This document shows, one piece after another, positions 1 to 64,000 of a stretch of 64,000 nt of DNA; within the stretch, counting starts at the first letter, position 1, and every line of letters begins with the position of its first letter. This DNA is from Candidatus Curtissbacteria bacterium (GTDB lineage Bacteria; Patescibacteriota; Microgenomatia; Curtissbacterales; GWA2-41-24), in NCBI GenBank assembly GCA_016183325.1, contig JACPEV010000003.1, forward strand, positions 82,000-145,999, given 5' to 3'. The notes beneath the pieces are model-generated. The model worked only from the letters and a program-made list of their open reading frames with translations, ran no database searches and was not told the origin of the DNA. The translations under genes were made by a program, and so were the position numbers.

Positions 1-279
1 AATCTATTACTTTTATATGTTTTCCAATTGGCTATTTCCCCAGCACCATTCGGTGCGGGGCTGGCGTCGGATGGATATGGGAGCGGTAATGTTACAGGTT
101 CTTTTACCTTTCTGATTAAAAAGCTGTTGAAAAGTAAAGTTGCTGCAACGACAAGACAAATAATCGTAAGGCCGATTAGAACAGGTGGGGTTAGATAGCC
201 CCTACTCGCCGTGAAGCGGCGAAGCGGGCCGGTTTTAGTATTCGGGGGAATCTGATAAGAAAACCAGGCGCGCCGCATA
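1..279 (-). CDS. 5' part of a membrane-anchored hypothetical protein (paralog 1 of the MRRxxYLTPPVLIGL family); the gene runs off the window start
   Basis: Positions 181-290 are essentially identical to 1455-1565, so the N-terminus MRRAWFSYQIPPNTKTGPLRRFTASRGYLTPPVLIGLAIICLVVAG with its signal anchor is recreated; sequence below ~170 diverges. Confidence 0.45.
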
Positions 280-408
280 GTTTTATCATCTCACTTTTTG
301 CTTTTTAAAACAAACGGTTATCGTATTAAAAGACTGCATACCAAAATCACGCAATTGCGCGAAATTGGTATGCAGAGGAAGTTTAGGGAATGTATACAAA
401 TATCTGAC

Positions 409-476
409 GATCGTCAAGAAATTGTATAGATTGAATTTATGAAAGAAAAAGTTTTTATTGCGTGTGTTTTTTGATC
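409..476. repeat. 68-bp repeat unit (copy 1 of 3) carrying a fossil of the doc 3' end (…atcaaaaaacacacgcaataa = IKKHTQ*)
   Basis: Identical to 1681-1748 and 1749-1816. Confidence 0.8.
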
Positions 477-639
477 AGTTCTTCCCACGTCTTTGAGTAT
501 TTTTTGATAAGTTTTTTAGTTAACTTAGCAATTTTAGGATCAATTGTATTTGGACGTTTTGGTGCTTCTTGATCTACAGAATTTTTCCTCATTAATGATT
601 TGTGCATATGTTTCTTTTCTACTTACTTTGCGCTGACTT

Positions 640-765
640 GTCAACACACATCCTGTTGTCATTGCGAGGAGGTCTGCAGAATGCAGACCGACGAAGCAAT
701 CTATTTTAAGTGAGATTGCTTCGCTTCGTCGAGCCAGACTCGACTTCGCTCGCAATGACAAAGTA
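640..765. repeat. GC-rich structured palindromic element: outer inverted repeat GTCATTGCGAG…CTCGCAATGAC enclosing three internal hairpins
   Basis: Internal hairpins gtctgcaGAAtgcagac, gaagcaatc…gattgcttc and gtcgag-ccaga-ctcgac; shares the CGACTTCGCTC word with the wider repeat family. Confidence 0.6.
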
Positions 766-805
766 GTTATCTACTCTATAAATTTGAAAGGTGGAGAGGA
801 TTTGG

Positions 806-1552
806 TCAGTTTTGAAACTTGATTGTGTTGACCATTTGCATAAAGATTTGATCCCATTTCTCTTGTTCTTCTTTTGAACCTCCTCGGGACACAAATCCCA
901 AAATTTTACCATTAAAGGTTACATCGACCTTGTGATAATAAAAAATATCATGACCCCCTTCGGGATCTGTACCATCAACCACATATTCGATGGCAGGATT
1001 GCCATCTATCGTTAGATTTCTGATTTTGTAAAGAGGCGCTTTTGCAGCATGAAATTCCTCAATTTTTTCTCCTGGCTCTAAATTTAGTATTTTATAATAT
1101 TCATCGTAATTTTCTGTTACGCTAAAGCCGATTACTCCCCCAACCTTAGAATTATCGTTGGGCATAAATTGTAAAAACGCACCGCCGGTAGTTAAGGACT
1201 GTGGATGTTTAAAGCAGAATTTATCTTGAGAGTCTTTATAAGTAATCCAGTTTGCTGTGCCAGGAGTATTCCTTGGCTCGCATTCAAAATCTTCAATTTT
1301 ACTTTGGTGGTCTGTTTTGTCGGTTTGACGACTTGACGTTGGCTGTACAGAAGGTGATGGGTCAATAGTTTCATCTCTTGCGTTTCTAATGAGGAAGCTG
1401 TTGAAGAAGAGAGTGCCGGCGACAACAAGACAAATTATTGCAAGGCCGATTAGAACAGGTGGGGTTAGATAGCCCCTACTCGCCGTGAAGCGGCGAAGCG
1501 GGCCGGTTTTAGTATTCGGGGGAATCTGATAAGAAAACCAGGCGCGCCGCAT
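806..1552 (-). CDS. membrane-anchored/secreted hypothetical protein, paralog 2 of the MRRxxYLTPPVLIGL family
   Basis: ORF track frame; the likely start is the internal Met (MRRAWF…) because the 5' region including the N-terminus is duplicated at 1-290; single N-terminal TM helix. Confidence 0.5.
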   Translation of the reverse strand: MRRAWFSYQIPPNTKTGPLRRFTASRGYLTPPVLIGLAIICLVVAGTLFFNSFLIRNARDETIDPSPSVQPTSSRQTDKTDHQSKIEDFECEPRNTPGTANWITYKDSQDKFCFKHPQSLTTGGAFLQFMPNDNSKVGGVIGFSVTENYDEYYKILNLEPGEKIEEFHAAKAPLYKIRNLTIDGNPAIEYVVDGTDPEGGHDIFYYHKVDVTFNGKILGFVSRGGSKEEQEKWDQIFMQMVNTIKFQN

Positions 1553-1680
1553 AGTTTTATCATTCCACTTTTTGCTTTTTAAAACAAACTCTCGGTGGGT
1601 AATGGGTGGCATACCAAAATCACGCAATTGCGCGAAATTGGTATGCAGAGGAAGTTTAGGGAATGTATACAAATATCTGA

Positions 1681-1816
1681 CGATCGTCAAGAAATTGTAT
1701 AGATTGAATTTATGAAAGAAAAAGTTTTTATTGCGTGTGTTTTTTGATCGATCGTCAAGAAATTGTATAGATTGAATTTATGAAAGAAAAAGTTTTTATT
1801 GCGTGTGTTTTTTGAT
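1681..1816. repeat. tandem duplication (2 x 68 bp) of the unit at 409-476; the distal copy overlaps the doc stop codon
   Basis: Direct reading: cgatcgtcaagaaattgtatagattgaatttatgaaagaaaaagtttttattgcgtgtgttttttgat appears twice. Confidence 0.85.
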
Positions 1817-2176
1817 CCAATCGGCGATTTGGTCTAGCGACGGCTTTTCGTTTTCTGCCCATAAGGCAAAATCCACTTTTTCTCTTTGTGTTGCCACAAG
1901 TTCGTAGCCATTTAAATACAAAAAATATTCTAAAGTTCCCAGTGCGGTTCTTTTGTTTCCATCGATAAATGGATGATTTGATGAAAGTGATTGAATAAGG
2001 GCTGCAGCTTTTAGAAAAATGTCGGGATAGAGATCTTCTCCACCAAAAGTAGCTTGAGGCCGACCTAGCGCTGACGATAAGAGATCCCAATCTCGAACAC
2101 CTTGAGAACCACCAGTTTTTTCTGTAACACGAAGATGGATGGCGACGACTTCGTCTAGGGTGGGATATTTGATCAC
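1796..2176 (-). CDS. doc: Doc (death-on-curing) toxin, Fic/Doc family
   Basis: Fic/Doc motif HPFIDGNKRTA; 126 aa; overlaps the upstream antitoxin by 4 bp. Confidence 0.85.
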   Translation of the reverse strand: MIKYPTLDEVVAIHLRVTEKTGGSQGVRDWDLLSSALGRPQATFGGEDLYPDIFLKAAALIQSLSSNHPFIDGNKRTALGTLEYFLYLNGYELVATQREKVDFALWAENEKPSLDQIADWIKKHTQ

Positions 2177-2397
2177 TTATTGGCCAGCTCTTCTAAAGCT
2201 GGGCGATTTTTCTCGATGTACTTATCGACCCATTCTAAAAAAGCAGGAGTCAAAGTGGTTTTTCGAGCTTTTTTGACAGGCTGAATATCAACTTCAGCAG
2301 ATTGACCAACCTTCAGATTCTTTTCTTGAAGAACCTTTTTGGGAATAATGACGGCTACAGAATTACCGACACGAATTATCTTTTGAATCACGTTCAC
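2173..2397 (-). CDS. phd: AbrB/MazE-fold antitoxin partner of Doc (Phd-like)
   Basis: N-terminus IIRVGNSVAVIIPKKV is a typical SpoVT/AbrB swapped-hairpin; position and 4-bp overlap with doc. Confidence 0.7.
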   Translation of the reverse strand: MNVIQKIIRVGNSVAVIIPKKVLQEKNLKVGQSAEVDIQPVKKARKTTLTPAFLEWVDKYIEKNRPALEELANK

Positions 2398-2449
2398 CCT
2401 GAGTTTGTCGAAGGGTTAGTACAATGTTATAACAAAATTTGGGGTTTTG

Positions 2450-2812
2450 TCAATCACTTGATGATTTGGTTGTTTCTAAACATTTTGTGAGCTCTTCCGT
2501 TGGTGTCCAGCCGCACTTACCATCGGGCTGTAGTTCGCATCTGGCATTTTTATAACAAGCAAATTCTGCTCGCCACTCGCAAGTAGTGATTACATCTTGA
2601 TCGGAGCAAACTTGGCTGCTACAACCGGTTATTTTGCAACCATCGGTTGACGTGGCTTTAGATTTCGGACTTGATTGAGCAAAAGGTGTTGGGATTGGTT
2701 GGGTTTTGACATTTTTGACGAGGAGGCTGTGGAGAAAAAAAGTTCCTGCGACGAAAAAGCAAACGAGCGCAAGGCCGATTAGGACAGGAGGGGTGAGATA
2801 ACCGCGGCGCAT
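2450..2812 (-). CDS. membrane-anchored Cys-rich hypothetical protein, paralog 3 of the MRRxxYLTPPVLIGL family
   Basis: N-terminus MRRGYLTPPVLIGLALVCFFVAGTFF matches paralogs 1 and 2; the upstream catagtttaatcat is also conserved; C-terminus has 8 Cys. Confidence 0.55.
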   Translation of the reverse strand: MRRGYLTPPVLIGLALVCFFVAGTFFLHSLLVKNVKTQPIPTPFAQSSPKSKATSTDGCKITGCSSQVCSDQDVITTCEWRAEFACYKNARCELQPDGKCGWTPTEELTKCLETTKSSSD

Positions 2813-2851
2813 AGTTTAATCATGGCAGATTTTGGAAAATTGGACAAACTA

Positions 2852-3331
2852 TTAGGTCTGTAGTGTTTGAAGGATTTGAGAAATTTTTCCGTAGGCTTCG
2901 TCTGAATTTTTGTAGCTACCTTCTTGGTCCCTAGCCTCAACTATTCCATCTCTGAAATCAATAGTATTGTTTGTGGGATCTTTTATATATCCTGTGCGTA
3001 AATGAAGCCATCCAACTTCCTTATCGTCTGAATCTTTTTTCAGAATATATAAATCTGAACTAATTACATTACCACCAGGATCACTGGCTTGTGCTTCATA
3101 GCGAATTGTATATTTCAAACGACCCCTTTGAAATATAATATCTGGCCTTTTCCCTCCGTAGGTTGATATCTCAAAAAAGGCTGCGCCCGCAGCCGAGTTA
3201 TATTCCTGAGTCCCAAATAATGTTGCAGTGATAGTCGAGAGGGTTTCATAGTTTCGCCTACTGATTCCAATATCACCTTCTCCTGTTTCCGGTCCCTTGA
3301 TAGGTTCTTCTTTTCTTATATCTGTTGTCAT
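2852..3331 (-). CDS. hypothetical protein
   Basis: ORF only; immediately upstream of and co-directional with paralog 3. Confidence 0.45.
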   Translation of the reverse strand: MTTDIRKEEPIKGPETGEGDIGISRRNYETLSTITATLFGTQEYNSAAGAAFFEISTYGGKRPDIIFQRGRLKYTIRYEAQASDPGGNVISSDLYILKKDSDDKEVGWLHLRTGYIKDPTNNTIDFRDGIVEARDQEGSYKNSDEAYGKISQILQTLQT

Positions 3332-3441
3332 GTTTAGGGAATTATAACATCTATTCGCTCGAAAAGACTTATCTAGGTCCTTTCGTGGTCGTTGCCACTC
3401 CAGGATGACGAAAGAAAGAAATAGAATATATAATTGTTAAC

Positions 3442-4884
3442 ATGAAACGAATTTACATAACCACTGCTATCCCTTACGTTAATGCGGCGCCGCATATTGG
3501 TTTTGCCCTTGAGGCAGTGCAGGCGGATTGCCTGGCGAGATTTTATAGACTTTTGGGATATGACGTCTATTTTGCTTCGGGGACGGATGAAAATTCCCTG
3601 AAAAATGTGCAGGCGGCGGAGGCTGAAGGTTTGCCGACACAAGAATTGGTGGACAAATACGCCAAGCAATTTGAAAACTTAAAAGACGCGCTTAATTTAA
3701 CGTGGAATACTTTCAATAGGACCAGTGCCAAACACCATTTTGATGGCGCACAAAAATTGTGGAATCTTTGTAATAAAGAAGATATCTATAAAAAAAATTA
3801 TCGGGGACTTTATTGTGTTGGGTGTGAAGTCTTTTATGCCCAAGATGAAATTTCTGACGGAAAATGTCCAGACGGGCATACAAACATCGATGAGGTTGAG
3901 GAGGAAAATTACTTTTTTGCTCTCTCCAAATATCAAAGATACTTGGAGACGCTGATTAACACGGATCCTTCGACTTCACTCAGGACAGGTAAATTGCGGA
4001 TTGTACCGAATACGAAAAAAAATGAAGTTTTATCTTTTATTAAACAAGGACTTGAGGATTTTAGTATTTCGAGATCCCGAGAGAGAGCTCGGGGTTGGGG
4101 CGTGCCGGTGCCCGGCGACGAATCTCAGGTAATGTATGTATGGTTCGATGCTCTGACAACTTACTTGACGGCTTTGGGATTTTCGTCAAACGATGAACTT
4201 TATAAACAATATTGGACTAACAATTCCAATCGACTGCATGTTATTGGTAAGGGGATTATCAGGTTTCATGCAGTTTACTGGCCGGCGATGCTGGCATCGG
4301 CAGGGCTTCCCCTTCCCGCGATCGAATTTGTACATGGATATGTGACAGTTGATGGTCAAAAGATTTCTAAATCGCTTGGGAATGTGATCAACCCGTTTGA
4401 TTTAGTTTCTAAATTCGGCGTCGATCCGGTTCGATATTATTTACTTCGGGAAATTCCGGCGTATGGGGACGGGGATTTTTCGATTGCAAGATTTAAGGAT
4501 TTATACAATGGGGAGTTGGCAAATGGGCTTGGGAACTTGGTGGCGCGGGTGGCGCGACTGGCTTCTGATACAAGTCTGAGTTTGCCTGAAAAAAAGAATT
4601 TTAAGTTTAAAAAAACAGTTTCTGATAATTTGAGGATATTTAAATTTGATCAAGCTTTGCTTTCGATATGGGATGATATTTCGCGACTTGATAAAAAGAT
4701 CAATGAGGAAAAACCTTGGGAGCTCGCGGGTAAAAACCTTAAGAAATCGATAACTCCAATTGCCCAAGAGATTCGCGAAATTGCTTTTAACCTTGCGCCG
4801 TTTTTACCGGACACATCGAGGAAAATTCTTGATCAGTTTACGGGGAAAGTTTCGTCCGAAAAGCCTTTATTCCCCCGCATATGA
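3442..4884 (+). CDS. metG: methionyl-tRNA synthetase
   Basis: Class I aaRS motifs PHIGF (HIGH) and KISKS (KMSKS); the N-terminus aligns with MetRS. Confidence 0.9.
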   Translation: MKRIYITTAIPYVNAAPHIGFALEAVQADCLARFYRLLGYDVYFASGTDENSLKNVQAAEAEGLPTQELVDKYAKQFENLKDALNLTWNTFNRTSAKHHFDGAQKLWNLCNKEDIYKKNYRGLYCVGCEVFYAQDEISDGKCPDGHTNIDEVEEENYFFALSKYQRYLETLINTDPSTSLRTGKLRIVPNTKKNEVLSFIKQGLEDFSISRSRERARGWGVPVPGDESQVMYVWFDALTTYLTALGFSSNDELYKQYWTNNSNRLHVIGKGIIRFHAVYWPAMLASAGLPLPAIEFVHGYVTVDGQKISKSLGNVINPFDLVSKFGVDPVRYYLLREIPAYGDGDFSIARFKDLYNGELANGLGNLVARVARLASDTSLSLPEKKNFKFKKTVSDNLRIFKFDQALLSIWDDISRLDKKINEEKPWELAGKNLKKSITPIAQEIREIAFNLAPFLPDTSRKILDQFTGKVSSEKPLFPRI

Positions 4885-5549
4885 AAAAGCAATTTAAGGT
4901 TTTTGCTTGGGATTTCCACGGAACCTTGGAACAAGGGGTTGAAGTAGGATTTTGGCATATTTTGAAGGCTATAGCGAAAAAGCGCGGAATAGCCGAGAAT
5001 TTTAAGTTGTCTGAAGTTAGAAAGCTCTATGGAGTCACGGTTGCCAATTATCTACGGCATTTTTTCCCAGAAAGCAACGAGGCAGAGATTCGTGAAGTGA
5101 TGAAAGACGTGGCAACTATTCAAAATCAATCACATTTAAAAAAATATGTTCGTGCGGCACCTGGAGCAATCGAAGTTTTGGGCAGGATTCGCGCGGCAGG
5201 CCACAAGAATATTGTTCTTTCTAATTCACATCCAGATCACATTAAGCCGCTTATTAAAATTGTTGGCATGGCCGAGTTAATCGATGAGGTTTATGCCATT
5301 GACAGGCACTACACGCACAAGAAATTCGATCCTGTTGTTGAAAAGACAAAAGTTTTAAAGCGAATTAAAAAACAAGACCAGCTCGGTCGCAGTCAGTTAA
5401 TTGCCATCGGTGATCGTGCCAGCGACATAAATGCAGGGATAGCGGCAGGAACGGTGACTTATCAGTTCCTTCGGCGTGGTTTTCCGATTGACGAGACAGA
5501 TGCCGACTATAAAATATATCATTTGAGTGAGATTTTGAGAGAAATTTAA
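4881..5549 (+). CDS. HAD-superfamily hydrolase-like protein
   Basis: AWDFHGTL (degenerate motif I) and IAIGDRASDINAG (motif IV); 4-bp overlap with metG. Confidence 0.55.
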   Translation: MKKQFKVFAWDFHGTLEQGVEVGFWHILKAIAKKRGIAENFKLSEVRKLYGVTVANYLRHFFPESNEAEIREVMKDVATIQNQSHLKKYVRAAPGAIEVLGRIRAAGHKNIVLSNSHPDHIKPLIKIVGMAELIDEVYAIDRHYTHKKFDPVVEKTKVLKRIKKQDQLGRSQLIAIGDRASDINAGIAAGTVTYQFLRRGFPIDETDADYKIYHLSEILREI

Positions 5550-6571
5550 TGTTTGTCGATACCCATGCGCATTTGGATTTCTGTGATGACATTGATGATT
5601 GGATTGAAAGAGCAAAAGAGGCGGGGGTTAGGAAGATTATTAATGTTGGGACTTCTATTGAGGCAAGCAAGAAAAGTGTTGAGATTGCAGAGAAGTATTC
5701 TGAAAATGGATCCCGAATCAAGTTCGGAATGACAAAAGAGGATGACTTTCAGATCTTCGCCTCAGTCGGAATTCATCCTCAAGACGGAAAAGGTGATGTT
5801 AAAAAGTTTGGCTCTTTGCTGCACTGTTTCGAAACGCTGAAGCAAATTGCAGAGTCGTCTAAGAAAGTGGTGGCGGTTGGAGAGACCGGACTCGACTATT
5901 ACTTAAAAACAACTGATCCTTCGACCCATTCGATGAACTCAGGGCAAGCAAACTCAGGACAAACAGCAAGGCAACTGACAACTGACAAGGAAAGGGAATT
6001 TCAAAGAAAACTTTTTACTGAACAAATAAAATTAGCGCGGGAACTAAACTTGCCGATTCTCGTCCACTGCCGTAATGCTTGGGATGAGATTTTCGAGATA
6101 ATTTCAAACGAGCATGATAGTCATCCTGAATTTATTTCAGGAACTAAAAAAAAGATTCCGAAACAAAACCAGATCCCGAAACCCATTCGGGTCGATAAAA
6201 TCAGACAAGTTCGGGATGACATGGTTCGGAATGACAGAGGTGGAGTTCGAGGTTTGTTCCATTCATGGACCGGGGATTGGGAAGCGGCGAAAAAGGCTTT
6301 GGATCTGGGATTTTATATTTCCTTTTCCGGAATTGTGACGTTTAAAAATGCGCCAAAGGTCGCAGAAGTGGCGAAAAAAGTGCCGCTTGATAGAATGTTA
6401 GTTGAGACGGACTCCCCTTTTCTTTCACCGGAACCTTATCGCGGAATGGAAAATGAGCCTAAAAATGTTATAATAACGGCTCAGTTTTTGGCCAAGCTTC
6501 GAGACATTCCCCTTGATACAATAGAGGATGCGACATCGCGGAATACACAAAGGTTGTTTAACATACAATAA
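5549..6571 (+). CDS. tatD: TatD-family metal-dependent DNase/hydrolase with an in-frame low-complexity insertion
   Basis: MFVDTHAHLDF start, HCRNAW, ETDSPFLSPEPYRG; the insertion around 5918-5960 carries the GC-rich repeat words. Confidence 0.8.
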   Translation: MFVDTHAHLDFCDDIDDWIERAKEAGVRKIINVGTSIEASKKSVEIAEKYSENGSRIKFGMTKEDDFQIFASVGIHPQDGKGDVKKFGSLLHCFETLKQIAESSKKVVAVGETGLDYYLKTTDPSTHSMNSGQANSGQTARQLTTDKEREFQRKLFTEQIKLARELNLPILVHCRNAWDEIFEIISNEHDSHPEFISGTKKKIPKQNQIPKPIRVDKIRQVRDDMVRNDRGGVRGLFHSWTGDWEAAKKALDLGFYISFSGIVTFKNAPKVAEVAKKVPLDRMLVETDSPFLSPEPYRGMENEPKNVIITAQFLAKLRDIPLDTIEDATSRNTQRLFNIQ

Positions 6572-6834
6572 ATCCGAAATACGCAGCACGAAATTAGTGC
6601 ATAAAGAAATTAGTTACTGGAAATTAGAAAATTGTAATGGAAAGTAGAAAATAGAAAATGGAGAATAAATTATAACTATTTTCCAATCTCAATTTTCCAT
6701 TTCCAATTTTGCGAAGCAAAACTTCGCTTTCCAGTTTCTAGAAACTATTTTCTAGAATACAGAATTGTTTCGTATTTCGGCCGGGGACTTTTTCCTGGAG
6801 TTTAATACTTTTTCCCGTCTGGGGATCGTTTTGG

Positions 6835-8211
6835 GTGCCACATTATGTTGCTTATTACATTATTCTTTTTGATATTTTGTGGTTTTATAAATCCGGATCT
6901 TTGGCGCTAACTTCCGTGATTTCTCATCTAAAGATGAACGCGGCAAAAAATTATGACTGGCTTGCGGATGCAAAACGCTTGCCAAACTTTAAAAAAATTC
7001 ACCACTTGATTGTGATTCCAACTTTTAAAGAACCTCTGCACACACTCGAGCGAGGTTTGGATTCTTGCGCAAGTCAGGATTTTCCCAAGAAACAGATTTC
7101 GGTTTGTTTGGCTTTTGAAGAACGGGAGGGAAATGATGCACATGAGAAGGCCAGAAAGCTTGCGGCTAAATACAAAAATAAATTCGCCAATCTCATTACT
7201 ACTTTTCATCCGGAGATCCCAAGTGAGGTTAAAGGTAAATCTTCGAATGAAGCATGGGCCGGGAAATATACCAAGAAGATTTTGGTTGATGTGCAAAAGA
7301 GAGATATAAATTACATCACGGTCACGTCAAAAGACGCGGATGGAGTTTTATCCGAGAAATTTCTTTCGGCTTTAACTTATCAATTTTTAACTTCCGAAAA
7401 TCGTCATTTACTTTTTTGGCAACCGGTTGTTCTTTATTACACGAATATTTGGAAGGTACCGGCGCCAATTAGGGTGATGAGCACTCTTGGCTCTGTTTGG
7501 CAAACTGCAATGAACACCAGGACAGACAAGCTGGTTAACTTTTCGATTTATTCAACATCCTTGAAACTTTTGGACGATGTTGGTTATTGGGATGTTGATG
7601 TGATTCCTGAGGATTTTAGAATTTTTTTCAAAAGCTATTTTGCAAAAAACGGGAAAGTGGAAGTCGATCCGATATTTTTGCCGGTTTATGCAGATGCGGC
7701 AGAATCGACAAGCTACATGAAATCGCTTGTTAATTTTTACGAACAGGAAAAAAGGTGGGCTTGGGGAGTTTCCGATGACGCTTATTTTCTTAAGAAGTGG
7801 ATAACTCATACTCATATTCCGTTTTGGCATAGAACTATTCGAGTTTTTAGAGTAATTGCGGACCATTTTTTGTGGCCGGTTAATTGGTTTGCGATAACAG
7901 TTGGTGCCAATATTCCGGTACTTTTAAATCCGCTTTTTGCACAAACTGTAATGGGGCAAAATCTGCCGAGAGTTTCGTTTGGAATTTTGACAATTTGCTG
8001 GCTATTTTTGGCGGTGATTCTGATTGTTGACATGAGACAGAGACCAAAACGCACTGAGAAGGTTTCAATTTTCCGTAAAATTTTAGCACCGGTGGAGTTT
8101 GTGCTTTTGCCAATTGTGACTTTAATTTTTTCGGCGCTACCGGGCATTGATGCCCACACCAGACTGATGCTGGGGAAGTACTTGGAGTATAGAGTAACAG
8201 AGAAAGTCTAG
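6835..8211 (+). CDS. GT2-like membrane glycosyltransferase (N-terminal GT-A domain plus C-terminal TM region)
   Basis: VIPTFKEP…, KDADGV (DxD-like), multiple C-terminal TM helices; the start may be the internal Met at ~6934. Confidence 0.5.
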   Translation: MPHYVAYYIILFDILWFYKSGSLALTSVISHLKMNAAKNYDWLADAKRLPNFKKIHHLIVIPTFKEPLHTLERGLDSCASQDFPKKQISVCLAFEEREGNDAHEKARKLAAKYKNKFANLITTFHPEIPSEVKGKSSNEAWAGKYTKKILVDVQKRDINYITVTSKDADGVLSEKFLSALTYQFLTSENRHLLFWQPVVLYYTNIWKVPAPIRVMSTLGSVWQTAMNTRTDKLVNFSIYSTSLKLLDDVGYWDVDVIPEDFRIFFKSYFAKNGKVEVDPIFLPVYADAAESTSYMKSLVNFYEQEKRWAWGVSDDAYFLKKWITHTHIPFWHRTIRVFRVIADHFLWPVNWFAITVGANIPVLLNPLFAQTVMGQNLPRVSFGILTICWLFLAVILIVDMRQRPKRTEKVSIFRKILAPVEFVLLPIVTLIFSALPGIDAHTRLMLGKYLEYRVTEKV

Positions 8212-8404
8212 GGGCGCTTCTGGCAACAGACGGTTTGGGGGCTAATGAATCGATTTATTAGCGATAAAAATGTCGAAGTGAATCAATTTTTTAAATTTTG
8301 AGGCTGAAAACATCACAAATTATGACATGTCAAAAAATGTGATGGTTATGTTTTAACCAAAGAAGATTCTACGAATATTGGCTATAAGGAATTTTGCCTA
8401 TGGG

Positions 8405-8821
8405 TTATTTGTCAATGCCGAGGCGCTTGTAGCCGTTTTTGGCAAAAGTTTCGTCAAAGCCAAATATTTCGTTTGTCTCGAACTCATCGGCAAAGGCCAT
8501 GACTAGACAATCTGTAAAACTGACAGACTTTGGTTGTCTTTGGAATTTCTCTAATGTCTTTTTGCGAATTTGCAATGTTGCCTCCATAATGGATAGCTCT
8601 TTTGATTCTAAAAACTTCCAGCCAGTTTCGACTGATAATTCATGGTTAACTTTTTTCCCTAAGACATTTAGAGTTTCTGCAAATATTTCGCCAGGAATAA
8701 TTAATGCACGGTTTGTTTTTTTAATGTGGATGCTTAAACTAACTGCAAGATTATGGTCGTGGTCGACAGTTGATGCTTGTGCCACAAGCGCACTCGAGTC
8801 TGCAATTACTGGAGTTTTCAT
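8405..8821 (-). CDS. vapC: PIN-domain toxin VapC
   Basis: PIN signature with the acidic C-terminal GFDETF; paired with a small upstream ORF. Confidence 0.8.
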   Translation of the reverse strand: MKTPVIADSSALVAQASTVDHDHNLAVSLSIHIKKTNRALIIPGEIFAETLNVLGKKVNHELSVETGWKFLESKELSIMEATLQIRKKTLEKFQRQPKSVSFTDCLVMAFADEFETNEIFGFDETFAKNGYKRLGIDK

Positions 8822-9078
8822 TCCTCGTAGAGGTACTTATCGATATTTCTGGAAAGATCCTTTGGAGCTTTGGTTTTATATTTTTCCCCTAACTTTGCAA
8901 TCTCTAGTAAAACGTCGCCTGCATTTTTGGGTGTTTTCTTGTCGAGACTGTCTTCCAGCGCCTCACGGATTACTGCCGCTTTGGTCTTTTTCTCTCTTTT
9001 GGAGATTAAGTCTATATGCTGATAGAGACCTTTAGGTAAGTAAATTTGAGTGCGGATCATATGTCTGATGTATAACAT
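8818..9078 (-). CDS. vapB: ribbon-helix-helix antitoxin (VapB-like)
   Basis: IYLPKGLYQHIDL… is an RHH-like N-terminus; 4-bp overlap with vapC. Confidence 0.6.
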   Translation of the reverse strand: MLYIRHMIRTQIYLPKGLYQHIDLISKREKKTKAAVIREALEDSLDKKTPKNAGDVLLEIAKLGEKYKTKAPKDLSRNIDKYLYEE

Positions 9079-9130
9079 ATATTTTGTTGGTTTGTCAATG
9101 TAATGACTTTCTTAATATACTGATTAGGAA

Positions 9131-10687
9131 ATGTTTCCCCTAACAGAGAATTATTTGACGCGTGGTTTTTGGGGTGATGAGGCGTGGACTTCGCTGATTT
9201 CGCAACTTCCGTATTTGCAAATGCTAAAAACCACGGCAGCGGATTTTCATCCCCCCGGATATTACACGGTGGTTGAGCTTTGGTATAAGGTTTTCCCGCC
9301 AACGGAAGTTTCGACAAGAATCGTTTCCATTGTTTTTTACTTTTTGACGATTTTTTTGGTTTATAAGCTTGCATCTCTTCTTATTAATTCCACCTCCGAG
9401 GAGCCCCCTTCGACTGCTTCGACTACGCTCAGTACGGGTTTGCTCAGGGCAAGCGAGCTCACCTCGGAGGTGAATAGGGATAAAGTTGAAGGGTCCAAGC
9501 TCGCACCTTGGGAGGTGATTAGTAAAAAAAGATTCTGGGGACTCTTGAGCGCAATAGTTGTCGCTGTTAATCCAATCTTTTTTACTTATGCGTTTGAAGC
9601 AAGGAACTATACGATGTTTGCATTTGCGTCTGTCGGATCTATTTATTTTTTGATTGGAATTTTGAACAAATCCACCTCCGAGGTGAAAAGTACTCCCACC
9701 TCGCAGGTGACTGGAGGTAAAGTTGAGGAGTCAAAGCTCGCACCTTGGGAGGTAAGTAGGGGTGGTGTTACTAATGTGATCTTTTTTATTCTTTTTTCAA
9801 CCTTAGGCATTTATACCCATTACTACATGTTTTTGACGCTTTTTGCACAGGGATTTTATATTGTACTTTTTCATCGAAAAATTCTTTTGAAAATGATCGG
9901 TATTTATGCAATCATCGGACTTTTATATTTGCCTTGGATGCCTTTTTTGTTGGGACAGCTAAAATCCGTCGGAAGCGGCTATTGGATCGGCCCAATAGAT
10001 GGGAAAACGCACTGGGAGGCAATTTTGCGCATACTTTCTGGAGAATTTGAAAATGGTTTTCGACCATTTTTATTGACACTTTCAATCGGGTTGATACTCA
10101 CAGGATTTTTTCAACATTTAAAAAAGAGGATATTGGCAAAAGCCTACATTTTGATTTGGTTTTGGGCGGTAGTGCCATTTATTCTGGCAACGTTACCAGG
10201 ACTTTCCATTAACGGTTTTAAATTACCCTTTCGACCAATTTTTTTCTGGAGATATTTGATCCCGGCTTCGGTACCCTTGTCGCTGATTATCTTGCAACCA
10301 CTGAGAACACTGAAATTGCAACCACTGAAAATACTGACATTAATCACTGTGATAGCACTGAGTTTGACTATAGATTATCTGACATTGACCCGCTATCCTT
10401 ACACTTTTCGCCAAGTTTATGAACAAAAAGTTTTGCCTGAAATTGCCTCTCGCGATAAAATAGTAACCGTTCTGCCTTCTTTCGCCGAAGTCCTTTACTA
10501 TCGAAATCGTTTTAGACTTGATAATGAACTAATAATTTTGCCAGAGGGAATAGTGCAATTTTCAGGGAAAAGTTTACTAGACGCATATGTGCAAAATGGA
10601 GTTGTAAAAATCGATGACAATCCGGCCGGAAGATATTTTGAGTTGAGACCAGGGCCGAGTATCGAAATGATAGAAAATAGTTTATAG
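9131..10687 (+). CDS. GT-C glycosyltransferase (GT39/ArnT/PMT-like) with two in-frame repeat-element insertions
   Basis: GDEAW DE-motif near the N-terminus and a polytopic membrane body; insertions at 9391-9472 and 9673-9709. Confidence 0.65.
   Translation: MFPLTENYLTRGFWGDEAWTSLISQLPYLQMLKTTAADFHPPGYYTVVELWYKVFPPTEVSTRIVSIVFYFLTIFLVYKLASLLINSTSEEPPSTASTTLSTGLLRASELTSEVNRDKVEGSKLAPWEVISKKRFWGLLSAIVVAVNPIFFTYAFEARNYTMFAFASVGSIYFLIGILNKSTSEVKSTPTSQVTGGKVEESKLAPWEVSRGGVTNVIFFILFSTLGIYTHYYMFLTLFAQGFYIVLFHRKILLKMIGIYAIIGLLYLPWMPFLLGQLKSVGSGYWIGPIDGKTHWEAILRILSGEFENGFRPFLLTLSIGLILTGFFQHLKKRILAKAYILIWFWAVVPFILATLPGLSINGFKLPFRPIFFWRYLIPASVPLSLIILQPLRTLKLQPLKILTLITVIALSLTIDYLTLTRYPYTFRQVYEQKVLPEIASRDKIVTVLPSFAEVLYYRNRFRLDNELIILPEGIVQFSGKSLLDAYVQNGVVKIDDNPAGRYFELRPGPSIEMIENSL
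9391..9472. repeat. 82-bp palindrome-terminated GC-rich element (CACCTCCGAGG…CCTCGGAGGTG), in-frame inside the GT-C gene
   Basis: Exact reverse complement of 37933-38014. Confidence 0.9.
9673..9709. repeat. 37-bp short derivative of the same element (cacctccgaggtgaaaagtactcccacctcgcaggtg)
   Basis: Near-identical to 37587-37623. Confidence 0.85.
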
Positions 10688-10800
10688 AAAGTGGAAAGAA
10701 GTAATGGACATTAGATAATAGAAATTGGACAATTTTCCAGTTTCCATTTTCCATAACCAATCTCTAGTTTCTAAAAACTAATTTCTTTTATGATTTACGG

Positions 10801-12270
10801 TTGTCTGATATGAAGAAGCATTTTTTGGTATTTGCCTTAATTCTATTTCTAATTTTCATCTTCCGTCTTCCATCACTCTTCGAACCTTTCTGGTACGGGG
10901 ATGAGGGCATTTTTGCGGCGGTTGCCAATAATTTGAATCAGGGAGGAGTGCTCTATCGTGACTCTTGGGATAACAAGCCGCCAATGATTTATTTGACTTA
11001 TGCTGCCATTTTTAAGTTTTTCGGAGTTTCTATGTTCTGGTTGAGACTTGCGGCGGCGATCGTCGTTCTGACAACAGCAGCAGTCATCTATGAAATTGGC
11101 CAAAAGATGCTTAGTAAAAAGAGGGCACTTTTGGCAACTTTCACTTTTGGATTTTTGACCTCGCTAAGGCTTATAGAAGGAAACTTGGCTTTAACAGAAA
11201 TCTTGATGATTCTGCCTATAACACTGGCGATCTTGATGGCAATTCTTCGTAAATTCGATTATGTTTCGCTTTTTTTCGCAGGCTTTCTTTTTGCGGTTGC
11301 TTCCCTCTATAAACAAGTGGGCGCTCTGGAAACAGGTGCACTGGGAATATATATCTTTTTGATCAGTAAAAATTTTGGCCAGTTTTTCACCAAAGGACTT
11401 GTTTTAACTGCTGGATTCGCAGTTCCATTTTTAGCATTTATTGCCTACTTTGCACCAAAAAATTTAGTCGGGGAATATATTTTCGCAGCTTATACTTACT
11501 ATCGAATTTATTTTGGTGAGAGTCCCAAATATACTTTTTTGATTAACCTATTAAAGTTTTTACCAATTATGGCAGCTGTGGCATGGGGCGCCTATCAAAA
11601 GGCTAGAAAAAAAGTTCAGCTTTTAAATTTATTATTACTTTGGGCCGCTTTTTCGGCTTTAGGCAGTTTTTTTTCGGGAAGAACTTACGGTCATTATCTG
11701 ATTCAAACGATCCCAGCAATTTCACTGATTTTGGCTTCGATTAATCTAAAATTCAAATTCAAGAAAAATGTTTTGATTTTTGGTCTTTTCTTTTTAGCAC
11801 CTCTTTTGATTTTGACCAAAGTTCTCTTTTTCGATTTTTTGACTTCGGGACCGTTAAATCAGTTCGGATACTGGGGTAACTTTTTGGCGTACAGTTTGGG
11901 CAAAAAAGGTCTTGATAACTATAATGACTATTTTGACAAAAATGTAAACTCAATTATGGCACTTGCCGACTTCTTTGCCACAAGGGGTGATGTGCAACCA
12001 ACTGCCTATATATGGGGAGACTACCCATGGCTTTATGCAATTTCTGATTTAAAAAATCCCGTCCGATATGTTACATCGTTTCACGTTTTCGGAGTTGGTG
12101 GCGGGCGCAGTGAAGTGGCAAAAGCTCTCACCTTGCGTCCTCCAAAATATATTATTAAACCTGCCAGTTCTATTGGGTATTTTAATGAGCTTGAAAGACT
12201 TTTAGTCGTAAAATATAGATTGTTTGCCAAGATAGAGTCAGCTGACGTCTATATAAAAGAACCTGAATAG
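10801..12270 (+). CDS. GT39/ArnT-family glycosyltransferase (dolichyl/undecaprenyl-phosphate-sugar dependent)
   Basis: FWYGDEGIFAA DE-motif after TM1, polytopic membrane protein, 489 aa. Confidence 0.7.
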   Translation: MSDMKKHFLVFALILFLIFIFRLPSLFEPFWYGDEGIFAAVANNLNQGGVLYRDSWDNKPPMIYLTYAAIFKFFGVSMFWLRLAAAIVVLTTAAVIYEIGQKMLSKKRALLATFTFGFLTSLRLIEGNLALTEILMILPITLAILMAILRKFDYVSLFFAGFLFAVASLYKQVGALETGALGIYIFLISKNFGQFFTKGLVLTAGFAVPFLAFIAYFAPKNLVGEYIFAAYTYYRIYFGESPKYTFLINLLKFLPIMAAVAWGAYQKARKKVQLLNLLLLWAAFSALGSFFSGRTYGHYLIQTIPAISLILASINLKFKFKKNVLIFGLFFLAPLLILTKVLFFDFLTSGPLNQFGYWGNFLAYSLGKKGLDNYNDYFDKNVNSIMALADFFATRGDVQPTAYIWGDYPWLYAISDLKNPVRYVTSFHVFGVGGGRSEVAKALTLRPPKYIIKPASSIGYFNELERLLVVKYRLFAKIESADVYIKEPE

Positions 12271-12272
12271 AG

Positions 12273-12674
12273 ATGGCTAAGAACAACAACAATACTTCCG
12301 CACGCCACTTAGATTCGTATGCGACAATTGCCCAAAGAAACTTTCAAAAGGATAAATTTGTACTTCTCGTTTTTTTGGCGGCCGTAATTTCAATCTTTTT
12401 GCAGGCTGCCATAATCGTGGGATCCTGGAGTAAATTGCCTCCAGAAATTCCGCTTTATTACTCAAGGCCATGGGGAGAAAATGTTCTTTCCCCGCCTGTT
12501 GGCTTGTGGCTTTTACCTGGCATTGGTCTCGTTTGCCTAATAATTAACTTCTTAATTGAAACTTTTCTAATTTCTGAAAACAAATTTCTTTCGAGAATTC
12601 TGGCTATTTTCTGTTTTTTGGTAGCTTTGACGACTTTATACGGTACTTTTAAAATAGTCAGTCTTTTAATATGA
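12273..12674 (+). CDS. small integral membrane protein
   Basis: Three predicted TM helices; sits in an operon with the glycosyltransferases. Confidence 0.45.
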   Translation: MAKNNNNTSARHLDSYATIAQRNFQKDKFVLLVFLAAVISIFLQAAIIVGSWSKLPPEIPLYYSRPWGENVLSPPVGLWLLPGIGLVCLIINFLIETFLISENKFLSRILAIFCFLVALTTLYGTFKIVSLLI

Positions 12675-13765
12675 ATTTAATTATTCCTTTTGGCGTATCG
12701 TTGATCTTAAGTTTGATCTTGACACCTTTGACTATTTTATTTGCTAAAAAATACGGGCTAGTTGATGATCCAAGAGTCCATAAACACCCCGCAATTTTGC
12801 ATAAGAGGGCGGTACCAAGGGCAGGTGGAATTCCAATTTTTTTAGCTTTTGTGGCAACCATAGTTTTGACACTTGGCTTATCAAAACAAATTATTGGAGT
12901 TTTTTTGGGAGGTTTGTTGCTTGTGGTAGTTGGGATTATGGATGATAAATATGATTTAAAAAATTCGTATAAACTTTTCTTTCAAATTTTGGCAGCACTA
13001 CTTGTGATTGCCAGCGGAGTAGGTATTACTTTTATAACTAATCCGTTTACGCTATTTGACTCTTCTGGCTTTGGCTTGGGACCTGTAATTCATCTAGATT
13101 TCTGGCGTCTTAGTTTTAATTTTTTTGGAGAACATTCGATTTTAGTTTTGGCAGATATTTTCGCACTATTTTGGATTGTATGGGTCATTAACATGGTTAA
13201 CTTTTCGACAGGAGTGGATGGACAAATGCCTGGAATAGTTTTTGCTTCGCTGATGGTAATATTTATAGCCACTTTGAGATTTTTCCCGAAAGATCCGAAT
13301 GAGCTTATTGTTACTAAAATGGCACTAGTCGGAGCAGGTGCAACTTTGGGATTTTTGTTTTTTAACTTTTATCCGGCAAAAATTTTCCCTGGAGATTCCG
13401 GGTCTTATTTTTTGGGATTTTTAGTAGCGGTTTTGGCAATACTAGCTGGAGCAAGAGTAGGAACTGCAATTTTAGTAATGGCAGTACCGCTAATTGATGG
13501 GGTTTTTACAATCATCAGGAGAATTATAAACAGGCAATCACCTTTTGTCGGAGACCGGAAACATCTGCAACACAGGCTGATGGAACTAGGCTGGGGACAG
13601 AGACGAGTAGCCTTGTTTTATTGGCTTTTGTGTGCTATTTTGGGGCTTATTGCGCTGACTCTTTCGCCGACTGAAAAACTTTTCGCAGGAATTGTTAGCG
13701 CTATTATTGTCTTAGGAGGATTGCTTTGGCTCAATATGAGTTTACAACAAAAGGCCCAAGATTAA
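12671..13765 (+). CDS. polyprenyl-phosphate sugar-1-phosphate transferase (MraY/WecA family)
   Basis: DDxxD motif IMDDKYDL and NMVNFSTGVDG; ~10 TM helices. Confidence 0.8.
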   Translation: MNLIIPFGVSLILSLILTPLTILFAKKYGLVDDPRVHKHPAILHKRAVPRAGGIPIFLAFVATIVLTLGLSKQIIGVFLGGLLLVVVGIMDDKYDLKNSYKLFFQILAALLVIASGVGITFITNPFTLFDSSGFGLGPVIHLDFWRLSFNFFGEHSILVLADIFALFWIVWVINMVNFSTGVDGQMPGIVFASLMVIFIATLRFFPKDPNELIVTKMALVGAGATLGFLFFNFYPAKIFPGDSGSYFLGFLVAVLAILAGARVGTAILVMAVPLIDGVFTIIRRIINRQSPFVGDRKHLQHRLMELGWGQRRVALFYWLLCAILGLIALTLSPTEKLFAGIVSAIIVLGGLLWLNMSLQQKAQD

Positions 13766-14736
13766 TCTGGTTACCATTTTGGTTGTTAATCTCTGCACGG
13801 CCAAGACAATGGCTTAAGAACTTAGCTCTTTTTGCTCCATTAGTTTTCGAAGGTGAATTTTTTAATCCTAACAAATTTTTTATTACAATTTTTGGTTTTT
13901 TCATTTTTTCGATGATAACTTCGGGAATTTATATTATTAATGACGTAATTGATCTCAAATCTGATCTTGTCCATCCTTATAAAAGAAAAAGGCCAATTGC
14001 AGCAGGAAAGATTAATCCAATTGTGGCACTGATTTGCGCAGTTTTAATTTTGATTGTGGCGCTATTTCTGGCCAGTAAACTTTCGTCATTCTTTGCATAT
14101 GCGGCTATTGCTTACACAATTTTGCAGATTGTTTATTCTCTGTTTTTAAGATCGGTGATTTTGGTGGATGTGATGGCGATCGCTTCGGGATTTTTACTAA
14201 GAGTTTACGCGGGAGCCTCGCTAATTGACGCTCACGTAACGGTTTGGTTTATTTTAACGGTTGTGTCTCTGGCCTTGTTTTTGGCAATTGGAAAAAGGCG
14301 CTCTGAGCGTACATTGCTTATGGCGAGTGAAGAAAAGACTCTTGGGACGAGAAGGATTTTGCATCATTATCCGGAGACACTTCTTGATTCCTTAACAATT
14401 ATGTTTGCGACTGCATCCTGGCTTTCTTATACGATGTTTACGTTTTTGCAACCCCCACCTTCTGCAGGACCGCAAGTTTTAGTTTTGTTTGGCGACTATT
14501 TGCCAAGAACTTTTTTGGCATCTAAATGGCTGATGATTACTGTACCTTTTGTGATTTATGGCGTAATGAGGTATTTGTATGTGATTTATGAGAAAAAAGA
14601 GGGCGAATCGCCGGAGAGAATTTTACTCTCTGATATCCCGCTTCTGACTTCAGTAATATTGTGGATGGTCTTGGTTTTTGTGATTATTTACGGCAGCGAC
14701 TTTTTGCCGGCCAGAATAATTCGCTATTTGCAGTAG
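13726..14736 (+). CDS. UbiA-family prenyltransferase, decaprenyl-phosphate phosphoribosyltransferase (DPPR synthase)-like
   Basis: RPRQWLKN N-terminus and NDVIDLKSDLVHPYKRKRPIAAGKI (NDxxDxxxD). Confidence 0.7.
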   Translation: MAQYEFTTKGPRLIWLPFWLLISARPRQWLKNLALFAPLVFEGEFFNPNKFFITIFGFFIFSMITSGIYIINDVIDLKSDLVHPYKRKRPIAAGKINPIVALICAVLILIVALFLASKLSSFFAYAAIAYTILQIVYSLFLRSVILVDVMAIASGFLLRVYAGASLIDAHVTVWFILTVVSLALFLAIGKRRSERTLLMASEEKTLGTRRILHHYPETLLDSLTIMFATASWLSYTMFTFLQPPPSAGPQVLVLFGDYLPRTFLASKWLMITVPFVIYGVMRYLYVIYEKKEGESPERILLSDIPLLTSVILWMVLVFVIIYGSDFLPARIIRYLQ

Positions 14737-14808
14737 GTCTATCACGATCCCGTTTCGTGATTGTTTCGTGATTATACCAACAATGGTTGGAGAAGGCGAA
14801 AGGGCATT

Positions 14809-14845
14809 GACTTGTTACTATTATACTAGTATATTAGTTTTTGAA
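14809..14845 (+). promoter_or_regulatory. sigma70-like promoter (TTGACT-17-TATATT) overlapping the 12-bp palindrome TATACTAGTATA
   Basis: Read directly; a second copy of attatactagtatatt-r-gtttt lies at 15283-15310. Confidence 0.5.
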
Positions 14846-14847
14846 AC

Positions 14848-15279
14848 GTGACGCGGGTTTCAAGAATAAAATTGCACCCAAAAAAGATTGCAGAAATACG
14901 AGAATACTTCTCTTTCCTGATTGCTTCCCTTAACAATTCGGGTGAGATAGAAAATTTTCTTGATGGTTTTTTAACAGATGAAGAGAAAGTTATGCTTTCA
15001 AAAAGACTGGTTCTTTTGATGATGTTGAAACGGGGATACTTATCAGGCGAGATTGCGTCGGTTCTTTCGATGAGCTACGAGAGTATAAGAACATATAAAA
15101 ACCTGCTGGTTACCAGAAATAACCAGTTTCATAAGACGATCAAGATACTTGTTAAGAGAGATGGAGCTAAGGAATTCTGGCAAAAGGTGGACAAAATATT
15201 GAAACCTCTGGACTTGGCTTTACGTTCTGGAACTGATATGAAGGCCCGAGCGAAGCTCTACTCTGGTGACTGGAACTAG
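14848..15279 (+). CDS. TrpR/YerC/YecD-family small DNA-binding protein
   Basis: Resembles the Trp-repressor-like YerC family (SxxEIAxxLxxS HTH). Confidence 0.6.
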   Translation: MTRVSRIKLHPKKIAEIREYFSFLIASLNNSGEIENFLDGFLTDEEKVMLSKRLVLLMMLKRGYLSGEIASVLSMSYESIRTYKNLLVTRNNQFHKTIKILVKRDGAKEFWQKVDKILKPLDLALRSGTDMKARAKLYSGDWN

Positions 15280-15313
15280 TACCATTATACTAGTATATTG
15301 GTTTTAAAGACAT

Positions 15314-15766
15314 TTAGTTTGCTCGAATAGTAAATTCAATTGTTTGACCTTCGGCAGTAGCTTCTTCACCTGAGAAGAGGCTAATGGGAACTGAGGTTTT
15401 TTGGGGAACTGCGATTTTGGTGATTTGATTATCGAGATCTTCGCTGAAAAAGGGCTTGGCTTGGCCGGATGTGACGTCCAGTGAATAAGTTTGAGTTTGA
15501 TTGGTGGGATTATTGAGAATGAGGACTGAAAGAAAGGCTTGGGATGGGCCAAGTTTATCAAAGGAAATTTTATAGCGATCTTCTTGTTGTGATAAAGTCA
15601 TATCTGGGAATTTGTCGATTTGGGAAACTATTAGATATTTTGACTGGTTTTTGACTCCGGCCACTTTTGTAAAACTTGCGGCAAATAAAAGAGGTAGGGC
15701 AAGAATAGCAATTAAAATTAGGGTGGCGAAAAAGTTGGCAGTGATTTTGAGAAAATGATTATTCAT
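15314..15766 (-). CDS. secreted hypothetical protein
   Basis: N-terminal signal peptide/TM; no motifs. Confidence 0.45.
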   Translation of the reverse strand: MNNHFLKITANFFATLILIAILALPLLFAASFTKVAGVKNQSKYLIVSQIDKFPDMTLSQQEDRYKISFDKLGPSQAFLSVLILNNPTNQTQTYSLDVTSGQAKPFFSEDLDNQITKIAVPQKTSVPISLFSGEEATAEGQTIEFTIRAN

Positions 15767-15873
15767 TTTAAATTTCTAATTACTCTAATTTCTAATTTCT
15801 AAATAATATCCCAATTAATAAATTTCTAATTTTTAGGTCAATTAGAATAATTAGGTTAATTAGGTCAATTCTA

Positions 15874-16407
15874 CTAGTTCCTACTAAGCTCTATTTCCCT
15901 TTCGATATCAATGGCAAAAACCCAGGAAAAGTTGGCGGCAACAATAAAAGCGATGAAGGCAAGATAAGGATAAGTAATGCCCAGAACTGTGGAGATAATC
16001 AGAAAGCCGACTGTCAGCCACAAAAAGATAAGCCAGATGGCAGCTTGATGATAGAGATGGTAGCTTGGAGCCACAAGATTTTCTAAATTTAATGCGACTA
16101 GTTTGGCATGAAGAGTGGGGTGGATATGACTTTCGTGGAAGTAGTGGGCTTGGATGATCACCAAAAGAGTGCCGAGACTGGCGGCTATAAACATACCCAT
16201 GTTGGAGTAGCTTTCGGCCAGAATGTAATCTTTGAGATTGGCAAATTCAACAGCAGGTAAGATTTTAAGGAAATGGCCGGCTTGGACCGTAAAAGGTAAT
16301 TGGAAATAGAGACTGGCCAAAAGAAGGCCAAGCATTTTACCAATGATCAAAGCAGCTGCGGGCATGATAGCCTCGTCGATGAGTTTGAGAAGAGATTTAA
16401 CAATCAT
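15874..16407 (-). CDS. integral membrane hypothetical protein
   Basis: Four to five TM helices. Confidence 0.45.
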   Translation of the reverse strand: MIVKSLLKLIDEAIMPAAALIIGKMLGLLLASLYFQLPFTVQAGHFLKILPAVEFANLKDYILAESYSNMGMFIAASLGTLLVIIQAHYFHESHIHPTLHAKLVALNLENLVAPSYHLYHQAAIWLIFLWLTVGFLIISTVLGITYPYLAFIAFIVAANFSWVFAIDIEREIELSRN

Positions 16408-16599
16408 AAGCTAAGTTTACCAAATTTAGGGGATTGCATAATTACGAACGTAAAACCATCATCAATTTTGCCATGGCGAATTGTGTGATGGCAATTTCAA
16501 TTTGTAAACATTGATGGAGATATGAACTTATGTTAGTTTCTTCCAGTAAATTTATAGCCAATGAGCTTGTAGGCCAGTTTGGCAGCTGGAAAATCTTGG

Positions 16600-17484
16600 C
16601 TATTGGGGAGCTTCGGCCGTTGCTAGAATTACTATCATCCCTTCTTCTTTTTCAAGACTGCCTTCGGTCCCTGGAATATATTTTCGGACTCTAACCGATT
16701 CGAAACCAGCTTTTTTTAATGCTTTTCTCAGCGAATTTTGGTCAATCGTCAGATTCGTGTGGTACTTTTGGGTAACAATTGGATCTTCACCAAAAGTTTC
16801 AATATTCTCTTCAGTGAATTCTTGAAAATCAATTATTATTAAACGACCTTGTGGATTTAAATGGTTTCTAATCTGTTTAAAAAGTGGAAGCTCTGTAAGT
16901 TCGTGCACCCCTTGAGGTGCAAATATGGCAAAAGTCATCATGATATTGTCAAATTTTCTATCACCTAGGCTTCTATCCAGATCGTAATAATCGCCAACGA
17001 TTAGATCCGCCTTTCCATCTGGTGTTAGACTTTTTGCTACTAGAGCCCGGGTGATCCCTTCAGGAGTTCGACCTTGACCATATCGTTTATACCTGGCGAT
17101 TGCTTCTATTAATGTTTTTAAATTTTCTACATCCCTGCCTTCGGCGTATTGGAAAGTTGCTGCTTCACCCTTTAAGGCCTGGTAGAACTCTCTTAATGCT
17201 TGAATGTTTTTGGCAGAAAGATCAAAAGCCGTTATACAGGTAACTTTATCTTCAACTGCTGGCATGTAGTACCAGTGGGTACTTCCAGCTCCTAAGTTTA
17301 GAAGGGACCCCTCTCGTACAGATCCCCTGAGAAACGTCAAAAAAGCTTGCAGATCAGGATCGTCAATTATTGCCCTTCCTTTTTCCCTGTAGATATTTTC
17401 TCTATCGAAGTCGCGTCGGACGGGACCGATAGGATTGTAACCTTCTTGATTATGTTCGCCTTCAGTGAATTCAACCATAAACAA
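16600..17484 (-). CDS. class I SAM-dependent methyltransferase
   Basis: Motif I LLNLGAGST; Rossmann MTase pattern. Confidence 0.6.
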   Translation of the reverse strand: MFMVEFTEGEHNQEGYNPIGPVRRDFDRENIYREKGRAIIDDPDLQAFLTFLRGSVREGSLLNLGAGSTHWYYMPAVEDKVTCITAFDLSAKNIQALREFYQALKGEAATFQYAEGRDVENLKTLIEAIARYKRYGQGRTPEGITRALVAKSLTPDGKADLIVGDYYDLDRSLGDRKFDNIMMTFAIFAPQGVHELTELPLFKQIRNHLNPQGRLIIIDFQEFTEENIETFGEDPIVTQKYHTNLTIDQNSLRKALKKAGFESVRVRKYIPGTEGSLEKEEGMIVILATAEAPQ

Positions 17485-17499
17485 AATTATAGCATATCT

Positions 17500-18384
17500 T
17501 CATAAGAATCTGTATCCTATAAGTTTGTAGGCCAGTTTGGCGGCAAGAAAATCGGGGGCTTGCTGTCCGGGGATGGGGTCAAGCTCGACGATATCGCAGC
17601 CAACAATGTTGTGTTTTTGGGCAACTTTTTTAAGGAGTGCAAGGGTTTCATACCAACCAATTCCACCGGGTTCGGGTGTACCAACAGCTGGCATGATAGA
17701 TGTATCAAAAGCATCAAGATCAAATGTTAGATAGACATTTTTCTTGAGAGTGGCAAGAATTTTACTGACTGGAAGTTCAGGAGCATAAAAAATATTATTT
17801 AATTTGGATTTTTTGAAAAATTCGGCCTCTTCTTTGCTGTGACTGCGAATACCAACATGAGTAACGGGAATTTTTAGATCTTCAACGACTCTGCGCATAG
17901 TTGTGGCATGCGAGTAAAGAGTGTCTTCAAATTCAAACCGAGAGTCAGTGTGGGCATCAAGTTGAAGCACAGAAAGATTGCGGTATTTTTGGGCGCAGGC
18001 AGCGGCACCGGCAAGGGCCAGGGAGTGCTCGCCGCCGAGCATTAAAGGAAATTTGTTGTCTTTGAGTATGCCTGCGATGATATCTGTCACTCGATCGATA
18101 GTTTCTTTGGGAGAATTTTTGGAGACTTGAACCTCGCCAAGGGTAAAGACACCAACCTCTGACGAGTCTTTTTTGAGCTCTTCATCCCAAAGTTCCAGGT
18201 GTCTTGAGGCCTCGATTATTGCTCGAGGCCCATCTTTGGTGCCGGATTTCCAGTAAGTGGTGGAATTATACGGGACTGGCAAAACGACAACTTTTGATGA
18301 GTCGTAATCTTGAATGTCTAGACCCAAGAAATTAAAGGGTTCTGTTTGGGGGTAGTTAAAATTAGGTCCCCGTAAATCCGCCAT
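17500..18384 (-). CDS. speB: agmatinase/arginase-family ureohydrolase
   Basis: GGEHS, DAHTD and DLDAFD metal-binding motifs. Confidence 0.8.
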   Translation of the reverse strand: MADLRGPNFNYPQTEPFNFLGLDIQDYDSSKVVVLPVPYNSTTYWKSGTKDGPRAIIEASRHLELWDEELKKDSSEVGVFTLGEVQVSKNSPKETIDRVTDIIAGILKDNKFPLMLGGEHSLALAGAAACAQKYRNLSVLQLDAHTDSRFEFEDTLYSHATTMRRVVEDLKIPVTHVGIRSHSKEEAEFFKKSKLNNIFYAPELPVSKILATLKKNVYLTFDLDAFDTSIMPAVGTPEPGGIGWYETLALLKKVAQKHNIVGCDIVELDPIPGQQAPDFLAAKLAYKLIGYRFL

Positions 18385-19533
18385 CTATGTGCGTGAATCG
18401 AGTCCTTTAAAGAACCAGGAGAAATCGGTTCCTTTTCTTTTACCTTTAACTCGCTCGACCAAGGCATGGGTAACAATGGGAATACCGATTGTGGCATCGC
18501 AATAACACTGGACGTTATTACCCTCCGGCTCTTCTTTACCCCAGCTAGTGGCTTCCTCAAAGGTACAGCCGGAGAGGCCGCCCCATTGAGGACTGTCGGT
18601 TGTAATTTGAATAGCATATTTGTGAGGATAGTAGGATTCGACAAGTTCTTCCTTTTCACCACGTTTTGCCCTGAAAACTTTGGCAGTTCGACCGGGAACT
18701 CTTCTTGATTCATACATGAGGTCGGGAGTTACCGCAAATAGTTGAATAAAATCCTTAGGTACTCCTCCGCCAATATAGATGACACCGGTTTCTTTGACTT
18801 TTTCAGCTAGCTTCATGAATTCTATGTAATCCTTCATATTATCGATGACTAAGTTAAAGTTCTGACTTTTGGCTACCAGGCCGCCATCACCATAAGGGCT
18901 GTCTACAATGGCAGGACAAAAGACAGGGACATTGTAATGGGCGGCTGTTGCCACAATACTTTTGATGCCTTTTTTCCAAAGCCACTTGCCAAAAAGGTGG
19001 AGAATTTCTCTTGAGGAATACGGATGATCCGGCTTGAGGTTTTTGACGTAGAATTCACCAATCATTTCTGTCATTACCATATAATCTGTCTCAAGGCCAT
19101 AAACGTCATAGTATCTGTTGATGTCGGTTGCAAGAAGCACAGCGTCGTCGACCATGTGCGTGCCTTTCCAGTAGGAAAAGCCCATGGCATCGACAATATC
19201 TTCGGAAAGATTAGCGCCGGTGCCGACTAAAATGTCGATGTAGCGGTTTTCGATGAGCCAGTTGATCATTTTCCACTGGCCGGTGGTGGAAAGAGATCCG
19301 GCGTAACCCATGAGAATGGTTGCGCTTTTGTCCTTAATCATTTTTTCCCAAGTTGCGGCAACTTCGGCAAGTTTTCGTCCTTGAAAGCCGGTATCGGCCA
19401 TTTCTTCCAAAAGTTTTGAGATGGATTTTTTCTTGACTTCAATCGCGGTGACTTTTCTGATGAGGTATGGTTTTGTGAGTTTTTTTGCTTTTTCGGCTTG
19501 TGCTTTTTCGGCTTTTGTACTAATTGTTGGCAT
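18385..19533 (-). CDS. deoxyhypusine synthase-like protein
   Basis: DHS-family length and motifs (GYAGSLSTTG…, GGGVPKDF); adjacent to agmatinase. Confidence 0.7.
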   Translation of the reverse strand: MPTISTKAEKAQAEKAKKLTKPYLIRKVTAIEVKKKSISKLLEEMADTGFQGRKLAEVAATWEKMIKDKSATILMGYAGSLSTTGQWKMINWLIENRYIDILVGTGANLSEDIVDAMGFSYWKGTHMVDDAVLLATDINRYYDVYGLETDYMVMTEMIGEFYVKNLKPDHPYSSREILHLFGKWLWKKGIKSIVATAAHYNVPVFCPAIVDSPYGDGGLVAKSQNFNLVIDNMKDYIEFMKLAEKVKETGVIYIGGGVPKDFIQLFAVTPDLMYESRRVPGRTAKVFRAKRGEKEELVESYYPHKYAIQITTDSPQWGGLSGCTFEEATSWGKEEPEGNNVQCYCDATIGIPIVTHALVERVKGKRKGTDFSWFFKGLDSRT

Positions 19534-19735
19534 TTTAGTTAAAGCTATTTACGTTCGATAATAGCTGAGAAATATTTTTTTGTAAAGCAGAGAAAAAATT
19601 CATATTAAATTTTGGGGGCAGATAAATGTTGCGGTCCTTCGACTCCGTTCTGCAAATGCAGAACTTCGCTCAGGATTGTGAACAGAAGACAAATTTATTA
19701 TTGGAATCTTTTCACAGTTTGTCAATGGGGAAATT

Positions 19736-19770
19736 AGAGCTTTTTGGTGTAGATGGCTTGGAGCAAGCCT
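19736..19770. repeat. ~35-bp direct repeat flanking the VapBC cassette (second copy at 20507-20541)
   Basis: gagctttttggtgtagatggcttggag(c/t)aagcct found on both sides. Confidence 0.8.
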
Positions 19771-20203
19771 AATTATCGTAATCTTTTAAACTTTTTACTA
19801 ATTTACTTTTTGACTTTTTGATTAAATTATCATCTGCGGTATATAGAGGAGATTTTAGATATTCAGCTAAAGCTACATAGGCTGCGTCATAAGAAGAAAT
19901 ATCAAGATCAATGGCTTTTTCAAGAGAAGTTTTAAATAAATCAACTGAAGAGTGCACAAGAAAGTTTAAATCAAGAAATCCCTGGTAGGCTTTGATCGCT
20001 ATATGTTTATTAATTCTTAAGCGTTTAATTGCTGTTTTTAGCAAATTGCTAACTTCATAAAAAATTAAGGTCGGTACTGATACGATCACTTTTCGATTGA
20101 CAAAATCTTCTTTTATTTTTAAAGCGTAACTTTTAAACGTTTCATCCGGGAGGAACCATTTAGCTATAACTGAAGAATCAAGAACTACATTTTTGACAAT
20201 CAC
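19769..20203 (-). CDS. vapC: PIN-domain toxin VapC
   Basis: LDSSVIAKWF…YDAAYVALA PIN pattern. Confidence 0.75.
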   Translation of the reverse strand: MIVKNVVLDSSVIAKWFLPDETFKSYALKIKEDFVNRKVIVSVPTLIFYEVSNLLKTAIKRLRINKHIAIKAYQGFLDLNFLVHSSVDLFKTSLEKAIDLDISSYDAAYVALAEYLKSPLYTADDNLIKKSKSKLVKSLKDYDN

Positions 20204-20481
20204 TTTTGGTCTTTTTTGCTTTCAGAAAGTAATGCTTGAGGATTAATTTTTTGATCTTTAAGGCTTTCCCTAAACTCGTCAATTTTAGCCATTGCTTGTT
20301 TTTGGCTATCCAAATTTGAGATTCTGCTTAAACCTAGAGCTATTACGTCATTGATTGTCCTTTGAAGTGACGTCCCTTGATTAAAAGCGAGTAATCTTGA
20401 TTTGTCAAACAAGTCCTTTCTAATTCTAATGGTGGTTCTGACTGCGTTTTGCATTGTGTTTTGAAAGTAACATATAGGCAT
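20200..20481 (-). CDS. putative antitoxin for the adjacent VapC
   Basis: Position, size and 4-bp overlap only. Confidence 0.45.
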   Translation of the reverse strand: MPICYFQNTMQNAVRTTIRIRKDLFDKSRLLAFNQGTSLQRTINDVIALGLSRISNLDSQKQAMAKIDEFRESLKDQKINPQALLSESKKDQK

Positions 20482-20506
20482 ATAGATGTCAAGATGTCTT
20501 ATTTCT

Positions 20507-20541
20507 AGAGCTTTTTGGTGTAGATGGCTTGGAGTAAGCCT
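20507..20541. repeat. second copy of the direct repeat flanking the VapBC cassette
   Basis: See 19736-19770. Confidence 0.8.
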
Positions 20542-20746
20542 TGTTTAATTTTCTTCAAAGAGTTTGGATAATTTTGTATCAAAAGTTTTGGGAAGATTTA
20601 GATTATGGATAGATTTGGGTGACTGGATGTCATAGAGCCGAATTGCCATAGGGTTTACTCCAGCTTCTTGAGACAAAGGTGGCAATTTGAGAAGTTTATT
20701 GGCCGATGAGTTTGAAACATCACGCCAAGAGATCCTAAAACCAACA

Positions 20747-20775
20747 TTGACATATAGGTACTTTATGAGTATTAT
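20747..20775 (+). promoter_or_regulatory. sigma70-like promoter TTGACA-17-TATTAT upstream of fic
   Basis: Read directly. Confidence 0.45.
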
Positions 20776-20798
20776 ATAGGCAGTAATTATAATCTACG

Positions 20799-21845
20799 AT
20801 GTACACACCCAGGTTCACAATTACGCCTAAAATAACCCAAGATATAGAAAAAATAGGGGTAGTTTTTGGGTATTTTAGGGCAGTTCAACTTCCCGAAAAT
20901 TATAGAAGAGAGCTAGTATCGAAAGTGGCTGTAGAGACTGTCCACGCATCAACTGCAATTGAAGGGAATACCCTGACACAAAAACAAGTAGGTGAGGTCT
21001 TAAGTGGAATACCGGTAACCGCACAAGAAAAGGAAATAAAAGAGGTAGAAAACTACAATAAAGCCTTGGTAAGTATTGAAAAATTCGGTAGGCAAAAAGG
21101 CTTTAAGGTTGGTGAGCAAACTGTAAAGGGAATACACGCAACACTTCTAAAAGATATAGATAACGAGATTGCTGGTAAATATCGGACAAGGCAAGTATAT
21201 GTCGGGGATTATATGCCTCCAGAGCATTACAAAGTTCCAACTTTGGTGCAAGAATTGGTTTCTTGGATAAACAACCCAAATCCAGAAAACTTATCCCCAA
21301 TTTTACTTGCTGGTATTGCCCACTACCAATCCGTCGCCATCCATCCTTTTGAAGACGGCAATGGCAGGATAACAAGACTTTTAACGACCTTAATACTTAT
21401 CCAAAACGACTACGACATGGTTAGTTTTTTTGCCCCTGAAAGTTTTTACAACAGAAACAGAAAGGCATATTATGAGGCATTAAGTTCGGCTGATAAATAC
21501 GGAGTTCGTGGGCAACCAGACTTAACCAGATGGCTTGAGTATTTTGTGTCGGGCATGCTAATTGAGGCTGAAAGGGCAAAATCCAGGATAGAAGAAATGT
21601 TGCAAAAAAAAAGTACATTTGGCAGGCAGGACTATATAAGCGATAATCAAAGAAAAATACTCAAACTGGCTACCCAAAAAGGTACGATTAAAACGGCAGA
21701 TGTATTACAACTCACCGGTTTAAGCAGAAAAGGTGCCTACAACGCGGTTGAAAAACTGGTACACATTAGATTATTGGAAAGTGTTGGAGTAGGGAAAGGA
21801 ACATATTATAAAATTACAGATAAAGGATTGGAATATGTCAGATAG
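20799..21845 (+). CDS. fic: Fic-family protein (AMPylase-type) with a C-terminal winged-helix
   Basis: Canonical Fic motif HPFEDGNGRITR. Confidence 0.85.
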   Translation: MYTPRFTITPKITQDIEKIGVVFGYFRAVQLPENYRRELVSKVAVETVHASTAIEGNTLTQKQVGEVLSGIPVTAQEKEIKEVENYNKALVSIEKFGRQKGFKVGEQTVKGIHATLLKDIDNEIAGKYRTRQVYVGDYMPPEHYKVPTLVQELVSWINNPNPENLSPILLAGIAHYQSVAIHPFEDGNGRITRLLTTLILIQNDYDMVSFFAPESFYNRNRKAYYEALSSADKYGVRGQPDLTRWLEYFVSGMLIEAERAKSRIEEMLQKKSTFGRQDYISDNQRKILKLATQKGTIKTADVLQLTGLSRKGAYNAVEKLVHIRLLESVGVGKGTYYKITDKGLEYVR

Positions 21846-21950
21846 GGAGTACGTAGATTATCTTGTTAAAATCTGGGGTACTGTCTTAAATGTGTCTGAT
21901 CTTTTTCAAATGAATTTTTAGGGGGATCCAGCCATTGGCCGGCGCTTACT

Positions 21951-22400
21951 TTAATAAATGCTTCTTAAATATTGCAATAGCTCACCAGGAAGTATTACTC
22001 TAAGCCCGAAATCTTGTTGAATCTTTTCTATTTTATAATCCTTGGTATTGAAGGTAACTAAAAATTTTGCTTGAGCTGCTTTTGCTCCTGCTACGATATA
22101 AGCATCTTTAATGTCATTGGTGTAGCTGGCAAATCTATCCAAAATTTTCTCTTTGTCTAACTTTATTTTGATAATTTTTAATCTGGTTTTTAATATTCTT
22201 TCTAGCTTATTTTTATCAATTCCTAATTTATCAACAGTTCTATTCAGCTCTTCATGAGAAAAATTCGAGATAAAAGATCTTAAATCGGCATTATTCACAA
22301 TAAGATTGGAGGCACCGGTTTGTGAAAGCAGTGAAGAAATTACAACATCCGAATCGATAAAGACTTTTATTTGCAAGAAGGCCTTGCTTATTTTCGCCAC
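21951..22400 (-). CDS. PIN-domain toxin
   Basis: IDSDVVIS…DAYIVAGA…TFNTKDY. Confidence 0.7.
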   Translation of the reverse strand: MAKISKAFLQIKVFIDSDVVISSLLSQTGASNLIVNNADLRSFISNFSHEELNRTVDKLGIDKNKLERILKTRLKIIKIKLDKEKILDRFASYTNDIKDAYIVAGAKAAQAKFLVTFNTKDYKIEKIQQDFGLRVILPGELLQYLRSIY

Positions 22401-22663
22401 ATTTTTGCTCTTACCTTGGAAAGCTCTTTTTCTATTTTGGCAAAGTTTTGCAAATCTTCTTGTTGTGCTCTATAGATATCCTCATCTAAACCTGTAAATA
22501 CAAAGGTCAGGGAGCTAGCCGGAATTCTGTAAACTTTACCGATTCTTTTGGCCACAATATCTCCCCGATTAATCAACTGATAAACCGTATTTTTACTAAG
22601 CTGAAGCATACTCGCTACCTGCTCCGGAGTGTAAACTTTTGGCAAAACTTGATTACTAATCAT
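22388..22663 (-). CDS. HTH (excisionase/MerR-like) antitoxin
   Basis: QVASMLQLSKNTVYQLINRGDI HTH; overlaps the PIN gene. Confidence 0.6.
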   Translation of the reverse strand: MISNQVLPKVYTPEQVASMLQLSKNTVYQLINRGDIVAKRIGKVYRIPASSLTFVFTGLDEDIYRAQQEDLQNFAKIEKELSKVRAKMWRK

Positions 22664-22707
22664 AACTATATTGTATTAAACATGACAAAACATGTCAATA
22701 GACAAAG

Positions 22708-23562
22708 CTAAAGTTTTTTGGTGAATTGGGTTTGGATCCAGCCTTGTTTGCCAGCCTCGCCAGCTCGGCTAGGCGGGCCGTCGAATTTGATTTTGATCCA
22801 ATCGCCGGTTTCCTGGATGATTTCCAGTTGATCGCCAGTTCGGACTCTGCCGACTTCGGTGGAAGTTGTTTGAGGTTCCTGGCGAACCCTTAAAAACCCT
22901 TGTGGTGCTTTTACGACCTCAATTTTTAAGATCTGAGGTGCGCTGACTTGCGGTTTATTAATGCCTTTGGCAATTTCAGAAGCCAGGCTAACGTCGGCAA
23001 CAAGCTGATAACGGCTGGCGGTTTTAATGGCAAATTCCCTCTGCACATAGCCTGTTTGAGAAAGAAGAACTTTGTGCTCACCGTCCTCGATATCGGTAAT
23101 CAGAAGAGGGGTTTTACCAATGTACTTGCCATCAATGGTAACGTCTGTCTCTGTAGGCTGAGAGGAAATAAAAAGACCTTTTTCCTGAGGTCTCAGCCAT
23201 AAGTTCTCTCCTGATTGGGCAAGAAAGTTGTTGGCAAGTTCGCGATTGACGACGGTAAGGGTACCGGAAGTTAAGGTTATTTTGTCCACAAAGCTTGCCT
23301 CAGACGCAGTGATTTTTAAAAGGTACTCACCGGCCTTGAGCTGTTCTGAAAAATAGGGAGTTTTTCCTAAGTGTTTACCGTCTAAAAACACTGAGGCTTC
23401 CGGGGTCGAAGTGACTTGGAGTGCAGCTGGTTTTTGGGTGCCGATGAGAGTGCAGCCGGAAAGAAGCAGAACAATTGACAATTGACAAGTGACAAAAAGT
23501 AAGCTTTTAAGAAACAATTTTCCATTTTCCCTGCGGGCCAGAGGCCCCGGGCCGGAGGCCAT
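22708..23562 (-). CDS. lipoprotein with PEGA-domain repeats and a C-terminal SH3b-like domain
   Basis: Lipobox LLSGC after RR/K; repeats V(F/T)(L/I)DGK(H/Y)(L/I)GKTP. Confidence 0.6.
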   Translation of the reverse strand: MASGPGPLARRENGKLFLKSLLFVTCQLSIVLLLSGCTLIGTQKPAALQVTSTPEASVFLDGKHLGKTPYFSEQLKAGEYLLKITASEASFVDKITLTSGTLTVVNRELANNFLAQSGENLWLRPQEKGLFISSQPTETDVTIDGKYIGKTPLLITDIEDGEHKVLLSQTGYVQREFAIKTASRYQLVADVSLASEIAKGINKPQVSAPQILKIEVVKAPQGFLRVRQEPQTTSTEVGRVRTGDQLEIIQETGDWIKIKFDGPPSRAGEAGKQGWIQTQFTKKL

Positions 23563-23806
23563 TTTCCATTTTCCATTTAGGGTGGGCATTGGGATAAAGT
23601 TAACACTTCGACTTCGCTCAGTGCAAGCTATGGTGATGGCAAAACGATAATCTAGGATTATTATGGGATTTGACTTTTAGGGTGAAATCTGCTAGAATTT
23701 GCCTTCGTAAAATTCCCACTATGGGTCGGCTTAGACGACCCATGATTCTCAGAAAGTTCTATTGTGGGATTTTACGTGGGCAAGTCAAACTTGCCTTTGA
23801 AAAAAC

Positions 23807-24565
23807 ATGAATAAATACATTAGACGAATCAAGGCTATCTCGTCACATGCCGTAGCTTGCGCCAGCTCGAAGTTGGGTAAAACTGGTAGTATGAACGTCT
23901 CCCCTATCTTGATTGCACTTGCGGGCATGAGTCTACTTGCGCTCCTTTTTGTTCTTACTCAGCTTAAGATCAGGCCAAGGTTAAAACTAGCCATGAAGCT
24001 GATTCTTGTGCTTTCAGTCATTTTCCAGCTCACAAGCGTGGCTGTTTCCGCGATTAAACCTCATGAAGCCAAAATTGAGATCAATGGCCACAGAATTATC
24101 GTGGCCCAGGAGCCTGACGAGCAAAATGAGCCTAGCGTGGAAATTAGCCAGGAGATAGCCTCCAAGCTGTCACCATTTGAATTCAGAAGCCCTATTGAGG
24201 GTAGACTCTCGCAGGGCTACCACGGCTACCATAGGGCAAACGACATCGCAGGCCCCTTGGGTACTCCTATTCACCCCGTGGGTGCCGGTACTGTTGAGTT
24301 CGCCGGCAGAGTTAATGATGGTAAGGGGAATATCGTTGTAATTGACCACGGTGACGGCCTTAAATCTCTATACGCTCATGTGGGCAGAATTGAAGTTGGA
24401 GTTGGCAACACAGTTGACACAAAAGCTGTAATTGGCACAGTGGGGCTAACGGGACGAACTACTGGTCCTCACGTTCACTTGGAGATTTACGATCATGACG
24501 TGGCAGTTAACCCCGCAAGTGTGTTACCGGATACTTTGGGACAGTCTGACTTCTCAGGCACTTAA
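23807..24565 (+). CDS. M23-family metallopeptidase (LytM-like)
   Basis: HxxxD…HVHLE motifs (YHRANDIAGP…, GPHVHLEIY). Confidence 0.85.
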   Translation: MNKYIRRIKAISSHAVACASSKLGKTGSMNVSPILIALAGMSLLALLFVLTQLKIRPRLKLAMKLILVLSVIFQLTSVAVSAIKPHEAKIEINGHRIIVAQEPDEQNEPSVEISQEIASKLSPFEFRSPIEGRLSQGYHGYHRANDIAGPLGTPIHPVGAGTVEFAGRVNDGKGNIVVIDHGDGLKSLYAHVGRIEVGVGNTVDTKAVIGTVGLTGRTTGPHVHLEIYDHDVAVNPASVLPDTLGQSDFSGT

Positions 24566-25039
24566 AGCCCTGAGGCTAAACTGATCATCTTCGTCCTCGA
24601 GTTTGGATGTCAATTCTTCTACTAAAATCTTGAAAGCCACAGGGTCGCCGATGTGCTCAATAACTATTTCTCTTTGATCGAAGCCGGCAGTAATGATGAC
24701 TAAATGCCCGGTGTTGTAGAGGTAACGCTGGGCTATAGATTGCTCGACTGTAATATGGGTGATTCTTTCAAGGGGCGCAGTAACGATTTTCCTAGTGAAG
24801 ATACCTCTTATAATTAAGAATCTCTTATTAGTGAGAGCATAGACATAGGATTGCCTCATTCTTAAAAGTTGACCAAGTTTTGGAAGACCGATAAACAAGA
24901 AGGCAAAGGGCAAGAGAAACAATAACCTGATTAGAAAGTATCTGGAACCAATTGAGGTTACCAAGATGACTTTCTCCCCTTTGGCCAGTAACTTTGAAAG
25001 CTTTTCTTTTTGTCTTTGTGTTGGGGGTTTGAAAGCCAT
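24554..25039 (-). CDS. membrane protein with a bacterial PH (YdbS/YdbT-like) domain
   Basis: Two TM helices followed by a PH-like module. Confidence 0.5.
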   Translation of the reverse strand: MAFKPPTQRQKEKLSKLLAKGEKVILVTSIGSRYFLIRLLFLLPFAFLFIGLPKLGQLLRMRQSYVYALTNKRFLIIRGIFTRKIVTAPLERITHITVEQSIAQRYLYNTGHLVIITAGFDQREIVIEHIGDPVAFKILVEELTSKLEDEDDQFSLRALSA

Positions 25040-25162
25040 GATTTTAACATTTGACCACTAACAATTGACAACTGACAGCAATCTTTGAAACTTAATTTAA
25101 ATATAGCATTTATATAAACTTACGACTAACGACCAGTGCTAATTTGATAAGATGGATTAAGG

Positions 25163-25828
25163 ATGGATGAATCCTTTATTAGTAGAATTTTATCGAAAAT
25201 GGCCCTGGCAATTATAGTAGTGGCTGTGGCGGATCTTTTGTTTTTAAATTATTTAGTCATAAAAGGCCAGAGGCAAGCCTTGCCGGCAAACGATTCAGCC
25301 GGAAGCGAGACCAGAGAGGCGGAAAGAAAGCTCGAGGTAATAACCCCTTCTCCTAGCGACTTGGGTTCTCCGTCACCTCCTGTCGAACCTAGGACTGAGA
25401 TTAAGACCGTGGAGACGAAAACGATAGTGGAGAAGGAGGCTCAAACCATTGTGCAAACGGCTCAGAAAGAGATCTTTATACCGATGGGCTCAGGAGCAAC
25501 TAAAAGTCGTGAATTTGCAGATTTAACTAGTACAGATGTAAAGATTGATACTTCTAAGTACTCCAATGTCGAATCAGTGGTTTTTGAGGCTTCGATTTGG
25601 GTTGAGGGTGGTAACGGAGCTGCTTATGCTCAATTGTATAACGTTGAGGATAAAACTGGGTACTTCGAAAGCCAGATTAGCAATAACACTGGATCCGCAG
25701 CTTACAAGACTTCTGGGAAGCTGCAGCTTCCCAATGGACAGAAGACTTACAGAGTGAGGGCTAAAACTGATATTGTGGAGTTTGCGGCGCATGTGGAGAA
25801 TGCTAGAATTAAGATTACTTTGAAGTGA
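25163..25828 (+). CDS. membrane-anchored hypothetical protein
   Basis: N-terminal TM only. Confidence 0.45.
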   Translation: MDESFISRILSKMALAIIVVAVADLLFLNYLVIKGQRQALPANDSAGSETREAERKLEVITPSPSDLGSPSPPVEPRTEIKTVETKTIVEKEAQTIVQTAQKEIFIPMGSGATKSREFADLTSTDVKIDTSKYSNVESVVFEASIWVEGGNGAAYAQLYNVEDKTGYFESQISNNTGSAAYKTSGKLQLPNGQKTYRVRAKTDIVEFAAHVENARIKITLK

Positions 25829-25962
25829 TACAGATTAAAAATAGAGATTAGTTAGTGGAAATTGGTAATGGAAATTAGAGATTAGAAATAAGAAAACTAT
25901 TTTCTAATTTCCATTTTCCATAACTATTTTCTACTTTCTAGTAACTAATTTCTATTATCAAT

Positions 25963-27930
<1,968 letters not shown>

Positions 27931-27949
27931 TGATGACCCGAGTACCTCG

Positions 27950-28234
27950 TCACTTTGTAACGACTGCCATTAAGTCTTCGAACTTGGTGAGCAGGAGTTC
28001 TTTACCTTCGACTTTGATTTCGTTACCGCCCCATTTTTTGTAAACGACTTTATCGCCTACTTTAACGGGGCATTTGATTGTTTTGCCTTCTTCAACAAGA
28101 TCGTCACCGCAAGCTAAAACTTTGCCCTCTTGAGGTTTTTCGTCGGCAGTGTCAGGTAAAACAATTCCGGAGGCAGTTTTAGTTTCTTTTGCGGCAGGTT
28201 CTATTAGTACGTAACCGGCTAAAGGTTTCAACAT
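27950..28234 (-). CDS. groS: co-chaperonin GroES
   Basis: 94 aa, typical GroES sequence. Confidence 0.9.
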   Translation of the reverse strand: MLKPLAGYVLIEPAAKETKTASGIVLPDTADEKPQEGKVLACGDDLVEEGKTIKCPVKVGDKVVYKKWGGNEIKVEGKELLLTKFEDLMAVVTK

Positions 28235-28321
28235 AGTTAATGGTTAATAGTTAATAGTTTATGGACAGAAAGGCAAATTCAGGGCAAAAGTCGCGAGCAG
28301 TTGATGCTTGCGACTGCTAAT

Positions 28322-28349
28322 ATTATAGCTATGGTTGTCAAGTTGTCAA
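28322..28349 (-). promoter_or_regulatory. sigma70 promoter TTGACA-16-TATAAT for groESL
   Basis: Read on the minus strand; the leader carries a weak half CIRCE-like TTAGCAGTC. Confidence 0.5.
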
Positions 28350-28353
28350 GTCC

Positions 28354-28902
28354 TCAGTTTTTTGACCGTAATTTTGAAAGTTTTTTTAAAATAAGCTTTA
28401 GCTTTTTATCAACAGTATAATTCTGAGCAGTTATCCAGAATTCGTCTAATTTTTTAGATTCGATTTGATCTTCGTATTCAAGTGCTTGCATGGCCATTTC
28501 CAATTTATCGAGTTGTTTGAGGACTTGGAATTCTTTACTATCCCCTGCTTGAGCCTCTTGCCAAAGACTGACATATTCTTGACCATTATCGATATTTGAG
28601 AAAATTTCTTTGATTGCTTTTTCTTCAAGTTGAAATTTTTTGCCTTTATCCCCTATTGTTTTATTCCCCCTTTTAATAACCAGATCCCCCACGACGCTTT
28701 CTGCTAAATCGTCGATTAAGGCCATTCGGACAATCTTTTCGGTGTTTAGTTTGAGCTGATCGCCAAGAATCATGCAAAGAACGGCGAGTCGATATGAATG
28801 CTCGGCAACAGATTCCGGGTTTTTGATGCCGGCATTGACCCAGCCGGTTCTTTTGGTTGTTTTGAGCTTGCCGACAATTTGAGCGAACTTAATGAGATTC
28901 AC
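28354..28902 (-). CDS. HD-domain phosphohydrolase (YfbR-like)
   Basis: H…HD…D pattern (AEHSYRLAVL, IDDLAE). Confidence 0.7.
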   Translation of the reverse strand: MNLIKFAQIVGKLKTTKRTGWVNAGIKNPESVAEHSYRLAVLCMILGDQLKLNTEKIVRMALIDDLAESVVGDLVIKRGNKTIGDKGKKFQLEEKAIKEIFSNIDNGQEYVSLWQEAQAGDSKEFQVLKQLDKLEMAMQALEYEDQIESKKLDEFWITAQNYTVDKKLKLILKKLSKLRSKN

Positions 28903-28929
28903 GGGGCGAAATTATATCAAGAGATGAAA

Positions 28930-29256
28930 TTACTTGTTTTTAAATTTATTGCTTACTTTTGCTATTCCTTTATAGATTGCAATTGATCCGGAAATTAATG
29001 TTGCCGCTATGGGTTCAATGGGATATACAATTTTATCTGGAGCACAACCCTCTTGTTGATAGCCAACTACATTTCCGTCATAAATTATGGGGATTTTTAA
29101 TCCACTTGAGGGAGAGACAAGTCTTCCTCCATATTGCCAGAAAAATTCAAAGCTTGGCGGGGAGCCAGTTGAACATCCCTTTTGAAAACTTGCAAGTCCA
29201 ACTATAGTGCCAGTTAGAAAAAACAAAACGACAGTGATTATGATCCATTTGGCCAT
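28930..29256 (-). CDS. small membrane-anchored hypothetical protein
   Basis: ORF plus TM. Confidence 0.4.
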   Translation of the reverse strand: MAKWIIITVVLFFLTGTIVGLASFQKGCSTGSPPSFEFFWQYGGRLVSPSSGLKIPIIYDGNVVGYQQEGCAPDKIVYPIEPIAATLISGSIAIYKGIAKVSNKFKNK

Positions 29257-29343
29257 TAAATTAATTGTAACAGAATTAGTTATTGATTAAATATTTCTGC
29301 TAACTGCTTTCATGAGGACTAAATCTAGCTTTGGAGAGCTGAA

Positions 29344-29718
29344 TTAAATAATTTTTAGATCATTAATCTTCTCAAAATCTTTTAGATTCAAAGTTGATAA
29401 AAGTAAAGAATGTTTGATCGCTGTGGCCGCAATGATAGCATCAATTAGTGAAACTCCTTGATTATGAACTTTAATGTATCCCGCTTTTTTAGATATGTCC
29501 GGTGACAATGAAATTATTTGCAAACCGGAAAGTGTTCGCTCTACAGTTTTTTTGACTTCAATTTTCTCCCAGATACTTTTTCCTGCATAAAGTTCTGTGT
29601 GGGTAATTATAGAAATAAAAAGCTCTTCATCCGTTAGTTTATAAAATAGACTGTTTTCTTTATCCGGTCGACGAAGGAAATCTATGACAACGGAAGTATC
29701 CAGAAGAAGTCTCTTCAC
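29344..29718 (-). CDS. vapC: PIN-domain toxin VapC
   Basis: LLDTSVVIDFL… PIN. Confidence 0.8.
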   Translation of the reverse strand: MKRLLLDTSVVIDFLRRPDKENSLFYKLTDEELFISIITHTELYAGKSIWEKIEVKKTVERTLSGLQIISLSPDISKKAGYIKVHNQGVSLIDAIIAATAIKHSLLLSTLNLKDFEKINDLKII

Positions 29719-29990
29719 GGATTTTGTCTTTTGAGTCTATCTTCAATTTCTTCTCTATTTCTTTTGATTTCTTCCAAATCTATGTCTACAGGTTTCATTT
29801 TAAGTAAACTTTTCTTCCATTCTTGTTTATCTCTAATCTTTTCTTCCTCTATTGGTTCGGCAATAATCTTTCCGTTGTCTGTCGAGACTTTAAGCCAAAA
29901 ATCGCTGGAGAGGCCGATAGATTCTCTAATCTTTTTGGGAATAGTTATTTGCCCCTTGCTGAATGATTTGACGAATCTGACTACGTCCAT
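29715..29990 (-). CDS. AbrB/MazE-family antitoxin
   Basis: KGQITIPKKIRESIGL; start probably at the internal Met. Confidence 0.7.
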   Translation of the reverse strand: MDVVRFVKSFSKGQITIPKKIRESIGLSSDFWLKVSTDNGKIIAEPIEEEKIRDKQEWKKSLLKMKPVDIDLEEIKRNREEIEDRLKRQNP

Positions 29991-30097
29991 ACTGAATTTC
30001 AGTATATATTGAAATTGTTCAAATTGCAAGGTTTTTGTAAATTTTGAGGAAAATTGACAACGTCCTACAATAAGCTATACGCTTAAAATAGCTGCCA

Positions 30098-31093
30098 ATG
30101 AAAAAAGGGTTCGCCCAATTTGTCCCTTTAGTTGCTATTGCCTTTGCCATTTTAATTGGCCTATCCATCATCAGTGCCGACAAAACCACCAACAATCAAG
30201 ACAACATCTTAAGCAGCTCCGATAAAGACAATGGTTCCTCGGGCTCCGGCTCATCTGGCTCGGGTTCGTCTGACTCAGGCTCCTCGGGATCTAGCGACTC
30301 GGATTCATCAGATAACCCATCCACTTCTACCTCCAGTGGTCCTGGCTCAGCCGACACCACCCGAATCGAATCCAATACAGGCGACACCAGAACCAGAATC
30401 GAAACCAGGCCCGGCGAAACCAGAATTGAAACTAGAAACGAACAGGGCCGTTTCGAAACAAGGTTAAAAGACGATAAAGAAGAAACCAAAATCAGAACCG
30501 GTAATTTGAGAATTGAATTGAAAAGAGAAGGCGACAAAATTGTCACCACGGTTAAAAATGAAAACGACGAAGAAGTTGAGCTGGAAGATGAAGAAACAGA
30601 CGAACTTTTAGAGGATGCCTCCGCCAAGCTGGAAGTCGATGGCGTCAAATTTGCCACCGATTCTGGACGTCTGGACATTATTCAAAATGGCCGGCGCGTC
30701 AGAATTAATTTCCCGCTTTCTGTCAATCCGACAACCGGCGAACTTTTTGTCACAACCCCTGCAGGCGAAAAAGTAGTCGCCATCTTGCCGGATACTGCTA
30801 TCCAAAATATGCTCTCGGCCGGTATTTTGACTAGAGTCGAGCCGGAGCCAGAACCCTTACCCTCCCCATCACCGGGTGCCACCGAGTCAGCCACTGTCGT
30901 AGAAACCGGCATTGAGCTCACCCAACTTAACAATCAGCCGGTCTATATCATTAGCGGAATCAAGAATAAAAGCTTCCTAGGACTCGTGCCTGTAGATCTT
31001 AAACTAAAAGTTGTGGTCTCAGCCCAAAACGGCCAAGTTTTACAAACCCGTCAGGGCCTCTTGACAAGACTTCTCGATTTCTTCTCGATTTGA
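30098..31093 (+). CDS. secreted Ser/Gly-rich repeat protein
   Basis: Signal peptide, SSGSGSSGSGSS tract, TRIETR-type repeats. Confidence 0.5.
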   Translation: MKKGFAQFVPLVAIAFAILIGLSIISADKTTNNQDNILSSSDKDNGSSGSGSSGSGSSDSGSSGSSDSDSSDNPSTSTSSGPGSADTTRIESNTGDTRTRIETRPGETRIETRNEQGRFETRLKDDKEETKIRTGNLRIELKREGDKIVTTVKNENDEEVELEDEETDELLEDASAKLEVDGVKFATDSGRLDIIQNGRRVRINFPLSVNPTTGELFVTTPAGEKVVAILPDTAIQNMLSAGILTRVEPEPEPLPSPSPGATESATVVETGIELTQLNNQPVYIISGIKNKSFLGLVPVDLKLKVVVSAQNGQVLQTRQGLLTRLLDFFSI

Positions 31094-31301
31094 CCTTATA
31101 ATTACCAAAATGGCTAAAAATAAAAGCTGCAGGCAATAGCTCCCTAACAATTAAACTTGGGAAGTGGTTCGCCTGAGCTTGCCGTCGATGACTTGACGAA
31201 GGTTTGGGATAAGAGTGAGATTTTGGGCGAATATTGACCTATTTAACACAAGTTTATTCCAAGGGCTTGTGCAATTTATATAGATAAAACTCTTATCGAG
31301 G

Positions 31302-32150
31302 CTAATATTTTGGAGGCCAGAAGACACCTAGAACTAGGAAAGTTGGATTCGGAAATTGTGTTCCCACAATTAAGTAAGAATCCCGCTTTTCGCTCCACAT
31401 TTCATCTAACCACTTTTGTTTTATCTTTTTTAAAACAATATCCATCGAAAATGGTTTTTCTTCCATTAACCTTAAATAAAGCATAAAAATCTCCCAATCA
31501 AATATGGACAACTGATGGCCTTTGCACCTCGAATCATTACAAATAAACTCATATATGAACTTATAAGGAATCTTTTTAAGCGTTTTGGGCTGTTGTCCAA
31601 ATAATACCAATTGGCTTTGAACCCTCTGATGTTTACTGCTCCATTGCGCTGAGTCAGCTTTTATTTTTAAGTCAATAATCTTCTTAGGTTTAAAAATACC
31701 GAGTGAAACTCCGAACTTTTTATAATCATTCGCAATCTCTTCTAAAGAATTGTAATGGATTGTTGGGATGACAATCTCTTTTCTTTGGAGCCAGCTTTTG
31801 TCTTTTTTAGTGTCAAGTGGTTGGCCCTCAGGTTTTATGGATTCCACATCTGGACGATAACTGTCGACTCTAAAATCCTTGAGATTTTTCTCTATTTTTA
31901 CCTTTACCCACTGGTATTTTTTATACCATTTTGGATATTGCATATAGCGGTAGTTGACAGGATATAGTCTGATCCATCTCTCATTTCTGGTGATACCCGC
32001 GGTGCAAACGATTTCCTTATAGGAAGTGGAAGGGCGGGGGTAAGTTTTTACAACTATTAATATTTCTTCTTCGTGGGATTTTAAATCGGGATAACCCGCA
32101 GGTTGTTGTTCAGTTTTAGCAGTTCGCTTGCTATTATCGATCTGTGACAT
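31302..32150 (-). CDS. hypothetical protein (282 aa)
   Basis: ORF; 70-nt out-of-frame overlap with the upstream DUF488 gene. Confidence 0.45.
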   Translation of the reverse strand: MSQIDNSKRTAKTEQQPAGYPDLKSHEEEILIVVKTYPRPSTSYKEIVCTAGITRNERWIRLYPVNYRYMQYPKWYKKYQWVKVKIEKNLKDFRVDSYRPDVESIKPEGQPLDTKKDKSWLQRKEIVIPTIHYNSLEEIANDYKKFGVSLGIFKPKKIIDLKIKADSAQWSSKHQRVQSQLVLFGQQPKTLKKIPYKFIYEFICNDSRCKGHQLSIFDWEIFMLYLRLMEEKPFSMDIVLKKIKQKWLDEMWSEKRDSYLIVGTQFPNPTFLVLGVFWPPKY

Positions 32151-32518
32151 AATTCACAAAATTTTTCGTAACACATAATAGCAGGATGTTTCCATTTTTC
32201 TATTGAGTCTAAAACACTCTGAATTTCATGTGCGTTTTCATTAGCATATTTTCTATACTCAGAAAAGAATTTAACATAATCTCCGTTCTTGTATAATTCT
32301 TTTCTTATTACACTAGGACTGCCGAGTTTTGGATAGTGAAGATAAGAGACTCCATTTGACTCAAGCAATTTTTGTAAGTGTTGTTTAGAAAAACCATTCT
32401 TTCGGCTCAATGGAATTTCCCGAACATCAACAATTAAATCAATTTTCGCTTTAATTATCTTTGAAAGAAATTCTTCAATTGTTTCTTTTTCATAACCCGT
32501 GAGAAATAGTATGGGCAT
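32081..32518 (-). CDS. DUF488-family protein
   Basis: Matches the DUF488 pattern (LFTIGYE…VDVR…SRK.GFSK). Confidence 0.65.
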   Translation of the reverse strand: MPILFLTGYEKETIEEFLSKIIKAKIDLIVDVREIPLSRKNGFSKQHLQKLLESNGVSYLHYPKLGSPSVIRKELYKNGDYVKFFSEYRKYANENAHEIQSVLDSIEKWKHPAIMCYEKFCELCHRSIIASELLKLNNNLRVIPI

Positions 32519-32618
32519 ATGTGTATCATAACACTAAATCGTCCCAGAAAATTTTGACTTCTAAATTCCGAGCATTTATTTTTATCCTCATATTCTTGCT
32601 TGTGATAGACTTTCATTT

Positions 32619-32897
32619 ATGAAAATATTTCAAGAACCTGACAAAAGACTTCATCTGGTAAGTTCAACGGTAAAGAATTTTGATGAAGCTAAAAAAATAA
32701 CCCAAGAGCTCGTTGAGGTGACAAGAGGTTTGGATAGACCTTATAAACTCTGGATTGGGATGGCTGCTGTCCAAATTGGGTACAAAAAGAGAATAATTTT
32801 GTACAAGAAGGGTATCCTCAGGCTACGCCTTCGGCGAGTACGTAATTATTCAATTCACCCACGGGTAAAAACCCGTGGTACTCTTGAACAATTATAG
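32619..32897 (+). pseudogene. def: peptide deformylase N-terminal fragment (truncated def)
   Basis: First ~65 aa align to the PDF N-terminus including G(M/L)AAVQ(I/V)G motif 1; the EGCLS and HExxH motifs are absent. Confidence 0.55.
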
Positions 32898-33006
32898 ACC
32901 ATATTGATGGAATACTAATATCAGATATAGGGAAAAAGGTTTTTTAGAGTTCGAAAATCGGCCCCAAATTGATTTTTCCCATTAATCTTTCTGCTAGAAT
33001 GGCTTC

Positions 33007-33291
33007 GTGGATAAAAGGCAATTGGAAAACTTGGTAAGAAAGGAGATTACTGAAGCTGATCCTATTGGACTAATTTCGATGGGAGCGCCAAAGGATGAGT
33101 ATGACACAGAGGTGAAGGAAATTATCGCGAGGATAGACACCTGTAAGAGTACGACAGATCTGCAGGAATTAATCTACGGTATTTTTGTCAAAATGTTCGA
33201 TGAAAAGATCGCAGGACGGAGAGAAACATATCAAAACTTGGCCGGCAGAATATTTAGTAGTCTAAAAACTAATTCGACTTGGACCCATTGA
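33007..33291 (+). CDS. hypothetical protein
   Basis: ORF only. Confidence 0.4.
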   Translation: MDKRQLENLVRKEITEADPIGLISMGAPKDEYDTEVKEIIARIDTCKSTTDLQELIYGIFVKMFDEKIAGRRETYQNLAGRIFSSLKTNSTWTH

Positions 33292-33321
33292 TTTTTGTGT
33301 TACAATGTACTACAATTTATA

Positions 33322-33648
33322 ATGTCAAAATCAAGTGTCGCAAAAATTGATATTAATGTTGACACTTTGATTGTTGAAGAAGACAGGCTAGGGCATATTG
33401 CAAAGCATGGGGTGACTTTAAAGGAAATTTTAGAAATTATTTCGCAAGATTACATTTATATCGAAGGTAAACACGGACGTTGGTTATTGATAGGCAAGAC
33501 GAAAATGGGGCGTTTCCTAACAGTTGTTGTTGGCTCACGTCCAGAGAAAAACACACGTGGTTTAGTAACTGCGAGACCATCAAGCAGAGAAGAGAGAAGC
33601 TTTTATAAGGAGTTTACTTTACAATATGAGTATGACAAAATCAATTAA
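33322..33648 (+). CDS. brnT: BrnT-family (DUF497) toxin
   Basis: AKHGVTLKEI… and a C-terminus matching the BrnT pattern. Confidence 0.65.
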   Translation: MSKSSVAKIDINVDTLIVEEDRLGHIAKHGVTLKEILEIISQDYIYIEGKHGRWLLIGKTKMGRFLTVVVGSRPEKNTRGLVTARPSSREERSFYKEFTLQYEYDKIN

Positions 33649-33928
33649 AGTTAAAAATATTAAAAATGGTGGAATCAAACCAATTTCACCATTTAAAACT
33701 TTGGAGGAGGAAGCTAATTTTTGGGACACCCATTCGGCGGTTGATCAGATTAACAAGGGTACTTTAGTCGGTTTCCATCAAGCTAATAAGACTAAAACTT
33801 TAACTATTCGTGTCCAACCCGAGGATTTGCAATCTTTACGCGAATTGGCTTTCAAGCAAGGTATTGGTCCAACTACGCTCGCTCGTATGTGGTTACTTGA
33901 AAAACTCCACGAATCCAAAACGAAATAA
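33626..33928 (+). CDS. brnA: BrnA antitoxin
   Basis: EEEANFWDTHSAVD hallmark plus a C-terminal RHH. Confidence 0.75.
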   Translation: MSMTKSIKVKNIKNGGIKPISPFKTLEEEANFWDTHSAVDQINKGTLVGFHQANKTKTLTIRVQPEDLQSLRELAFKQGIGPTTLARMWLLEKLHESKTK

Positions 33929-33970
33929 GTTGGAAAATCGTCCCGAGTTTTTCTGATATAATTTCCTCTT

Positions 33971-34081
33971 ATGATTAAAAGGAAATCTACATGTGGTTTA
34001 TGTAAACCTCACAAAAAGTGGAAGAGAAATGATACTAAAGAAAAACAACGTATTGCCTTGGAGATCAAAGGAGAAATTTAG
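33971..34081 (+). CDS. 36-aa basic CxxC mini-protein (possibly leaderless)
   Basis: ATG 33971 is preceded at -11 by ctgaTATAAT; below the ORF-track length cutoff. Confidence 0.25.
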   Translation: MIKRKSTCGLCKPHKKWKRNDTKEKQRIALEIKGEI

Positions 34082-34125
34082 TTTGACGATTATTGTATAA
34101 TCTTGTAACCTAAAAGAAGGTTTAA

Positions 34126-34317
34126 ATGTCTAAAGTTGATCTGAGAAAGATTCTAAAAAAACATAAATCAGGATGGTTGGCATTAACTGCGGACAACAAG
34201 AAAGAAGTGGCTTCCGCAAAGACTCTGCGAGAGGTGCTTTCTCGCGCAAGGGCGAAAGGTGTTGAGAGGCCAAGCGTTTTAAAGGTGCCTAAATTGGATT
34301 CTTACTATGTCGGTTAA
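34126..34317 (+). CDS. small DUF5678-like protein
   Basis: Good SD (aagaagg); 63 aa; stop overlaps the next start (TAATG). Confidence 0.45.
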   Translation: MSKVDLRKILKKHKSGWLALTADNKKEVASAKTLREVLSRARAKGVERPSVLKVPKLDSYYVG

Positions 34318-34772
34318 TGGATTTTGATTATGCATTAGTTACCGACTGGCCCAGACATAAACCCCGCCAGCGTTATCTTCCCTGGATAAATATAGGTATT
34401 AGAAAGATTGGGAAAGAAAAAACTATTTGGCCATTAGGACTAGTTGATTCCGGGGCCGATCTAACTATAGTTGATAGAGAAATTGGTGACGAGCTGGGTT
34501 TCGATTTCAAAAAGGCTAGAAAAAATTTTATTACCGGTTTTGGTGGAGCTAAAGTAGAAGTTTTATTGACAGAGGCAGAATATGTTATTGATGACAATAA
34601 AGGCAAACGTCCAATAATTTATCGTGATCTCATTGGATTTACAAAAGGTCAATTTCCTCTCTCACATCCGCAACAAACTGCTATATTTGGAACTATTGGT
34701 TTATTTAGGAATGTTCACGTAGAGTTTGATTTCCCAAGAAATATCCATATAGAAAAATTCAGAATTAGATAA
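34317..34772 (+). CDS. retropepsin-like aspartic protease
   Basis: Active-site LVDSGADLTIV (D-S/T-G-A). Confidence 0.7.
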   Translation: MDFDYALVTDWPRHKPRQRYLPWINIGIRKIGKEKTIWPLGLVDSGADLTIVDREIGDELGFDFKKARKNFITGFGGAKVEVLLTEAEYVIDDNKGKRPIIYRDLIGFTKGQFPLSHPQQTAIFGTIGLFRNVHVEFDFPRNIHIEKFRIR

Positions 34773-34801
34773 AAATTAGTTCGAAAATCGTCCCGACTGA
34801 T

Positions 34802-35278
34802 TTATTGTTGAAATGTAATTAAAATGCTGTCTTCATCCTCAATTTTTTTATCCAACAGATCAGGTTCTTCCCGGCCATTTAAATAAAACTTTAGAGAGCT
34901 GCTGGAACCATTGCAAAAAGTTTCTCCGTCACCGGTTGTAAGACAATCTTTGGTTAACTTCATCGGAAGAGTTTTAAAAAAATCGTCCCAGGTGATTCCA
35001 TCTTTTTTGACATGAACTATTGTTGGACTATCAGCCGAAAGATAAACATCGGGTGATCTTTGGTGATATTTGGGACTTTTAAAATTTCTGATTATTCCAT
35101 TTGTGTTGATTTGAAACGAGGCCTCAATATTGACCTCTTGAATTTCGGGCGATGAAGAAGGCGAAAATGCAAGAATTGGAGATGATGATGGTGCTAACGG
35201 ATTGGGAGTTGTTCTTAAGAAAAGTATTGAGCCGACAGAAAGAAGTATTATTGCAATTGTAAAAAAAATAGCTCGCAC
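34802..35278 (-). CDS. secreted hypothetical protein
   Basis: Signal peptide. Confidence 0.45.
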   Translation of the reverse strand: MRAIFFTIAIILLSVGSILFLRTTPNPLAPSSSPILAFSPSSSPEIQEVNIEASFQINTNGIIRNFKSPKYHQRSPDVYLSADSPTIVHVKKDGITWDDFFKTLPMKLTKDCLTTGDGETFCNGSSSSLKFYLNGREEPDLLDKKIEDEDSILITFQQ

Positions 35279-35348
35279 TTTTTAATTCTACAGTAGTAAA
35301 GGGAGATAGCAATAGACTCTAATATTGTCTTTGATGTAAAATACACAT

Positions 35349-36083
35349 ATGGCTCAAAGTTTCAAATTTCAAAAGGGCACCGCGTGGCTCTGGCCACTTG
35401 TCGTTTTGATAATTACATTCGGCGCTTTTTACTTTAAACCCTGGCAGACAAAACCGACAGAAACCATCTCTGTTTCCGCAACTGGCAAAGCCCAAGTTAC
35501 TCCAAATGTTGCCACAATTACCGCAACCATTGAATCTAAAAATCCAAATCTAGAACAAGCCAGAAAAGAAAACGAGCTAAAGGTCAGCATGCTAATCTCC
35601 GCTCTCAAAAATCTCGGCGTTGAGGAAAAAGACATCAAAACTCAGCATATTTCAGGCGGCCCCGGCTATGAAATTATGATCTATCCCCCAAGAAAACCAA
35701 CCACCAACCAATTCACCACAAGTCTTGAAGTCAAAATCAGAAACTTTGAAAATACCGATGAGATTATTGCAGCAATGACCCAAAATGGAGCCACCAATCT
35801 TTATGGTCCCAATTTAACTGTTGATGAAGCACTTCAGGAAGAAGGCAAATCCAAGGCTCGCGAAAACGCTGTCAATGAAGCTCGCAAAAAGGGTGAACAA
35901 CTGGCCAAACTTTCCGGCAGGAAACTTGGTAAAGCGGTCAAAATCTCAGAGCAAGGTGATTATGGTTTCCCTATCCCCATCTACGCCCAATCTGAAGCTG
36001 ATCTTCGCCAAAAAGCCAACCAAATCCAACCCGGTCAAAACGATGTCACCATTACCCTCCAAGTCGACTTCGAACTCAAGTAG
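35349..36083 (+). CDS. SIMPL-domain (DUF541/YggE-like) protein
   Basis: Length and sequence pattern. Confidence 0.7.
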   Translation: MAQSFKFQKGTAWLWPLVVLIITFGAFYFKPWQTKPTETISVSATGKAQVTPNVATITATIESKNPNLEQARKENELKVSMLISALKNLGVEEKDIKTQHISGGPGYEIMIYPPRKPTTNQFTTSLEVKIRNFENTDEIIAAMTQNGATNLYGPNLTVDEALQEEGKSKARENAVNEARKKGEQLAKLSGRKLGKAVKISEQGDYGFPIPIYAQSEADLRQKANQIQPGQNDVTITLQVDFELK

Positions 36084-36169
36084 CACTAATTTTCAATTTT
36101 TAATTTAAAATTTTTATTGAATTTTTATTTTTTTTAAAATTTTAAATATTTTAAATTTGATTTCAAATT

Positions 36170-38794
36170 TCAAATTGTAAATTTCAAATTCCTGCCAAAT
36201 ATCACCAGACCTATGAATCCCAAACTTATTAAGCTTATCAACAACCCTGCTTTAAAAGTATCCGGATCATAATAAAACCTCACCTCATGCTCTCCGCGAG
36301 TTAGAGGTACCGCCCGAAACGTATAATTTGCCCGCAAAATCTCAGTCTCTTCTCCATCAACTTCCGCCTTCCAGCCAAGGTAATAATTATCTGAAATAAA
36401 AAGCAACTTTGGCTGTAAAGATCTAGTTTTAACAATCACCTCTTGTGATTTATAACTAACAACTTCGACCTCACCTTCTCCAAATTGCGGCGAAATCGGC
36501 GAAGGCTTTTCCAAAATCAAAGAATTGCGAAAATCAAAATCGCTGGATAATAATTTTTGAAAGATCAACTTCCTCCTTCGCCTGTCAATCTCACGAGTCG
36601 TCAAATTAGTCACATCAGCTAAGTTAGGAGGTCCCTCATAACTAGAGGCTAAAAAAATCCTCGCCAGCACCTGGGGATTTTCAAAAACTCCATAGTCTTT
36701 GTGTTCAAATGCTTTCTTAAAATTATTTGCCTCCATCACTTCAAAATCACCGCTTTTGGCAACAACATATTTGATCCCGAGCATATTAAGGAGTCTTCTC
36801 CTGTTTTGATTCTCAATCAGAAATTTCGCATCTCCTACTGCCCCAAGTCCCGCGTCCGATCTCAGATAAAAATCTTCTATGTTGTTACCCTGCATCGCGT
36901 AGGTAAACTCTCCGTAAGAACGGTTATTCAAAGAATCATAACCTTCTGGCCAGAAAAGAGAATATTGGCTAGCAAAATTATTGCCCAAAGCCGCCTCACC
37001 CACCCCCCAGGACCTAGAATACCCCTGGTTATTTTTAAGAAAATCTAAAATCGGAGTTGGCGGAAAAACATACTTTGCTTCCGAAAACGAGAAATATTTC
37101 TGAGAAAAATAAAAAATATGCAAAAAGGCTATCCCCATGATCAAAACTGCAGCTATTTCCCTTCTTAACCAGTGACCAACAGTGCTTGCAATAATCATCA
37201 AAACAGTGGTTGCAAAAACCGCAACCGGCACGACCAAATTCCTAAGCGAAATCACAGCCGTCTCCTTGGGACTAAATTTCAGAAACTCAATATAGGGGAA
37301 ATTGAAAAATCTAACCAAAAGCAGATAAAAAGCTATCAATAAATACGAAAGGCCGAAGGCCAAAATTATTTTAAAAATTTTTCTGTCTCTCCGCAGCAAC
37401 CACTGATCAAACCCAATCGCTCCTAAAACAGCAATACAAAAGGCTGGAATAAACAATATCCTGTTGGCAATAGAAGTTGATAAAAACGGAACCGGCAGTG
37501 AAAGAAAAAGTTTTGACGTTGGCAAGTCTAAGGTAGTTGAAAGTGCAACCATCCCAAAAATCGCCAAAAATATTACAAGTTTATTATCACCTCCGAGGTG
37601 AAAAGTTCTCACACCTCGGAGGTGTAAACCTGTATAGAAAACAGCAAACGTCGCAAAGATCACTGCAGCAACGCCGACAAACATAATCCCTTCGTAATAT
37701 TGCGCTGCCCCACCTCTGAAAAAATTATGAGTAGCCGGATGACCAAAAATGTCTGGCGCCAAAAAGGTCACTATTGATTGAATTGGCAGCAAAAAGCTAA
37801 ATAAAGTCTCGGAAAGAGCAATCGTCGATCTCCCCGAATTAAAATAAAGCTCGGCAGAAGGCAAAAGCTGCACCGCCGCAATTCCCGCTCCTATCAATAT
37901 CCCAAGCCCGGCTTGGAATAGCTTTTGTATCACACCTCCGAGGTGAGCTCGCTTGCCCTGAGCAAACCCGTACTGAGCGTAGTCGAAGCAGTCGAAGGGG
38001 GCTCCTCGGAGGTGGACTATCTGCCAAATTCTAAAAATTAAATAAGCGGCACTGAAAATCAATAGATAGATTGTAGTCTGCATATAGCCCCCTAAGAGCG
38101 AAGCACCGACCCCAAGAGAGATTAAAGCTAAATACTGCCTCCTGTCTGTAGCTAAAAACTTATCAATCGCCCACAAAATTAACGGTAACCAGACAACCGA
38201 ATGAGGCGACATCACTACTTCCTCTCCCCACGTCAAAATAAAAGGGCTAAATCCAAAAGTTATAGCTCCAAAAATGCTTGCCAGCATCGATAGTTTCCCG
38301 TCACTTTTCTTCTTAATCGTCATTCTGGCTTGTCCAGAATCTTTCTTCATTGCGGATTCTGGAGTCGTTTCACTCCCCAGAATGACGTTATTCGATAGGT
38401 TTCTAAGAAACAAATACATAAAAAACGCCCCCAGAATTGTCGGCGTAATTCGCAGTAGATGCCAAAACTCAACCTGCGACATAAAAAATCCCAAAATATT
38501 CAAAGGATAAAAAACTGCAGTCTGAAAATCGGCCATATGAGGGTGTCCCGAAAAGGCAAAGGGATTCCAAAATGGAACGCTACCTGATCGAAAAGCATCA
38601 AGGGTTACCTTGTAAAATGGCAAGTAAATCCGAAGTTGATCCCAACCGGTATTTTTGTAGGGCAGATTCTCTCCATATGGGGCATAAAAACTCACCAACA
38701 AATGTCCATTCAAATTAACCTTCGAAAGAAATATCGGCCAAAAAAGAATCAGAGAAAGAAATGTCAATAAAAGGAGGATTTTGAGCTTCACCAC
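36170..38794 (-). CDS. YfhO-family membrane glycosyltransferase with two in-frame repeat-element insertions
   Basis: N-terminal YfhO region (…FWNPFAFSGHPHMADFQTAVFYP…); insertions at 37587-37623 and 37933-38014. Confidence 0.75.
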   Translation of the reverse strand: MVKLKILLLLTFLSLILFWPIFLSKVNLNGHLLVSFYAPYGENLPYKNTGWDQLRIYLPFYKVTLDAFRSGSVPFWNPFAFSGHPHMADFQTAVFYPLNILGFFMSQVEFWHLLRITPTILGAFFMYLFLRNLSNNVILGSETTPESAMKKDSGQARMTIKKKSDGKLSMLASIFGAITFGFSPFILTWGEEVVMSPHSVVWLPLILWAIDKFLATDRRQYLALISLGVGASLLGGYMQTTIYLLIFSAAYLIFRIWQIVHLRGAPFDCFDYAQYGFAQGKRAHLGGVIQKLFQAGLGILIGAGIAAVQLLPSAELYFNSGRSTIALSETLFSFLLPIQSIVTFLAPDIFGHPATHNFFRGGAAQYYEGIMFVGVAAVIFATFAVFYTGLHLRGVRTFHLGGDNKLVIFLAIFGMVALSTTLDLPTSKLFLSLPVPFLSTSIANRILFIPAFCIAVLGAIGFDQWLLRRDRKIFKIILAFGLSYLLIAFYLLLVRFFNFPYIEFLKFSPKETAVISLRNLVVPVAVFATTVLMIIASTVGHWLRREIAAVLIMGIAFLHIFYFSQKYFSFSEAKYVFPPTPILDFLKNNQGYSRSWGVGEAALGNNFASQYSLFWPEGYDSLNNRSYGEFTYAMQGNNIEDFYLRSDAGLGAVGDAKFLIENQNRRRLLNMLGIKYVVAKSGDFEVMEANNFKKAFEHKDYGVFENPQVLARIFLASSYEGPPNLADVTNLTTREIDRRRRKLIFQKLLSSDFDFRNSLILEKPSPISPQFGEGEVEVVSYKSQEVIVKTRSLQPKLLFISDNYYLGWKAEVDGEETEILRANYTFRAVPLTRGEHEVRFYYDPDTFKAGLLISLISLGFIGLVIFGRNLKFTI
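37587..37623. repeat. 37-bp short palindromic element (copy of 9673-9709)
   Basis: cacctccgaggtgaaaagttctcacacctcggaggtg. Confidence 0.85.
37933..38014. repeat. 82-bp element, exact reverse complement of 9391-9472
   Basis: Direct comparison. Confidence 0.9.
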
Positions 38795-38891
38795 GCCAAA
38801 TTATCCAATTTCCTATACTAAATTTCAATCAAGGCCAATTATCAAAATCTTCATGCCTTAAGTGCAACAAAACAGCTAATATGTTTTATGC

Positions 38892-39116
38892 TTATTTCAA
38901 CTCTTCAAGCTCTTCATCAGTCAACTTGGCTTGATTAATTATCTTCCTTAAAGTCCCAACAGGAATAGGCCCAGGGTGAACTGCTACCTGAGTCCATCTA
39001 CCATCAAGATGAGTAAGTCTGACATGACTCCCTCTACCTTTAGTCTCTACAAATCCAATTTTTGTAAGAAATCTTATTAATTGTTTTGCTTTTACATTGC
39101 GCCGCAGCTTACTCAT
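38892..39116 (-). CDS. hicA: HicA mRNA-interferase toxin
   Basis: YcfA/HicA pattern (KxxIRFL…GSHVRLTH). Confidence 0.8.
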   Translation of the reverse strand: MSKLRRNVKAKQLIRFLTKIGFVETKGRGSHVRLTHLDGRWTQVAVHPGPIPVGTLRKIINQAKLTDEELEELK

Positions 39117-39394
39117 GCAAAAGTAAGCCTGGCACCAGCTGGAGCTTTAACTTGTGCAGTAGTCACTATACCCTTTTTGAGATTATCGACTGGGACTTCT
39201 TTACCTTCTTCCACTAAAGACTCGACTGCCAACTCAATACCGTCTTTTATGCTTTTTAAAACTTCCTCGACAGAGTTTCCCCAGTCGGCAACACCCAAAG
39301 TCGGGCAATAGGCATTGTAGACCGTCCTTTTGCCCTGCTTTTCCGGCTCAATAATAATGCGATAATTTAAAACTTGCGTTTGCATGGCAAACAT
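39113..39394 (-). CDS. hicB: HicB antitoxin
   Basis: HicB/UPF0150 N-terminus; 4-bp overlap with hicA. Confidence 0.75.
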   Translation of the reverse strand: MFAMQTQVLNYRIIIEPEKQGKRTVYNAYCPTLGVADWGNSVEEVLKSIKDGIELAVESLVEEGKEVPVDNLKKGIVTTAQVKAPAGARLTFA

Positions 39395-39695
39395 ATTTTA
39401 GCACATGCTGCCTAAAAGAGCGTATAAATAAACGGAGCAACGCCGCTAGCTTGGGCAAAAATTAAAAGCAGGCCAAACACTAAAAGCACCACCACAAATG
39501 GGATCAAAAACCACAGCTTCGCTTTCCACAAAAATTCCAAGAGCTCTCCAGCTTCTCCGCTTCTTGAAAAAAATGATTTAAGAAATCTCATTTTTAAATT
39601 GATCTAATTAACCTAATTGCTCTAATTGGTCTAAATAATTTAGAAATTTGAAAATTTTGAAATTAATTAGAAATTAGAAATTAAAAATTAGAAAT

Positions 39696-41483
39696 TTATT
39701 TTATATCTTCTTTCAAAATAATATATCTCTCCAGCGCCAAAATATCCAGTCCGCTCTTACTAAAAGTGTTAAAAGCATCTTCTGGCGAATTAACAATCGG
39801 CTCTCCTTTCAAGTTAAAAGAAGTATTTAAAAGAACATAAACTCCCGTTTTATCTCCAAATTTCTTCACCAGATTGTAATATCGGGCATTCTGTGTCTCA
39901 GCTATTATCTGCAGTCTCCCCGACCCATCCACGTGAGTCACCGCCGGAATCACTTTGCGCATCCCGCGTCTAACTGGAAAAACTCCCAACATAAAATTAG
40001 TCAGATACTGGTGATCAAGCTCATCAAGCTCAAAGTAATCTTTGGCTCTTTGGGCCAAAACCACCGGAGCAAAAGGTCGATAAGGCTCTCTGAATTTAAT
40101 CTTCGTATTGACCACCTCTTTCATCTCTTCCCGGCGCGGATCAGCAAGTATCGACCTTGCTCCAAGTGCCCTCGGGCCCCACTCTGCCCGCGAGTGGAAA
40201 AAACCAATAACTTTTCCATCAGCTATCTCACCAGACAAATAATCGACCAACTTCCCTTCAGATACTATTTTTTGATATTTAATCTTTTTACTCTTTAAGA
40301 ATTTCTCGATCTCGTGCTCACTAAATTCCGCGCCAAAATAACAATTATCCTGAACAAATTGTCTTTTCTTTCTAAGAACCGCATGATAGACGTAAAGAGC
40401 TGCTCCCATCGCCCCGCCATCATCTCCTGCTGCTGGCTGTACAAAAATTCTCTTGAACGGTCCTTTTTGCGCCAATAGTCCATTCGCTACACTGTTTAAA
40501 CCGACTCCACCGGCAATACATAAATTTTCTTCGCCTGTTTTTAGGTGGGCATAGTTTGCCAAATCCAAAATAACCTCCTCGGTAAGTTTCTGGATTGAAG
40601 CGGCAATATCTGCATATTTTTGATTAAGAGCGCACAGATCTTCGTAATTCTTTGGCTTTTCCCCAAAATAAGACGGATATCCTGAAGATCTTGTAAAAAA
40701 ATGCAGATCTCGCGGTCTTGGCTCTCCAAAAAGTTCCACAAATTTCGAACCAAATGCCCTGTCCGACGACTTGTGATATGTAAAATATTCCATCCTCAGC
40801 GCATAAGAACCGTCACCATATCTCTTAACCAGCTTTCTTGCACGATCCAAGTATTTCGGAAGTCCATAGGGAGCCATACCCATCACTTTATATTCACCAT
40901 CATTGACTTCAAAACCTAAAAAGGCCGTAAACACTGAATACAAAAGCCCCAAGCTATGTGGAAACTTAATCTCCGATAATATTTCCAAATCTAAACCCTT
41001 GCCCAACCCAATTGTCGTTGTCGTCCACTCTCCCACACCGTCAAATGTCAAAACGCAAGCACTACCAAAACCGGATGCATAAAAAGCTGATGCTGCGTGC
41101 GAAACATGATGGGCAGCAAAGAGGATTTTGTCACGTTCGACGGCAAGTTTATCGGAAATTATAGAACGGACCCAGAGTTTGTCGGAAAGCCAAGTAACCA
41201 TTGATTTTGCAAAAAACCGATGTGCTTGCGGCCAACTTGCTAAAGAAGATATTAAAATTCTGGTAAATTTCCAAAAAGGTTTCTCATAAAAAACTACAAA
41301 ATCAAGATCAGTTGCAGTTATTCCTGCCCGAAGAAGACAAAAGTCAATCGCCATTTTGGGGAATTCGCTGTCATGTTTTTTGCGACTAAATCTTTCCTCG
41401 GCCGACGCCGCCACCACCCTGCCATCTTTTATTAAACATGCCGCCGATTCGTGGTAGAAACAAGAGATACCTAGAATATACAT
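39696..41483 (-). CDS. NodU/CmcH-family carbamoyltransferase
   Basis: MYILGIS…HESAA start, C-terminal LLNTSFNLKGEPIV. Confidence 0.85.
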   Translation of the reverse strand: MYILGISCFYHESAACLIKDGRVVAASAEERFSRKKHDSEFPKMAIDFCLLRAGITATDLDFVVFYEKPFWKFTRILISSLASWPQAHRFFAKSMVTWLSDKLWVRSIISDKLAVERDKILFAAHHVSHAASAFYASGFGSACVLTFDGVGEWTTTTIGLGKGLDLEILSEIKFPHSLGLLYSVFTAFLGFEVNDGEYKVMGMAPYGLPKYLDRARKLVKRYGDGSYALRMEYFTYHKSSDRAFGSKFVELFGEPRPRDLHFFTRSSGYPSYFGEKPKNYEDLCALNQKYADIAASIQKLTEEVILDLANYAHLKTGEENLCIAGGVGLNSVANGLLAQKGPFKRIFVQPAAGDDGGAMGAALYVYHAVLRKKRQFVQDNCYFGAEFSEHEIEKFLKSKKIKYQKIVSEGKLVDYLSGEIADGKVIGFFHSRAEWGPRALGARSILADPRREEMKEVVNTKIKFREPYRPFAPVVLAQRAKDYFELDELDHQYLTNFMLGVFPVRRGMRKVIPAVTHVDGSGRLQIIAETQNARYYNLVKKFGDKTGVYVLLNTSFNLKGEPIVNSPEDAFNTFSKSGLDILALERYIILKEDIK

Positions 41484-41489
41484 CAGGAA

Positions 41490-41524
41490 AATTGAAAATT
41501 GAAAATTGAAAATTGAAAATTCAT
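41490..41524. repeat. (GAAAATT)x5 tandem repeat
   Basis: Read directly. Confidence 0.9.
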
Positions 41525-41754
41525 TAATATTGTTTCCTCGCTCCCTCCAATGTTTCTTTCGGATGTTCCCATTTCTGGAAGTTGGTTCTTCTAATCTTTT
41601 TCATCCTCAAGGGATCTACAAAAAATCTTAAGACGAGTCCTAGCGGCAAAAATAAAATAAAATAAAATATAGATAAGATTACCTGAGCCTGAAAATTACC
41701 AATAGCATGCGCAATCACCAGCCATTTGCGCCACAGCTGCTTTAAAAAAACCAT
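41524..41754 (-). CDS. small membrane protein, SxtJ-like
   Basis: Resembles small membrane proteins found next to carbamoyltransferases (WRKWLVIAHAIGNFQAQVIL…). Confidence 0.4.
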   Translation of the reverse strand: MVFLKQLWRKWLVIAHAIGNFQAQVILSIFYFILFLPLGLVLRFFVDPLRMKKIRRTNFQKWEHPKETLEGARKQY

Positions 41755-41777
41755 GGGGACATTAAACCATGAGTCAG

Positions 41778-42068
41778 TTACTTGAGGGAAGCTCGCAGTT
41801 TTAGTGATCCAGAGAATAAAAGCAGAAATCCCAAAATATACAAAAGTCCCGAAAGGGTCGTACTAAAATTGCCTAACTGGGCGGTAAGTTTAACCAGAAT
41901 TGCCGATTGTGGCAACACCAAAGAAAACATCAAGCAAACAGTCCCTAGCGCGGTTAAAACCTGACTCCAAGCAAGTCTTCCACCCCTCAAAACATAAGCA
42001 TTGTAAGTTGCCGAAATCGAAACCAAAAGGGCAATTAATGCTGCAACGTTGGAAATCGTTAGTTCCAT
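41778..42068 (-). CDS. small membrane hypothetical protein
   Basis: ORF plus three TM helices. Confidence 0.4.
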   Translation of the reverse strand: MELTISNVAALIALLVSISATYNAYVLRGGRLAWSQVLTALGTVCLMFSLVLPQSAILVKLTAQLGNFSTTLSGLLYILGFLLLFSGSLKLRASLK

Positions 42069-42144
42069 AATAAATAAGCCCTTTTATTTTAGTGTGTCAC
42101 CAAAATCCGACTTTTGCAAGTTCTCGACCGTCTAGAAAATTAGT

Positions 42145-43308
42145 TCACGCAGTTCCTAAATAATCACGAAGTTTTTTGGCCCGAGTTGGGTGGCGCAGTT
42201 TTCTAATTGCCTTAGCCTCAATCTGTCTTATTCTCTCCCGAGTTACTCCAAATTCGCGACCTACTTCCTCAAGTGTCCTCTGTTTTCCATCCTCGAGCCC
42301 GAATCGATATTCCAAAACCTTAGCTTCCCTCGGTGAAAGTGTTGACAGAACTTCACGAATATGATCCTTCAAAAGTGCCTGTGTCGCCTGGTCAGTTGGG
42401 CTAGCTGAAACATCCTGAATAAAATCTCCCAGCCTGCTGTCCTCTTCCTCTCCAACAGGTGCTTCGAGTGATGCCGGCTCCTGTGATACTTTAATTATCT
42501 CCCTAACTTTGTCTTCTCCAACCCCCATCTCCATCGCCACTTCCTCGGGTATCGGCTCACGGCCCAACTCCTGCATCAGTTTCCTAGATATACGGTTAAA
42601 CTTGTTAATCGTCTCGACCATGTGTACGGGAATCCTAATCGTCCGTGCCTGATCGGCAATCGCCCGAGTTATCGCCTGCCTTATCCACCAAGTGGCATAA
42701 GTGGAGAATTTATAGCCTCGGCGCCAATCGTATTTAACAACTGCGCGCATGAGACCGATATTCCCTTCCTCGATTAAGTCTAAAAGGGTTAAGCCTCGAT
42801 TAACATATTTTTTAGCAATGGAAACTACCAAACGAAGATTAGCATTAATAAGTCTTTCTCTGGCCTTCTTATCACTCTTTTCCACTCTCTTGGCCAAAGC
42901 CACTTCCTCCTCATATGTCAAAAGTGACACTCTTCCGATCTCTCTCAAATACATCCTTACCGGATCAGAAAGATATCCTTCTTCCAAAGTGGCTAAATCT
43001 TCTAGTTCTTTCTCAAGTTCTGTTATAGATTTTGAGGCTTCGGCAACGTCAATTTCAGTCGTGTCAAAAACGTCTATACCTTCATCGAGAAATTTGTGAT
43101 AAAGTTCATCGACTTCAGAAATTGCAATCTCAGGCTTGGGGAAAATTGCCAGTATATCTTCCTGCGTTACAAATCCTTGTTCGCGTCCTCGCTTGAGTAG
43201 CTTCCTAATTTCAGCCTTAACATCAATATTTTTCTCATCTTTCTGAACTGGAGTTGACGAACCTTTTTTAAGACTTACTTTAGTGGCTCTTGGTCGCTTT
43301 TTATTCAT
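42145..43308 (-). CDS. rpoD: RNA polymerase sigma-70 (RpoD)
   Basis: Regions 2-4 ([37 protein letters not shown]). Confidence 0.9.
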
Positions 43309-45188
43309 TAAATTAATTCTTTAAGATTTTTTGATATAACATCAAATTGCTTTGACAAAACCGACAATTGAGCCTCATCTTTTTTGCTCTGCGCTAATTT
43401 AATTTTCTTTGAAATTGCAGAAAGTCTTCTCTTACAAGACTCTTGCTTGATCCTTCTTGCTGTTTTTACCAGTTCTTGGGCACAAAGCTCTTTATCGGCA
43501 AAAGCGGGACTTATATTGACCAAATAAAGATTATCCACAAATCCGCTCAAGTTCTTTGGCAGTCCGATAAGTAACCTTTTTAAGCTTTTAGATTTAAGCT
43601 TAGAGTCTTTAATTATATCACGAACCCATTTCCAGAAATCGGCGGCTTCTTCACTGCCAAAGTCAGAAGGCTCAACTAATTTCAAAAAACTAAAGGTAGC
43701 TTCGTCCTGAAAAACAAAAAGGGCTAAAAAATATTCCTCTAGATTTAAAATATTTGTCTTATTTGAACTATCACTTTTTGACTCGGGACTTAGCATAGAA
43801 TAAAGATTACTTTGTTTTTTCTCCACAGCCGCTGCCACTAGAGATGTCTCAAGATCAAGTACCTTCGCTAGCTGGGAAATATAATGGGCTTTCACTAAAT
43901 CATCGGATATCTTTGAAATTATGGGCAGGATTTCCTGCCCAATTTTCTTTTTCCCTAAAGAAGTTCGCCCGTCATATCTTGCACTTGCCGACTCAATAAA
44001 ATAATCATACACATTAGCAGAGCTTCCAACTGCCTCCTTGAAACCGGCTGGGTCACTTTGAGCAAACTCATCTGGGTCCTTGTAGTTCCCAAGCCTTACC
44101 ACCTTTATACCCACCCCACTAATATCCAAAAGTTCGATACCGCGTCTTGCCGCCGCATCACCAGCCAAATCAGTGTCAAAACAAACAACCACACTCTCCG
44201 CAACCCTTGAAAGAATCACCGCTTGTTTTTGGGTCAAAGCTGTCCCTTTTGAAGCCACCACGTTTTCTAAACCAGCCTTGTAAGCGGAAAGAACGTCAAA
44301 TTCACCTTCAACTAAAATTGCCTCATTCTTATCCCTAATCGCTTTTCTGGTTACGTCCAAACCGAAAAGCAGGGAACCCTTATTAAAAATCGGCGTTTCA
44401 GGAGAATTGATATACTTTGGTTCCCGGACTTGTCCTGAGTCCTGAGCGGAGTCGAAGGGCCGAAGGGTTCTTCCTGAAAATCCTAAAACTGAGCCTCGAC
44501 TGTCCTTGAGAGGAAAAATCAACCTTTCCCTAAATCTATCGTAAAAACCACCACCTGGCCAGGTACGTGCCCCTGATGTCGATCGGGCAATAACCAGTCC
44601 CGCTGTTGCAAGGTCAGCTAAGTTAAACCCTCTTTTGGCGAAAAAATTTAATGTGTTGTCCCAGCCGGAAGGCGCATATCCAAGACCGAATTTCTCCCAC
44701 AAAGTCTGGGGTATTCCTCTTTTTGCAAGATACTTACGAGCCACTTCTCCAGCCGGATGTTTATTTAAGAGATGACTATAAAACTTTTCTGCCAAACTAT
44801 TGACAGCAAACAGTTTATCGCGGTCGCGATCACGATCTGTCGGTCGAAAAGCGGCCAGTTTCACTCCTGCTTTTTTTGCCAGTTCTTGTAAAGTCTCTCT
44901 GAATTCCCAACCCTCAATTTTTTCCAAAAATGTAAAAACGTCCCCATTCTCTCCGCATCCAAAACATTTCCAAACCTGCCTGTCTGGCGAAACCATAAAA
45001 GATGGCGTTTTTTCAGTGTGGAACGGACAAAGCCCAGCGTAATTTCTCCCGGCTTTCTTAAGAGGAAGATACGCAGAAATAACCTCCACTAAATCAACCT
45101 TGCTCTTGACCTCATCAACTTGCCTGCCCGCTGACCTGTCCGCCATAGCTTTAGCGACGGAGGAAACTTTAGTGAAAGAGGGGTCCAT
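43308..45188 (-). CDS. dnaG: DNA primase DnaG
   Basis: Zn-ribbon [23 protein letters not shown]; sits upstream of rpoD. Confidence 0.9.
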
Positions 45189-45220
45189 CGCCTATATTCT
45201 AACCCCAATGTAAACCATTG

Positions 45221-45292
45221 CGCCCTTGGCGGGACTCGAACCCACACAACAGGATCCGGAATCCTGTGGTCTTTCCATTAGCCTACAAGGGC
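45221..45292 (-). tRNA. tRNA-Arg (anticodon CCG)
   Basis: Manual cloverleaf: acceptor GCCCTTG/CAAGGGC, anticodon loop TTCCGGA, T-loop TTCGAGT; 72 nt, no encoded CCA. Confidence 0.7.
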
Positions 45293-45301
45293 ATTTTAGG
45301 G

Positions 45302-45388
45302 CGGAGAGGGAGGGATTCGAACCCTCGATAACCTTGCGGCTATACCCGCTTTCCAAGCGAGCGCACTAGGCCACTATGCGACCTCTCC
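45302..45388 (-). tRNA. tRNA-Ser (anticodon GGA), type II
   Basis: Acceptor GGAGAGG/CCTCTCC, anticodon loop TTGGAAA, long variable arm, T-loop TTCGAAT. Confidence 0.65.
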
Positions 45389-45523
45389 AATGGCACATAA
45401 TTATATCTCACACAACATTTGATGATGGACGATTGAAGCTAGATACTAGATTTAAGAAACTAGAGGATAGAAGTTGGAAAATCCATCCTCAAACTTCTAA
45501 CTTCAAGGTCCATCTTCTAGTTT

Positions 45524-46057
45524 CTATTGTCTATCCTCAAATAACAGTTCTATCTTTGCCCTCGCTTTTCTCCACATCTCCTTCGTATCCTTGAAAGTCA
45601 GTCTGTCCTCAACTTCATCAATCGGCAGCCATGCATGATCGGAAACCTCAAACGCCGTCGTCGCATCTCCATCGCTTTTGTATCTCATTAAATAAAAAAC
45701 TACGGTCTTCAAAACCTTTTGTTTACCCGACGAAGCCCTGAGCGACTTGCCCTGAGTTCTATCGAAGGAAGTCGAAGGGGCGAAGTCAGGGCCCTCTTCC
45801 CAATAAAAATACTTCGTTTCTCCAGCCCTCTCAATTATCTCTCCTTTGACTCCTGTCTCCTCCTCAACCTCGCGCAAAGCCGTCTGTTCCTCACTCTCGT
45901 AAATCTCCCGATGCCCCTTTGGGAAATCCCAACCCTTATGCTTCGAATGCTGCGTCACCAAAACCTCAATCCCTCTTGTACCTTCCGTACCTTTTGTACT
46001 TCTCGTACTTTTTCTTATAACGATGCCCCCAGCACTGAAGATCCTTTTAATCGCCAC
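45524..46057 (-). CDS. NUDIX hydrolase with an in-frame repeat insertion
   Basis: Nudix box REVEEETG; insertion at 45731-45794. Confidence 0.8.
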   Translation of the reverse strand: MAIKRIFSAGGIVIRKSTRSTKGTEGTRGIEVLVTQHSKHKGWDFPKGHREIYESEEQTALREVEEETGVKGEIIERAGETKYFYWEEGPDFAPSTSFDRTQGKSLRASSGKQKVLKTVVFYLMRYKSDGDATTAFEVSDHAWLPIDEVEDRLTFKDTKEMWRKARAKIELLFEDRQ

Positions 46058-46120
46058 AGCGAAATTTTACATCAGGCAATTGATTTTCTCAATAAGTAAT
46101 ACTATAATTTAGGTAATACT

Positions 46121-46411
46121 ATGCAAATACAACCAACTACCATCACTCAAAAAGGCCAAGTAACTATTCCAGCACCAGTCAGAAAGGCGTTGGGATTAAA
46201 AAGCGGTGATCAAGTAAAATTCATTCTCACTAAAAAGAAGGAGGCTAAAATCAAACCGGCCAAACGCTTTTCAATCATGTCTCTCTATGGTTCCTTAAAG
46301 GTTAAGGTGAAATACAAAGCGACTGATGACATTTACAAAATAATCAAACAAGAAGAACAAGCTTGGCCAGAAGCTGCCGTAGAGAGGGACCAAAAAAGCA
46401 AAATTCGATGA
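46121..46411 (+). CDS. AbrB/MazE-family antitoxin
   Basis: TQKGQVTIPAPVRKALGL. Confidence 0.7.
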   Translation: MQIQPTTITQKGQVTIPAPVRKALGLKSGDQVKFILTKKKEAKIKPAKRFSIMSLYGSLKVKVKYKATDDIYKIIKQEEQAWPEAAVERDQKSKIR

Positions 46412-46812
46412 TTTTTCTGGACACGAATATTATCCTTCGCTTTGTCCTTCAAGATCACCCCATTTACTCTAAAAAAGCGGCCAACATTTTTGCACAAATC
46501 GATCGGGGAAAAATCAGAATTTATCTTTCTTGGTTAGTAATTTTTGAAGCTGTGTTTGTACTACAAAATTCCCATAAACTTTCCAAGACAGAAATAACCG
46601 AAAAATTATTCCCAATGCTTCTTCTCAAAAATATCCTTTTCGAGAATAAAGATTTATTAAAAACCACTTTCGAATATTATGTTGATCGCAACATCAGCTT
46701 TGCCGATGCATATCACGCAGCTTTAATGGCCAAAAAAAAGATAAAGGAAATCTACTCTTTCGACCGCGATTTCGATAAATTTCCTCAAATCAGACGTTTA
46801 GAGAACCCCTAA
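46408..46812 (+). CDS. vapC: PIN-domain toxin VapC
   Basis: MIFLDTNIILRF…; start taken at the internal Met overlapping the antitoxin stop. Confidence 0.75.
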   Translation: MIFLDTNIILRFVLQDHPIYSKKAANIFAQIDRGKIRIYLSWLVIFEAVFVLQNSHKLSKTEITEKLFPMLLLKNILFENKDLLKTTFEYYVDRNISFADAYHAALMAKKKIKEIYSFDRDFDKFPQIRRLENP

Positions 46813-46902
46813 ATTTAGGTATTCGACAGTGCCTAGTTGCCTGCCCGCCTCTGGAGGGACTATGTTGGAACTTATTTTAAGCACCAATTACTTACAACAG
46901 TC

Positions 46903-47694
46903 TCAAGTATAAACCTCTTGCCTAACATCTCTGTATAAGTCAATACCAAATATTCTTAAAAACCAATACTTTAATATCTCATACCAAAAGCGAAGGTTAT
47001 GTGGCTTAAACCACTTATACAATTCATAGCCAAACTTCAACTTGTGCTCGTGAAGAACTACTGCTTTGGGATTATAAACAATGTCGTAACCAGCGGTGTG
47101 CAAGAACCAAGCATACTCTGCATCCTCGCCTTCTGAGAGTTTTTCATTAAAAGGTCTTTTTACCCAAATAGATTTTCTGATAGCACAGCATCCGCCTGCA
47201 AAATTGAATATTTCGGTTCTTGCTTTTCCTATTTCAACTATGCCTGTAAACATTTTTCGTTTAGTTGAATATCTGACCAATTCTTTCGGAAACCTAGAAG
47301 CAGGCCAGTATGAAGGGTAACCGTAACCTTTCTTACCAGAAATCGTGTATTTGCCGTAAGCCCCCCCGACTTTATTATCCTTAAAAGACCCAATCAACTC
47401 TCGTATAAAATCACTTCTAAGAGGAATACAGTCGCCAGAAAGTCTTATTAAATATTCACCTTTTGCTTGTGAAGCACCTTTATTAAAAGCAAAAGCATAG
47501 TTAAACTTTTCTAGTCTAATTTGAACTAATTTAACAGGTAAGGATTTTATATATTCAACCGCACCATCAGTTGAGCCAGAATCTACAACAATAATCTCGT
47601 AACTTCCTTTTAACTTTTGATTAAGAATAATTGGTAAAGACTTTTTGAATAAATCTTTTTGGTTTTTAGTAATAACCACAACCGATGCAATCAT
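46903..47694 (-). CDS. GT2-family glycosyltransferase
   Basis: SVVVITKN…IIVVDSGSTDG. Confidence 0.8.
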   Translation of the reverse strand: MIASVVVITKNQKDLFKKSLPIILNQKLKGSYEIIVVDSGSTDGAVEYIKSLPVKLVQIRLEKFNYAFAFNKGASQAKGEYLIRLSGDCIPLRSDFIRELIGSFKDNKVGGAYGKYTISGKKGYGYPSYWPASRFPKELVRYSTKRKMFTGIVEIGKARTEIFNFAGGCCAIRKSIWVKRPFNEKLSEGEDAEYAWFLHTAGYDIVYNPKAVVLHEHKLKFGYELYKWFKPHNLRFWYEILKYWFLRIFGIDLYRDVRQEVYT

Positions 47695-47836
47695 TTCAAC
47701 AGAAGTATATCAGCAAATTTTATGCTTAATAAAATTGAGTAGAAGTTCTAACAGTCTCGTGCTTGCGGAGGCGAGAGGATGTTTGCTTCGCAAAGCATAG
47801 TGCATTTCATTTGCACTATGTGCGAACCTCTAACCT

Positions 47837-47913
47837 GCGGAAAGTAGTAGACGATGTTAGAACTTTTTACAAAGAGTCTTTAGCTTCTCCAGACTACATT
47901 ATACCCAGTTTTG
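47837..47913 (-). promoter_or_regulatory. repeated promoter/leader element copy A (TATAAT box plus conserved GTAAAAAGTTCTAAC leader), minus-strand oriented
   Basis: ~77-bp element shared with 48481-48560 and 52563-52640. Confidence 0.55.
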
Positions 47914-48469
47914 TTAAATCGTTTTTCAGTTGATCGGTATTAATAAACAGAACAGACTCAGTGCCAAGATTTTTTGCTACGCTAATGTTTTGAGGATTGT
48001 CATCGATAAAAAGAGCCTCCTCTTCTTTGCTTTGGAGTTTGTCAAGGATTATCCTAAATATTTTAGGGTCTGGTTTGCTTACCTTATGATCACTTGAGAC
48101 AACTATCTCATCAAATAAGTCTGTTAGATTGTTCTGTTTAAGGATTGAACGAAAAAAGTTACTCGGACTATTTGTACAAACTCCTATTTTATAATTTGGC
48201 TTAAGTTTTTTTATCAGTTCAACAGCCGAATCATTAATTTTAATAAAACTCTTAAACTCTTTTTCAACTTTTTCTGGCTGACTATTAACTAAGGAAGCGA
48301 GTTTACCGAAGAGCTCCAGCTCTAACACCTCCCCTCGATCAACAGGTTTAAAGTAAGCTTCTTTAAGCTGTTTAGCTTTCTCCTCTGAAAAATATCTACC
48401 GAACCAAAAAGGAGCAATTTCAGAGCATATTACTCCATAGAAGTCAAAGATAATAGCTTTAATTTCCAT
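47894..48469 (-). CDS. HAD-superfamily hydrolase
   Basis: IIFDFYGV (motif I variant), FIDDNPQN (motif IV); start at the internal Met. Confidence 0.6.
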   Translation of the reverse strand: MEIKAIIFDFYGVICSEIAPFWFGRYFSEEKAKQLKEAYFKPVDRGEVLELELFGKLASLVNSQPEKVEKEFKSFIKINDSAVELIKKLKPNYKIGVCTNSPSNFFRSILKQNNLTDLFDEIVVSSDHKVSKPDPKIFRIILDKLQSKEEEALFIDDNPQNISVAKNLGTESVLFINTDQLKNDLTKLGIM

Positions 48470-48480
48470 TGTAAAAATGA

Positions 48481-48560
48481 GCGGAAAGCCGTGGACGATG
48501 TTAGAACTTTTTACATGCAATCTCTAGCTTCCCAGCAATATATTATACCAACTTTTCCAG
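48481..48560 (-). promoter_or_regulatory. repeated promoter/leader element copy B (TGGTATAAT extended -10 plus conserved leader)
   Basis: See 47837-47913. Confidence 0.55.
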
Positions 48561-48617
48561 CCTTTACTTCTGCCTAAAAGGTAATTATTTTATGCTACAC
48601 TAAATATAATTCTTAGT

Positions 48618-50237
48618 ATGGTAAAACAACGAAAATCTTCATCAAATAAAATAGCCTTTATTATTATTCCTATAATTTCTCTTTTCCTTGCATTTTCAGT
48701 AATGAGAAAGGCGGTTTATTATTCTTCTGAACCTACCGAAGATAAAAATTGTCACCTGTTGTACCCATTTTCCTTTACTGATCCTTCAAAGGCCACAACT
48801 ATTGTTATGCAAAATCCACCAGCAACAATTCCGTTTTTGCAAAAAGGTGGAATTATCGATGATATTAGTTGTCTAAACAAAACTTCTGTTTATGGAATTG
48901 TGAAAGTAAATGGAGTTGAAGATATTCAGAACACTATATTATTTGCAAAAGAAAATAATATAAAAACTTCAATCGCTGGTATTAGACATAGTATGGGAGG
49001 ACAGTCTTTTTTTAGAAATGCCGCTGTGCTTGATATGACTGGCTTTAATCAAATGTCCATTGATGAAGAAAATAAAATCTTAACCGTTCAAAGCGGTGCT
49101 ACCTGGCATGATATTCAAAAGTTCTTACATCCAAAGGGACTAGCAGTAAAAGCTATGCAATCAAGTGATATCTTCACAGTTGGAGGTTCAATATCAGTAA
49201 ATGCTCATGGAATGGATCATCACGTTGGTTCTTTGGGAACAACTATTAAATCCATGCGAATAATGTTGAGCGATGGCACAATTAAGACTGTAAGTAAAAC
49301 ACAAAGTCCAGAACTTTATAGATTAGTTATTGGTGGTTATGGATTATTCGGGGTAATTTTAGATGCTGATATTGAGGTTACTAACAATGAAATGTATGAG
49401 CGTGAGACATATGTGATTGATTACAAAGAGTTCCCAAGAGTTTTTGAAGAAATAATGGCAAGTGGCGACAAATCTGGACTAATGTATGGACATTTATCAA
49501 CTGGGCCAAACGCTTTCTTAAAAGAAGTAATTATCTACAATTTTAGAAGAACGGATAATTTTAATGGCCAAATACCTCCCCTCCAGGAAAAATCTAATGT
49601 GGGGCTTAAGAGATTATTTTTGAACCTTGGAAAAACAGGTACTATTGGCAGGCAAATTCGCTATTGGGCAGAGAAATATCTACAGCCTCGTTTTGAATCT
49701 TGTGCCGTCTCCCGCAATGATGCAATGGGAGAACCCGAAGCATGTTTTATATCGAGAAATCAAGAGATGTATGAATCTGGTAAATTCCTGAGAAATAATC
49801 TCAAAAATGATACCGACATTCTCCAAGAATACTTCATCCCAAGAGATAAGTTTATTGAGTTTGTTGATGGCATGAGAGAAATTCTCCAAAAGAATAAAGC
49901 AGTTGTTCTTAATTCTGGAATAAGAGTTGTGAATAAAGAAGATAATTTTTTAAATTATGCTCCAGAAGATGCCTTCGCTATGGTACTTTACCTAAATCAA
50001 AAGATGACATCTGAGGAAAATGAGAGGATGGAAAAATTAACTCGAAAGATGGTTGATTTAACAATCAGTCTAGGAGGTAAACCCTATTTACCTTATCAAC
50101 TATATTTTACCGATGAGCAGCTACAAAAAGCATACCCAAATATAAATCAGTTTTTTGCTCTTAAAACGCAGTATGACCCTAATCTTTTATTTATGAGTAG
50201 TCTTTATGAGAAATACTCCAAGGTTCGAACTTTTTAA
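48618..50237 (+). CDS. FAD-binding PCMH-type oxidase, DprE1/alditol-oxidase-like, with an N-terminal TM anchor
   Basis: TVGGSISVNAHGMDHH…GGYGLFGVI follows the DprE1-type FAD-binding pattern. Confidence 0.7.
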   Translation: MVKQRKSSSNKIAFIIIPIISLFLAFSVMRKAVYYSSEPTEDKNCHLLYPFSFTDPSKATTIVMQNPPATIPFLQKGGIIDDISCLNKTSVYGIVKVNGVEDIQNTILFAKENNIKTSIAGIRHSMGGQSFFRNAAVLDMTGFNQMSIDEENKILTVQSGATWHDIQKFLHPKGLAVKAMQSSDIFTVGGSISVNAHGMDHHVGSLGTTIKSMRIMLSDGTIKTVSKTQSPELYRLVIGGYGLFGVILDADIEVTNNEMYERETYVIDYKEFPRVFEEIMASGDKSGLMYGHLSTGPNAFLKEVIIYNFRRTDNFNGQIPPLQEKSNVGLKRLFLNLGKTGTIGRQIRYWAEKYLQPRFESCAVSRNDAMGEPEACFISRNQEMYESGKFLRNNLKNDTDILQEYFIPRDKFIEFVDGMREILQKNKAVVLNSGIRVVNKEDNFLNYAPEDAFAMVLYLNQKMTSEENERMEKLTRKMVDLTISLGGKPYLPYQLYFTDEQLQKAYPNINQFFALKTQYDPNLLFMSSLYEKYSKVRTF

Positions 50238-50393
50238 TTAAAGAAAAAATTCATACTTTCAGCTTCAGAAACTCTGCAAAGTTAGAGGAAAGACTAAAAC
50301 TGAATCTGACAGAATTTATCCGAGTTAGAACTAGATGAAAATGCTGTCTTAACGCCCCGATTGGATCATGCTTTTGACCAAAATCTCACTCTG

Positions 50394-50480
50394 CGGAGGC
50401 GGCAGGATTCGAACCTGCGACCGAGTTTCCCCGGTAGTCGTTTTCGAAACGACCGCACTAGTCCACTATGCGACGCCTCC
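50394..50480 (-). tRNA. tRNA-Ser (anticodon CGA), type II
   Basis: Acceptor GGAGGCG/CGCCTCC, anticodon loop TTCGAAA, T-loop TTCGAAT. Confidence 0.65.
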
Positions 50481-50507
50481 CAAGTTTACCCTGAGTTTAT
50501 CGAAGGG

Positions 50508-50580
50508 TGCGCCCGACAGGACTCGAACCTGTAACCGTTAGCTCCGCAAGCTAATGTTCTATCCAGTTGAACTACGGGCG
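50508..50580 (-). tRNA. tRNA-Arg (anticodon GCG as read)
   Basis: Acceptor GCGCCCG/CGGGCGC, anticodon stem TTAGC/GCTAA, loop TTGCGGA, T-loop TTCGAGT. Confidence 0.55.
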
Positions 50581-50749
50581 CAAATCGCGGCGCTGTAATT
50601 ATAGCTCAGTTGATAAATCTCCTCCATCCCCGCGCACTCGGAGGAATTTTTAAATAACAATATTAACAAAATATGCAACGATCATTGAATAAAATGTAAT
50701 TTTGGTCTACTTGGAAATTAGAAATTTGGAATTGAAAACTCCTCGAGTT

Positions 50750-51367
50750 CTACTCGAGGTTAATCCTCTTCTGAAGCGCCGCGGCCCACCTGTCAAAAAG
50801 AGTATACACCGGAGCATGATAATAGTGGAGATGCTTCTCTAAATTATCCAAAATCGTCTTCTCATCTACTGTTGAAAGCAGAAGTATAAGTCGTGACGGA
50901 TAATGCAGGTACGTTTGTACAACCAATAATCTATCATCTCCCCGCTTATCAAACCAGAAAGAATCCAACTCGTCCCATAAAAATGCTCTTCTGCCGGTAA
51001 CTATCCCCATATTTGTAATTTTGTGCTCGATCACCTCAGGCTCGACTGTTGCAAAAACCCAAATTACAAAAACCAAAGCAAAAATTACTCCCACTGCAAA
51101 AAATTCGCTAAAGGCAACCGCCAAAAGAATTAATATCAATGCAAAAAGAGCAGTTTTGGTAAAATATTTTTTTGTCCTCGCCTTAAAAATTCTAACCGGA
51201 GATTTCCAGGAAACAATAGGTTTTGCCTCCAAAGCCGCTTGATGTTTAGCATCAAGTTCCTCCTTGGTAGGCGGTCTTTCAGGCCTATCCAGTTTCTCAG
51301 CTGATTCCTTTTCTGGCTTTGGCTCTTTTGCAGAATCAGCAGAGTTCTTTTTCTCAGGTTTAGCCAC
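50750..51367 (-). CDS. membrane hypothetical protein
   Basis: Lys/Glu-rich N-terminus followed by two TM helices. Confidence 0.45.
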   Translation of the reverse strand: MAKPEKKNSADSAKEPKPEKESAEKLDRPERPPTKEELDAKHQAALEAKPIVSWKSPVRIFKARTKKYFTKTALFALILILLAVAFSEFFAVGVIFALVFVIWVFATVEPEVIEHKITNMGIVTGRRAFLWDELDSFWFDKRGDDRLLVVQTYLHYPSRLILLLSTVDEKTILDNLEKHLHYYHAPVYTLFDRWAAALQKRINLE

Positions 51368-51493
51368 TTCAATAATCTTTCTAATATTAAGTTTATCACA
51401 TTCCCAAAAATGTCAAGAAGTGCAGGGGGTATCACCTTCATCATTCACCATCGGGTATAATTATACTGTGCTGCGGGGTCTGTAGAAGAGAAA

Positions 51494-51874
51494 TCAATAC
51501 GGAGATTCTACTGAGAGTGAGGGTATAAAATCAAAATCCTTTTGATTTTTAGTTAAAAGTCTTGCTTTATATTCAAGTGCTGTTGAAGCAATTAGGCTAT
51601 CTGCTAAAGCTAAAGAATAATTAAGATGAAATTTTTTAATCAACTCAAAAGAGCGCTTACTAATTTTGTCAGTAATCTCCATTACCGAAAATTTCGAAAT
51701 TAAATCTTCTGCAATTTTTTGTGCTCTTTTATCCCTAGCCCCCTTCACAAACTCTATTGCTGTTACAACAGAAATAGAATATTTATGCACCTTATAGGTA
51801 GAATTCAGAAATTGTTGAGCTTTAGTAAAACCGCGTGCATAGTCGACAATTACATCAGTATCAATAAGCATCAT
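51494..51874 (-). CDS. vapC: PIN-domain toxin VapC
   Basis: MMLIDTDVIVDY…. Confidence 0.8.
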   Translation of the reverse strand: MMLIDTDVIVDYARGFTKAQQFLNSTYKVHKYSISVVTAIEFVKGARDKRAQKIAEDLISKFSVMEITDKISKRSFELIKKFHLNYSLALADSLIASTALEYKARLLTKNQKDFDFIPSLSVESPY

Positions 51875-52137
51875 TGAAACAAAAGGGGTCGTTTATTCCT
51901 CGGTAGCTTAGCGAGCACATCTAGTGCCTGGCCAATTTCGTCTTGATACCTCTCCCAACTCTGCCTAATTTTTTTAAAATCAGTTTTAAATTGTCCCATT
52001 GTAATTGGCTTTAGAAGTAATCCTTGTTCTGTCTGTTCGACCTCAAGCAATGAGTTCTCCTCTAGGTTAAGATTTTTTCTCATTTTATTAGGAATAGTGA
52101 TTTGTCCTCTAGGCAAAATTCTCACAACTGTCTGCAT
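51871..52137 (-). CDS. AbrB/MazE-family antitoxin
   Basis: RGQITIPNKMRKNLNL. Confidence 0.7.
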   Translation of the reverse strand: MQTVVRILPRGQITIPNKMRKNLNLEENSLLEVEQTEQGLLLKPITMGQFKTDFKKIRQSWERYQDEIGQALDVLAKLPRNKRPLLFQ

Positions 52138-52276
52138 TCTACAGATATGATAATCGGAAAATCAGATTTTTTCAATAACTAAAATAGTGGAAACGCTGCG
52201 GTGCCTAGTTGATTGAAAATGGTGAGTTTATCGAACCACTATGTTGGAACCTTCTTTAAGAATTATTTTTCAGATG

Positions 52277-52513
52277 CTATTTTTTGGGTTTAGCAAAATA
52301 AATTACCCAACTACCAAATGTTAACGCAAGGAATACAACAAGGAATACTAGTAAGGTATTAATTCCTCCAGGTATGATGCCTTCTAATACTTCGCTCCTC
52401 GAGATACCTCCTTGTGTTGGATCAGCAACAGTTTTTGAATATTGAAAAACGACGACAAGAAGTACAGCATAGAAAATAGTCAATATAGTAATTAACAATG
52501 CTATATTCTTCAT
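52277..52513 (-). CDS. small two-TM membrane protein
   Basis: ORF plus TM. Confidence 0.4.
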   Translation of the reverse strand: MKNIALLITILTIFYAVLLVVVFQYSKTVADPTQGGISRSEVLEGIIPGGINTLLVFLVVFLALTFGSWVIYFAKPKK

Positions 52514-52562
52514 ATTTCAAATTGGACCCTATTAAGATTAAAGTCCTAATGTTATTAACTGT

Positions 52563-52640
52563 GCGGAAAGCAGTAGATGACGTTAGAACTTTTTACGCAC
52601 AATCCCTTGCTTTCCCACAGTACATTATACCAAGTTTTCC
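52563..52640 (-). promoter_or_regulatory. repeated promoter/leader element copy C (TGGTATAAT plus conserved leader with GGAAAGCA…TGCTTTCC closing stem)
   Basis: See 47837-47913. Confidence 0.55.
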
Positions 52641-52696
52641 AGGTGATATCAGCCAGTGATATTGACATATGATATAATAGTTACTAGAATACATTT

Positions 52697-52978
52697 ATGT
52701 TCAATACAAATATTATCCCAGCCAGAAACCTTCAAAAATCTTATAAGTCTATTATTGAAAGAGTTAAAACTAAAAAGAATGCAATAGTCTTAACCACTAA
52801 TAAAAAGCCTCAGGCTGCTATTGTTAGTCTTGAGGACTTAGACAGAATCCAGCAAGCTAAAGCCATGCAGTCTTCTCTAGACATTCTTAAGTTGGCAACT
52901 GAAAGCAAAGAAGAACTAAAAAACCTACCAGCCGATTTGCGCAAAAGGGCAAACAAAATTTTATACAGCATAAAGTAA
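52697..52978 (+). CDS. Phd/YefM-family antitoxin
   Basis: YefM-like N-terminus. Confidence 0.65.
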   Translation: MFNTNIIPARNLQKSYKSIIERVKTKKNAIVLTTNKKPQAAIVSLEDLDRIQQAKAMQSSLDILKLATESKEELKNLPADLRKRANKILYSIK

Positions 52979-52980
52979 AT

Positions 52981-53403
52981 ATGGCAAAGAGCGTTGTGGT
53001 TGATTCAGACGCAATCTTTGCTATTTACAATCCCAACGACCCACTAAACACTCAAGCAACTCAGACTTTCCAGCAGTTGATCGCCCGTGAATTTCAGCTT
53101 ATTTATCCTGTAACGGTTCTTTTTGAAGTAATCTCACTATTCCAACGTGTTTTACCAACACCAGCAGTAACTAAAAAACTTATAGATATGATTAAAAATG
53201 ATCAGTTTCTAGTTCAAGCCATTGATAGCGATATATTAAAAAAATCAGCAGAATTGTTTGACCCTACCGGAAGTAAGAAAAATACTTTAATTGATTGTTC
53301 AGTAGTTATTGTTGCTAAAAAGATAAAAGCTAGTGGCGTTTTTGCCTATGATAGTTTCTACACCAAGCAAAGTCTAAAATTAGCTGAAGATTTAATTGGT
53401 TAG
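52981..53403 (+). CDS. vapC: PIN-domain toxin
   Basis: VVVDSDAIFAIY… PIN. Confidence 0.75.
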   Translation: MAKSVVVDSDAIFAIYNPNDPLNTQATQTFQQLIAREFQLIYPVTVLFEVISLFQRVLPTPAVTKKLIDMIKNDQFLVQAIDSDILKKSAELFDPTGSKKNTLIDCSVVIVAKKIKASGVFAYDSFYTKQSLKLAEDLIG

Positions 53404-53571
53404 AACTTTTTGCAAGAAAGTAAAATAAAGCATATTTAGGTTCCAAAACCATTTATAGTTATAGAAAAAGCAAAATCTGAAGCTGATAAAATTTTGTCCG
53501 AGTTAGAACTCGATGAATATGCGCACTTGACGGCCCAATTGGCCTCTATTTTCTCCCAAAATCTCACTCTG

Positions 53572-53656
53572 CGGAGAGGGTGGGATTCGAACCCACGGTA
53601 GCTTGCGCTACATTCGTTTTCAGGACGAACGCACTAGCCCACTATGCGACCTCTCC
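53572..53656 (-). tRNA. tRNA-Ser (anticodon TGA), type II
   Basis: Acceptor GGAGAGG/CCTCTCC, anticodon loop CCTGAAA (C33 is unusual), T-loop TTCGAAT. Confidence 0.6.
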
Positions 53657-53661
53657 AAGTG

Positions 53662-53745
53662 CGGAGGGTGTGGGAGTCGAACCCACTCTGGACTTTCGCC
53701 CAGCAAGTTTAGCAAACTTGTGCCTTACCGTCCGGCCCACCCTCC
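53662..53745 (-). tRNA. tRNA-Ser (anticodon GCT), type II
   Basis: Acceptor GGAGGGT/ACCCTCC, anticodon loop TTGCTAA, T-loop TTCGACT. Confidence 0.65.
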
Positions 53746-54731
53746 CAAAATGTATGATTTTTTAAAAAGAAACTCTTTTTAAAATTCCCTGTTCCAATTT
53801 CTTTAAGATAGCTCTTAACTTCGCTTTTATTATATAACCATACTTTATATCTACCATCATTCTTGGGCTTGTAACCTAGGCCCCTTAATCCTTCATGAAC
53901 AAAATCCAGAAGCGGCAAAGATCGATTCGTAAAAACAATCTTTGGATATGAATATAGCTTCCCATTTACTTTATAGCGATGCATCGCAAAACAACCGTCT
54001 GTATCAACTAAACCGCGAATGCATGCTTTAATATATTCAGGCTTCAACAAAATCCATTCTGGAACTCCAACTTGTAAAAGTACTTTATTACCTCTTCTGA
54101 GACCTTTTTGCTCTAGGTATTTTATCAGATTAATACTTGAAACCATAACTCTTACGACTTTCTGAGTTTTATGTCTAAATAGACTTGGTTTTAAACCAAA
54201 AAGTTTCTCTATTAAATCGCGCACATAAAAAACATACTCCTCATCAACTTCACTGTTCAGGTAGATAACACATTGAAAATTACTTAATCCTCCATCACCA
54301 AGTAAAATTCCAATAAATTCTGCTAAATTCTCGTTTTCCTCGGGAATATTTATGTTTTTCGCCAAATTTCCGAGAACTCTTCTTTTTTTAATTCCATTTA
54401 AACCGCCCCTTCTACGTCCTTCAGGAGTGCCCAAATCCCCATGCAATTTAAAACGAACCATAGCACCTTTGCGACATATCTCTAGTTTTCTAGCAAACCA
54501 GCGGTCAATTAAGATTTTCTCCTGTTCTGGAAAGAGAACTTCATATTTTTTTGCAAGCAACTTCACAGCTTCAGAAGGTGGGCACAACTTTTCCCTCCTC
54601 CAATCAAAAAGGGTTCTTCGATGCACACCCACTTCGTCTGCAAGCTGTTTCGGAGAAAAACCACTATTCCTAACTACTCGCTCAAAAAAGTCTCTCTGCT
54701 CTCCAGTTCTAAATAAAACTCTCTGTTTCAC
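53709..54731 (-). mobile_element. free-standing double-motif LAGLIDADG homing endonuclease with an N-terminal HTH; its 3' end runs into tRNA-Ser(GCT)
   Basis: Two LAGLIDADG motifs (LAEFIGILLGDGGL and IRGLVDTDGCF); the last ~12 codons are encoded by the 5' half of the tRNA gene. Confidence 0.75.
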
Positions 54732-54837
54732 AAATATATTTCTAAGCTACTTCTCCATTTTACCAGAATATATCCCCTTAACCAAGCGCAATCGCCAATC
54801 CCCAAACAGGCTGTACCTATTTTGGTAATATAATCTT

Positions 54838-56358
54838 GTGACAAAATTTTTCGAAAAATCCCTAATCATTCTAATTTTGCCACTAATTGTCCTTGCAGTT
54901 GAAACATTTACCCTCTTTCTCAAAAATCCACCCGTATGGCCGGATGAAGCAATCTACGCTAATATTGCCAGTAATTGGCTCACTGAAAAAAGATTAGGTC
55001 CGGATATTTGGCTTGACGCTTATCCCGGAGCAACTGACCATTTTTATTCATATCCTCCTTTATTTTTCTTAATAATTGGAGCTTATTTTAAACTCTTCGG
55101 CGCTTCTATCGAATCTCAAAGACTGATCAGTCAAACAGCAGCAATTGTCTTCTTAATTGTCTTTTTCTTTTTAGTTAAATCTATCTTTCCAAACAAAAAA
55201 GTTCATGTCTTATTTATCTTACCTCTAATCGCCCTCATTCTAGATCCGTTCTTCTCGCGGGCTTCCAGAATCGCCAGACCGGAGATGACAGTTACCCTAA
55301 TTGGTTCTCTTGGCTTTCTTGCTTTTATCAAATCCAGAAATTCACACAACCCAGCCATAAGTCACCTTCTTACAATAATTTGTGGGATTCTAACTAGTTT
55401 TGCGCTTTTGACTCACTTTTTGGGCGGAATGATTTTTACAATCAGTATCCTGTTAAATTTCCTCTTCCAGGATAAATTTAGGCTTATCAAATCTAAAAAT
55501 TTTTATTTGTTTATTCTTTCATTCCTAACTGCACCCTTCTTATACTTCCTCTCAATCCTTCCCAATTGGACCATATTTCAATACCAATTACTTACATACT
55601 CTAAAGCCGTTTCCGAATATTCTTATTTCGTCTTAAGCCTTATCTATAGCACTAACACCGTGCACCAAATACTTATAATCACCTACATCGCAGCAACTGT
55701 ATCATTTATCATCAAAACAGCAATAAACAAATCCCAAGAATTAATCCCTTTTGCCATAATTCTTTGCGTATCTTGGATAGCCGTTGTTTATTATAAAGAA
55801 GTTTGGTATTTTTTTTATGTTATCCCTTGGATTTATTTATCCGCATCATTTATTTTTATAGAATTTTTTACTAAATATTTTAAAAACTTTATAAAACTGC
55901 AGAAGAGAAATTTTTTTCATCTGGTGGCAATTGAAGCCCCAATTATCCTCACAAGTCTCATGTTTATGGTGGGTCTATTTTACACACTTAAATTAATTTA
56001 TACCTATTTGCCCAATAAATACTCATACCATCTTTTCGAAAAACGTATACTTGATGTCATTCCCCAAAATAAAACAGTTTTTCTTTCTTCCATCCCGGAT
56101 CCTTATTTTGCTCTTAAATTAAGGGGTACAAATACCCTTTATGAATTTCCTGTTGTGACAATAGAAAAAGAAAAATTTCTAGAGCTTCTCGACAATTCCG
56201 ACTACATTATATTTACCAATGTTTACAGCAAAACAAGCAGTCTACTCCCTGCATATATCAGCAAAAATGCCCAAAAAACTATTACCATTGGATCAAAAGA
56301 TCAATACCAAACACATGTTTTCGAACTCAAACCTAAAGACCAAAGACAAAAACCTTGA
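54838..56358 (+). CDS. GT-C membrane glycosyltransferase (GT39/ArnT-like)
   Basis: VWPDEAIYA DE-motif after TM1; polytopic. Confidence 0.65.
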   Translation: MTKFFEKSLIILILPLIVLAVETFTLFLKNPPVWPDEAIYANIASNWLTEKRLGPDIWLDAYPGATDHFYSYPPLFFLIIGAYFKLFGASIESQRLISQTAAIVFLIVFFFLVKSIFPNKKVHVLFILPLIALILDPFFSRASRIARPEMTVTLIGSLGFLAFIKSRNSHNPAISHLLTIICGILTSFALLTHFLGGMIFTISILLNFLFQDKFRLIKSKNFYLFILSFLTAPFLYFLSILPNWTIFQYQLLTYSKAVSEYSYFVLSLIYSTNTVHQILIITYIAATVSFIIKTAINKSQELIPFAIILCVSWIAVVYYKEVWYFFYVIPWIYLSASFIFIEFFTKYFKNFIKLQKRNFFHLVAIEAPIILTSLMFMVGLFYTLKLIYTYLPNKYSYHLFEKRILDVIPQNKTVFLSSIPDPYFALKLRGTNTLYEFPVVTIEKEKFLELLDNSDYIIFTNVYSKTSSLLPAYISKNAQKTITIGSKDQYQTHVFELKPKDQRQKP

Positions 56359-56371
56359 GTAAAAAATACCA

Positions 56372-57103
56372 TCATCCAAGCGCGACTGCCAATCCCCAAA
56401 CATCTTTTGCCCCGACTCGTTTTAGAACTTTACAGCATTCACTCATAGTAGCCCCGCTTGTATAGACATCATCCACTAACAAAATATTCTTGTCTCTAAT
56501 ATCAAAATTTAGCGGTTTACCATGAACCTGCTCGCCCTGAGCTTGTCGAATGGGCCGAAGCGAAAAAGCGCTTCTAACATTTTCTTTTCTTTTATCAGAC
56601 TTAAGTTCAACTTGAGGTCTTGTATACCTGTTTCTAACAAGCAAATCACTGTAGGGGTGCTTAAATCTTCTTGCCAGATCCTGACCAATCAGTTCTGCTT
56701 GGTTAAAACCTCGCCATCTTTTTCTCTTAATGTGAAGTGGTACCGGGACCAAAGTTGCATCGGGGGGAAAATCAAATTTCCATAAATTGCCAGCTACGAC
56801 ACTAACCAAAATCTTGCCAATATCATAAACCCATTTATATTTAATTTTCTGCACTGCTTTGGCTATTGCACCTCGATACCGACAGACTACAATCAATCCA
56901 TCCAATTGATACCGGCCACCACACCCTGGGTGCGTCCTCCCACCGATTGCTTGCCTCTGGCAAATAGGGCAAAGTGGCTTCTTTATAAATTCGATCTCAG
57001 AAAAACATTTTTTACAAATATACGCACCGAGGTTTCCGCAGGAAACACAGCGCTTGGGGAAAAGAAAATCAAGCAAAAAGTTCATAGTTGATTCCACTAC
57101 CAA
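56372..57103 (-). CDS. comFC: ComF-family phosphoribosyltransferase-domain protein
   Basis: Two CxxC pairs at the N-terminus and a PRTase motif LLVDDVYTSGAT. Confidence 0.75.
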   Translation of the reverse strand: MVVESTMNFLLDFLFPKRCVSCGNLGAYICKKCFSEIEFIKKPLCPICQRQAIGGRTHPGCGGRYQLDGLIVVCRYRGAIAKAVQKIKYKWVYDIGKILVSVVAGNLWKFDFPPDATLVPVPLHIKRKRWRGFNQAELIGQDLARRFKHPYSDLLVRNRYTRPQVELKSDKRKENVRSAFSLRPIRQAQGEQVHGKPLNFDIRDKNILLVDDVYTSGATMSECCKVLKRVGAKDVWGLAVALG

Positions 57104-57135
57104 CTAAAAAGGTCTCCTTCGGGAGACCTTTTTCT
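57104..57135. terminator. bidirectional rho-independent terminator (AAAAAGGTCTCC-TTCG-GGAGACCTTTTT)
   Basis: 7-bp GC stem, UUCG tetraloop, A-run and T-run on either side. Confidence 0.8.
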
Positions 57136-57972
57136 GTGGAGATGGCCGGGTATGGCCCGGCGTCCAAGATAAACTTATCAAAAACTTCTACAAGCTTAGT
57201 TAATCTTTAAAATCTCGCCTCACCTCTTTGTCGATTAACAAACGGAAACAAGGCAAAGATCTAAATTTCAGGCTAAGGTTAGATCAAAACCAAAGTCCTA
57301 CTCTCGGCTAAGTTTGTGCCCCAAATAACCTCACCGAGAAAAGGTTAAAGAGACAAGCTCAAAGCTTAAGCTTATGCAAAAGCTAGAGCTGGACTTGGGC
57401 TAAAGGTTTCCCTCAAAGCCGCAAGACCTCGTGCAAATAAGTTTCTTGCACTTAAATTTGATTCAAAGCTTGACGCACTTTAGAATCGTATTCGGCTTGC
57501 AGTTTTTAATGTGCTATCCTGTCGAAACAATACATCCCCGTACTTTAAGGAGACAACTTGCGGTTTTCTCCCTACGGGTCGATCTTTTAGATCAGACCTT
57601 AATATTACTCTTTCCCTTTAAAGGATAAATTTAGACTGGCGGAGCCAGATTTAAATTTATCTTGAAGAACAAAAACAAATTATAGCAGTGTTTGGCCTCA
57701 AAAGCAAATTTTTGGAGTGTCGTAACTCTTACAAAGTCGGTGGTTGGTGATATGGATGCATTTGGTCTGTTTGGTTTTAACAGACTGAGGCGATCTGATC
57801 AAACCTGTGCATGCCTGTATACTGAGTCAGAAAGAAGAAGTTTAAGACCGCTTCTTGTGATTTAAATCCCTTTGTTGTTTTGTACCTGATCTTACTTCTG
57901 CCAATTGCTCTTTCCGTGGCATTGTTGGTTGTGGGCAAATCATCTCTTGGATGTTTAAGGTATGCTGTATAG

Positions 57973-58431
57973 TTGTGCCACTGCCATTTAGCAAATACAA
58001 AATTCTCAAAAGTGAAACCTAAGAGACATGCTCTGTTTGATCGAAGGAACGAGGAATTAACTTTTTTGCTTGGTAAAGCTCTAATTACGACCAGTTTTAG
58101 CCGTTTAGTTTCTAGATCATATTTACAAAACCAAACAGCTGGAACAAGGGAAAGTTTCTTAAGATGGATTGTTGATTATGGTAATACAGACGGGTTAGGG
58201 ATATTCGATCAAAATCGAGTAGAATGGTTTGAAAGAAAAGCATATAGAGATGTTTTGTTAGACTATTTAGGTTTTGAGAGACTATATGAAAATATATCAG
58301 GTGAAGAGGAGTATAAAGAACATAGAGATTACTTATCGAGAAAGGGTTTCTCTGATCCAGCTAAAGAAAAAGAGGAGCTTCTCAAAGAGTGGCGTAAAGA
58401 ATTTATTGAAAGGTATGCAGATGAGCCCTAA
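57973..58431 (+). CDS. hypothetical ORF (may be a remnant)
   Basis: ORF only; adjacent to an ~800-bp ORF-free region. Confidence 0.3.
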   Translation: MCHCHLANTKFSKVKPKRHALFDRRNEELTFLLGKALITTSFSRLVSRSYLQNQTAGTRESFLRWIVDYGNTDGLGIFDQNRVEWFERKAYRDVLLDYLGFERLYENISGEEEYKEHRDYLSRKGFSDPAKEKEELLKEWRKEFIERYADEP

Positions 58432-58469
58432 GATCAGATTCTTTGACTAATAGCTTCCATGAAGACAAT

Positions 58470-58730
58470 TCACTCGCTAACGGAACGGTGAAGGATTGAG
58501 GAAACTAGGGTTTGATACGGAATTCCTTCTCGGACTGCTCTGGCTTTTATTTTATGTAAGTCACGCTCCGTAAGCCTAATATTAATATTCCTTGTTTTAT
58601 TAAGAGTGTTTCTGGCATAAGCTTGGTAAAGCTTCTTCGCCTTGGTGAAGTTTTTAATACTTTTCCATTCTCCTGCCTCGAATTCTCTTAAAAGTTCCTC
58701 TTCTTCTTTATCTAACTCAAAGTATTTCAT
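58470..58730 (-). CDS. brnA: BrnA-like RHH antitoxin
   Basis: C-terminal INIRLTERDLHKIKARAVREGIPYQTLVSSILH. Confidence 0.65.
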   Translation of the reverse strand: MKYFELDKEEEELLREFEAGEWKSIKNFTKAKKLYQAYARNTLNKTRNINIRLTERDLHKIKARAVREGIPYQTLVSSILHRSVSE

Positions 58731-59014
58731 TTATTCTCCTTTCTTTGAAACAAATATTTTTTAGTTGCCTTCCTTGAAGGAAAAATAGTTTTTAAGAAAA
58801 TCTTCTCTTCATCCTCAACAAATGGAACCAAATAGGCATAATTACCAATCTCAACAACGAACATTTTCTGATTAGGATATTTCTTCTTATTGGGATGACC
58901 TGTTGTGTCTAATAACTTTCCTTCTTCAATGGCCACTTGTACGTCATCAAATCCTATACCTCGCTCAATTTTAAGCTTTAAATTCTTTCTTTCATCCCAA
59001 TCAAAGTATTTCAC
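58727..59014 (-). CDS. brnT: BrnT-like (DUF497) toxin
   Basis: FDWDERKN… N-terminus; 4-bp overlap with brnA. Confidence 0.6.
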   Translation of the reverse strand: MKYFDWDERKNLKLKIERGIGFDDVQVAIEEGKLLDTTGHPNKKKYPNQKMFVVEIGNYAYLVPFVEDEEKIFLKTIFPSRKATKKYLFQRKENK

Positions 59015-59363
59015 TTATAAATATTATGACAAAAGATATGATTTGTCAATTATCGAAGACATACGTAACTACTCACCATTCTGATGTTGTAATTATTGTT
59101 CGAGGCTAAAAGCCGAGAACTACAAACAGATTAGACTTCTCGCTTACGCTCGAAGAATACAATCGTATCAGTTATTGTGAACTCTTACAGACATACATGT
59201 TCACTTATCAACAAAATTATTCACTGAGCGAGCGTCAGCAAGTCGAAGTATTCCCCCAGTTATGCCTTCCCTTCGACTCCGCTCAGGGTAAACTAGCTCA
59301 GGTAATAATTATTTTGCAGAATGGTGGATACTTACATAATTAAGTATTAACTTAATTAAGTAA

Positions 59364-60206
59364 TTGTTTTATAATATAGTTATGGATGTTTTTAGTGCGC
59401 TCGGAGAACCTACAAGACGTAACATTATAGAAATGCTTGCTGCACGTGGTCAACTAACTGCAACCGATATTTCCGACCAATTTAAAGTCTCTCCTCCTGC
59501 CATCTCACAGCATTTAAAAGTTTTGCGAGAAGCAAAACTTGTGGAGATGGAGAAGAAAGCTCAGAAACATATTTACCGGATTAACCCAGGAAGTATTAAC
59601 GAGCTGGAACAGTGGGCAAAAAAGATCAAACACCTGTGGAACGAAAGATTTGACAAACTAGATAAGCTATTAGCAGAAGAGAAACGAAAGGCGGTGAAAT
59701 TAATGTCTAAAAATGAACTTGTTATAGAACGTATTTTTGATGCACCGGTTGAGACTGTATGGAAGTACTGGACAGAACCTGAATTATTAAAGAAGTGGTG
59801 GGGACCAAAAGTTTTTACTTGCCCATATGTTGAGATTGATTTTAGAGTTGGCGGTAAGTATCTGAGTTGTATGCGGGGAGCTCCTCAAGAAGGTGCACCA
59901 GTTCAGGATTTCTGGTCAACCGGAACCTACAAAGAGATTATCCCAATGAAAAAAATTGTCGCGACCGATTCATTTGCAGATGAAAAAGGAAACATAGTCC
60001 CATCAACTCACTATGGAATGGAAGGATTCCCGCTTGAAATGTTTGTTACTTTCGAATTTGAGGAAATTGATGGCAAAACAAAGATGACTCTTACACATTC
60101 GGGCATTAAGAACCTCGACGAAGCAACTCGTAAAGGCATGCATCAGGGCTGGAACGAGAGCTTCGATAAAATTGTTGGGGTATTGGCCGCCAAAGGCAGT
60201 GAGTAA
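59364..60206 (+). CDS. ArsR-family HTH regulator fused to an SRPBCC (AHSA1/START-like) domain
   Basis: LGEPTRRNIIEML…PPAISQHLKVL wHTH; the C-terminal domain is AHSA1-like. Confidence 0.75.
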   Translation: MFYNIVMDVFSALGEPTRRNIIEMLAARGQLTATDISDQFKVSPPAISQHLKVLREAKLVEMEKKAQKHIYRINPGSINELEQWAKKIKHLWNERFDKLDKLLAEEKRKAVKLMSKNELVIERIFDAPVETVWKYWTEPELLKKWWGPKVFTCPYVEIDFRVGGKYLSCMRGAPQEGAPVQDFWSTGTYKEIIPMKKIVATDSFADEKGNIVPSTHYGMEGFPLEMFVTFEFEEIDGKTKMTLTHSGIKNLDEATRKGMHQGWNESFDKIVGVLAAKGSE

Positions 60207-60221
60207 ATAATAGTCAATATC

Positions 60222-61193
60222 ATGCAAAAAATCACACCACATTTGTGGTTCGACAAAGAAGCCAAGGAAGCGGCCGAGTTTTATACCTCCGTTTTCCCGA
60301 ACTCAAAGATAACGAACATAACCACGCTCCACGATACGCCGTCGGGCTCGGTGGAGATTGTTTCGTTTGTGCTTTCGAGACAGGCCTTCATGGCAATTTC
60401 TGCTGGCCCGCTTTTTAAATTCAATCCATCCATCTCATCCCATGTTAAATGCAAAACGAAAGATGAAGTCGATGCATTATGGAAAAAGCTCTCAAAAGGC
60501 GGCATCATCCTCATGGAGCTTGGAAAATATCCGTGGAGCGAAAAGTATGGCTGGCTACAGGACAAGTACGGCCTTTCGTGGCAGATAATTTTTGTGGGTG
60601 AGGGTGAGATAAAGCAAAAAATTACTCCAGTACTCATGTTTGTCGGCGATGTGTGCGGAAAGGCAGAAGAAGCGGTCAATTTTTACACATCAGTGTTCAA
60701 AAATGCCCCCTTCGACTCTGCTCAGGCCTTCGGCTCTGAGGTCTTCGACCGTGAGGCTCAGACCGAATCGGCTCAGGCTCGAAGAGGCGTATCGAAAGTT
60801 GGCAATATCATCCGCTACGGCAAAGGTGAGGAACCAGACAGGCAAGGTTCATTAAAATACGCCGCTTTCACACTTGAAGGCCAGGAGTTTGGGGCTATGG
60901 ACAGCGCTCATAAACACAACTTTACCTTCAACGAAGCTATTTCCTTTATGGTGTACTGTGAAACTCAAAAAGGAGTGGACTACTTTTGGGAAAAGCTCTC
61001 CGCGGTTCCCGAAGCAGAGCAATGCGGCTGGCTCAAGGACAAATACGGTTTGTCTTGGCAGATCGTCCCCACTGCTCTGGGCAAGATGATGACAGACGGC
61101 AGCAAAGAGCAAATTGATCGCGTAACGCAGGCGTTCTTGCCGATGAAAAAGTTTGATATTGCAAAATTAAAGAAAGCCTACGAAGGGAGGTGA
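60222..61193 (+). CDS. tandem-domain VOC/PhnB-like protein with an in-frame repeat insertion
   Basis: Two copies of the PHLWFD…KYGLSWQI module; insertion at 60706-60786. Confidence 0.7.
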   Translation: MQKITPHLWFDKEAKEAAEFYTSVFPNSKITNITTLHDTPSGSVEIVSFVLSRQAFMAISAGPLFKFNPSISSHVKCKTKDEVDALWKKLSKGGIILMELGKYPWSEKYGWLQDKYGLSWQIIFVGEGEIKQKITPVLMFVGDVCGKAEEAVNFYTSVFKNAPFDSAQAFGSEVFDREAQTESAQARRGVSKVGNIIRYGKGEEPDRQGSLKYAAFTLEGQEFGAMDSAHKHNFTFNEAISFMVYCETQKGVDYFWEKLSAVPEAEQCGWLKDKYGLSWQIVPTALGKMMTDGSKEQIDRVTQAFLPMKKFDIAKLKKAYEGR

Positions 61194-61199
61194 AACATT

Positions 61200-61490
61200 A
61201 TGACAAAACTAAACACATATCTCAATTTTGCAGGCAACACGGAAGAAGCATTCAACTTCTATAAATCTGTTTTTGGTGGAGAATTAACACCAATTGTCCG
61301 ATTCAAGGATATGCCGATGGAAGGGGTAAAAATTCCTAAAGAGGATGAAAACAAAGTCATGCATGTCGGCTTGCCAATTGGCAACGACCAGATGTTAATG
61401 GCAACAGATACGCTTGAATCGCTCGGACAAAAGCTGGTACAGGGCAATAATGTCTATATTTCAGTCCATCCCAACATTTTCAAGGTTTAA
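61200..61490 (+). CDS. VOC/glyoxalase-family protein, short (possibly truncated)
   Basis: YLNFAGNTEEAFNFYKSVFGG N-terminus typical of PhnB/VOC; only 96 aa. Confidence 0.5.
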   Translation: MTKLNTYLNFAGNTEEAFNFYKSVFGGELTPIVRFKDMPMEGVKIPKEDENKVMHVGLPIGNDQMLMATDTLESLGQKLVQGNNVYISVHPNIFKV

Positions 61491-61654
61491 CCTGCCTTAA
61501 TGAACCATCAATATCTTCTCAAACATCTCGAACTTTTTCAATATGTAATTGGCATTACTCACTCACAGTTTGTTAGTCTTTTACCTTAGTTTATGGTCAC
61601 ACTTAACAAAGAATAGGTTGTAATAATATTACAAAAGTAATATAATTGTAAATA

Positions 61655-61948
61655 ATGGGTAGAGTAGTCTTGCAAATTCCATTGAATGCTGAACTTAGAA
61701 AAGCGGCTGAAGTCGAAGCAAAAGCTCAGGGGTTTTCCTCGTTACAAGAAGCTGTAAGAGTATTTTTAAAGAAGCTTTCTGACAGAACAATTGGGTTGAG
61801 ATTTGAGGCGCCAACCATTCAACTTTCTCAAAAAGCGATTAAAAGATACAATCGGATTGATGAGGATATCAAGATGGGTAAAAACGTCTACGAAGCTCGC
61901 GATGTCAAGGATTTGATGAAACAACTCCGTGAGAATCCTATTTCATAA
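61655..61948 (+). CDS. putative antitoxin (RelB/ParD-like)
   Basis: Position upstream of and overlapping the RelE-like gene. Confidence 0.5.
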   Translation: MGRVVLQIPLNAELRKAAEVEAKAQGFSSLQEAVRVFLKKLSDRTIGLRFEAPTIQLSQKAIKRYNRIDEDIKMGKNVYEARDVKDLMKQLRENPIS

Positions 61949-62192
61949 AAATTATCTAAAGCATTATAGGAAAAGAATTCTGCCAAATAAAAAACTTGAT
62001 AAGCGTTTAGAAAATAGGCTCGAACTTTTTATGAAAGACCCTAGTAATCCTTTGCTGGAAGACCATCGCTTAACTGGAGATAAGAAAGAATACCGAGCTT
62101 TTTCGATTACTGGAGATTATAGAGTTGTCTATAAAAAGTTCGACGACACTGTCGTCCTTTACGATGTTGGTACCCATAACCAAGTCTATTGA
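61929..62192 (+). CDS. RelE/ParE-family toxin
   Basis: C-terminal …YRAFSITGDYRVVYK…VLYDVGTHNQVY. Confidence 0.7.
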   Translation: MRILFHKNYLKHYRKRILPNKKLDKRLENRLELFMKDPSNPLLEDHRLTGDKKEYRAFSITGDYRVVYKKFDDTVVLYDVGTHNQVY

Positions 62193-63810
62193 GCTTTGGC
62201 CACTGCTTCCATGAAAGCCAGGTATAGAGGGTGGGGATGCATGGGGCGGGATTTGAGCTCTGGATGGAATTGGACACCGATGAAGAAGGGGTGATCTTTT
62301 AATTCCAAAGATTCGACAAGCTTACCATCTTTTGTAGTTGCAGCGATGATCATGCCTTTTTTCTCAAAAACTTTTCGATACTGGTTGTTAAATTCGTAGC
62401 GGTGGCGATGGCGCTCAGAGCCTTCAAGTTTCCCGTAGGTTTTAGCGAATTTGGTGCCTGCCGTTGCTTTAAAATCCCAAGAGCCTAAGCGCATGGTGCC
62501 GCCGAGATCTTTTTTTTCAACTTTTTCTTTTTGCGATTCCATGACGTGGATGATAGGGTGTTTGGTTTTAGGATTAATCTCGGTGGTATGGGCGTCTTTG
62601 AAGCCTGCGACGTTTCTGGCAAACTCGACGGCGGCCAGCTGCATACCAAAACAGAGGCCAAAGTAGGGAATTTTGTTTTGGCGCGCATATTTTATTGACT
62701 GGATGATGCCTTCAACAGCCCGGCCGCCAAAGCCGCCAGGGACGACAATACCGTCGTAACCAGCAAGAATATCTGGACCTTCTTTTTCAATTTGAGTGCT
62801 ATCGATCCAAGTCATTTTGGCTTTGATGTCGTTCTTTGCCGCAGCGTGTTTAACTGATTCGATGACGGAAAGATAGGCATCGGAGAGAGTAAAATCACCG
62901 GTTGAAAAATATTTGCCAACCATGGCAATTTTGGCGGTTTTTGGGGCCACAAGAGCACGATTGACCATGATTTTCCAATCGGAGAGGTCTTTTTTTCTGG
63001 GTTTGATGTGCATTTTTTGCAGGATTTTGTCGGAAAGGTCTTGATTTTCAAAGTTGAGAGGTACTTGATAGATGTTTTCGACATCGGGGGCGGAGATAAT
63101 ACCCGCAGGATCAAGACCACAGGCGATGGCAATTTTTTCTTTTCTCTTTTCATCAATAGCTACTTGAGATCTGGCCAGGACAAAATCAGCGTGGATGCCA
63201 GATGCAAAAAGTTGTTGAATTGACATTTGAGCCGGTTTTGACTTCATTTCCCCTATCGAGGAGGGAATGGGTAAATAAGTTACATGGACATGGAGAACAT
63301 CACGAGGATATCTGAGCTTAAGAAGACGATTAGCTTCTAAGAAAAGGAGGTTTTGGTACTCTCCTACTGTGCCGCCAACTTCAAAGACAATGATTTCGGC
63401 GTGGTTAGTTTTGACACATTTTTGGATACGACTGATGATTTCGCGGGGAGGATCCTGGAAGAATTCGACGGTTTTGCCTTCGTATCCAAGAGCTCTTTCT
63501 TTGTCGATGATGGCTTTCATGACCTGGCCGGTAGTCAGATAGTTGGTTTCGTTGAGACTTTGATCTAAGAAGCGTTCGTAGTTGCCCAAATCCTGATCAC
63601 ATTCCATGCCATCATCAAGAACAAATACTTCTCCGTGCTCGATGGGATTGAGGGTACCGGCATCGATATTGAGGTAGGGATCGGCTTTCATGGCGGTGAC
63701 TGAAAATCCGCGTGATTTAAGAAGTAGAGAAATCGAGGAGACGGCGATGCCTTTACCAATTCCGGAGATGACGCCACCTGAAACAAAGATGAATTTTGGT
63801 CTTAACAGAT
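62186..63810 (-). CDS. pyrG: CTP synthase
   Basis: GATase GLCFGMQ and the synthase domain. The reading frame continues upstream of the listed ORF through KFIFVSGGVISGIGKG (P-loop) to ~63810 with no in-frame ATG, so the start is non-canonical or CTG. Confidence 0.85.
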
Positions 63811-64000
63811 AAAAGCCCTCCTATGCTATTGCTATGGAGGGCCCGCCCTGCACCGTCTGGTGCGGGGCCCGCCTTTATTGTCTCAAAGCCAGATTGGAAT
63901 TGTCAAGATTACCTTCTCTCCTCAAAGTCTCGTTCCACATCCCTCTCGATCGCCCTTTTCCTCAAAATCGCTCGTTTATCAAATTTTGCCCAATTTTTGG

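Follow-up and report, generated by a model that had tools for sequence, protein, structure and literature searches.

Genes of the array and their products

The region described here belongs to a small, fast-changing island in the genome of an uncultured Candidatus Curtissbacteria (Candidate Phyla Radiation, CPR), of which it is the part nearest to metG, and it occupies the left end of the window, the whole stretch of DNA that was analyzed (64,000 nucleotides; GCA_016183325.1 JACPEV010000003.1:82000-145999), from whose first letter all positions are counted. The genes of the array and an ORF next to it are the following.

1-278, minus strand: gene 1, 5' part only (NCBI HYU92_01035), leaving the window at its left edge
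201-269, minus strand: in-frame 69-nt segment AWFSYQIPPNTKTGPLRRFTASR, 56% GC, immediately 3' of MRR in gene 1
806-1552, minus strand: gene 2 (HYU92_01045), 248 aa counted from the MRR start, anchor as in gene 1
2450-2812, minus strand: gene 3, 120 aa, with a short-form anchor (MRRGYLTPPVLIGLA) followed by an eight-Cys ectodomain
2852-3331, minus strand: 159-aa ORF HYU92_01065, between metG and gene 3

Genes 1, 2 and 3 all start with MRR...GYLTPPVLIGLA, as described in an earlier note on this DNA, with the correction that gene 1 starts at 278 and not at 279. The full-length product of gene 1 (P0002, 233 aa) is ordered as MRR, a 23-codon insert, the GYLTPPVLIGL anchor, a Pro/Ser linker and a PsbP-like body. 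The AWFSYQIPPNTKTGPLRRFTASR segment is also found in gene 2, at 1475-1543, and is missing from gene 3 and from all homologs, with the exception of a shorter, 8-codon version in locus L009 of a related genome. The other 61 kb of the window contain no extra copies of the family N-termini, or of the repeat blocks described below. The ORF HYU92_01065 has no anchor, its last 10 residues (KISQILQTLQ) being the sole resemblance to the family tail. Class III signal peptides carry the motif G-(F/M)xxxE after a short basic leader; a signal peptide of this type IV pilin-like class was rejected for the array, as RRG-YLTPPVLIGL shows Pro-Pro at positions +3/+4 and a residue other than Glu at +5.

The C-terminal domains had been considered unrelated. 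For genes 1 and 2 this view has to be abandoned: when P0002 was aligned with the gene 2 product, N-termini trimmed beforehand, the bodies proved homologous from end to end (25% identity, E 8e-4), with ANWxTY...F.FK(Y/H)P at the domain start of both and with a common tail motif at the C-terminus, which reads ILSTFQF in gene 1 and has diverged to MVNTIKF in gene 2. The AlphaFold2 model of gene 2 residues 90-248 (mean pLDDT 84, pTM 0.79) has the PsbP/Mog1 alpha-beta sandwich fold and matches PsbP structures at E 4e-6, the top 17 Foldseek matches in the PDB being chains of PsbP or of PsbP-like proteins, with an NDH-PSI subunit in 13th place (E 4e-6 to 2e-4, TM about 0.55-0.6). Neither product has a Pfam match at E<=1, and 7 of the 13 aligned family relatives match Pfam PsbP_2 (PF18933; best E 5e-8). 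According to the model, then, the C-termini of genes 1 and 2 are divergent, homologous domains of a predicted PsbP fold, and these bodies may have an extracytoplasmic role in binding or adhesion. The eight-Cys domain noticed previously in gene 3 is indeed present, with all eight residues located in the ectodomain between residues 58 and 111. It matches TIGR04289 (eight-cysteine-cluster) at 28.4 bits (E 1.9e-6), short of the curated cut-off of 50, as well as, weakly, a precomputed Heavy_Cys_CGP model, and its single-sequence structure model is of low confidence.

Signals upstream of the genes

The following elements precede or separate the genes.

276-313, minus strand: proximal promoter-like composite TTGTTT-N17(TG)-GATGAT-N6-ATG of gene 1; also at 1550-1587 (gene 2) and 2810-2847 (gene 3)
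334-375, minus strand: stable hairpin, 17-19 bp; also at 1609-1646
389-432, no strand assigned: imperfect 20-4-20 palindrome centred on CGATCG; also at 1662-1705
656-762, no strand assigned: GC-rich three-hairpin palindromic element with terminal inverted repeats, between gene 2 and a small ORF

The promoter-like composite, with the consensus TTG-N17-TGnNATGAT-N6-ATG across the array genes, has three matches in the 64 kb versus 0.00 expected, solely before these genes. As the motif ends 6 nt before each ATG, its position suggests that the array transcripts are leaderless; no Shine-Dalgarno signal was found across 42 ORFs of the source genome. The hairpin (-28 kcal/mol, z = -10) is as real as the earlier note had it, and what changes is its placement in a leader, since under the leaderless reading it is located upstream of the promoter, with the promoter-like motif between hairpin and ATG. 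By this placement, it probably serves the gene upstream of it as a terminator or an insulator and is less likely to be part of a 5'-UTR. The palindrome overlaps a distal promoter-like site on the minus strand (TTGACG-17-TACATT), and one edge of a 68-bp repeat unit (see below) falls in its centre. Both hairpin and palindrome are missing from gene 3 and from all related loci.

A toxin-antitoxin cassette in a variable island

Genes 2 and 3 are separated by a toxin-antitoxin (TA) pair.

1796-2176, minus strand: doc toxin gene, 126 aa, Fic/Doc family, motif HPFIDGNKR
2173-2397, minus strand: gene for an AbrB/MazE-type Doc-partner antitoxin, 74 aa, 4-nt overlap with doc

The toxin matches PF02661 at 66.8 bits (cut-off 24) and TIGR01550 at 65.5 bits (cut-off 38.65). 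The Doc-type variant of the Fic motif is HxFx(D)GNKR, and it is present in the translation (NHPFIDGNKRTA). The pair is not of the Phd/Doc type that had been assumed: the antitoxin has no Phd/YefM match, its only profile matches being to the MazE/AbrB type (PF04014, E 4e-4) and to TIGR02609 (doc_partner, E 9e-10, below the cut-off). Co-amplification of the module with the array is not supported either, as just the last 22 nt of doc are repeated and the module itself is single-copy. The antitoxin-doc pair recurs in all six other distinct contexts inspected, which are unrelated, with homology confined to the two coding sequences. Judging from this distribution, AbrB-Doc is a promiscuous, mobile two-gene TA cassette.

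In related Curtissbacteria, the metG-adjacent interval, bounded there by a PBP1A gene, contains from zero to four array-type genes, interleaved with differing TA cassettes. Gene number, protein bodies and TA content all vary among genomes at this same position, in agreement with the earlier proposal of a polymorphic locus. One example is an organism represented by four independent assemblies (L001, L007, L008, L010), in which the order is paralog, Phd/PIN, paralog, AbrB/PIN, paralog, and in which the first and the third paralogs have a 246-nt 5' segment in common (96% identity). Another example is L002, with the order PIN TA, paralog, AbrB-Doc, PBP1A. Locus L009 has different TA types and an anchor-only ORF; anchor-only ORFs are found at array ends, and in L011 and L012 a 34-aa anchor remnant is alone between metG and PBP1A. 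The ENA contig of P0003/P0004, on the other hand, has four genes and is TA-free. Near-identical N-termini and 5' modules on hyper-divergent bodies (12-25% identical) are seen in four lineages, and these body identities compare with a MetRS identity of about 75% between genomes.

The duplicated tract and the doc tail

Genes 1 and 2 were reported to have a duplicated 5' region, and the direct repeat, 100-476 versus 1374-1749, is real. Its parts, along with a small ORF that it enters, are as follows.

100-167, minus strand: older gene 1/gene 2 homology, codons 38-60, transmembrane segment; counterpart at 1374-1441
168-476, minus strand: copy A of the copy/conversion tract, gene 1 side
1442-1749, minus strand: copy B of the tract, putative donor context
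316-335, minus strand: variable patch of 20 nt, flanked by the hairpin and the -35-like TTG; its counterpart at 1590-1608 is an unrelated sequence of 19 nt
409-476, minus strand: 68-bp unit, dispersed copy, its distal 22 nt being the last six doc codons plus stop (IKKHTQ and stop)
1681-1816, minus strand: 68-bp unit, two tandem copies (1681-1748 and 1749-1816), the latter with the genuine doc 3' end
455-607, minus strand: small ORF, 50 aa, with the doc tail fused in frame at its end

Copy A contains gene 1 codons 1-37, the promoter-like motif, the 20-nt patch, the hairpin, the palindrome and the doc tail. It equals copy B save for the 20/19-nt patch and two bases: 168-315 is the same as 1442-1589 except at 290-291, and 336-476 is the same as 1609-1749, exactly, across 141 nt. 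A U-rich run after the hairpin is found in copy A only. The sharp downstream boundary of this recent tract is the edge of the older homology, in which 9 of the 19 transmembrane-coding codons 38-56 differ between the two genes, 6 of the 9 synonymously, and from codon 57 onward the differences are mainly non-synonymous. The 68-bp unit, said to be tandemly triplicated at 1681-1816, is present there in 2.0 copies (Tandem Repeats Finder), the third copy being the dispersed one. In the tandem, GATC is found at both ends of each unit (junction GATCGATC), and GATC/AAAAAA coincides with the upstream end of copy A, with the tandem junction and with the doc end.

Repeats of this kind raise the possibility of an artefact, by which the assembly of a strain mixture generated the 141-nt/147-nt repeats and/or the 68-bp tandem duplication or put them in the wrong place, the real genome having a single doc-tail/hairpin block. 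The sequence comes from a metagenome-assembled genome, its repeats are 100% identical with a length close to that of a read, independent Logan contigs confirm 1931-5681 only, ending before the exact 141-nt and approximately 147-nt repeats, and no other assembly was found when gene 1, gene 2 and the small ORF were looked up exactly. However, the differing codons 38-56 that adjoin the identical tract, together with the different bodies beyond, indicate two real paralogs, a like 5' sharing is found in the relative assembled independently four times, and the small ORF with its in-frame doc tail makes a coherent ORF, so that we hold an artefact to be quite improbable.

The fossil doc tail pointed out earlier is real and native to doc, because the 20 Doc homologs sampled from other genomes all have the ending WI(K/R)(K/D)H.., 11 of them WIKKHT(K/N/P); TGGAT(C/T)AAAAA(G/A)CA is likewise retained in every doc locus fetched. 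The copy before gene 1 is therefore secondary. The same is true of the IKKHTQ end of the small ORF, since this ORF is conserved and its 47-aa homolog P0135 (59% identity) ends in ...WRELAKL and stop. By this comparison, the native last codons of the small ORF were overwritten by the doc tail.

The small ORF also weakly resembles the C-terminal half of Doc-partner antitoxins, and it could alternatively be a shrunken antitoxin, gene 1 having once been located behind its own antitoxin-doc pair. In such a decayed second module, doc would have been lost between direct GATCAAA repeats at its start (GTGATCAAAT) and end (TGGATCAAAAA), with IKKHTQ and the stop left behind, and the identity to copy B would be due to conversion begun inside doc. 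The junction CTGATCAAAAAACAC fits both the start and the end of doc, TA/paralog alternation is the rule in relatives (the L001 paralogs sit behind TA modules), and the small ORF family aligns, in register, with the C-terminus of Doc-partner antitoxins over their last 30 residues (hhalign P 0.0011, 33% identity; shuffle tests p 0.02-0.34). The similarity is nevertheless weak (hhalign probability 21%, no Pfam or NCBIfam match), the small ORF need not be a remnant because P0135, small as it is, is complete and has a stop of its own, and two events are required where one is enough otherwise. We consider this scenario unlikely, if less so than an artefact.

Origin of the array

We favor, with a probability of about 0.7, an origin in which the paralogs of a tandem array underwent 5' gene conversion and mobile TA cassettes invaded the array, and we infer the mechanism of recombination and the direction of copying as follows. 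Each paralog combines a conserved 5' module (the promoter-like composite, an MRR(+/-23 aa)GYLTPPVLIGLA signal-anchor helix and a Pro/Ser linker) with a hyper-divergent ectodomain, and the mobile AbrB-Doc cassette is seated between genes 3 and 2. Non-reciprocal recombination, by gene conversion or by homology-facilitated copying anchored in the conserved anchor-coding sequence, would then have transferred a copy of about 310 bp from the side of gene 2 to that of gene 1. Copy B is taken as the donor context because it runs on into the genuine doc end, and the trace of the recent copying is the divergence of 0% over 168-476, versus the mainly synonymous differences in codons 38-56 from position 167. 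The tract would have taken the last six codons and stop of doc along because the gene 2 upstream region abuts doc, and, on arrival, it would have overwritten the last codons of the small ORF already present there. The third tail copy would be due to an independent event, a tandem duplication of 68 bp where doc ends. The GATC/AAAAAA shared by three boundaries is outside the prediction of simple conversion, and the wholly different 20/19-nt patch within identical sequence requires a patchy tract or a second event. As to the TA cassettes, they may have a stabilising (anti-deletion) effect.

The locus had also been interpreted as a cassette-switching one, that is, as a system of programmed phase variation in which C-terminal cassettes would be exchanged behind one fixed expression site, or a promoter turned on and off, through a recombinase or slipped-strand events. 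A conserved 5' module on divergent bodies that recurs in several lineages is what such a system might look like, and so are the CGATCG-centred palindrome at the edge of the 68-bp unit, the same GATC at three repeat boundaries and the anchor-only ORFs at the array ends. However, no recombinase-like ORF is found in 1-6600 or in the syntenic loci inspected, and silent cassettes and flanking inverted repeats are likewise missing, leaving programmed switching unsupported. Genes 1-3 each have a full promoter-like motif, a start codon and an anchor, which leaves neither a single expression site nor any silent cassette with a truncated 5' end; the long repeats are all direct, with only local hairpins and palindromes, none of which flank a promoter or gene segment as inverted repeats; the promoter spacer and the coding sequence have no homopolymer or short-unit tracts; and gene 3 and the related loci do without hairpin or palindrome. 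We regard such switching as highly improbable, and the mechanism as an ordinary evolutionary one.

A broader and rather doubtful extension of the favored origin, a tandem array subject to conversion, is that recombination in the metG-PBP1A island may serve to diversify surface-exposed PsbP-fold proteins of presumably episymbiotic cells. The conserved promoter-anchor-linker module and the likewise conserved FDQILSTFKF(LD) 3' end would serve as homology arms, bodies would be replaced by intragenomic conversion or from taken-up DNA, leaving anchor-only remnants, and the interleaved TA cassettes would lock the island against deletion; in that case, a specific break site might be what the recurring GATC-flush junctions mark.

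Whatever its wider role, the array adds a lineage-specific family of membrane-anchored proteins with a predicted PsbP fold to the surface proteins of CPR bacteria, which are nearly all uncharacterised in organisms that rely on cell-cell contact, and the turnover of the bodies of this family far outpaces that of housekeeping genes. As they stand, genes 1 and 2 share their expression signals and their membrane anchor, a portable promoter-plus-anchor module apparently being kept uniform through recombination, and the direct repeats leave the array prone to deletion or duplication. The tract appears to be a clean, datable case of conversion that dragged a toxin-gene fragment along, and a warning that conversion can leave a 'fossil gene tail' as its by-product. 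Type II TA cassettes, in turn, settle repeatedly in the metG-adjacent island. No new mechanism is needed for any of this, and its value is in annotation and in the evolution of CPR accessory islands.

Comparison with known systems

One comparison is with multigene families of variable surface (lipo)proteins, such as those of the Mycoplasma vsp/vlp/vsa loci, whose members have the 5' region and the signal sequence in common. The Curtissbacteria locus is similar in its clustered paralogs with near-identical upstream regions and N-terminal anchors, divergent mature parts and strain-variable content, and different in having no lipobox, in-gene tandem repeats, invertible promoter or recombinase, in the promoter that each copy has of its own and in the variable part being a predicted folded PsbP-like domain. 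Silent-cassette antigenic variation of the pilE/pilS or vlsE type was rejected, as promoterless 5'-truncated donors were not found among the three genes, and so was phase variation of the invertible-promoter or shufflon type, given direct long repeats and no recombinase-like ORF in 1-6600.

Concerted evolution of tandem paralogs by gene conversion offers a parallel, with a single sharp boundary at which divergence passes from 0% to mainly synonymous, a probably non-reciprocal exchange and, in this case, a putative donor side marked by the doc tail. Unlike in that process, the tract exits the coding region, passes through the promoter and extends into an unrelated gene at the 3' end of the latter; prior homology is not evident at the distal end of the tract, which also contains an internal 20-nt patch.

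TA cassettes in chromosomal integron arrays are another relevant case. As in such arrays (for example PMC13108822), different type II TA pairs (Doc, PIN, RelE) are located among variable accessory genes flanked by direct repeats, a setting in which TA could penalise large deletions. Compared to those arrays, the Curtissbacteria locus has no integrase, attC sites or promoterless cassettes, and its TA homology stops at the coding sequences. An integron cassette array was also rejected on the locus itself, with no repeat family after the genes and no integrase seen near the locus.

The Doc module departs from P1 Phd-Doc in its antitoxin, of the AbrB/MazE-type doc_partner kind and not Phd/YefM, and in being chromosomal and single here, and agrees with it in a bona fide Doc (Fic fold, HxFxDGNKR) and an overlapping upstream antitoxin gene. 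The PsbP/Mog1/DUF1795-like superfamily (PF18933; with LpqN, Apa and DcrB among its bacterial envelope members), finally, differs from the array proteins in that genes 1 and 2 are below Pfam detection, have an N-terminal signal anchor and not a lipoprotein signal, and belong to a non-photosynthetic organism, while the predicted fold of gene 2, the extracytoplasmic, membrane-tethered location and the PF18933 matches of relatives all place the family alongside it.

The Locus and Its Duplicated 5' Region

Every gene of the locus is on the minus strand, with metG on the plus strand from 3442. Genes 1, 2, and 3 denote the anchored-protein paralogs that share the MRR...YLTPPVLIGL N-terminus. In window coordinates, the features are:

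Start at 278, continuing beyond the window, minus: gene 1 (HYU92_01035), complete product P0002 of 233 aa
455-607, minus: small ORF of 50 aa
656-762: GC-rich palindromic element
806-1552, minus: gene 2, its product 100% identical to NCBI protein HYU92_01045 from a 165,637-bp contig of a Candidatus Curtissbacteria metagenome-assembled genome
1796-2176, minus: doc
2173-2397, minus: antitoxin gene, overlapping doc by 4 nt
2450-2812, minus: gene 3
2852-3331, minus: ORF of 159 aa

The direct duplication of the 5' region claimed in the earlier note is borne out at the base level, positions 168-476 (copy A, before gene 1) and 1442-1749 (copy B, before gene 2, running into the end of doc) being identical save for positions 290-291 and for a patch of unrelated sequence, 20 nt (316-335) in copy A versus 19 nt (1590-1608) in copy B, that splits the identity into two blocks, 168-315 with 1442-1589 and 336-476 with 1609-1749, the latter exact across 141 nt. 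This duplication is far beyond chance. Leftwards of 167, many differences separate the two genes: in the transmembrane-coding codons 38-56, 9 of the 19 differ, six of them synonymously, and from codon 57 the differences are mostly non-synonymous. Such a pattern is typical of two older paralogs overlaid by a recent tract of copying or conversion. Rather than being tandemly triplicated, as had been stated, the 68-bp unit carrying the doc tail forms a tandem pair at 1681-1816 (2.0 copies by Tandem Repeats Finder) plus one dispersed copy at 409-476. Self-BLAST of the 64 kb revealed no further copies of any repeat block in the remaining 61 kb of the window; a search with the two patch sequences gave no match elsewhere in it, and a search for additional N-termini of the MRR...YLTPPVLIGL type found none in the same 61 kb. 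Two Logan assemblies match 1931-5681 at 100% identity, ending short of the exact repeats, and exact-protein look-up found no other assembly on record with gene 1, gene 2, or the small ORF.

The tail in question (IKKHTQ followed by a stop) is doc's own and the copy at 455-476 secondary, since the Doc C-terminus WI(K/R)(K/D)H.. is present in each of the 20 homologs sampled in other genomes (WIKKHT(K/N/P) in 11 of them), and TGGAT(C/T)AAAAA(G/A)CA is kept at the DNA level in all the doc loci fetched. At 455-476 the tail is joined in frame to the small ORF, for which a search of 1.8 billion representative proteins identified a 47-aa homolog (P0135; 59% identity, E 4e-7) with an end of its own, ...YDKAWRELAKL and stop; the small ORF is therefore a real, conserved gene that has had its final few codons overwritten. 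These comparisons suggest that copying ran from the material upstream of gene 2 to the front of gene 1. In a weak alternative, gene 1 would once have had its own doc gene upstream, later lost by deletion between GATCAAA repeats, and the small ORF would be an antitoxin reduced in size. It draws on a GATC|AAAAAA junction common to three boundaries (where copy A ends, between the tandem copies, and where doc ends) and on the GATCAAA that the doc start (GTGATCAAAT) likewise includes, but comparison of the small ORF with Doc-partner antitoxins by hhalign gave P 0.0011 and a probability of 21%. The 68-bp tandem unit is flush with GATC at either end, its junction being GATCGATC. Avoidance of GATC, as under an active GATC restriction system, was considered and rejected, the observed/expected ratio in the window being 0.83.

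The palindromic element at 656-762 (about 107 nt, one copy in the window) folds into three hairpins (-38 kcal/mol as DNA, z = -9), is bounded by terminal inverted repeats TTGTCATTGCGAG/CTCGCAATGACAA, and resembles the short palindromic insertion elements frequent in genomes of this sort.

The Anchored Proteins

The C-termini of genes 1 and 2 had been described as unrelated; with the N-termini removed, the whole ectodomains align (25% identity, E 8e-4), and both start the domain with the signature ANW(K/I)TY..F.FK(Y/H)P. The tail motif FDQILSTFKF is retained in gene 1 (ILSTFQF) and diverged in gene 2 (MVNTIKF). Pfam PsbP_2 matches 7 of the 13 aligned family members, and residues 90-248 of gene 2, modelled with AlphaFold2 (mean pLDDT 84, pTM 0.79), match PsbP structures at E 4e-6, with LpqN, Apa, DcrB, Mog1, and Tsi3/EagT6 as more distant structural matches. 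Gene 3 combines the short form of the same anchor with an eight-Cys ectodomain matching TIGR04289 at E 1.9e-6, which is under the cut-off; confidence in its single-sequence model is limited to the transmembrane helix, residues 8-35, and is low for the Cys domain. The 159-aa ORF has neither an anchor nor a family match, and its final 10 residues, KISQILQTLQ, echo the family tail. An hhalign probability of 98.8% for its membership was discarded as circular, the ORF being within the profile; against an independent profile the alignment is confined to the last 10 residues, at E 0.13. Judged by its sequence, this ORF may be a decayed family member. A literature search on PsbP-like families of CPR bacteria found nothing relevant.

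Straight after MRR, genes 1 and 2 possess 23 extra codons (69 nt, 56% GC; 201-269 and 1475-1543) that are not present in gene 3, in the related proteins P0003 and P0004, or in the paralogs of the related locus L001. At the same site, locus L009 has an in-frame version of 8 codons (24 nt, 5980-6003), and locus L011 has a GC-rich insert of about 75 nt just ahead of the start (~1517-1591). In the window, L009, and L011, short GC-rich insertions have thus repeatedly hit the opening codons of the array genes or the sequence just before them.

The Toxin-Antitoxin Pair

The doc product is a solid Doc (PF02661, 66.8 bits; TIGR01550, 65.5 bits; motif HPFIDGNKR). Its partner is not the Phd that had been proposed; the models that it hits are of the MazE/AbrB type, together with TIGR02609 (doc_partner). 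More than 2,000 doc homologs are on record, many at 80-90% identity and in several CPR lineages. The AbrB-Doc pair is also found between glycosyltransferase genes, beside ychF/rpsF, and beside a GDSL lipase gene, and its homology to the window spans 2394..1795, the two coding sequences and no more. The cassette is promiscuous and has no specific partnership with the anchored-protein family. Co-amplification of the array with the toxin-antitoxin (TA) module, as suggested previously, finds no support. The 46 nt 3' of doc were considered as a conserved, attC-like end of the cassette and rejected, as in none of the six other contexts does the homology extend past the stop of doc. Among the homologs collected (P0006-P0124), Doc toxins 80-90% identical are present in WWE3, Curtissbacteria, a Saccharimonad, and Daviesbacteria-like groups, always paired with an AbrB-type partner of 72-74 aa and in unrelated neighborhoods. 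The two-gene cassette appears highly mobile, with no insertion mechanism evident from its flanks.

A Variable Island between metG and PBP1A

Scanned for as a pattern in 185,579 species-representative genomes and in JGI metagenomes, the MRRGYLTPPV N-terminus turned up only in a narrow group of Curtissbacteria. Wherever the flanks are visible, these genes sit between metG and a PBP1A gene, and the content of the interval, TA modules included, varies from genome to genome, so that the earlier suggestion of a polymorphic locus is confirmed.

Gene content of the interval in relatives
L001, L007, L008, and L010 (one organism, four independent assemblies): paralog, Phd/PIN, paralog, AbrB/PIN, paralog
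L009: paralog, reversed RHH/PIN pair, another anchored protein, Phd/RelE, 40-aa anchor-only ORF
L002: AbrB/PIN, PsbP_2 paralog, AbrB/Doc, then PBP1A
L011 and L012: 34-aa anchor remnant only
ENA contig of P0003/P0004: four genes, no TA

A second Curtissbacteria lineage (L003-L006) possesses a PIN TA module, a paralog, another anchored protein, a paralog, and AbrB/Doc, beside priA. Near-identical N-termini on bodies 12-25% identical are found in four lineages, represented by the following pairs:

Window genes 1 and 2
L001 paralogs m1 and m3: 246 nt shared, 96%
P0126 and P0127: 69 of the first 75 alignment columns match, the first 50 being identical
P0003 and P0004

No orthologous-looking body pairs are found within or between genomes, while MetRS is about 75% identical between the same genomes.

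Anchor-only ORFs are located at the PBP1A end of the island (40 aa, L009 8675-8797; 34 aa, L011 1604-1708 and L012 2-106), and that of L009 has a complete promoter-like motif; they are either what deletions between 5' modules left behind or small membrane proteins in their own right. In L001, an 8-nt unit in five tandem copies (CTTTCTGA, 7510-7549) separates the stop codon of a PIN toxin gene from the promoter-like motif of the following paralog. Housekeeping proteins encoded nearby, metG (3442-4884) and tatD-like (5549-6571) versus L001 4225-5718 and 2622-3527, carry different in-frame low-complexity inserts: L001 MetRS carries SPRSTPGVSLVTSRHTPGVNKDRVTR where the window MetRS has no insert, and the inserts of the two TatD-like proteins are unrelated.

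Expression Signals

The sole upstream sequence common to the three window genes is TGnNATGATnAAAnTATG, with three matches in 64 kb versus 0.01 expected; the extended form TTG-N17-TGnNATGAT-N6-ATG still occurs at just those three sites (0.00 expected), and it also stands at the start of all array genes in L001 and L009, the anchor-only ORF included. The composite is shaped as a putative -35 element, a 17-nt spacer, and an extended -10, and the ATG 7 nt past the hexamer suggests the geometry of a leaderless mRNA. This reading fits the genome in general: none of the 42 window ORFs of at least 150 aa has such a motif at -18..-3, and 13 of the 42 have TAnnnT 5-8 nt before ATG (metG at 3442, for example, with TATAAT-7 nt-ATG). 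The organism appears to be one without Shine-Dalgarno sites and with many leaderless-looking genes; a search for literature on leaderless or Shine-Dalgarno-less Patescibacteria returned nothing relevant. Short tandem repeats (ATTTTCA repeated, CCTGAATACCTGATAA repeated, and TTAGAAA-like units) are present immediately 5' of the minus-strand gene starts at 41483, 27836, and 15766.

The hairpin of the duplicated region is real (-28 kcal/mol, z = -10). With leaderless transcripts, it would fall outside the mRNA, some 20 nt upstream of the -35 element, and it is probably better explained as terminating transcription of the gene before it (doc or the small ORF). A U-rich run follows it in copy A only, supplied by the variable patch. 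An Rfam scan of 1-3500 at permissive E-values gave two chance-level matches, neither of them on the hairpin, and the hairpin was not found in any of 13 related loci searched.

Proposed Evolution and Comparison with Known Systems

The simplest account is a tandem paralog array in which non-reciprocal recombination would repeatedly homogenize the 5' modules. One such event here, anchored in the conserved anchor-coding sequence, would have run upstream through the promoter and the hairpin and crossed the whole intergenic region to reach the last 22 nt of doc, the copied tract replacing the corresponding region ahead of gene 1; the 68-bp tandem duplication at the end of doc would be a separate event. 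Simple conversion would by itself predict neither the coinciding GATC|AAAAAA boundaries nor the 20/19-nt patch inside identical sequence. The body of gene 2 now lies between direct repeats, which could mediate deletion or duplication. Both TA modules of L001 are enclosed by the repeats there, and a deletion would trigger post-segregational killing. As an analogy with integron arrays (PMC13108822) suggests, the TA cassettes may stabilize the island.

The initial observation was largely right, apart from the unrelated C-termini, the triplication, and the Phd assignment, and a family-level description of these anchored proteins is a useful addition for CPR bacteria. The proposed cassette switching finds no support, as the locus has no inverted repeats flanking a promoter or gene segment, no recombinase among the ORFs of 1-6600, and no silent truncated cassettes. 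An invertible switch would differ in the first two of these, and systems of the pilE/pilS or vls type in the third; integrons differ in attC sites and an integrase, neither of which was seen at or near the locus. What it has in common with variable surface-protein gene families is a shared 5' region evolving in concert. The locus works like such a family, and not like the programmed systems, and it combines known kinds of elements, a paralog array with gene conversion and TA cassettes in a variable island.

Follow-up and report, generated by a model that had tools for sequence, protein, structure and literature searches.

Miniature palindromic repeats between genes and in frame within genes of Candidatus Curtissbacteria

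Occurrence of the repeats

In the 64-kb stretch of Candidatus Curtissbacteria DNA studied here (the window), short modules with a G+C content above the genome level recur both between genes and inside open reading frames. What are these modules, and how did they come to lie within genes? An earlier note had described them as dispersed miniature repeats; its sequences were found where it had placed them, and the observation is confirmed by word enrichment, by a covariance model and by comparison with homologues. The word CCTGAGC occurs 14 times in the window (4.7 expected) and GTCGAAGG 11 times (1.3 expected), and not one of 100 shuffles reached either count. An unbiased k-mer scan of the window, with a third-order Markov model as background, placed CCTTCGACT (9 observed, 0.48 expected), CCCTTCGACT (6 and 0.09) and CACCTCCGAG (7 and 0.06) in the top group of over-represented words.

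The covariance model, R1, was trained exclusively on copies from unrelated viral contigs and run over the window with filters off. At E<0.01 it returned 11 matches (at 59265, 23600, 44436, 9411, 37967, 3962, 2393, 60737, 50485, 60709 and 45746), followed by weaker ones at 739, 56531, 59218, 5913 and 19636. A model that had seen only unrelated sequences thus recovers the copies far above chance. The matches cover 13 of the 15 loci of the earlier note and add two, 3962–3989 in the methionyl-tRNA synthetase (MetRS) gene and the intergenic 2393–2419. Further modules that had been missed are located in tatD (5708–5738 and 6120–6235) and in the YfhO gene (38319–38386). The supposed copy at 31170–31202 was not detected by R1 and is unsupported. 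About half of the window copies lie within ORFs. All seven host ORFs named before stay open through their copies and encode the low-complexity peptides quoted for them; with MetRS the host genes number eight.

Structure of the repeat unit

The basic unit measures about 25 nt and forms a hairpin. One strand carries a weak 5' tag (GTCA, CTTG or TGYC), a 4–8 bp stem of free sequence, the apex GAGCGNAGYCGA and the other half of the stem; the opposite strand reads CCCTTCGAC-TNC-GCTCAGGG-CAAGC. The apex of 12 nt is nearly invariant, the variable N being its sole free position, and the stem covaries between copies. When the apex alone served as the search pattern, 107 of 141 genome matches had at least two extra Watson-Crick pairs, versus about 6% by chance, and the pairs varied widely: CC/GG, TC/GA, TG/CA, CA/TG, GG/CC, GC/GC and TA/TA. 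Bystander copies in viral contigs likewise have complementary flanks of varied sequence (GGCT/AGCC, CGGT/ACCG, ATTCT/AGAAT, GTTTC/GAAAC). G.T wobbles are found 26 times on the apex strand versus 6 times on the other (p = 5e-4). Since nearest-neighbour folding of the unit as DNA gives -2 to -3 kcal/mol, no better than shuffles, it is the covariation that supports the stem. Judged from this sequence comparison the unit is a hairpin, although its folding energies are unremarkable.

The repeats are real but do not form the single family first proposed. At least three structural classes can be told apart: single units (class I), GTCA...TGAC inverted-repeat elements (class II) and pairs of the palindrome CACCTCSGAGGTG ('pal'). 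Units occur alone, as inverted pairs (the GTCA...TGAC elements), in tandem, or nested, one hairpin sitting in the apex of another. It is common for units to be partial or stuttered, and for the words to follow an AABB order. Other genomes share the hairpin core, which spans bacterial phyla: it was found in Cyanobacteria, Bacteroidota, Spirochaetes, Proteobacteria, Acidobacteria and Patescibacteria and in viral contigs. Some of the copies elsewhere lie in terminator-like stems, as in contig L052.

Copies between genes

The region 640–765, formerly counted as the same kind of copy, holds a larger inverted-repeat element of the related class II (658–759, unstranded). This REPIN-like palindrome has small extra hairpins nested in both arms, its termini GTCAT..../....ATGAC pair within 160 nt, and a partial R1 match lies at 739–752. 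The region folds at -38.4 kcal/mol (z = -8.6; none of 200 shuffles as good), and a matching architecture is present in other phyla.

The remaining intergenic copies are built from class I units. A single hairpin unit, CACCCTGAGTTTGTCGAAGGGTTAG, at 2393–2419 (+; R1 E = 0.0011) occupies the short gap preceding ORF 2450–2812 (-) and overlaps the predicted start of ORF 2173–2397 (-) by about 5 nt. At 23600–23627 (-; E = 5e-8), between divergent genes, the stem covaries as GCACT/AGTGT. The unit at 50481–50511 (+; E = 0.003) takes up the whole 24-nt spacer separating tRNA-Ser and tRNA-Arg. At 19634–19675 (-) a second hairpin, GTTCTGCAAATGCAGAAC, splits the apex, and the 3-nt loop stands on either side of it (TCC...TTC); R1 matches in split form (E = 0.66), and the layout GAGC-GNA-[hairpin]-GNA-GTCGA recurs in the unrelated contigs L060 and L033. 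Two inverted units form a longer hairpin at 59218–59302 (unstranded; -13.3 kcal/mol, z = -3.0), one matched by R1 at 59265–59292 (E = 4e-8) and its partner at 59218–59254 (E = 0.35).

Copies within genes

Solved structures of homologues delimit several of the intragenic copies. In the MetRS gene (ORF 3442–4884, +; Pfam tRNA-synt_1g) a class I unit at 3962–3989 (-; R1 E = 4.9e-5) adds about 8 aa inside TDPSTSLRTGK, and the alignment with PDB 2csx has an 8-residue gap exactly there. The dnaG copy at 44433–44470 (+; E = 4e-7), consisting of the class I unit TCCTGAGCGGAGTCGAAGGG and partial repeats, encodes an 11-residue peptide facing gaps of 9–10 residues in the primases 2au3 and 5vaz. In the NUDIX protein a nested class I doublet (45731–45794, +; E = 0.009) encodes PDFAPSTSFDRTQGKSLRASSGK, and query residues 90–112 fit between the neighbouring residues 73 and 74 of PDB 3i7u. 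About 50 nt of this doublet recur nearly identically in a TatD and a YfhO gene of other genomes and on 8 metagenome contigs, there in other genes.

TatD contains three modules. At 5708–5738 (unstranded) half of a class II-type module, ..CCCGAATCAAGTTCGGAATGAC, adds SRIKFGMTK in frame; it is missing from PDB homologues, and orthologues have it, lack it or vary at the site. A nested class I doublet, CCTTCGAC CCA TTCGATGAACTCAGGGCAAGC AAACTCAGGAC, follows in frame at 5913–5960 (-; weak R1 match, E = 0.44) and encodes PSTHSMNSGQANSGQ; residues 121–148 of this region are unmatched in PDB homologues, and the site is empty in orthologues P0002, P0004, P0027 and P0077. The third is an in-frame GTCATCC...GGATGAC palindromic element of class II (6120–6235, unstranded, about 115 nt), whose terminal inverted words pair and whose predicted fold has -37 kcal/mol. 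It makes up most of residues 189–233 and is missing from PDB homologues and most orthologues. In the AlphaFold model of TatD, pLDDT falls below 50 only at the inserts (residues 54–63, 123–139 and 191–229).

Two more genes carry in-frame class I units. A degenerate unit at 56531–56565 (+; E = 0.095), encoding FSLRPIRQAQGE, is a putative insertion in comFC. In the second 3-dmu-9_3-mt/VOC domain of the VOC protein, two units with variants (60706–60786, -; E = 0.0016 and 0.0032) encode APFDSAQAFGSEVFDREAQTESAQARRG; the first domain reads FYTSVFPN-SK and the second FYTSVFKN-[28 aa]-SK.

The GT39/PMT_2 and YfhO genes share a composite of 84 nt. It lies in frame at 9389–9472 (-; R1 9411–9438, E = 2e-5) in the former, where it is translated as STSEEPPSTASTTLSTGLLRASELTSEV, and consists of the palindrome CACCTCCGAGG, a nested class I doublet and the palindrome CCTCGGAGGTG, in this order. 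Its reverse complement, 100% identical, is found in frame at 37933–38016 (+; R1 37967–37994, E = 2e-5) in the YfhO gene, where it encodes HLRGAPFDCFDYAQYGFAQGKRAHLGGV. Because exactly these 84 nt are present in both genes, flanked by unrelated sequence and read in different frames, they reflect copying at the DNA level and not protein conservation. The same two genes contain in-frame CACCTCSGAGGTG palindrome pairs (both unstranded): 9673–9709, with the palindromes 11 nt apart and a fold of -9.9 kcal/mol (z = -6.1), is 92% identical to 37588–37624 of the YfhO pair (37587–37624, peptide HLRGVRTFHLGGD). The earlier note had assigned 9673–9709 and 37587–37623 to the common family; neither has an FD/AQG word, the R1 search gave no match at 9673–9709, and the pairs are a separate family. 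In the YfhO gene there is also a class II palindromic element in frame (38319–38386, unstranded), starting with CGTCATTCTGG and ending with CCAGAATGACG, with the peptide VILGSETTPESAMKKDSGQARMT.

The YfhO orthologues are empty at 37933–38016 and most are so at 37587–37624, where in orthologue P0173 a class I unit separates the two members of the same palindrome pair. In the loop at 38319–38386 most are empty and others hold different modules. Such empty sites, and differing modules within one loop, recur in the orthologue alignments; most Curtissbacteria orthologues lack the segments, as do the solved homologues of TatD, DnaG, NUDIX and MetRS. Three YfhO genes that are 81–89% identical differ by five module indels, and between two loci of genomes 98.4% identical there are two module differences. 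Recent activity, as the earlier note had suspected, is thus borne out by genomes of 81–98% identity that differ in module presence. The structures, the orthologues, the AlphaFold model of TatD, the 84-nt copy and the 98.4% identical genomes together establish the intragenic copies as true insertions.

Across the genes all three sense frames are used (PFDSAQ, PSTSLR, LRLPST). In all 16 class I copies examined within genes, the apex strand is antisense to the host gene; the rule does not extend to other classes (exceptions at L122 position 1605 and L192 position 7309). The junctions are inconsistent: AAGC...AAGC, AGGC...AGGC, TC and one 7-nt repeat were seen, and others are without obvious feature. 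The AAGC and AGGC junctions could be target duplications or microhomology with the element end.

Relation to known repeats

Rickettsia palindromic elements (RPEs) are about 100–150 bp long and by description alphaproteobacterial, whereas the present unit has about 25 nt, its composites 40–115 nt, and its apex GAGCGNAGYCGA is common to many phyla; we know of no description of self-nesting into apices or of a strict sense-strand bias for RPEs. The resemblance is nevertheless close: as described in PMC3733652, RPEs are palindromic selfish repeats of a small reduced genome, many lie in frame in seemingly functional ORFs and add peptide at tolerated positions, and no associated transposase is known from that account. 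RPE-4 and RPE-6 are also classed there among the CGTC-tagged repeats. With REP, BIME and REPIN sequences, as characterised in PMC6006769 and PMC3733652, our elements share imperfect palindromes of 20–40 nt with a one-sided tag, frequent inverted dimers, stems that vary within a kept architecture, and the single-stranded hairpin as the recognised form. Those sequences are mobilised by RAYT (TnpA_REP) Y1 HUH transposases, and genes reported to carry in-frame REP insertions include RAYT genes of subclass 2.4 (PMC6006769, PMC3733652). By the same descriptions they differ in their GT[AG]G tag, a loop of 2–5 nt instead of a conserved 12-mer, an extragenic position where about half of our copies are intragenic, and, for the classical families, lineage specificity instead of a core found in viral contigs and across many phyla. 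The window shows no RAYT gene. The CGTC/TGTC-tagged REPs (Di Nocera et al. 2013, PMC3733652) carry a (C/T)GTC tag, then A/T, then the stem, and are described as mostly head-to-head dimers, in genes and apparently without a dedicated transposase. Correspondingly, the YfhO element of the window starts with CGTCATTCTGG and ends with CCAGAATGACG, and many class II copies start CGTCA or TGTCA. By description, however, most of these REPs belong to Alphaproteobacteria, and they have stems of 8–9 bp, loops of 4–5 nt and CCA tails, in contrast to stems of 4–8 bp and a fixed 12-mer apex here.

MITEs (Correia/NEMIS, RUP, Nezha) are similar in being non-autonomous, dispersed and hairpin-folding, with terminal inverted repeats (as in class II GTCA...TGAC), and may be co-transcribed with genes or sit inside them. 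They are 70–300 bp long, derive from identifiable IS and have fixed target-site duplications, whereas our unit is much smaller, with no known parent IS and junction repeats of 2–7 nt. The GC clusters and double-hairpin elements of fungal mitochondria are likewise small GC-rich palindromes; they invade genomes that are compact and AT-rich, insert into one another and occasionally enter coding sequence, but they are organellar and unrelated in sequence, and we know of no conserved apex that they share with bacteria. DNA uptake sequences (USS/DUS), finally, are short over-represented motifs, about one per few kb, within genes and as inverted pairs between them; the motif described here differs in arriving by insertion, forming a covarying hairpin and being common to many phyla.

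Possible origin of the copies

We consider the copies to be probably miniature palindromic elements resembling REPs or RPEs, non-autonomous and confined by selection to loop positions that keep the frame. New copies would arise by copying and insertion of DNA, not by local slippage, and would favour the apices of hairpins already present, but also enter sites with 2–7 nt of junction identity or duplication. In this gene-dense genome the survivors of selection would be stop-free multiples of three in surface or inter-helix loops, in the orientation that leaves all three frames open, and would be translated as short disordered peptides. We infer that the elements pass through a single-stranded DNA stage in which the GAGCGNAGYCGA strand is active, and that an enzyme whose gene lies elsewhere mobilises them in trans; a HUH/RAYT-like protein is the obvious candidate. 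A scan of the 47 larger window ORFs revealed neither a transposase nor an HUH protein, and tblastn with an approximate IS200 TnpA query gave none in about 2 Mb of loci searched. In-frame insertions of REPs and RPEs into genes are documented (PMC3733652, PMC6006769); the cross-phylum 12-nt apex counts against a REP-like reading, classical REPs being lineage-specific.

That no transposase was found in the window would also suit a spread without any dedicated element or enzyme, by replication template switching or microhomology-mediated copying, which we regard as rather unlikely. A polymerase stalled at a hairpin would jump to another copy, copy 20–80 nt and return, apices and short microhomologies guiding the junctions. 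The short, variable junction identities (AAGC, AGGC, TC, the 7-mer) without fixed target duplication, the partial or stuttered units with AABB orders, and the CGTC-tagged REPs, described without a dedicated transposase (PMC3733652), fit this. Yet it leaves unexplained why the stems drift but a specific 12-nt apex and a one-sided 5' tag stay conserved from phylum to phylum, and why G.T pairs are asymmetric between strands; moreover, a first insertion into a repeat-free coding site would have only 2–4 nt of homology to prime it. It is quite improbable that the hairpins are maintained by the host for a function in cis (transcript stabilisation or termination, protein binding, DNA uptake), with the intragenic copies as tolerated by-products. 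Conserved apex, covarying stems and strand-specific pairing are hallmarks of selected structure, some copies in other genomes do lie in terminator-like stems, and this genome has competence genes (comFC). About half of the window copies, however, are insertions into ORFs that orthologues lack; in genes the structured strand is systematically antisense and the structure therefore not in the mRNA; and no Rfam family matches the hairpin at the gathering threshold. An uptake signal belongs to one lineage and comes about by point mutation or substitution, not by insertion, whereas this motif is shared across many phyla and viral contigs.

That the segments are flexible linkers or disordered interaction motifs conserved as amino acids would agree with the frame always being kept, with the loop positions and with similar peptides at the same loop in several orthologues. 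This is very improbable and effectively refuted by the frame data: 84 identical nt yield unrelated peptides in two frames, all three sense frames are used, copies sit between genes and even between tRNA genes, and most orthologues do without. An assembly or binning artefact, with GC-rich reads of other organisms joined into an AT-rich MAG, might be suspected from the G+C of the modules and the many taxa that hold the core, but is hardly conceivable: 7 contigs assembled independently of one another encode an identical NUDIX protein complete with its insert, the CTP synthase neighbourhood likewise recurs on 6 contigs, frames are preserved in eight genes, and the same insertion phenomenon appears in many independent assemblies of related genomes.

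Conclusion

The core shared across phyla and the many copies within genes let the hairpin core look like a very small, widespread selfish DNA element.

Enrichment and classes of the repeats

At a G+C content of about 40%, the window contains too many GC islands for an island scan to be informative, and k-mer statistics were used instead. The word CCTGAGC occurs 14 times versus 4.7 expected and GTCGAAGG 11 times versus 1.3; in both cases 0 of 100 shuffles gave a number as high. The words ranked at the top by a blind k-mer scan were CCTTCGACT (9 versus 0.48), CCCTTCGACT (6 versus 0.09) and CACCTCCGAG (7 versus 0.06). An earlier note had listed 15 loci of GC-rich mini-repeats here, many of them in frame within genes. 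The words were indeed found clustered at these loci, all seven listed ORFs continue through their copies and yield the peptides quoted, and the gene names were confirmed by Pfam (TatD_DNase, PMT_2, which is GT39-like, YfhO, DnaG, NUDIX, a ComFC-type phosphoribosyltransferase and a two-domain 3-dmu-9_3-mt/VOC protein).

A covariance model of the unit (R1), trained on viral-contig copies only, was run unfiltered on the 64-kb window and gave 11 matches with E<0.01 and about five weaker ones. Of the 15 loci, 13 are recovered in this way, and two new ones were found in addition, at 2393–2419 and, within the methionyl-tRNA synthetase gene, at 3962–3989 (peptide DPSTSLRTG). Nine of the 16 matches lie inside ORFs, distributed over eight genes. 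Most loci thus belong to one class of about 25 nt (class I), but the assignment of all of them to a single family did not hold, as other classes are mixed into the list and the locus at 31170–31202 found no support. Pairs of the palindrome CACCTCSGAGGTG at 9673–9709 and 37587–37623 form a separate family (fold z = -6.1), and the segment 640–765 is a large GTCA...TGAC inverted-repeat element, here called class II (fold z = -8.6). Further elements of the latter kind had been missed: a half element at 5708–5738 and a copy at 6120–6235, both inside tatD, and one at 38319–38386 inside YfhO, reading CGTCATTCTGG...CCAGAATGACG. The architecture of 640–765, two inverted apex hairpins with GTCA/TGAC ends, occurs in many phyla.

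At gathering score, Rfam 15 reports only tRNAs and a tmRNA in the window and no family for the repeat. In the literature searched, no paper was found with the 14-nt DNA words of the motif or its peptides (FDKLRAN, FDFAQG, RQAQGER and others), and the literature on CPR repeats yielded REP/RAYT papers only.

A conserved apex on a hairpin stem of free sequence

Searching IMG/VR with the pattern CCTTCGACNNNGCTCAGGG, which reads CCCT-GAGCGNAGTCGA-AGGG on the opposite strand, returned at least 120 contigs with G+C contents from 31% to 73%. The nominally free triplet of this pattern is constrained: among the matches listed, TTC accounts for 36, TAC for 26, TCC for 26 and TGC for 11 of 133. Copies on the same contigs that had not been selected by the pattern keep the 12-nt centre, while their flanks differ and yet remain complementary (GGCT/AGCC, TGCT/AGCA, CGGT/ACCG, CACT/AGTG, ATTCT/AGAAT, TTCACT/AGTGAA, GTTTC/GAAAC). 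As an unbiased test, the centre alone (CTGAGCGNAGTCGAAG) was searched with one genome per species, which gave at least 120 genomes. Among the matches listed, 107 of 141 have at least two additional Watson-Crick pairs, for which about 6% would be expected, and the stem sequences are many. Therefore, the unit is a hairpin, in which a stem of 4–8 bp with free sequence carries a 12-nt apex conserved as G-A-G-C-G-N-A-G-Y-C-G-A.

G.T wobbles in the stem are unequally distributed, with 26 on the strand bearing the apex versus 6 on its complement (p = 5e-4). Thus, pairing is kept on one of the two strands, and this implies that the unit takes a single-stranded form. Sequence information is one-sided as well: on the 5' side it reaches four positions beyond the 3' side (GTCA, CTTG or TGYC), whereas on the 3' side it ends at +3. 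This 5' signal is a one-sided tag of the kind found in REPs.

Nearest-neighbour folding gives single units only -2 to -3 kcal/mol, no better than shuffles, and a stability above shuffles was seen only for the composites (640–765, the palindrome pairs and 59222–59302). Since folding energy cannot separate single units from shuffles, covariation was used as the evidence for a hairpin. The mini-hairpin d(GCGAAGC) is unusually stable. By analogy to it, the apex strand d(CCCTGAGCGAAGTCGAAGGG) may form a GNA triloop from C-GNA-G, flanked by tandem G.A pairs, which would account for N being the only varying position of the apex. Such a structure is missed by standard nearest-neighbour models. A relation to a tRNA T-arm or to a hammerhead was dropped, as required complementary or core positions are absent.

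The copies are insertions into genes

Solved homologues lack the segments encoded by the copies. Structures of TatD leave the query residues ~52–66, 121–148 and 189–233 unmatched, the dnaG insert falls into a gap of 9–10 residues in primase structures, residues 90–112 of the NUDIX protein fall between adjacent residues of 3i7u, and the insert in methionyl-tRNA synthetase corresponds to a gap of eight residues. In the VOC protein the two domains can be compared with each other, domain 1 reading FYTSVFPN-SK and domain 2 FYTSVFKN-[28 aa]-SK. An AlphaFold model of TatD (pTM 0.79) has pLDDT values below 50 only at 54–63, 123–139 and 191–229 and is confident elsewhere. In total, comparison with homologues confirmed the insertions in six of the eight host genes, all but GT39 and comFC.

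The nearest orthologues are 58–67% identical and the protein collection contains no close strain variants of this species, therefore filled and empty alleles were taken from other Curtissbacteria. The sites are empty in most of 27 TatD and 54 YfhO orthologues; others carry different modules at the identical loop (KPFDSAQGQ, RPFDYAQGQ, PAGKAGL, HPELxSGS..VRND, SFPRKRES). The strongest single argument against conservation at the protein level comes from an 84-nt composite: 9389–9472 is the 100% reverse complement of 37933–38016 with unrelated flanks, and the resulting peptide is STSEEPPSTAST... in GT39 but HLRGAPFDCFDYAQ... in YfhO.

Two further repeats were seen in host genes. Directly after the tatD insert, at 5975–5990, lies a tandem heptamer, CAACTGA CAACTGA (peptide QLTTD). 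Related TatD genes (P0037, P0074 and P0099) differ by one unit, some having LTTDNE and others lacking it although the proteins are 95% identical, which points to a separate repeat of the slippage type at the same loop. In GT39, a 63-nt segment is duplicated (9460–9522 and 9697–9759, 84% identity), which begins at the CACCTCSGAGGTG palindrome and ends at CACCTTGGGAGGTG; the peptides are NRDKVEGSKLAPWEV and TGGKVEESKLAPWEV. Judged from this duplication, the palindrome family seems to carry or to seed larger duplications.

Turnover and nesting

Three YfhO genes with 81–89% identical DNA differ by five module indels, and a pair of loci with 98.4% identity over 1.8 kb is distinguished by the presence or absence of a 66-nt nested doublet. 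At one YfhO site the empty allele reads ..ctca|AAGCtttc and the filled ones AAGC-CCTTCGAC....CAGGRC-AAGCtttc. The 98.4% pair also differs by an 18-nt hairpin of the GCGAAGC type, which in L246 (~1000–1060) sits exactly between two GTGAAYC heptamers, both of which are present in tandem in the empty allele (L245); the tandem may be the footprint of an excision or a duplication that was there before. The repeats at the junctions (AAGC, AGGC, TC/TYC or a 7-mer) have no fixed length.

One nested doublet of about 50 nt is nearly identical in the NUDIX gene of the window, in TatD of the 98.4% pair, in a YfhO gene and, within different genes, in eight metagenome contigs. The doublet thus propagates as such. 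In the NUDIX gene the nest reads GCCCT-GAGCG-[ACTTG CCCTGAGTTCTATCGAAGG A]-AGTCGA-AGGG, and the 'AABB' order of words in many copies arises because one unit sits within the apex of another. At 19634 a small hairpin lies in the apex with three loop bases on both sides, GAGC-GAA-[GTTCTGCATTTGCAGAAC]-GGA-GTCGA, a layout which recurs in unrelated viral contigs. Furthermore, palindrome-pair elements hold class I units between their halves, both in the composite of the window and in the orthologue P0173. Nested units, apex hairpins and palindrome-pair composites together show that hairpin apices are preferred targets of insertion.

Orientation within host genes

In all eight host genes of the window the apex strand is antisense, so that the mRNA carries CCCUUCGAC..GCUCAGGG. 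The same was found in a 520-aa ORF of a Saccharibacteria locus, in the orthologues P0159 (YfhO) and P0011 (TatD) and in five distinct genes of metagenome contigs. This amounts to 16 out of 16, with a chance probability of about 3e-4 after allowing for a 3:2 bias in the available frames; in antisense orientation the unit has a TGA in one of the three frames. Among 240 orthologues, peptides of the antisense frames occur 0 times versus 10 times for those of the sense frames. Exceptions to the rule come from other classes, namely from P0156, which has a class II copy, and from locus L192, where the match is weak. The bias reflects either the mechanism of integration or selection that keeps the structured strand out of mRNA; as gene strand and GC skew go together in the window, it is not attributable to one of these over the other, nor to transcription rather than to replication. 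The cumulative GC skew peaks at ~35000–36200, where the orientation of genes shifts from mostly plus to mostly minus, a pattern that a replication terminus would give.

Occurrence in other phyla

Among the matches listed for the centre-only search, carriers belong to Cyanobacteria, Bacteroidota, Spirochaetota, Alpha- and Gammaproteobacteria, Verrucomicrobiota, Acidobacteriota, Clostridia, Chloroflexota, Nitrospirota, Ignavibacteria, Zixibacteria and several Patescibacteria, and they include the cultured Henriciella marina, Treponema saccharophilum DSM 2985, Aequorivita sinensis and Algoriphagus sp. In some phage-like IMG/VR contigs (L107, L074, L064, L121) the apex motif forms the loop of variable-stem hairpins, which sit, several per contig, within a longer conserved repeat, AAGGGTGAATGTC...[hairpin]...ACAAACACGAAGTG. 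The latter may be a phage-specific repeated element around the shared core.

Other features of the window

A second repeat family is AT-rich and unrelated in sequence to the GC-rich hairpins. It consists of arrays of GAAATTA / TTTCTAATTTCCATTTTCC-type words in both orientations and occupies many intergenic spacers (6603–6754, 10671–10791, 15758–15870, 25842–25958, 36088–36151, 39597–39696, 41488–41521 and 50708–50738). Near the left end, the segment 100–476 is duplicated at 1374–1749 and partly at 2705–2803, with a spacing of ~1.27 kb and 90–100% identity, including an exact 44-nt GC-rich stretch (196–239 and 1470–1513). These copies appear to be part of minus-strand ORFs that are paralogous, small and membrane-protein-like and for which Pfam gave no match. 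Genes of the toxin-antitoxin type are unusually dense, the 64 kb containing two ORFs of the Fic/DOC kind and three with a PIN domain (1796–2176, 19769–20203, 20799–21845, 21951–22400 and 46363–46812), and matching Logan contigs encode a MazE/PIN pair and a YafQ-like toxin. The tmRNA gene lies at 57134–57539 on the minus strand (Rfam, 106 bits), and SmpB is encoded outside the window, ~1.1 kb beyond its right end (L255, entry coordinates 4406–4843).

Comparison with known repeats

With REPs and REPINs the elements share a short (20–40 nt) imperfect palindrome, many dispersed copies and a covarying stem. Unlike these, they lack the 5' GT[AG]G, positions -6 to -3 showing a weak [C/G]T[C/T][A/G] only and not GTAG, and in contrast to the mostly extragenic REPs, more than half of the R1 matches here (9/16) are intragenic. 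The RAYT (Y1 HUH) gene that goes with REPs and REPINs, usually flanked by REPs, may lie elsewhere in the genome; none was found in the ~69 kb examined here. The terminal CGTC/TGTC tag, A/T-initiated stem and head-to-head dimers of CGTC-tagged REPs (PMC3733652) are matched by class II only, and their stem of 8–9 bp, loop of 4–5 nt and CCA tail are not found here. In other phyla, too, class II copies begin with CGTCA/TGTCA and form inverted dimers. As to MITEs, whose inverted ends correspond to those of an autonomous IS and whose target-site duplication has a fixed length, class II has inverted termini, the junction repeats vary in length and no parent IS was found.

Insertion in frame into intact, conserved ORFs is a trait shared with the Rickettsia palindromic elements (RPEs), a likeness of insertion behaviour. 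In-frame palindromic repeats as such are known, from RPEs in Rickettsia and REPs in several species (PMC3733652) and from REPs within subclass 2.4 RAYT genes (PMC6006769). New are the very small unit, the apex common to different phyla, the nesting of units within each other, the strand rule and the large number of copies that essential genes of a CPR genome carry.

Possible modes of multiplication

The repeats are probably non-autonomous mini-elements akin to REPs and RPEs, which would multiply via a single-stranded hairpin intermediate and whose inserted copies would then be filtered by selection. No Y1_Tnp or other transposase domain was detected by Pfam in 47 of the larger ORFs of the window, and the 5 kb past its right end contain neither a transposase nor further copies, the search covering ~69 kb of the genome. 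A crude tblastn search of ~2 Mb of retrieved loci with an approximate IS200 TnpA query gave no match. A free-standing ORF at 53709–54731 on the minus strand, adjoining a tRNA-Ser pair (53571–53745), has an N-terminal HTH and a LAGLIDADG_3 domain and looks like a homing-endonuclease-like gene; no evidence was found tying it to the repeats.

Copying without a dedicated enzyme, by template switching at hairpins, is the main alternative. It fits the variable microhomologies at the junctions, but we consider it improbable, as it leaves the conserved apex, the one-sided tag and the strand-specific wobble without explanation. DNA uptake sequences arise in situ, add no residues and are lineage-specific, whereas the copies here represent added sequence by comparison with orthologues and the motif is spread over many phyla. 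An uptake signal, a functional cis element, a protein-level motif and an assembly artefact are each contradicted by specific results. A more far-reaching reading, which we put forward as speculative and rather doubtful, takes the ~25-nt GAGCGNAGYCGA hairpin for a pan-bacterial mobile element in its own right, perhaps smaller than any other known, that spreads between phyla, perhaps on phages. It would multiply by inserting a single-stranded mini-hairpin into the apices of other hairpins or into exposed single-stranded DNA, using a process universal to hosts or an unrecognised enzyme and not a lineage-specific RAYT. The antisense placement would then record the strand of integration and not merely selection.

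Implications

If the interpretation as REP/RPE-like mini-elements is right, selfish DNA repeatedly remodels proteins of Patescibacteria, including the essential primase, methionyl-tRNA synthetase and TatD, and would be the reason why orthologues differ in length by up to 30% (256 to 332 aa in TatD). Annotation and structure prediction in candidate phyla would be affected, as would homology searches and estimates of how much sequence is 'novel'; spurious ORFs and odd low-complexity peptides from metagenomes may often be repeat DNA read in one frame. It would also provide a tractable handle on how REP-type repeats move without a dedicated transposase, with a small and sharp recognition core, many public pairs of filled and empty sites and cultured carriers. 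An apex kept across phyla while the stems drift would point to a conserved binding partner or to a special DNA structure.

Follow-up and report, generated by a model that had tools for sequence, protein, structure and literature searches.

Candidatus Curtissbacteria is a tiny groundwater bacterium of the CPR/Patescibacteria, a group with tiny, gene-dense genomes, the proteins of which are yet often longer than their orthologues. Within one 64,000-nt stretch of such a genome, referred to here as the window, two unrelated membrane protein genes contain the same short sequence, letter for letter. An earlier note on this DNA had described it as an exact reverse-complement pair of 82 bp with palindromic ends, inserted in-frame and in opposite orientations into both genes, and had likened it to the selfish Rickettsia palindromic elements (RPEs). 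The locus raises the questions of what kind of element this is, how it came to be present twice, and whether it is a parasite of coding sequences or a structure of use to its host.

Two identical copies in two membrane protein genes

The pair is real, and the identity reaches 84 nt: the repeat finder aligned 9389-9472 (+) with 37933-38016 (-) at 84 out of 84 positions. By searching the window with the 83-mer starting at 9390, the sole matches obtained were 9390-9472 (+) and 37933-38015 (-), with 0 mismatches, and 0 such repeats are expected by chance (100 shuffles). The features of the two genes are the following.

9131..10687, + strand: host gene 1 (ORF), GT39-like / PMT_2 (GT-C fold) membrane glycosyltransferase, 518 aa
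9389..9472, + strand: element A, copy 1, 84 nt or 28 codons, read as STSEEPPSTASTTLSTGLLRASELTSEV, defined by identity to 37933-38016
9391..9403, + strand: left arm of A, CACCTCCGAGGAG, pairing with 9460-9472 in the DNA fold
9404..9459, + strand: loop of A, in which a nested repeat core, CCCTTCGAC...GCTCAGGGCAAGC, holds a 24-nt internal expansion, TGCTTCGACTACGCTCAGTACGGG, from the alignment to L001, L127, L129 and L098
9460..9472, + strand: right arm of A, CACCTCGGAGGTG, a perfect palindrome
9473..9517, + strand: unit C, made up of a spacer of 31 nt and, at 9504-9517, a third arm in degenerate form, CACCTTGGGAGGTG; reading NRDKVEGSKLAPWEV
9671..9709, + strand: element B in GT39, in which a 5' TC precedes a hairpin of 37 nt, with an 11-nt loop between the arms 9673-9685 and 9697-9709; reading STSEVKSTPTSQV
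9710..9754, + strand: unit C', which repeats unit C; reading TGGKVEESKLAPWEV
36170..38794, - strand: host gene 2 (ORF, PF09586, 100% NCBI match), YfhO-family (GT-C) membrane protein, 874 aa
37588..37624, no strand assigned: element B in YfhO, with a loop of 11 nt closed by a perfect stem of 13 bp; minus-strand reading HLRGVRTFHLGG
37933..38016, - strand: element A, copy 2, in the same gene-relative orientation as copy 1, read as HLRGAPFDCFDYAQYGFAQGKRAHLGG

The product of the first gene matches at 100% an NCBI entry named 'glycosyltransferase family 39 protein [Candidatus Curtissbacteria bacterium]', and its fold matches ArnT and Pmt4. PF13231 is present in its orthologues; for the longest of these, the precomputed Pfam assignment is empty. 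The YfhO gene shows conserved synteny with orthologous loci.

Both copies of element A preserve the reading frame of their host, each lying inside an uninterrupted ORF to which it adds 28 codons, and the peptides reported for GT39 and YfhO were correct. The opposite orientation is true of the chromosome only: the copies are inverted, but the genes lie on opposite strands, so that both read the element in the same orientation. The frames used are one base apart; since the same DNA is read differently in the two genes, element A is not a protein motif. It is free of stops in 5 of the 6 frames, and the flanks of the two copies differ (TC..AA and TC..TG). As to the palindromic termini, the right one is perfect around its centre base, while the left one carries one mismatch. 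The 82-mer is not the simple unit it was taken for, being a hairpin with a 13-bp stem and a loop that contains a nested second repeat and a genome-specific expansion of 24 nt. This expansion is found only in the two window copies, when these are aligned with the shorter relatives L001, L127, L129 and L098; being derived and common to both, it indicates, together with their 100% identity, that the two are sister copies of recent origin, produced inside this genome.

The 13-mer arm occurs 8 times in the window, against 0.09 expected, and all occurrences fall within the GT39 and YfhO genes. The two genes also share element B, of 37 nt, 92% identical between 9673-9709 and 37588-37624 (repeat finder), with a DNA fold of -10.4 kcal/mol (z = -4.9) in GT39 and of -16 kcal/mol (z = -7.2) in YfhO; the loop in YfhO is opposite, in gene-relative orientation, to that in GT39. 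Unit C forms a direct repeat with 9697-9759 (84%, repeat finder), and no further occurrence was found in the about 0.9 Mb of loci searched.

Compared with most orthologues, element A is an insertion, as had been proposed. About 75% of 120 GT39 orthologues have no insert at its site, and the modal orthologue measures 437 aa, with short loops, versus 518 aa in the window; most YfhO orthologues also have a short loop and no insert there. The absence of any hairpin at these sites in most orthologues indicates that the element is dispensable. In the AlphaFold model, the element forms disordered loops between transmembrane helices, in line with the surface-loop siting first proposed; GT39 residues 89-125, corresponding to element A and the adjoining unit C, are coil, with a pLDDT below 50 for residues 89-120. 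A periplasmic position had been put forward for checking; K/R content and GT-C topology indicate instead that the loops carrying element A are probably cytoplasmic. Judging from sequence, the element would be translated and read through as an extra disordered protein loop.

A family of hairpins in Microgenomates genes

The family to which these elements belong is large and has, as its unit, two reverse-complementary 13-nt arms, of canonical form CACCTC-C-GAGGTG ... CACCTC-G-GAGGTG, stop-free in all six frames. Loops range between 8 and 56 nt, the latter being the size of the loop of element A, for units of 34 to 84 nt; the classes of 34-49 nt are the commonest. Metagenome elements were gathered by exact arms, and arm pairs were found, for loops of 5-35 nt, at 120 loci at least. 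Arms are nearly never solo (274 of 286 are paired), and loops are not homologous between classes despite identical arms. The named host lineages are Curtissbacteria, Woesebacteria and Shapirobacteria, all Microgenomates. A contig scan of GTDB representatives returned a single match for the right half of element A, in another Curtissbacteria genome (L001), and the 39-aa YfhO segment, compared to protein representatives, matched just 3 unrelated repeat proteins.

Stop-free ORFs of at least 150 aa contain 70 of the 89 hairpin-type elements (79%) and cover 82% of the bases; the genic share is therefore about the coding density, as under random placement, and some copies are intergenic. The hosts are housekeeping proteins of many kinds; 63 of them include 114 Pfam families, with aminoacyl-tRNA synthetases, UvrD, SecA, TopA and the ATP synthase gamma subunit among them. 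For in-ORF elements, pattern length is 1 mod 3 in 50 out of 70, and the three readings are used unevenly (HL[RG]G 34, TSEV 29, PPR 7; p = 1.4e-4). The bias toward the two more hydrophilic readings points to selection on the translated product.

Target-site duplications were found neither among the flanks of 131 elements nor in those of the two window copies; the same 131 elements show a weak flank preference, with T at -2, G avoided at -1 and C avoided at +1. A Pfam scan of the 30 longest of the 71 candidate ORFs of the window detected no transposase, Y1/RAYT types included. At the gathering threshold, Rfam holds no family matching the element, the window matches being one tmRNA and six tRNAs only. 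A literature search turned up no account of in-frame hairpin repeats from CPR, and this family of in-gene hairpin repeats in Microgenomates is apparently undescribed so far.

Stem pairing and proposed loop replacement at occupied sites

The centre bases of the arms are complementary in 116 of 131 elements. In variant arms, Watson-Crick pairs occupy 91 of 125 inner positions, versus 64.5 +/- 4.5 in shuffled sets, and 0 of 2000 shuffles reach the observed value. A formal count gave 90.4% of cells paired versus 81.2%, and 20 double-sided changes versus 6.4, with 0 of 500 shuffles reaching either figure; pairing drops to 39-54% when the partner is slid. The hairpins have DNA-fold z-scores between -2.6 and -7.2. 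No excess of G.U pairs was observed on the sense strand, in a test of RNA versus DNA hairpins.

The YfhO orthologue L127 carries an A-like element at the exact codon position occupied by element B in the window. Third-codon identity between the two YfhO genes is 49%, while the arms at the two hairpin sites that they share agree in 47 of 52 positions, 4 of the 5 changes being compensatory. The same site carries different loops in the window and L127 (two YfhO loops), in L131 and L132 (two GT39 loops), in L054 and L116, and in L071 and L121. For other pairs the spacer is conserved (15/17 in L002 and L016, 10/10 in L064 and L108), with flanks 59-78% identical. Parallel, non-compensatory changes in both arms occur in L129 and L130, and in P0023; they are unexplained by any model considered. 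The selfish nature originally attributed to the element does not follow from these data: stems in which one change is compensated by another, and which are conserved well beyond the level of synonymous sites, may also be under constraint.

The explanation that we consider probable is that element A is a translated, RPE-like hairpin repeat of Microgenomates genes, and that its twin copies arose by recent arm-guided copying between sites already occupied. Because orthologues carry other same-arm hairpins at the same loops, we infer arm-guided replacement rather than random insertion into an empty loop. Replacement would proceed through the 13-nt arms, either by gene conversion or by template switching; alternatively, an arm-specific recombinase or transposase might act on the resident hairpin. 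Copies, whether selfish or neutral, would persist where total length keeps the frame and a permissive loop receives the hydrophilic peptide encoded (HLRG..HLGG or TSEV..TSEV), and a persisting copy would simply be translated as a disordered insertion. Some data do not favour this explanation: no mobilising enzyme was seen among the 30 ORFs scanned, target-site duplications are lacking and the flank preference is only weak, 13 nt are short for homologous recombination, the parallel changes in both arms of some elements are not accounted for, and the conservation of arms with compensatory change could mean a selected function instead of selfish persistence.

A bolder proposal, which we regard as possible but rather unlikely, is that the 13-nt arms are recombination sites for an exchange of loop cassettes in Microgenomates, a process as yet undescribed. 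Hairpin sites would then be stable landmarks inside genes, the pairing of which is kept by selection or by hairpin-directed repair, and loops would be swapped between sites via the arms, so as to continually rewrite short disordered loops of housekeeping proteins. Or else the stems might have a function as nucleic-acid structures and be maintained by purifying selection within coding sequence throughout the group.

Known repeats and rival explanations

RPEs are palindromic and occur in-frame in a wide range of genes, often essential and unrelated to one another, of a bacterium with a small genome; according to Ogata et al. 2000, as summarised in PMC10969869, they measure about 150 bp, each family has a conserved peptide in one frame, the additional peptide is translated and tolerated by the protein fold, and no transposase is known for them. 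The elements described here are similarly in-frame in unrelated genes (the 70 of 89 in long ORFs and both window copies), and are hairpin-forming palindromes with covarying 13-bp stems. By contrast, their units measure 34-84 nt, with three frames in use (HLRG.., TSEV.., PPR..), conservation is limited to the 13-nt arms, loops can be exchanged, stems show compensatory evolution, and the phylum is that of Microgenomates/CPR. Given the different phylum and length, homology to RPEs is unlikely. The initial interpretation stands as regards insertion, a palindromic family in-frame in unrelated genes and disordered loops, but not as regards orientation, a simple unit, insertion into naive loops and periplasmic siting. 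The element does not appear to be a member of the RPE, REP or classical MITE families, the separation from RPEs being based on their description.

A REP-like origin, in which a single-stranded DNA hairpin is mobilised by a RAYT or an IS200/IS605-type Y1 transposase, would account for the size of the hairpins (34-49 nt), for stems that are conserved and loops that vary, for high copy number and for the lack of target-site duplication, and the preserved pairing is what an enzyme acting on folded single-stranded DNA would call for. REP/BIME sequences, as defined in PMC3733652, are short (20-40 nt) GC-rich hairpins, extragenic, with a GTAG or CGTC tag and RAYT transposases, whereas the elements found here, also short and GC-rich, are intragenic in 79% of cases, have arms starting with CACC in place of the 5' tag, and are adjoined by no conserved tetranucleotide; no RAYT or other Y1 transposase was seen among the 30 of 71 window ORFs scanned. 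We consider this origin improbable. Equally improbable is a classical MITE, i.e. a deletion derivative of an IS, moved in trans, with random insertion and target-site duplication; the ends of the parent IS would be CACCTCNGAGGTG. The 13-bp terminal inverted repeats (centre base included in 116/131 elements), the small size and the many copies at unrelated sites, some intergenic, agree with it. Intragenic bacterial MITEs (ERIC, BOX, Correia, Nezha) are non-autonomous, have terminal inverted repeats and occasionally form in-frame fusions, but they generally exceed 100 bp, lie mostly between genes, and are accompanied by target-site duplications and a recognisable parent IS (PMC10969869, PMC2229807), none of which was found here. 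The smallest elements measure 34 nt, classes with identical arms have non-homologous loops, one and the same orthologous codon is occupied repeatedly by different classes, no transposase was seen in the ORFs scanned, and compensatory changes between ends are not expected for inverted repeats bound by a protein. With 8-23 nt, loops would not be long enough to allow synapsis by a recombinase. In intragenic invertons, inverted repeats flank a segment present in both orientations within the population (PMC10028968). Perfect inverted repeats of up to 284 bp, translated within coding genes, are described for Nematomorpha mitochondria in PMC6649704; they are likewise embedded in protein-coding genes, but are long, mitochondrial, and form no dispersed family with a common arm sequence.

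Host-beneficial structured RNA or single-stranded DNA elements, kept in coding regions by purifying selection and therefore not parasites, are an unlikely explanation, though one with several arguments on its side: stems are maintained by compensatory changes far above synonymous-site conservation at orthologous positions, the spacer too is conserved in L002/L016 and L064/L108, and the arm reads as an anti-Shine-Dalgarno followed by a Shine-Dalgarno sequence (CACCTCC + GGAGGTG). Such hairpins might control how fast translation proceeds, affect the stability or the processing of the mRNA, or bind a dimeric factor. The element is, however, missing from most orthologues and hence dispensable, hosts and positions are unrelated, the sense strand shows no G.U tolerance, Rfam has no such family, and identical copies at non-homologous sites speak for copying rather than independent selection. 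The idea that the hairpins, by this Shine-Dalgarno likeness, are pause sites between transmembrane helices was rejected as a general function: membrane proteins are not enriched among hosts (7/73, versus 98/647), the genome hardly uses the signal (4/49), and the variant arms CACCCCNGGGGTG lose the likeness. GC-rich bypass elements are known in yeast mitochondria, and a GC-rich hairpin in AT-rich genes, essential ones included, might likewise be skipped by programmed translational bypassing or excised from the mRNA. This is very improbable: ORFs run continuously through the stop-free in-gene elements (element A itself being open in 5/6 frames), the frame is kept far above chance, with 50/70 in one length class modulo 3, and frame use is biased to hydrophilic readings. 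Hardly credible is an assembly artefact, or a native conserved protein sequence alike by chance. The source is a metagenome-assembled genome, and repeats can mislead assemblers, but each host ORF is unbroken to the left and right of the element, flanks are unrelated, kindred elements are found in at least 120 independent assemblies, and most orthologues lack the segment. A phage vector was dismissed, since the scan of viral contigs gave 5 loci, all iteron-like direct repeats with T..T or A..A centres and not the element. DGR, CRISPR, integron attC, intein and uptake sequence were dropped on account of the 100% identical copies, no reverse transcriptase seen nearby, arms that are inverted and not direct, the in-frame genic location, an unfit size, and the clustering of 8 arms in 2 genes of the 64-kb window.

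The hairpin family would represent one concrete source of the extra length of CPR proteins and, next to the RPEs of Rickettsia, a second, independent system in which to follow how selfish DNA may colonise coding sequence and seed new protein loops. Compensatory stems and different loops at the same site make its mechanism testable. Such inserts also break Pfam matches, fragment assemblies and inflate the apparent novelty of CPR proteins. Several other in-frame GC-rich repeat families are present in the same genome.

Two copies of a hairpin repeat in two membrane-protein genes

Element A, an 84-nt hairpin repeat, occurs twice in the window, and its copies are identical at 84 of 84 bases when one is read as the reverse complement of the other (0 expected by chance). 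Element B, a 37-nt hairpin related to A by its arms, lies in the same two genes.

Hairpin elements and their host genes
9389-9472, + strand: element A, copy 1, inside ORF 9131-10687 (+), 518 aa, GT39
37933-38016, - strand: element A, copy 2, inside ORF 36170-38794 (-), YfhO-family protein
9673-9709 (GT39) and 37588-37624 (YfhO): element B, 37 nt, arms as in A, 11-nt loop, 92% identical

The GT39 ORF shows 100% identity with the NCBI entry 'glycosyltransferase family 39 protein [Candidatus Curtissbacteria bacterium]'; the contig of that entry, 165,637 bp long, also carries the YfhO-family host. Both ORFs are uninterrupted across A, gaining 28 codons each. The exact identity and in-frame position claimed in the earlier note are thus confirmed, the former extended to 84 bases, while the opposite orientations it described apply to the chromosome only: as the host genes lie on opposite strands, A is read in the same orientation by both. 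The reading frames are one base apart, hence the unlike peptides (STSEEPP...TSEV and HLRGAPF...HLGG).

A ends in the 13-mers CACCTCCGAGGAG and CACCTCGGAGGTG, the arms, which are mutual reverse complements; each, described before as palindromic, is close to a palindrome. The window has eight occurrences of the 13-mer against an expected 0.09; all are within the GT39 and YfhO genes and together they make four hairpins, A and B in each gene. A 45-nt unit (C after A, C' after B), ending in a degenerate third arm, lies 3' of each GT39 hairpin. Computed folding as single-stranded DNA gave -16 kcal/mol (z = -7.2) for B of YfhO and -18.6 kcal/mol (z = -2.6) for A. Alignment with shorter relatives (comparison loci L001, L127, L129 and L098, the first an intergenic copy from Curtissbacteria RIFCSPLOWO2_12_FULL_41_16) resolves A into arms, a CCCTTCGAC..GCTCAGGGCAAGC core and a 24-nt internal expansion. 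The latter is found only in the window copies, so these are recent sisters.

Synteny confirms the GT39 and YfhO proteins compared as true orthologues. The 120 GT39 orthologues have a modal length of 437 aa versus 518 aa in the window protein; about three quarters of them carry short loops (AS-EIKGK-LFG and EKFTKRRAL) at the A+C and B+C' sites, and most YfhO orthologues have short loops at theirs. By these alignments A, B and the C units are insertions relative to most orthologues, as had been proposed for A. In the AlphaFold model of GT39 (pTM 0.68), whose fold matches ArnT and Pmt4, the inserts map, in line with the earlier expectation of a loop, to coil between transmembrane helices (residues 89-125 and 187-210; pLDDT <50 at 89-120, 191-194 and 197-209). 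The K/R-rich loop ends, together with GT-C topology, suggest that these loops are cytoplasmic.

The hairpin family and its stem

A metagenome scan for two arms 5-35 nt apart yielded at least 120 loci. This set was found by exact arm sequence. Among the matches listed, arms are paired in 274/286 and centre bases complementary in 116/131 elements. Length classes of 34, 37, 40, 43 and 49 nt were found, each with its own loop motifs, the loops of different classes being unrelated.

Among the matches listed, 70 of 89 hairpin-type elements (79%) lie inside stop-free ORFs of at least 150 aa; such ORFs cover 82% of locus bases, so genes are not avoided. Part of the family copies are intergenic. For the 70 genic elements among these matches, pattern length is 1 mod 3 in 50, which puts both arms in one reading frame, and frame usage (HL[RG]G 34, TSEV 29, PPR 7; p = 1.4e-4) suggests that the translated product is under selection. 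By inspection, the arm contains no stop codon in six frames, and A is open in 5/6. In the matches listed, the hosts are housekeeping proteins of many kinds (63 hosts yielding 114 Pfam families), including UvrD, ATP synthase gamma subunit, Leu/Met/Phe-tRNA synthetases, SecA and topoisomerase I; those with names, among the same matches, belong to Curtissbacteria, Woesebacteria and Shapirobacteria. No membrane-protein enrichment was found among the hosts of the metagenome hairpins. Two further PMT_2 (GT-C) genes of the window, 10801-12270 (+) and 54838-56358 (+), are without arms, so GT-C genes as such are not targeted.

Sequence comparison indicates that the stem is the conserved part. In non-canonical arms, Watson-Crick pairing holds at 91/125 inner positions, versus 64.5 +/- 4.5 with shuffled partners (reached by 0/2000 shuffles). 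A formal test used 16 distinct arm pairs, most of them found by protein orthology rather than by arms: 90.4% of cells are paired (81.2% in shuffles), with 20 double-sided changes (6.4 in shuffles); 0/500 shuffles reach either value, and sliding the partner lowers pairing to 39-54%. Between the window and L127, the closest YfhO orthologue (66% amino-acid and 49% third-codon identity), the arms of two shared hairpin sites are identical at 47/52 positions, 4/5 differences being compensatory. Spacers are identical at 15/17 and 10/10 positions in metagenome orthologue pairs whose flanks share 59-78% identity. Pairing may be kept up by selection, hairpin-directed repair or repeated overwriting, at the RNA or DNA level. 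In L129 and L130 (YfhO; L130 ~10580-10637) identical non-compensatory changes are found in the two arms, CACCACCGGGGAG .. CACCACGGGGGTA, which read HHRG..HHGG, the counterpart in P0023 reading TSDE..TSDV; besides behaving as inverted repeats, arms seem to undergo concerted evolution as direct ones.

Exchange of loops and mode of spread

At several orthologous sites the arms are kept and the loops unlike. At an identical codon position of YfhO loop 2, the window has B where L127 has an A-like element; the YfhO loop holding A-long (A with its expansion) in the window holds a 34-nt hairpin in L127; a third YfhO loop has B-like and A-like elements in P0168 and P0132. In GT39, both protein loops have the same arms in L131 as in L132, with different hairpin loops, and the like is seen in other proteins for L054/L116 and L071/L121. 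A STSxES..TxEV hairpin with differing nested cores occupies GT39 loop 1 in about 9 of 24 aligned orthologues. In L131 the outer half-arms of loop 1 are canonical and the inner ones of a variant type, which looks like a conversion tract spanning the loop. Given this pattern, both window sites were most likely occupied by hairpins before A-long arrived, and arm-mediated copying best accounts for its identical copies.

With moderate confidence we favour a hairpin-type non-autonomous repeat, copied between sites via its arms and presumably translated where tolerated. A-long would have passed from one resident hairpin site to another through the 13-nt arms, and the element would be kept and translated wherever the host protein tolerates the extra residues. 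No transposase was found among 30 window ORFs scanned (of 71 candidates), no Rfam family matched the element, and the viral contigs scanned held no phage copies. Flank preferences are weak. The likeness to Rickettsia palindromic elements (RPE) put forward in the earlier note stands for function (PMC10969869) but not for membership, the element being set apart by size and frame from RPE as described. It also differs from REP in tag and location, and from MITE in that no target-site duplication was found flanking the elements. No description of such in-frame hairpin elements in CPR was found in the literature searched.

Other repeats and features of the window

Further families of GC-rich in-frame mini-inserts are present in the same genome, along with other repeats.

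Other inserts, repeats and genes
5549-6571: TatD, 340 aa vs 265 aa in syntenic orthologue L131; three inserts, ENGSRIKFGMTK; DPSTHSMNSGQANSGQTAR; HPEFISGTKKKIPKQ..VRDDMVRNDR
3442-4884: MetRS, insert DPSTSLRTGKL
38294-38392: YfhO, further insert ..DSGQARMT..
60702-60795: PF06983 protein, insert PFDSAQAFGSEVFDREAQTESAQARRG
2389-2416, 50481-50508, 56527-56554; L131 4966-5000: repeat CACGTTCACCCTGAGTTTGTCGAAGGGT
6603-6754, 10671-10791, 15777-15870, 25838-25962, 36088-36151, 39597-39696, 41488-41521: AT-rich repeats GGAAATTAGAAA / TTTCCATTTTCCA
100-476, 1374-1817, third partial copy 2705-2803: ~380-bp repeat
53712-54731, -: free-standing ORF with HTH and LAGLIDADG_3 domains
57134-57539, -: tmRNA gene (Rfam RF00023, 106.5 bits), unreported by ARAGORN

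The CACGTTCACCCTGAGTTTGTCGAAGGGT repeat (reverse complement ..CCCTTCGAC..CTCAGGGTGAAC) is kin of the core nested in A. A shortened version stands in tandem (CTTCAGGGTGAAC x2) inside the loop 1 hairpin of L131 GT39, which suggests that this family lands in hairpin loops. The AT-rich repeats occupy intergenic stretches, where they build long imperfect inverted repeats, and may represent promoters or terminators. The ~380-bp repeat overlaps ORFs without Pfam match; it contains palindromes, a GC-rich block (181-250 = 1455-1524) and identical stretches of 141 nt. Tandem 8-nt units (GGTTATCA / GGTATTCA) at 27845-27905 lie directly upstream of the GroEL gene 26211-27836 (-), and a GC-rich palindrome CCCTGCGGGCCAGAGGCCCCGGGCCGGAGGCC within TTTTCCATTTTCC repeats (23514-23577) lies where the PEGA/SH3 gene region begins.

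The HTH and LAGLIDADG_3 ORF adjoins and slightly overlaps a tRNA-Ser pair at 53571-53745. In translation, the UvrD-like protein that hosts a 49-nt hairpin (L121 9292-12321, -) shows a putative intein-like insertion (CLPPGTEVV ... IIVHN). A PIN/RHH-like toxin-antitoxin pair, 8405-9078 (-), separates the GT2 gene from the GT39 gene; L134 has it too, but the syntenic locus L131 lacks it. Cumulative GC skew reaches its maximum at ~35000-36500, turning from positive to negative, which may mark a replication terminus or origin; the GT39 and YfhO genes are each co-oriented with the G-rich strand of their own half.
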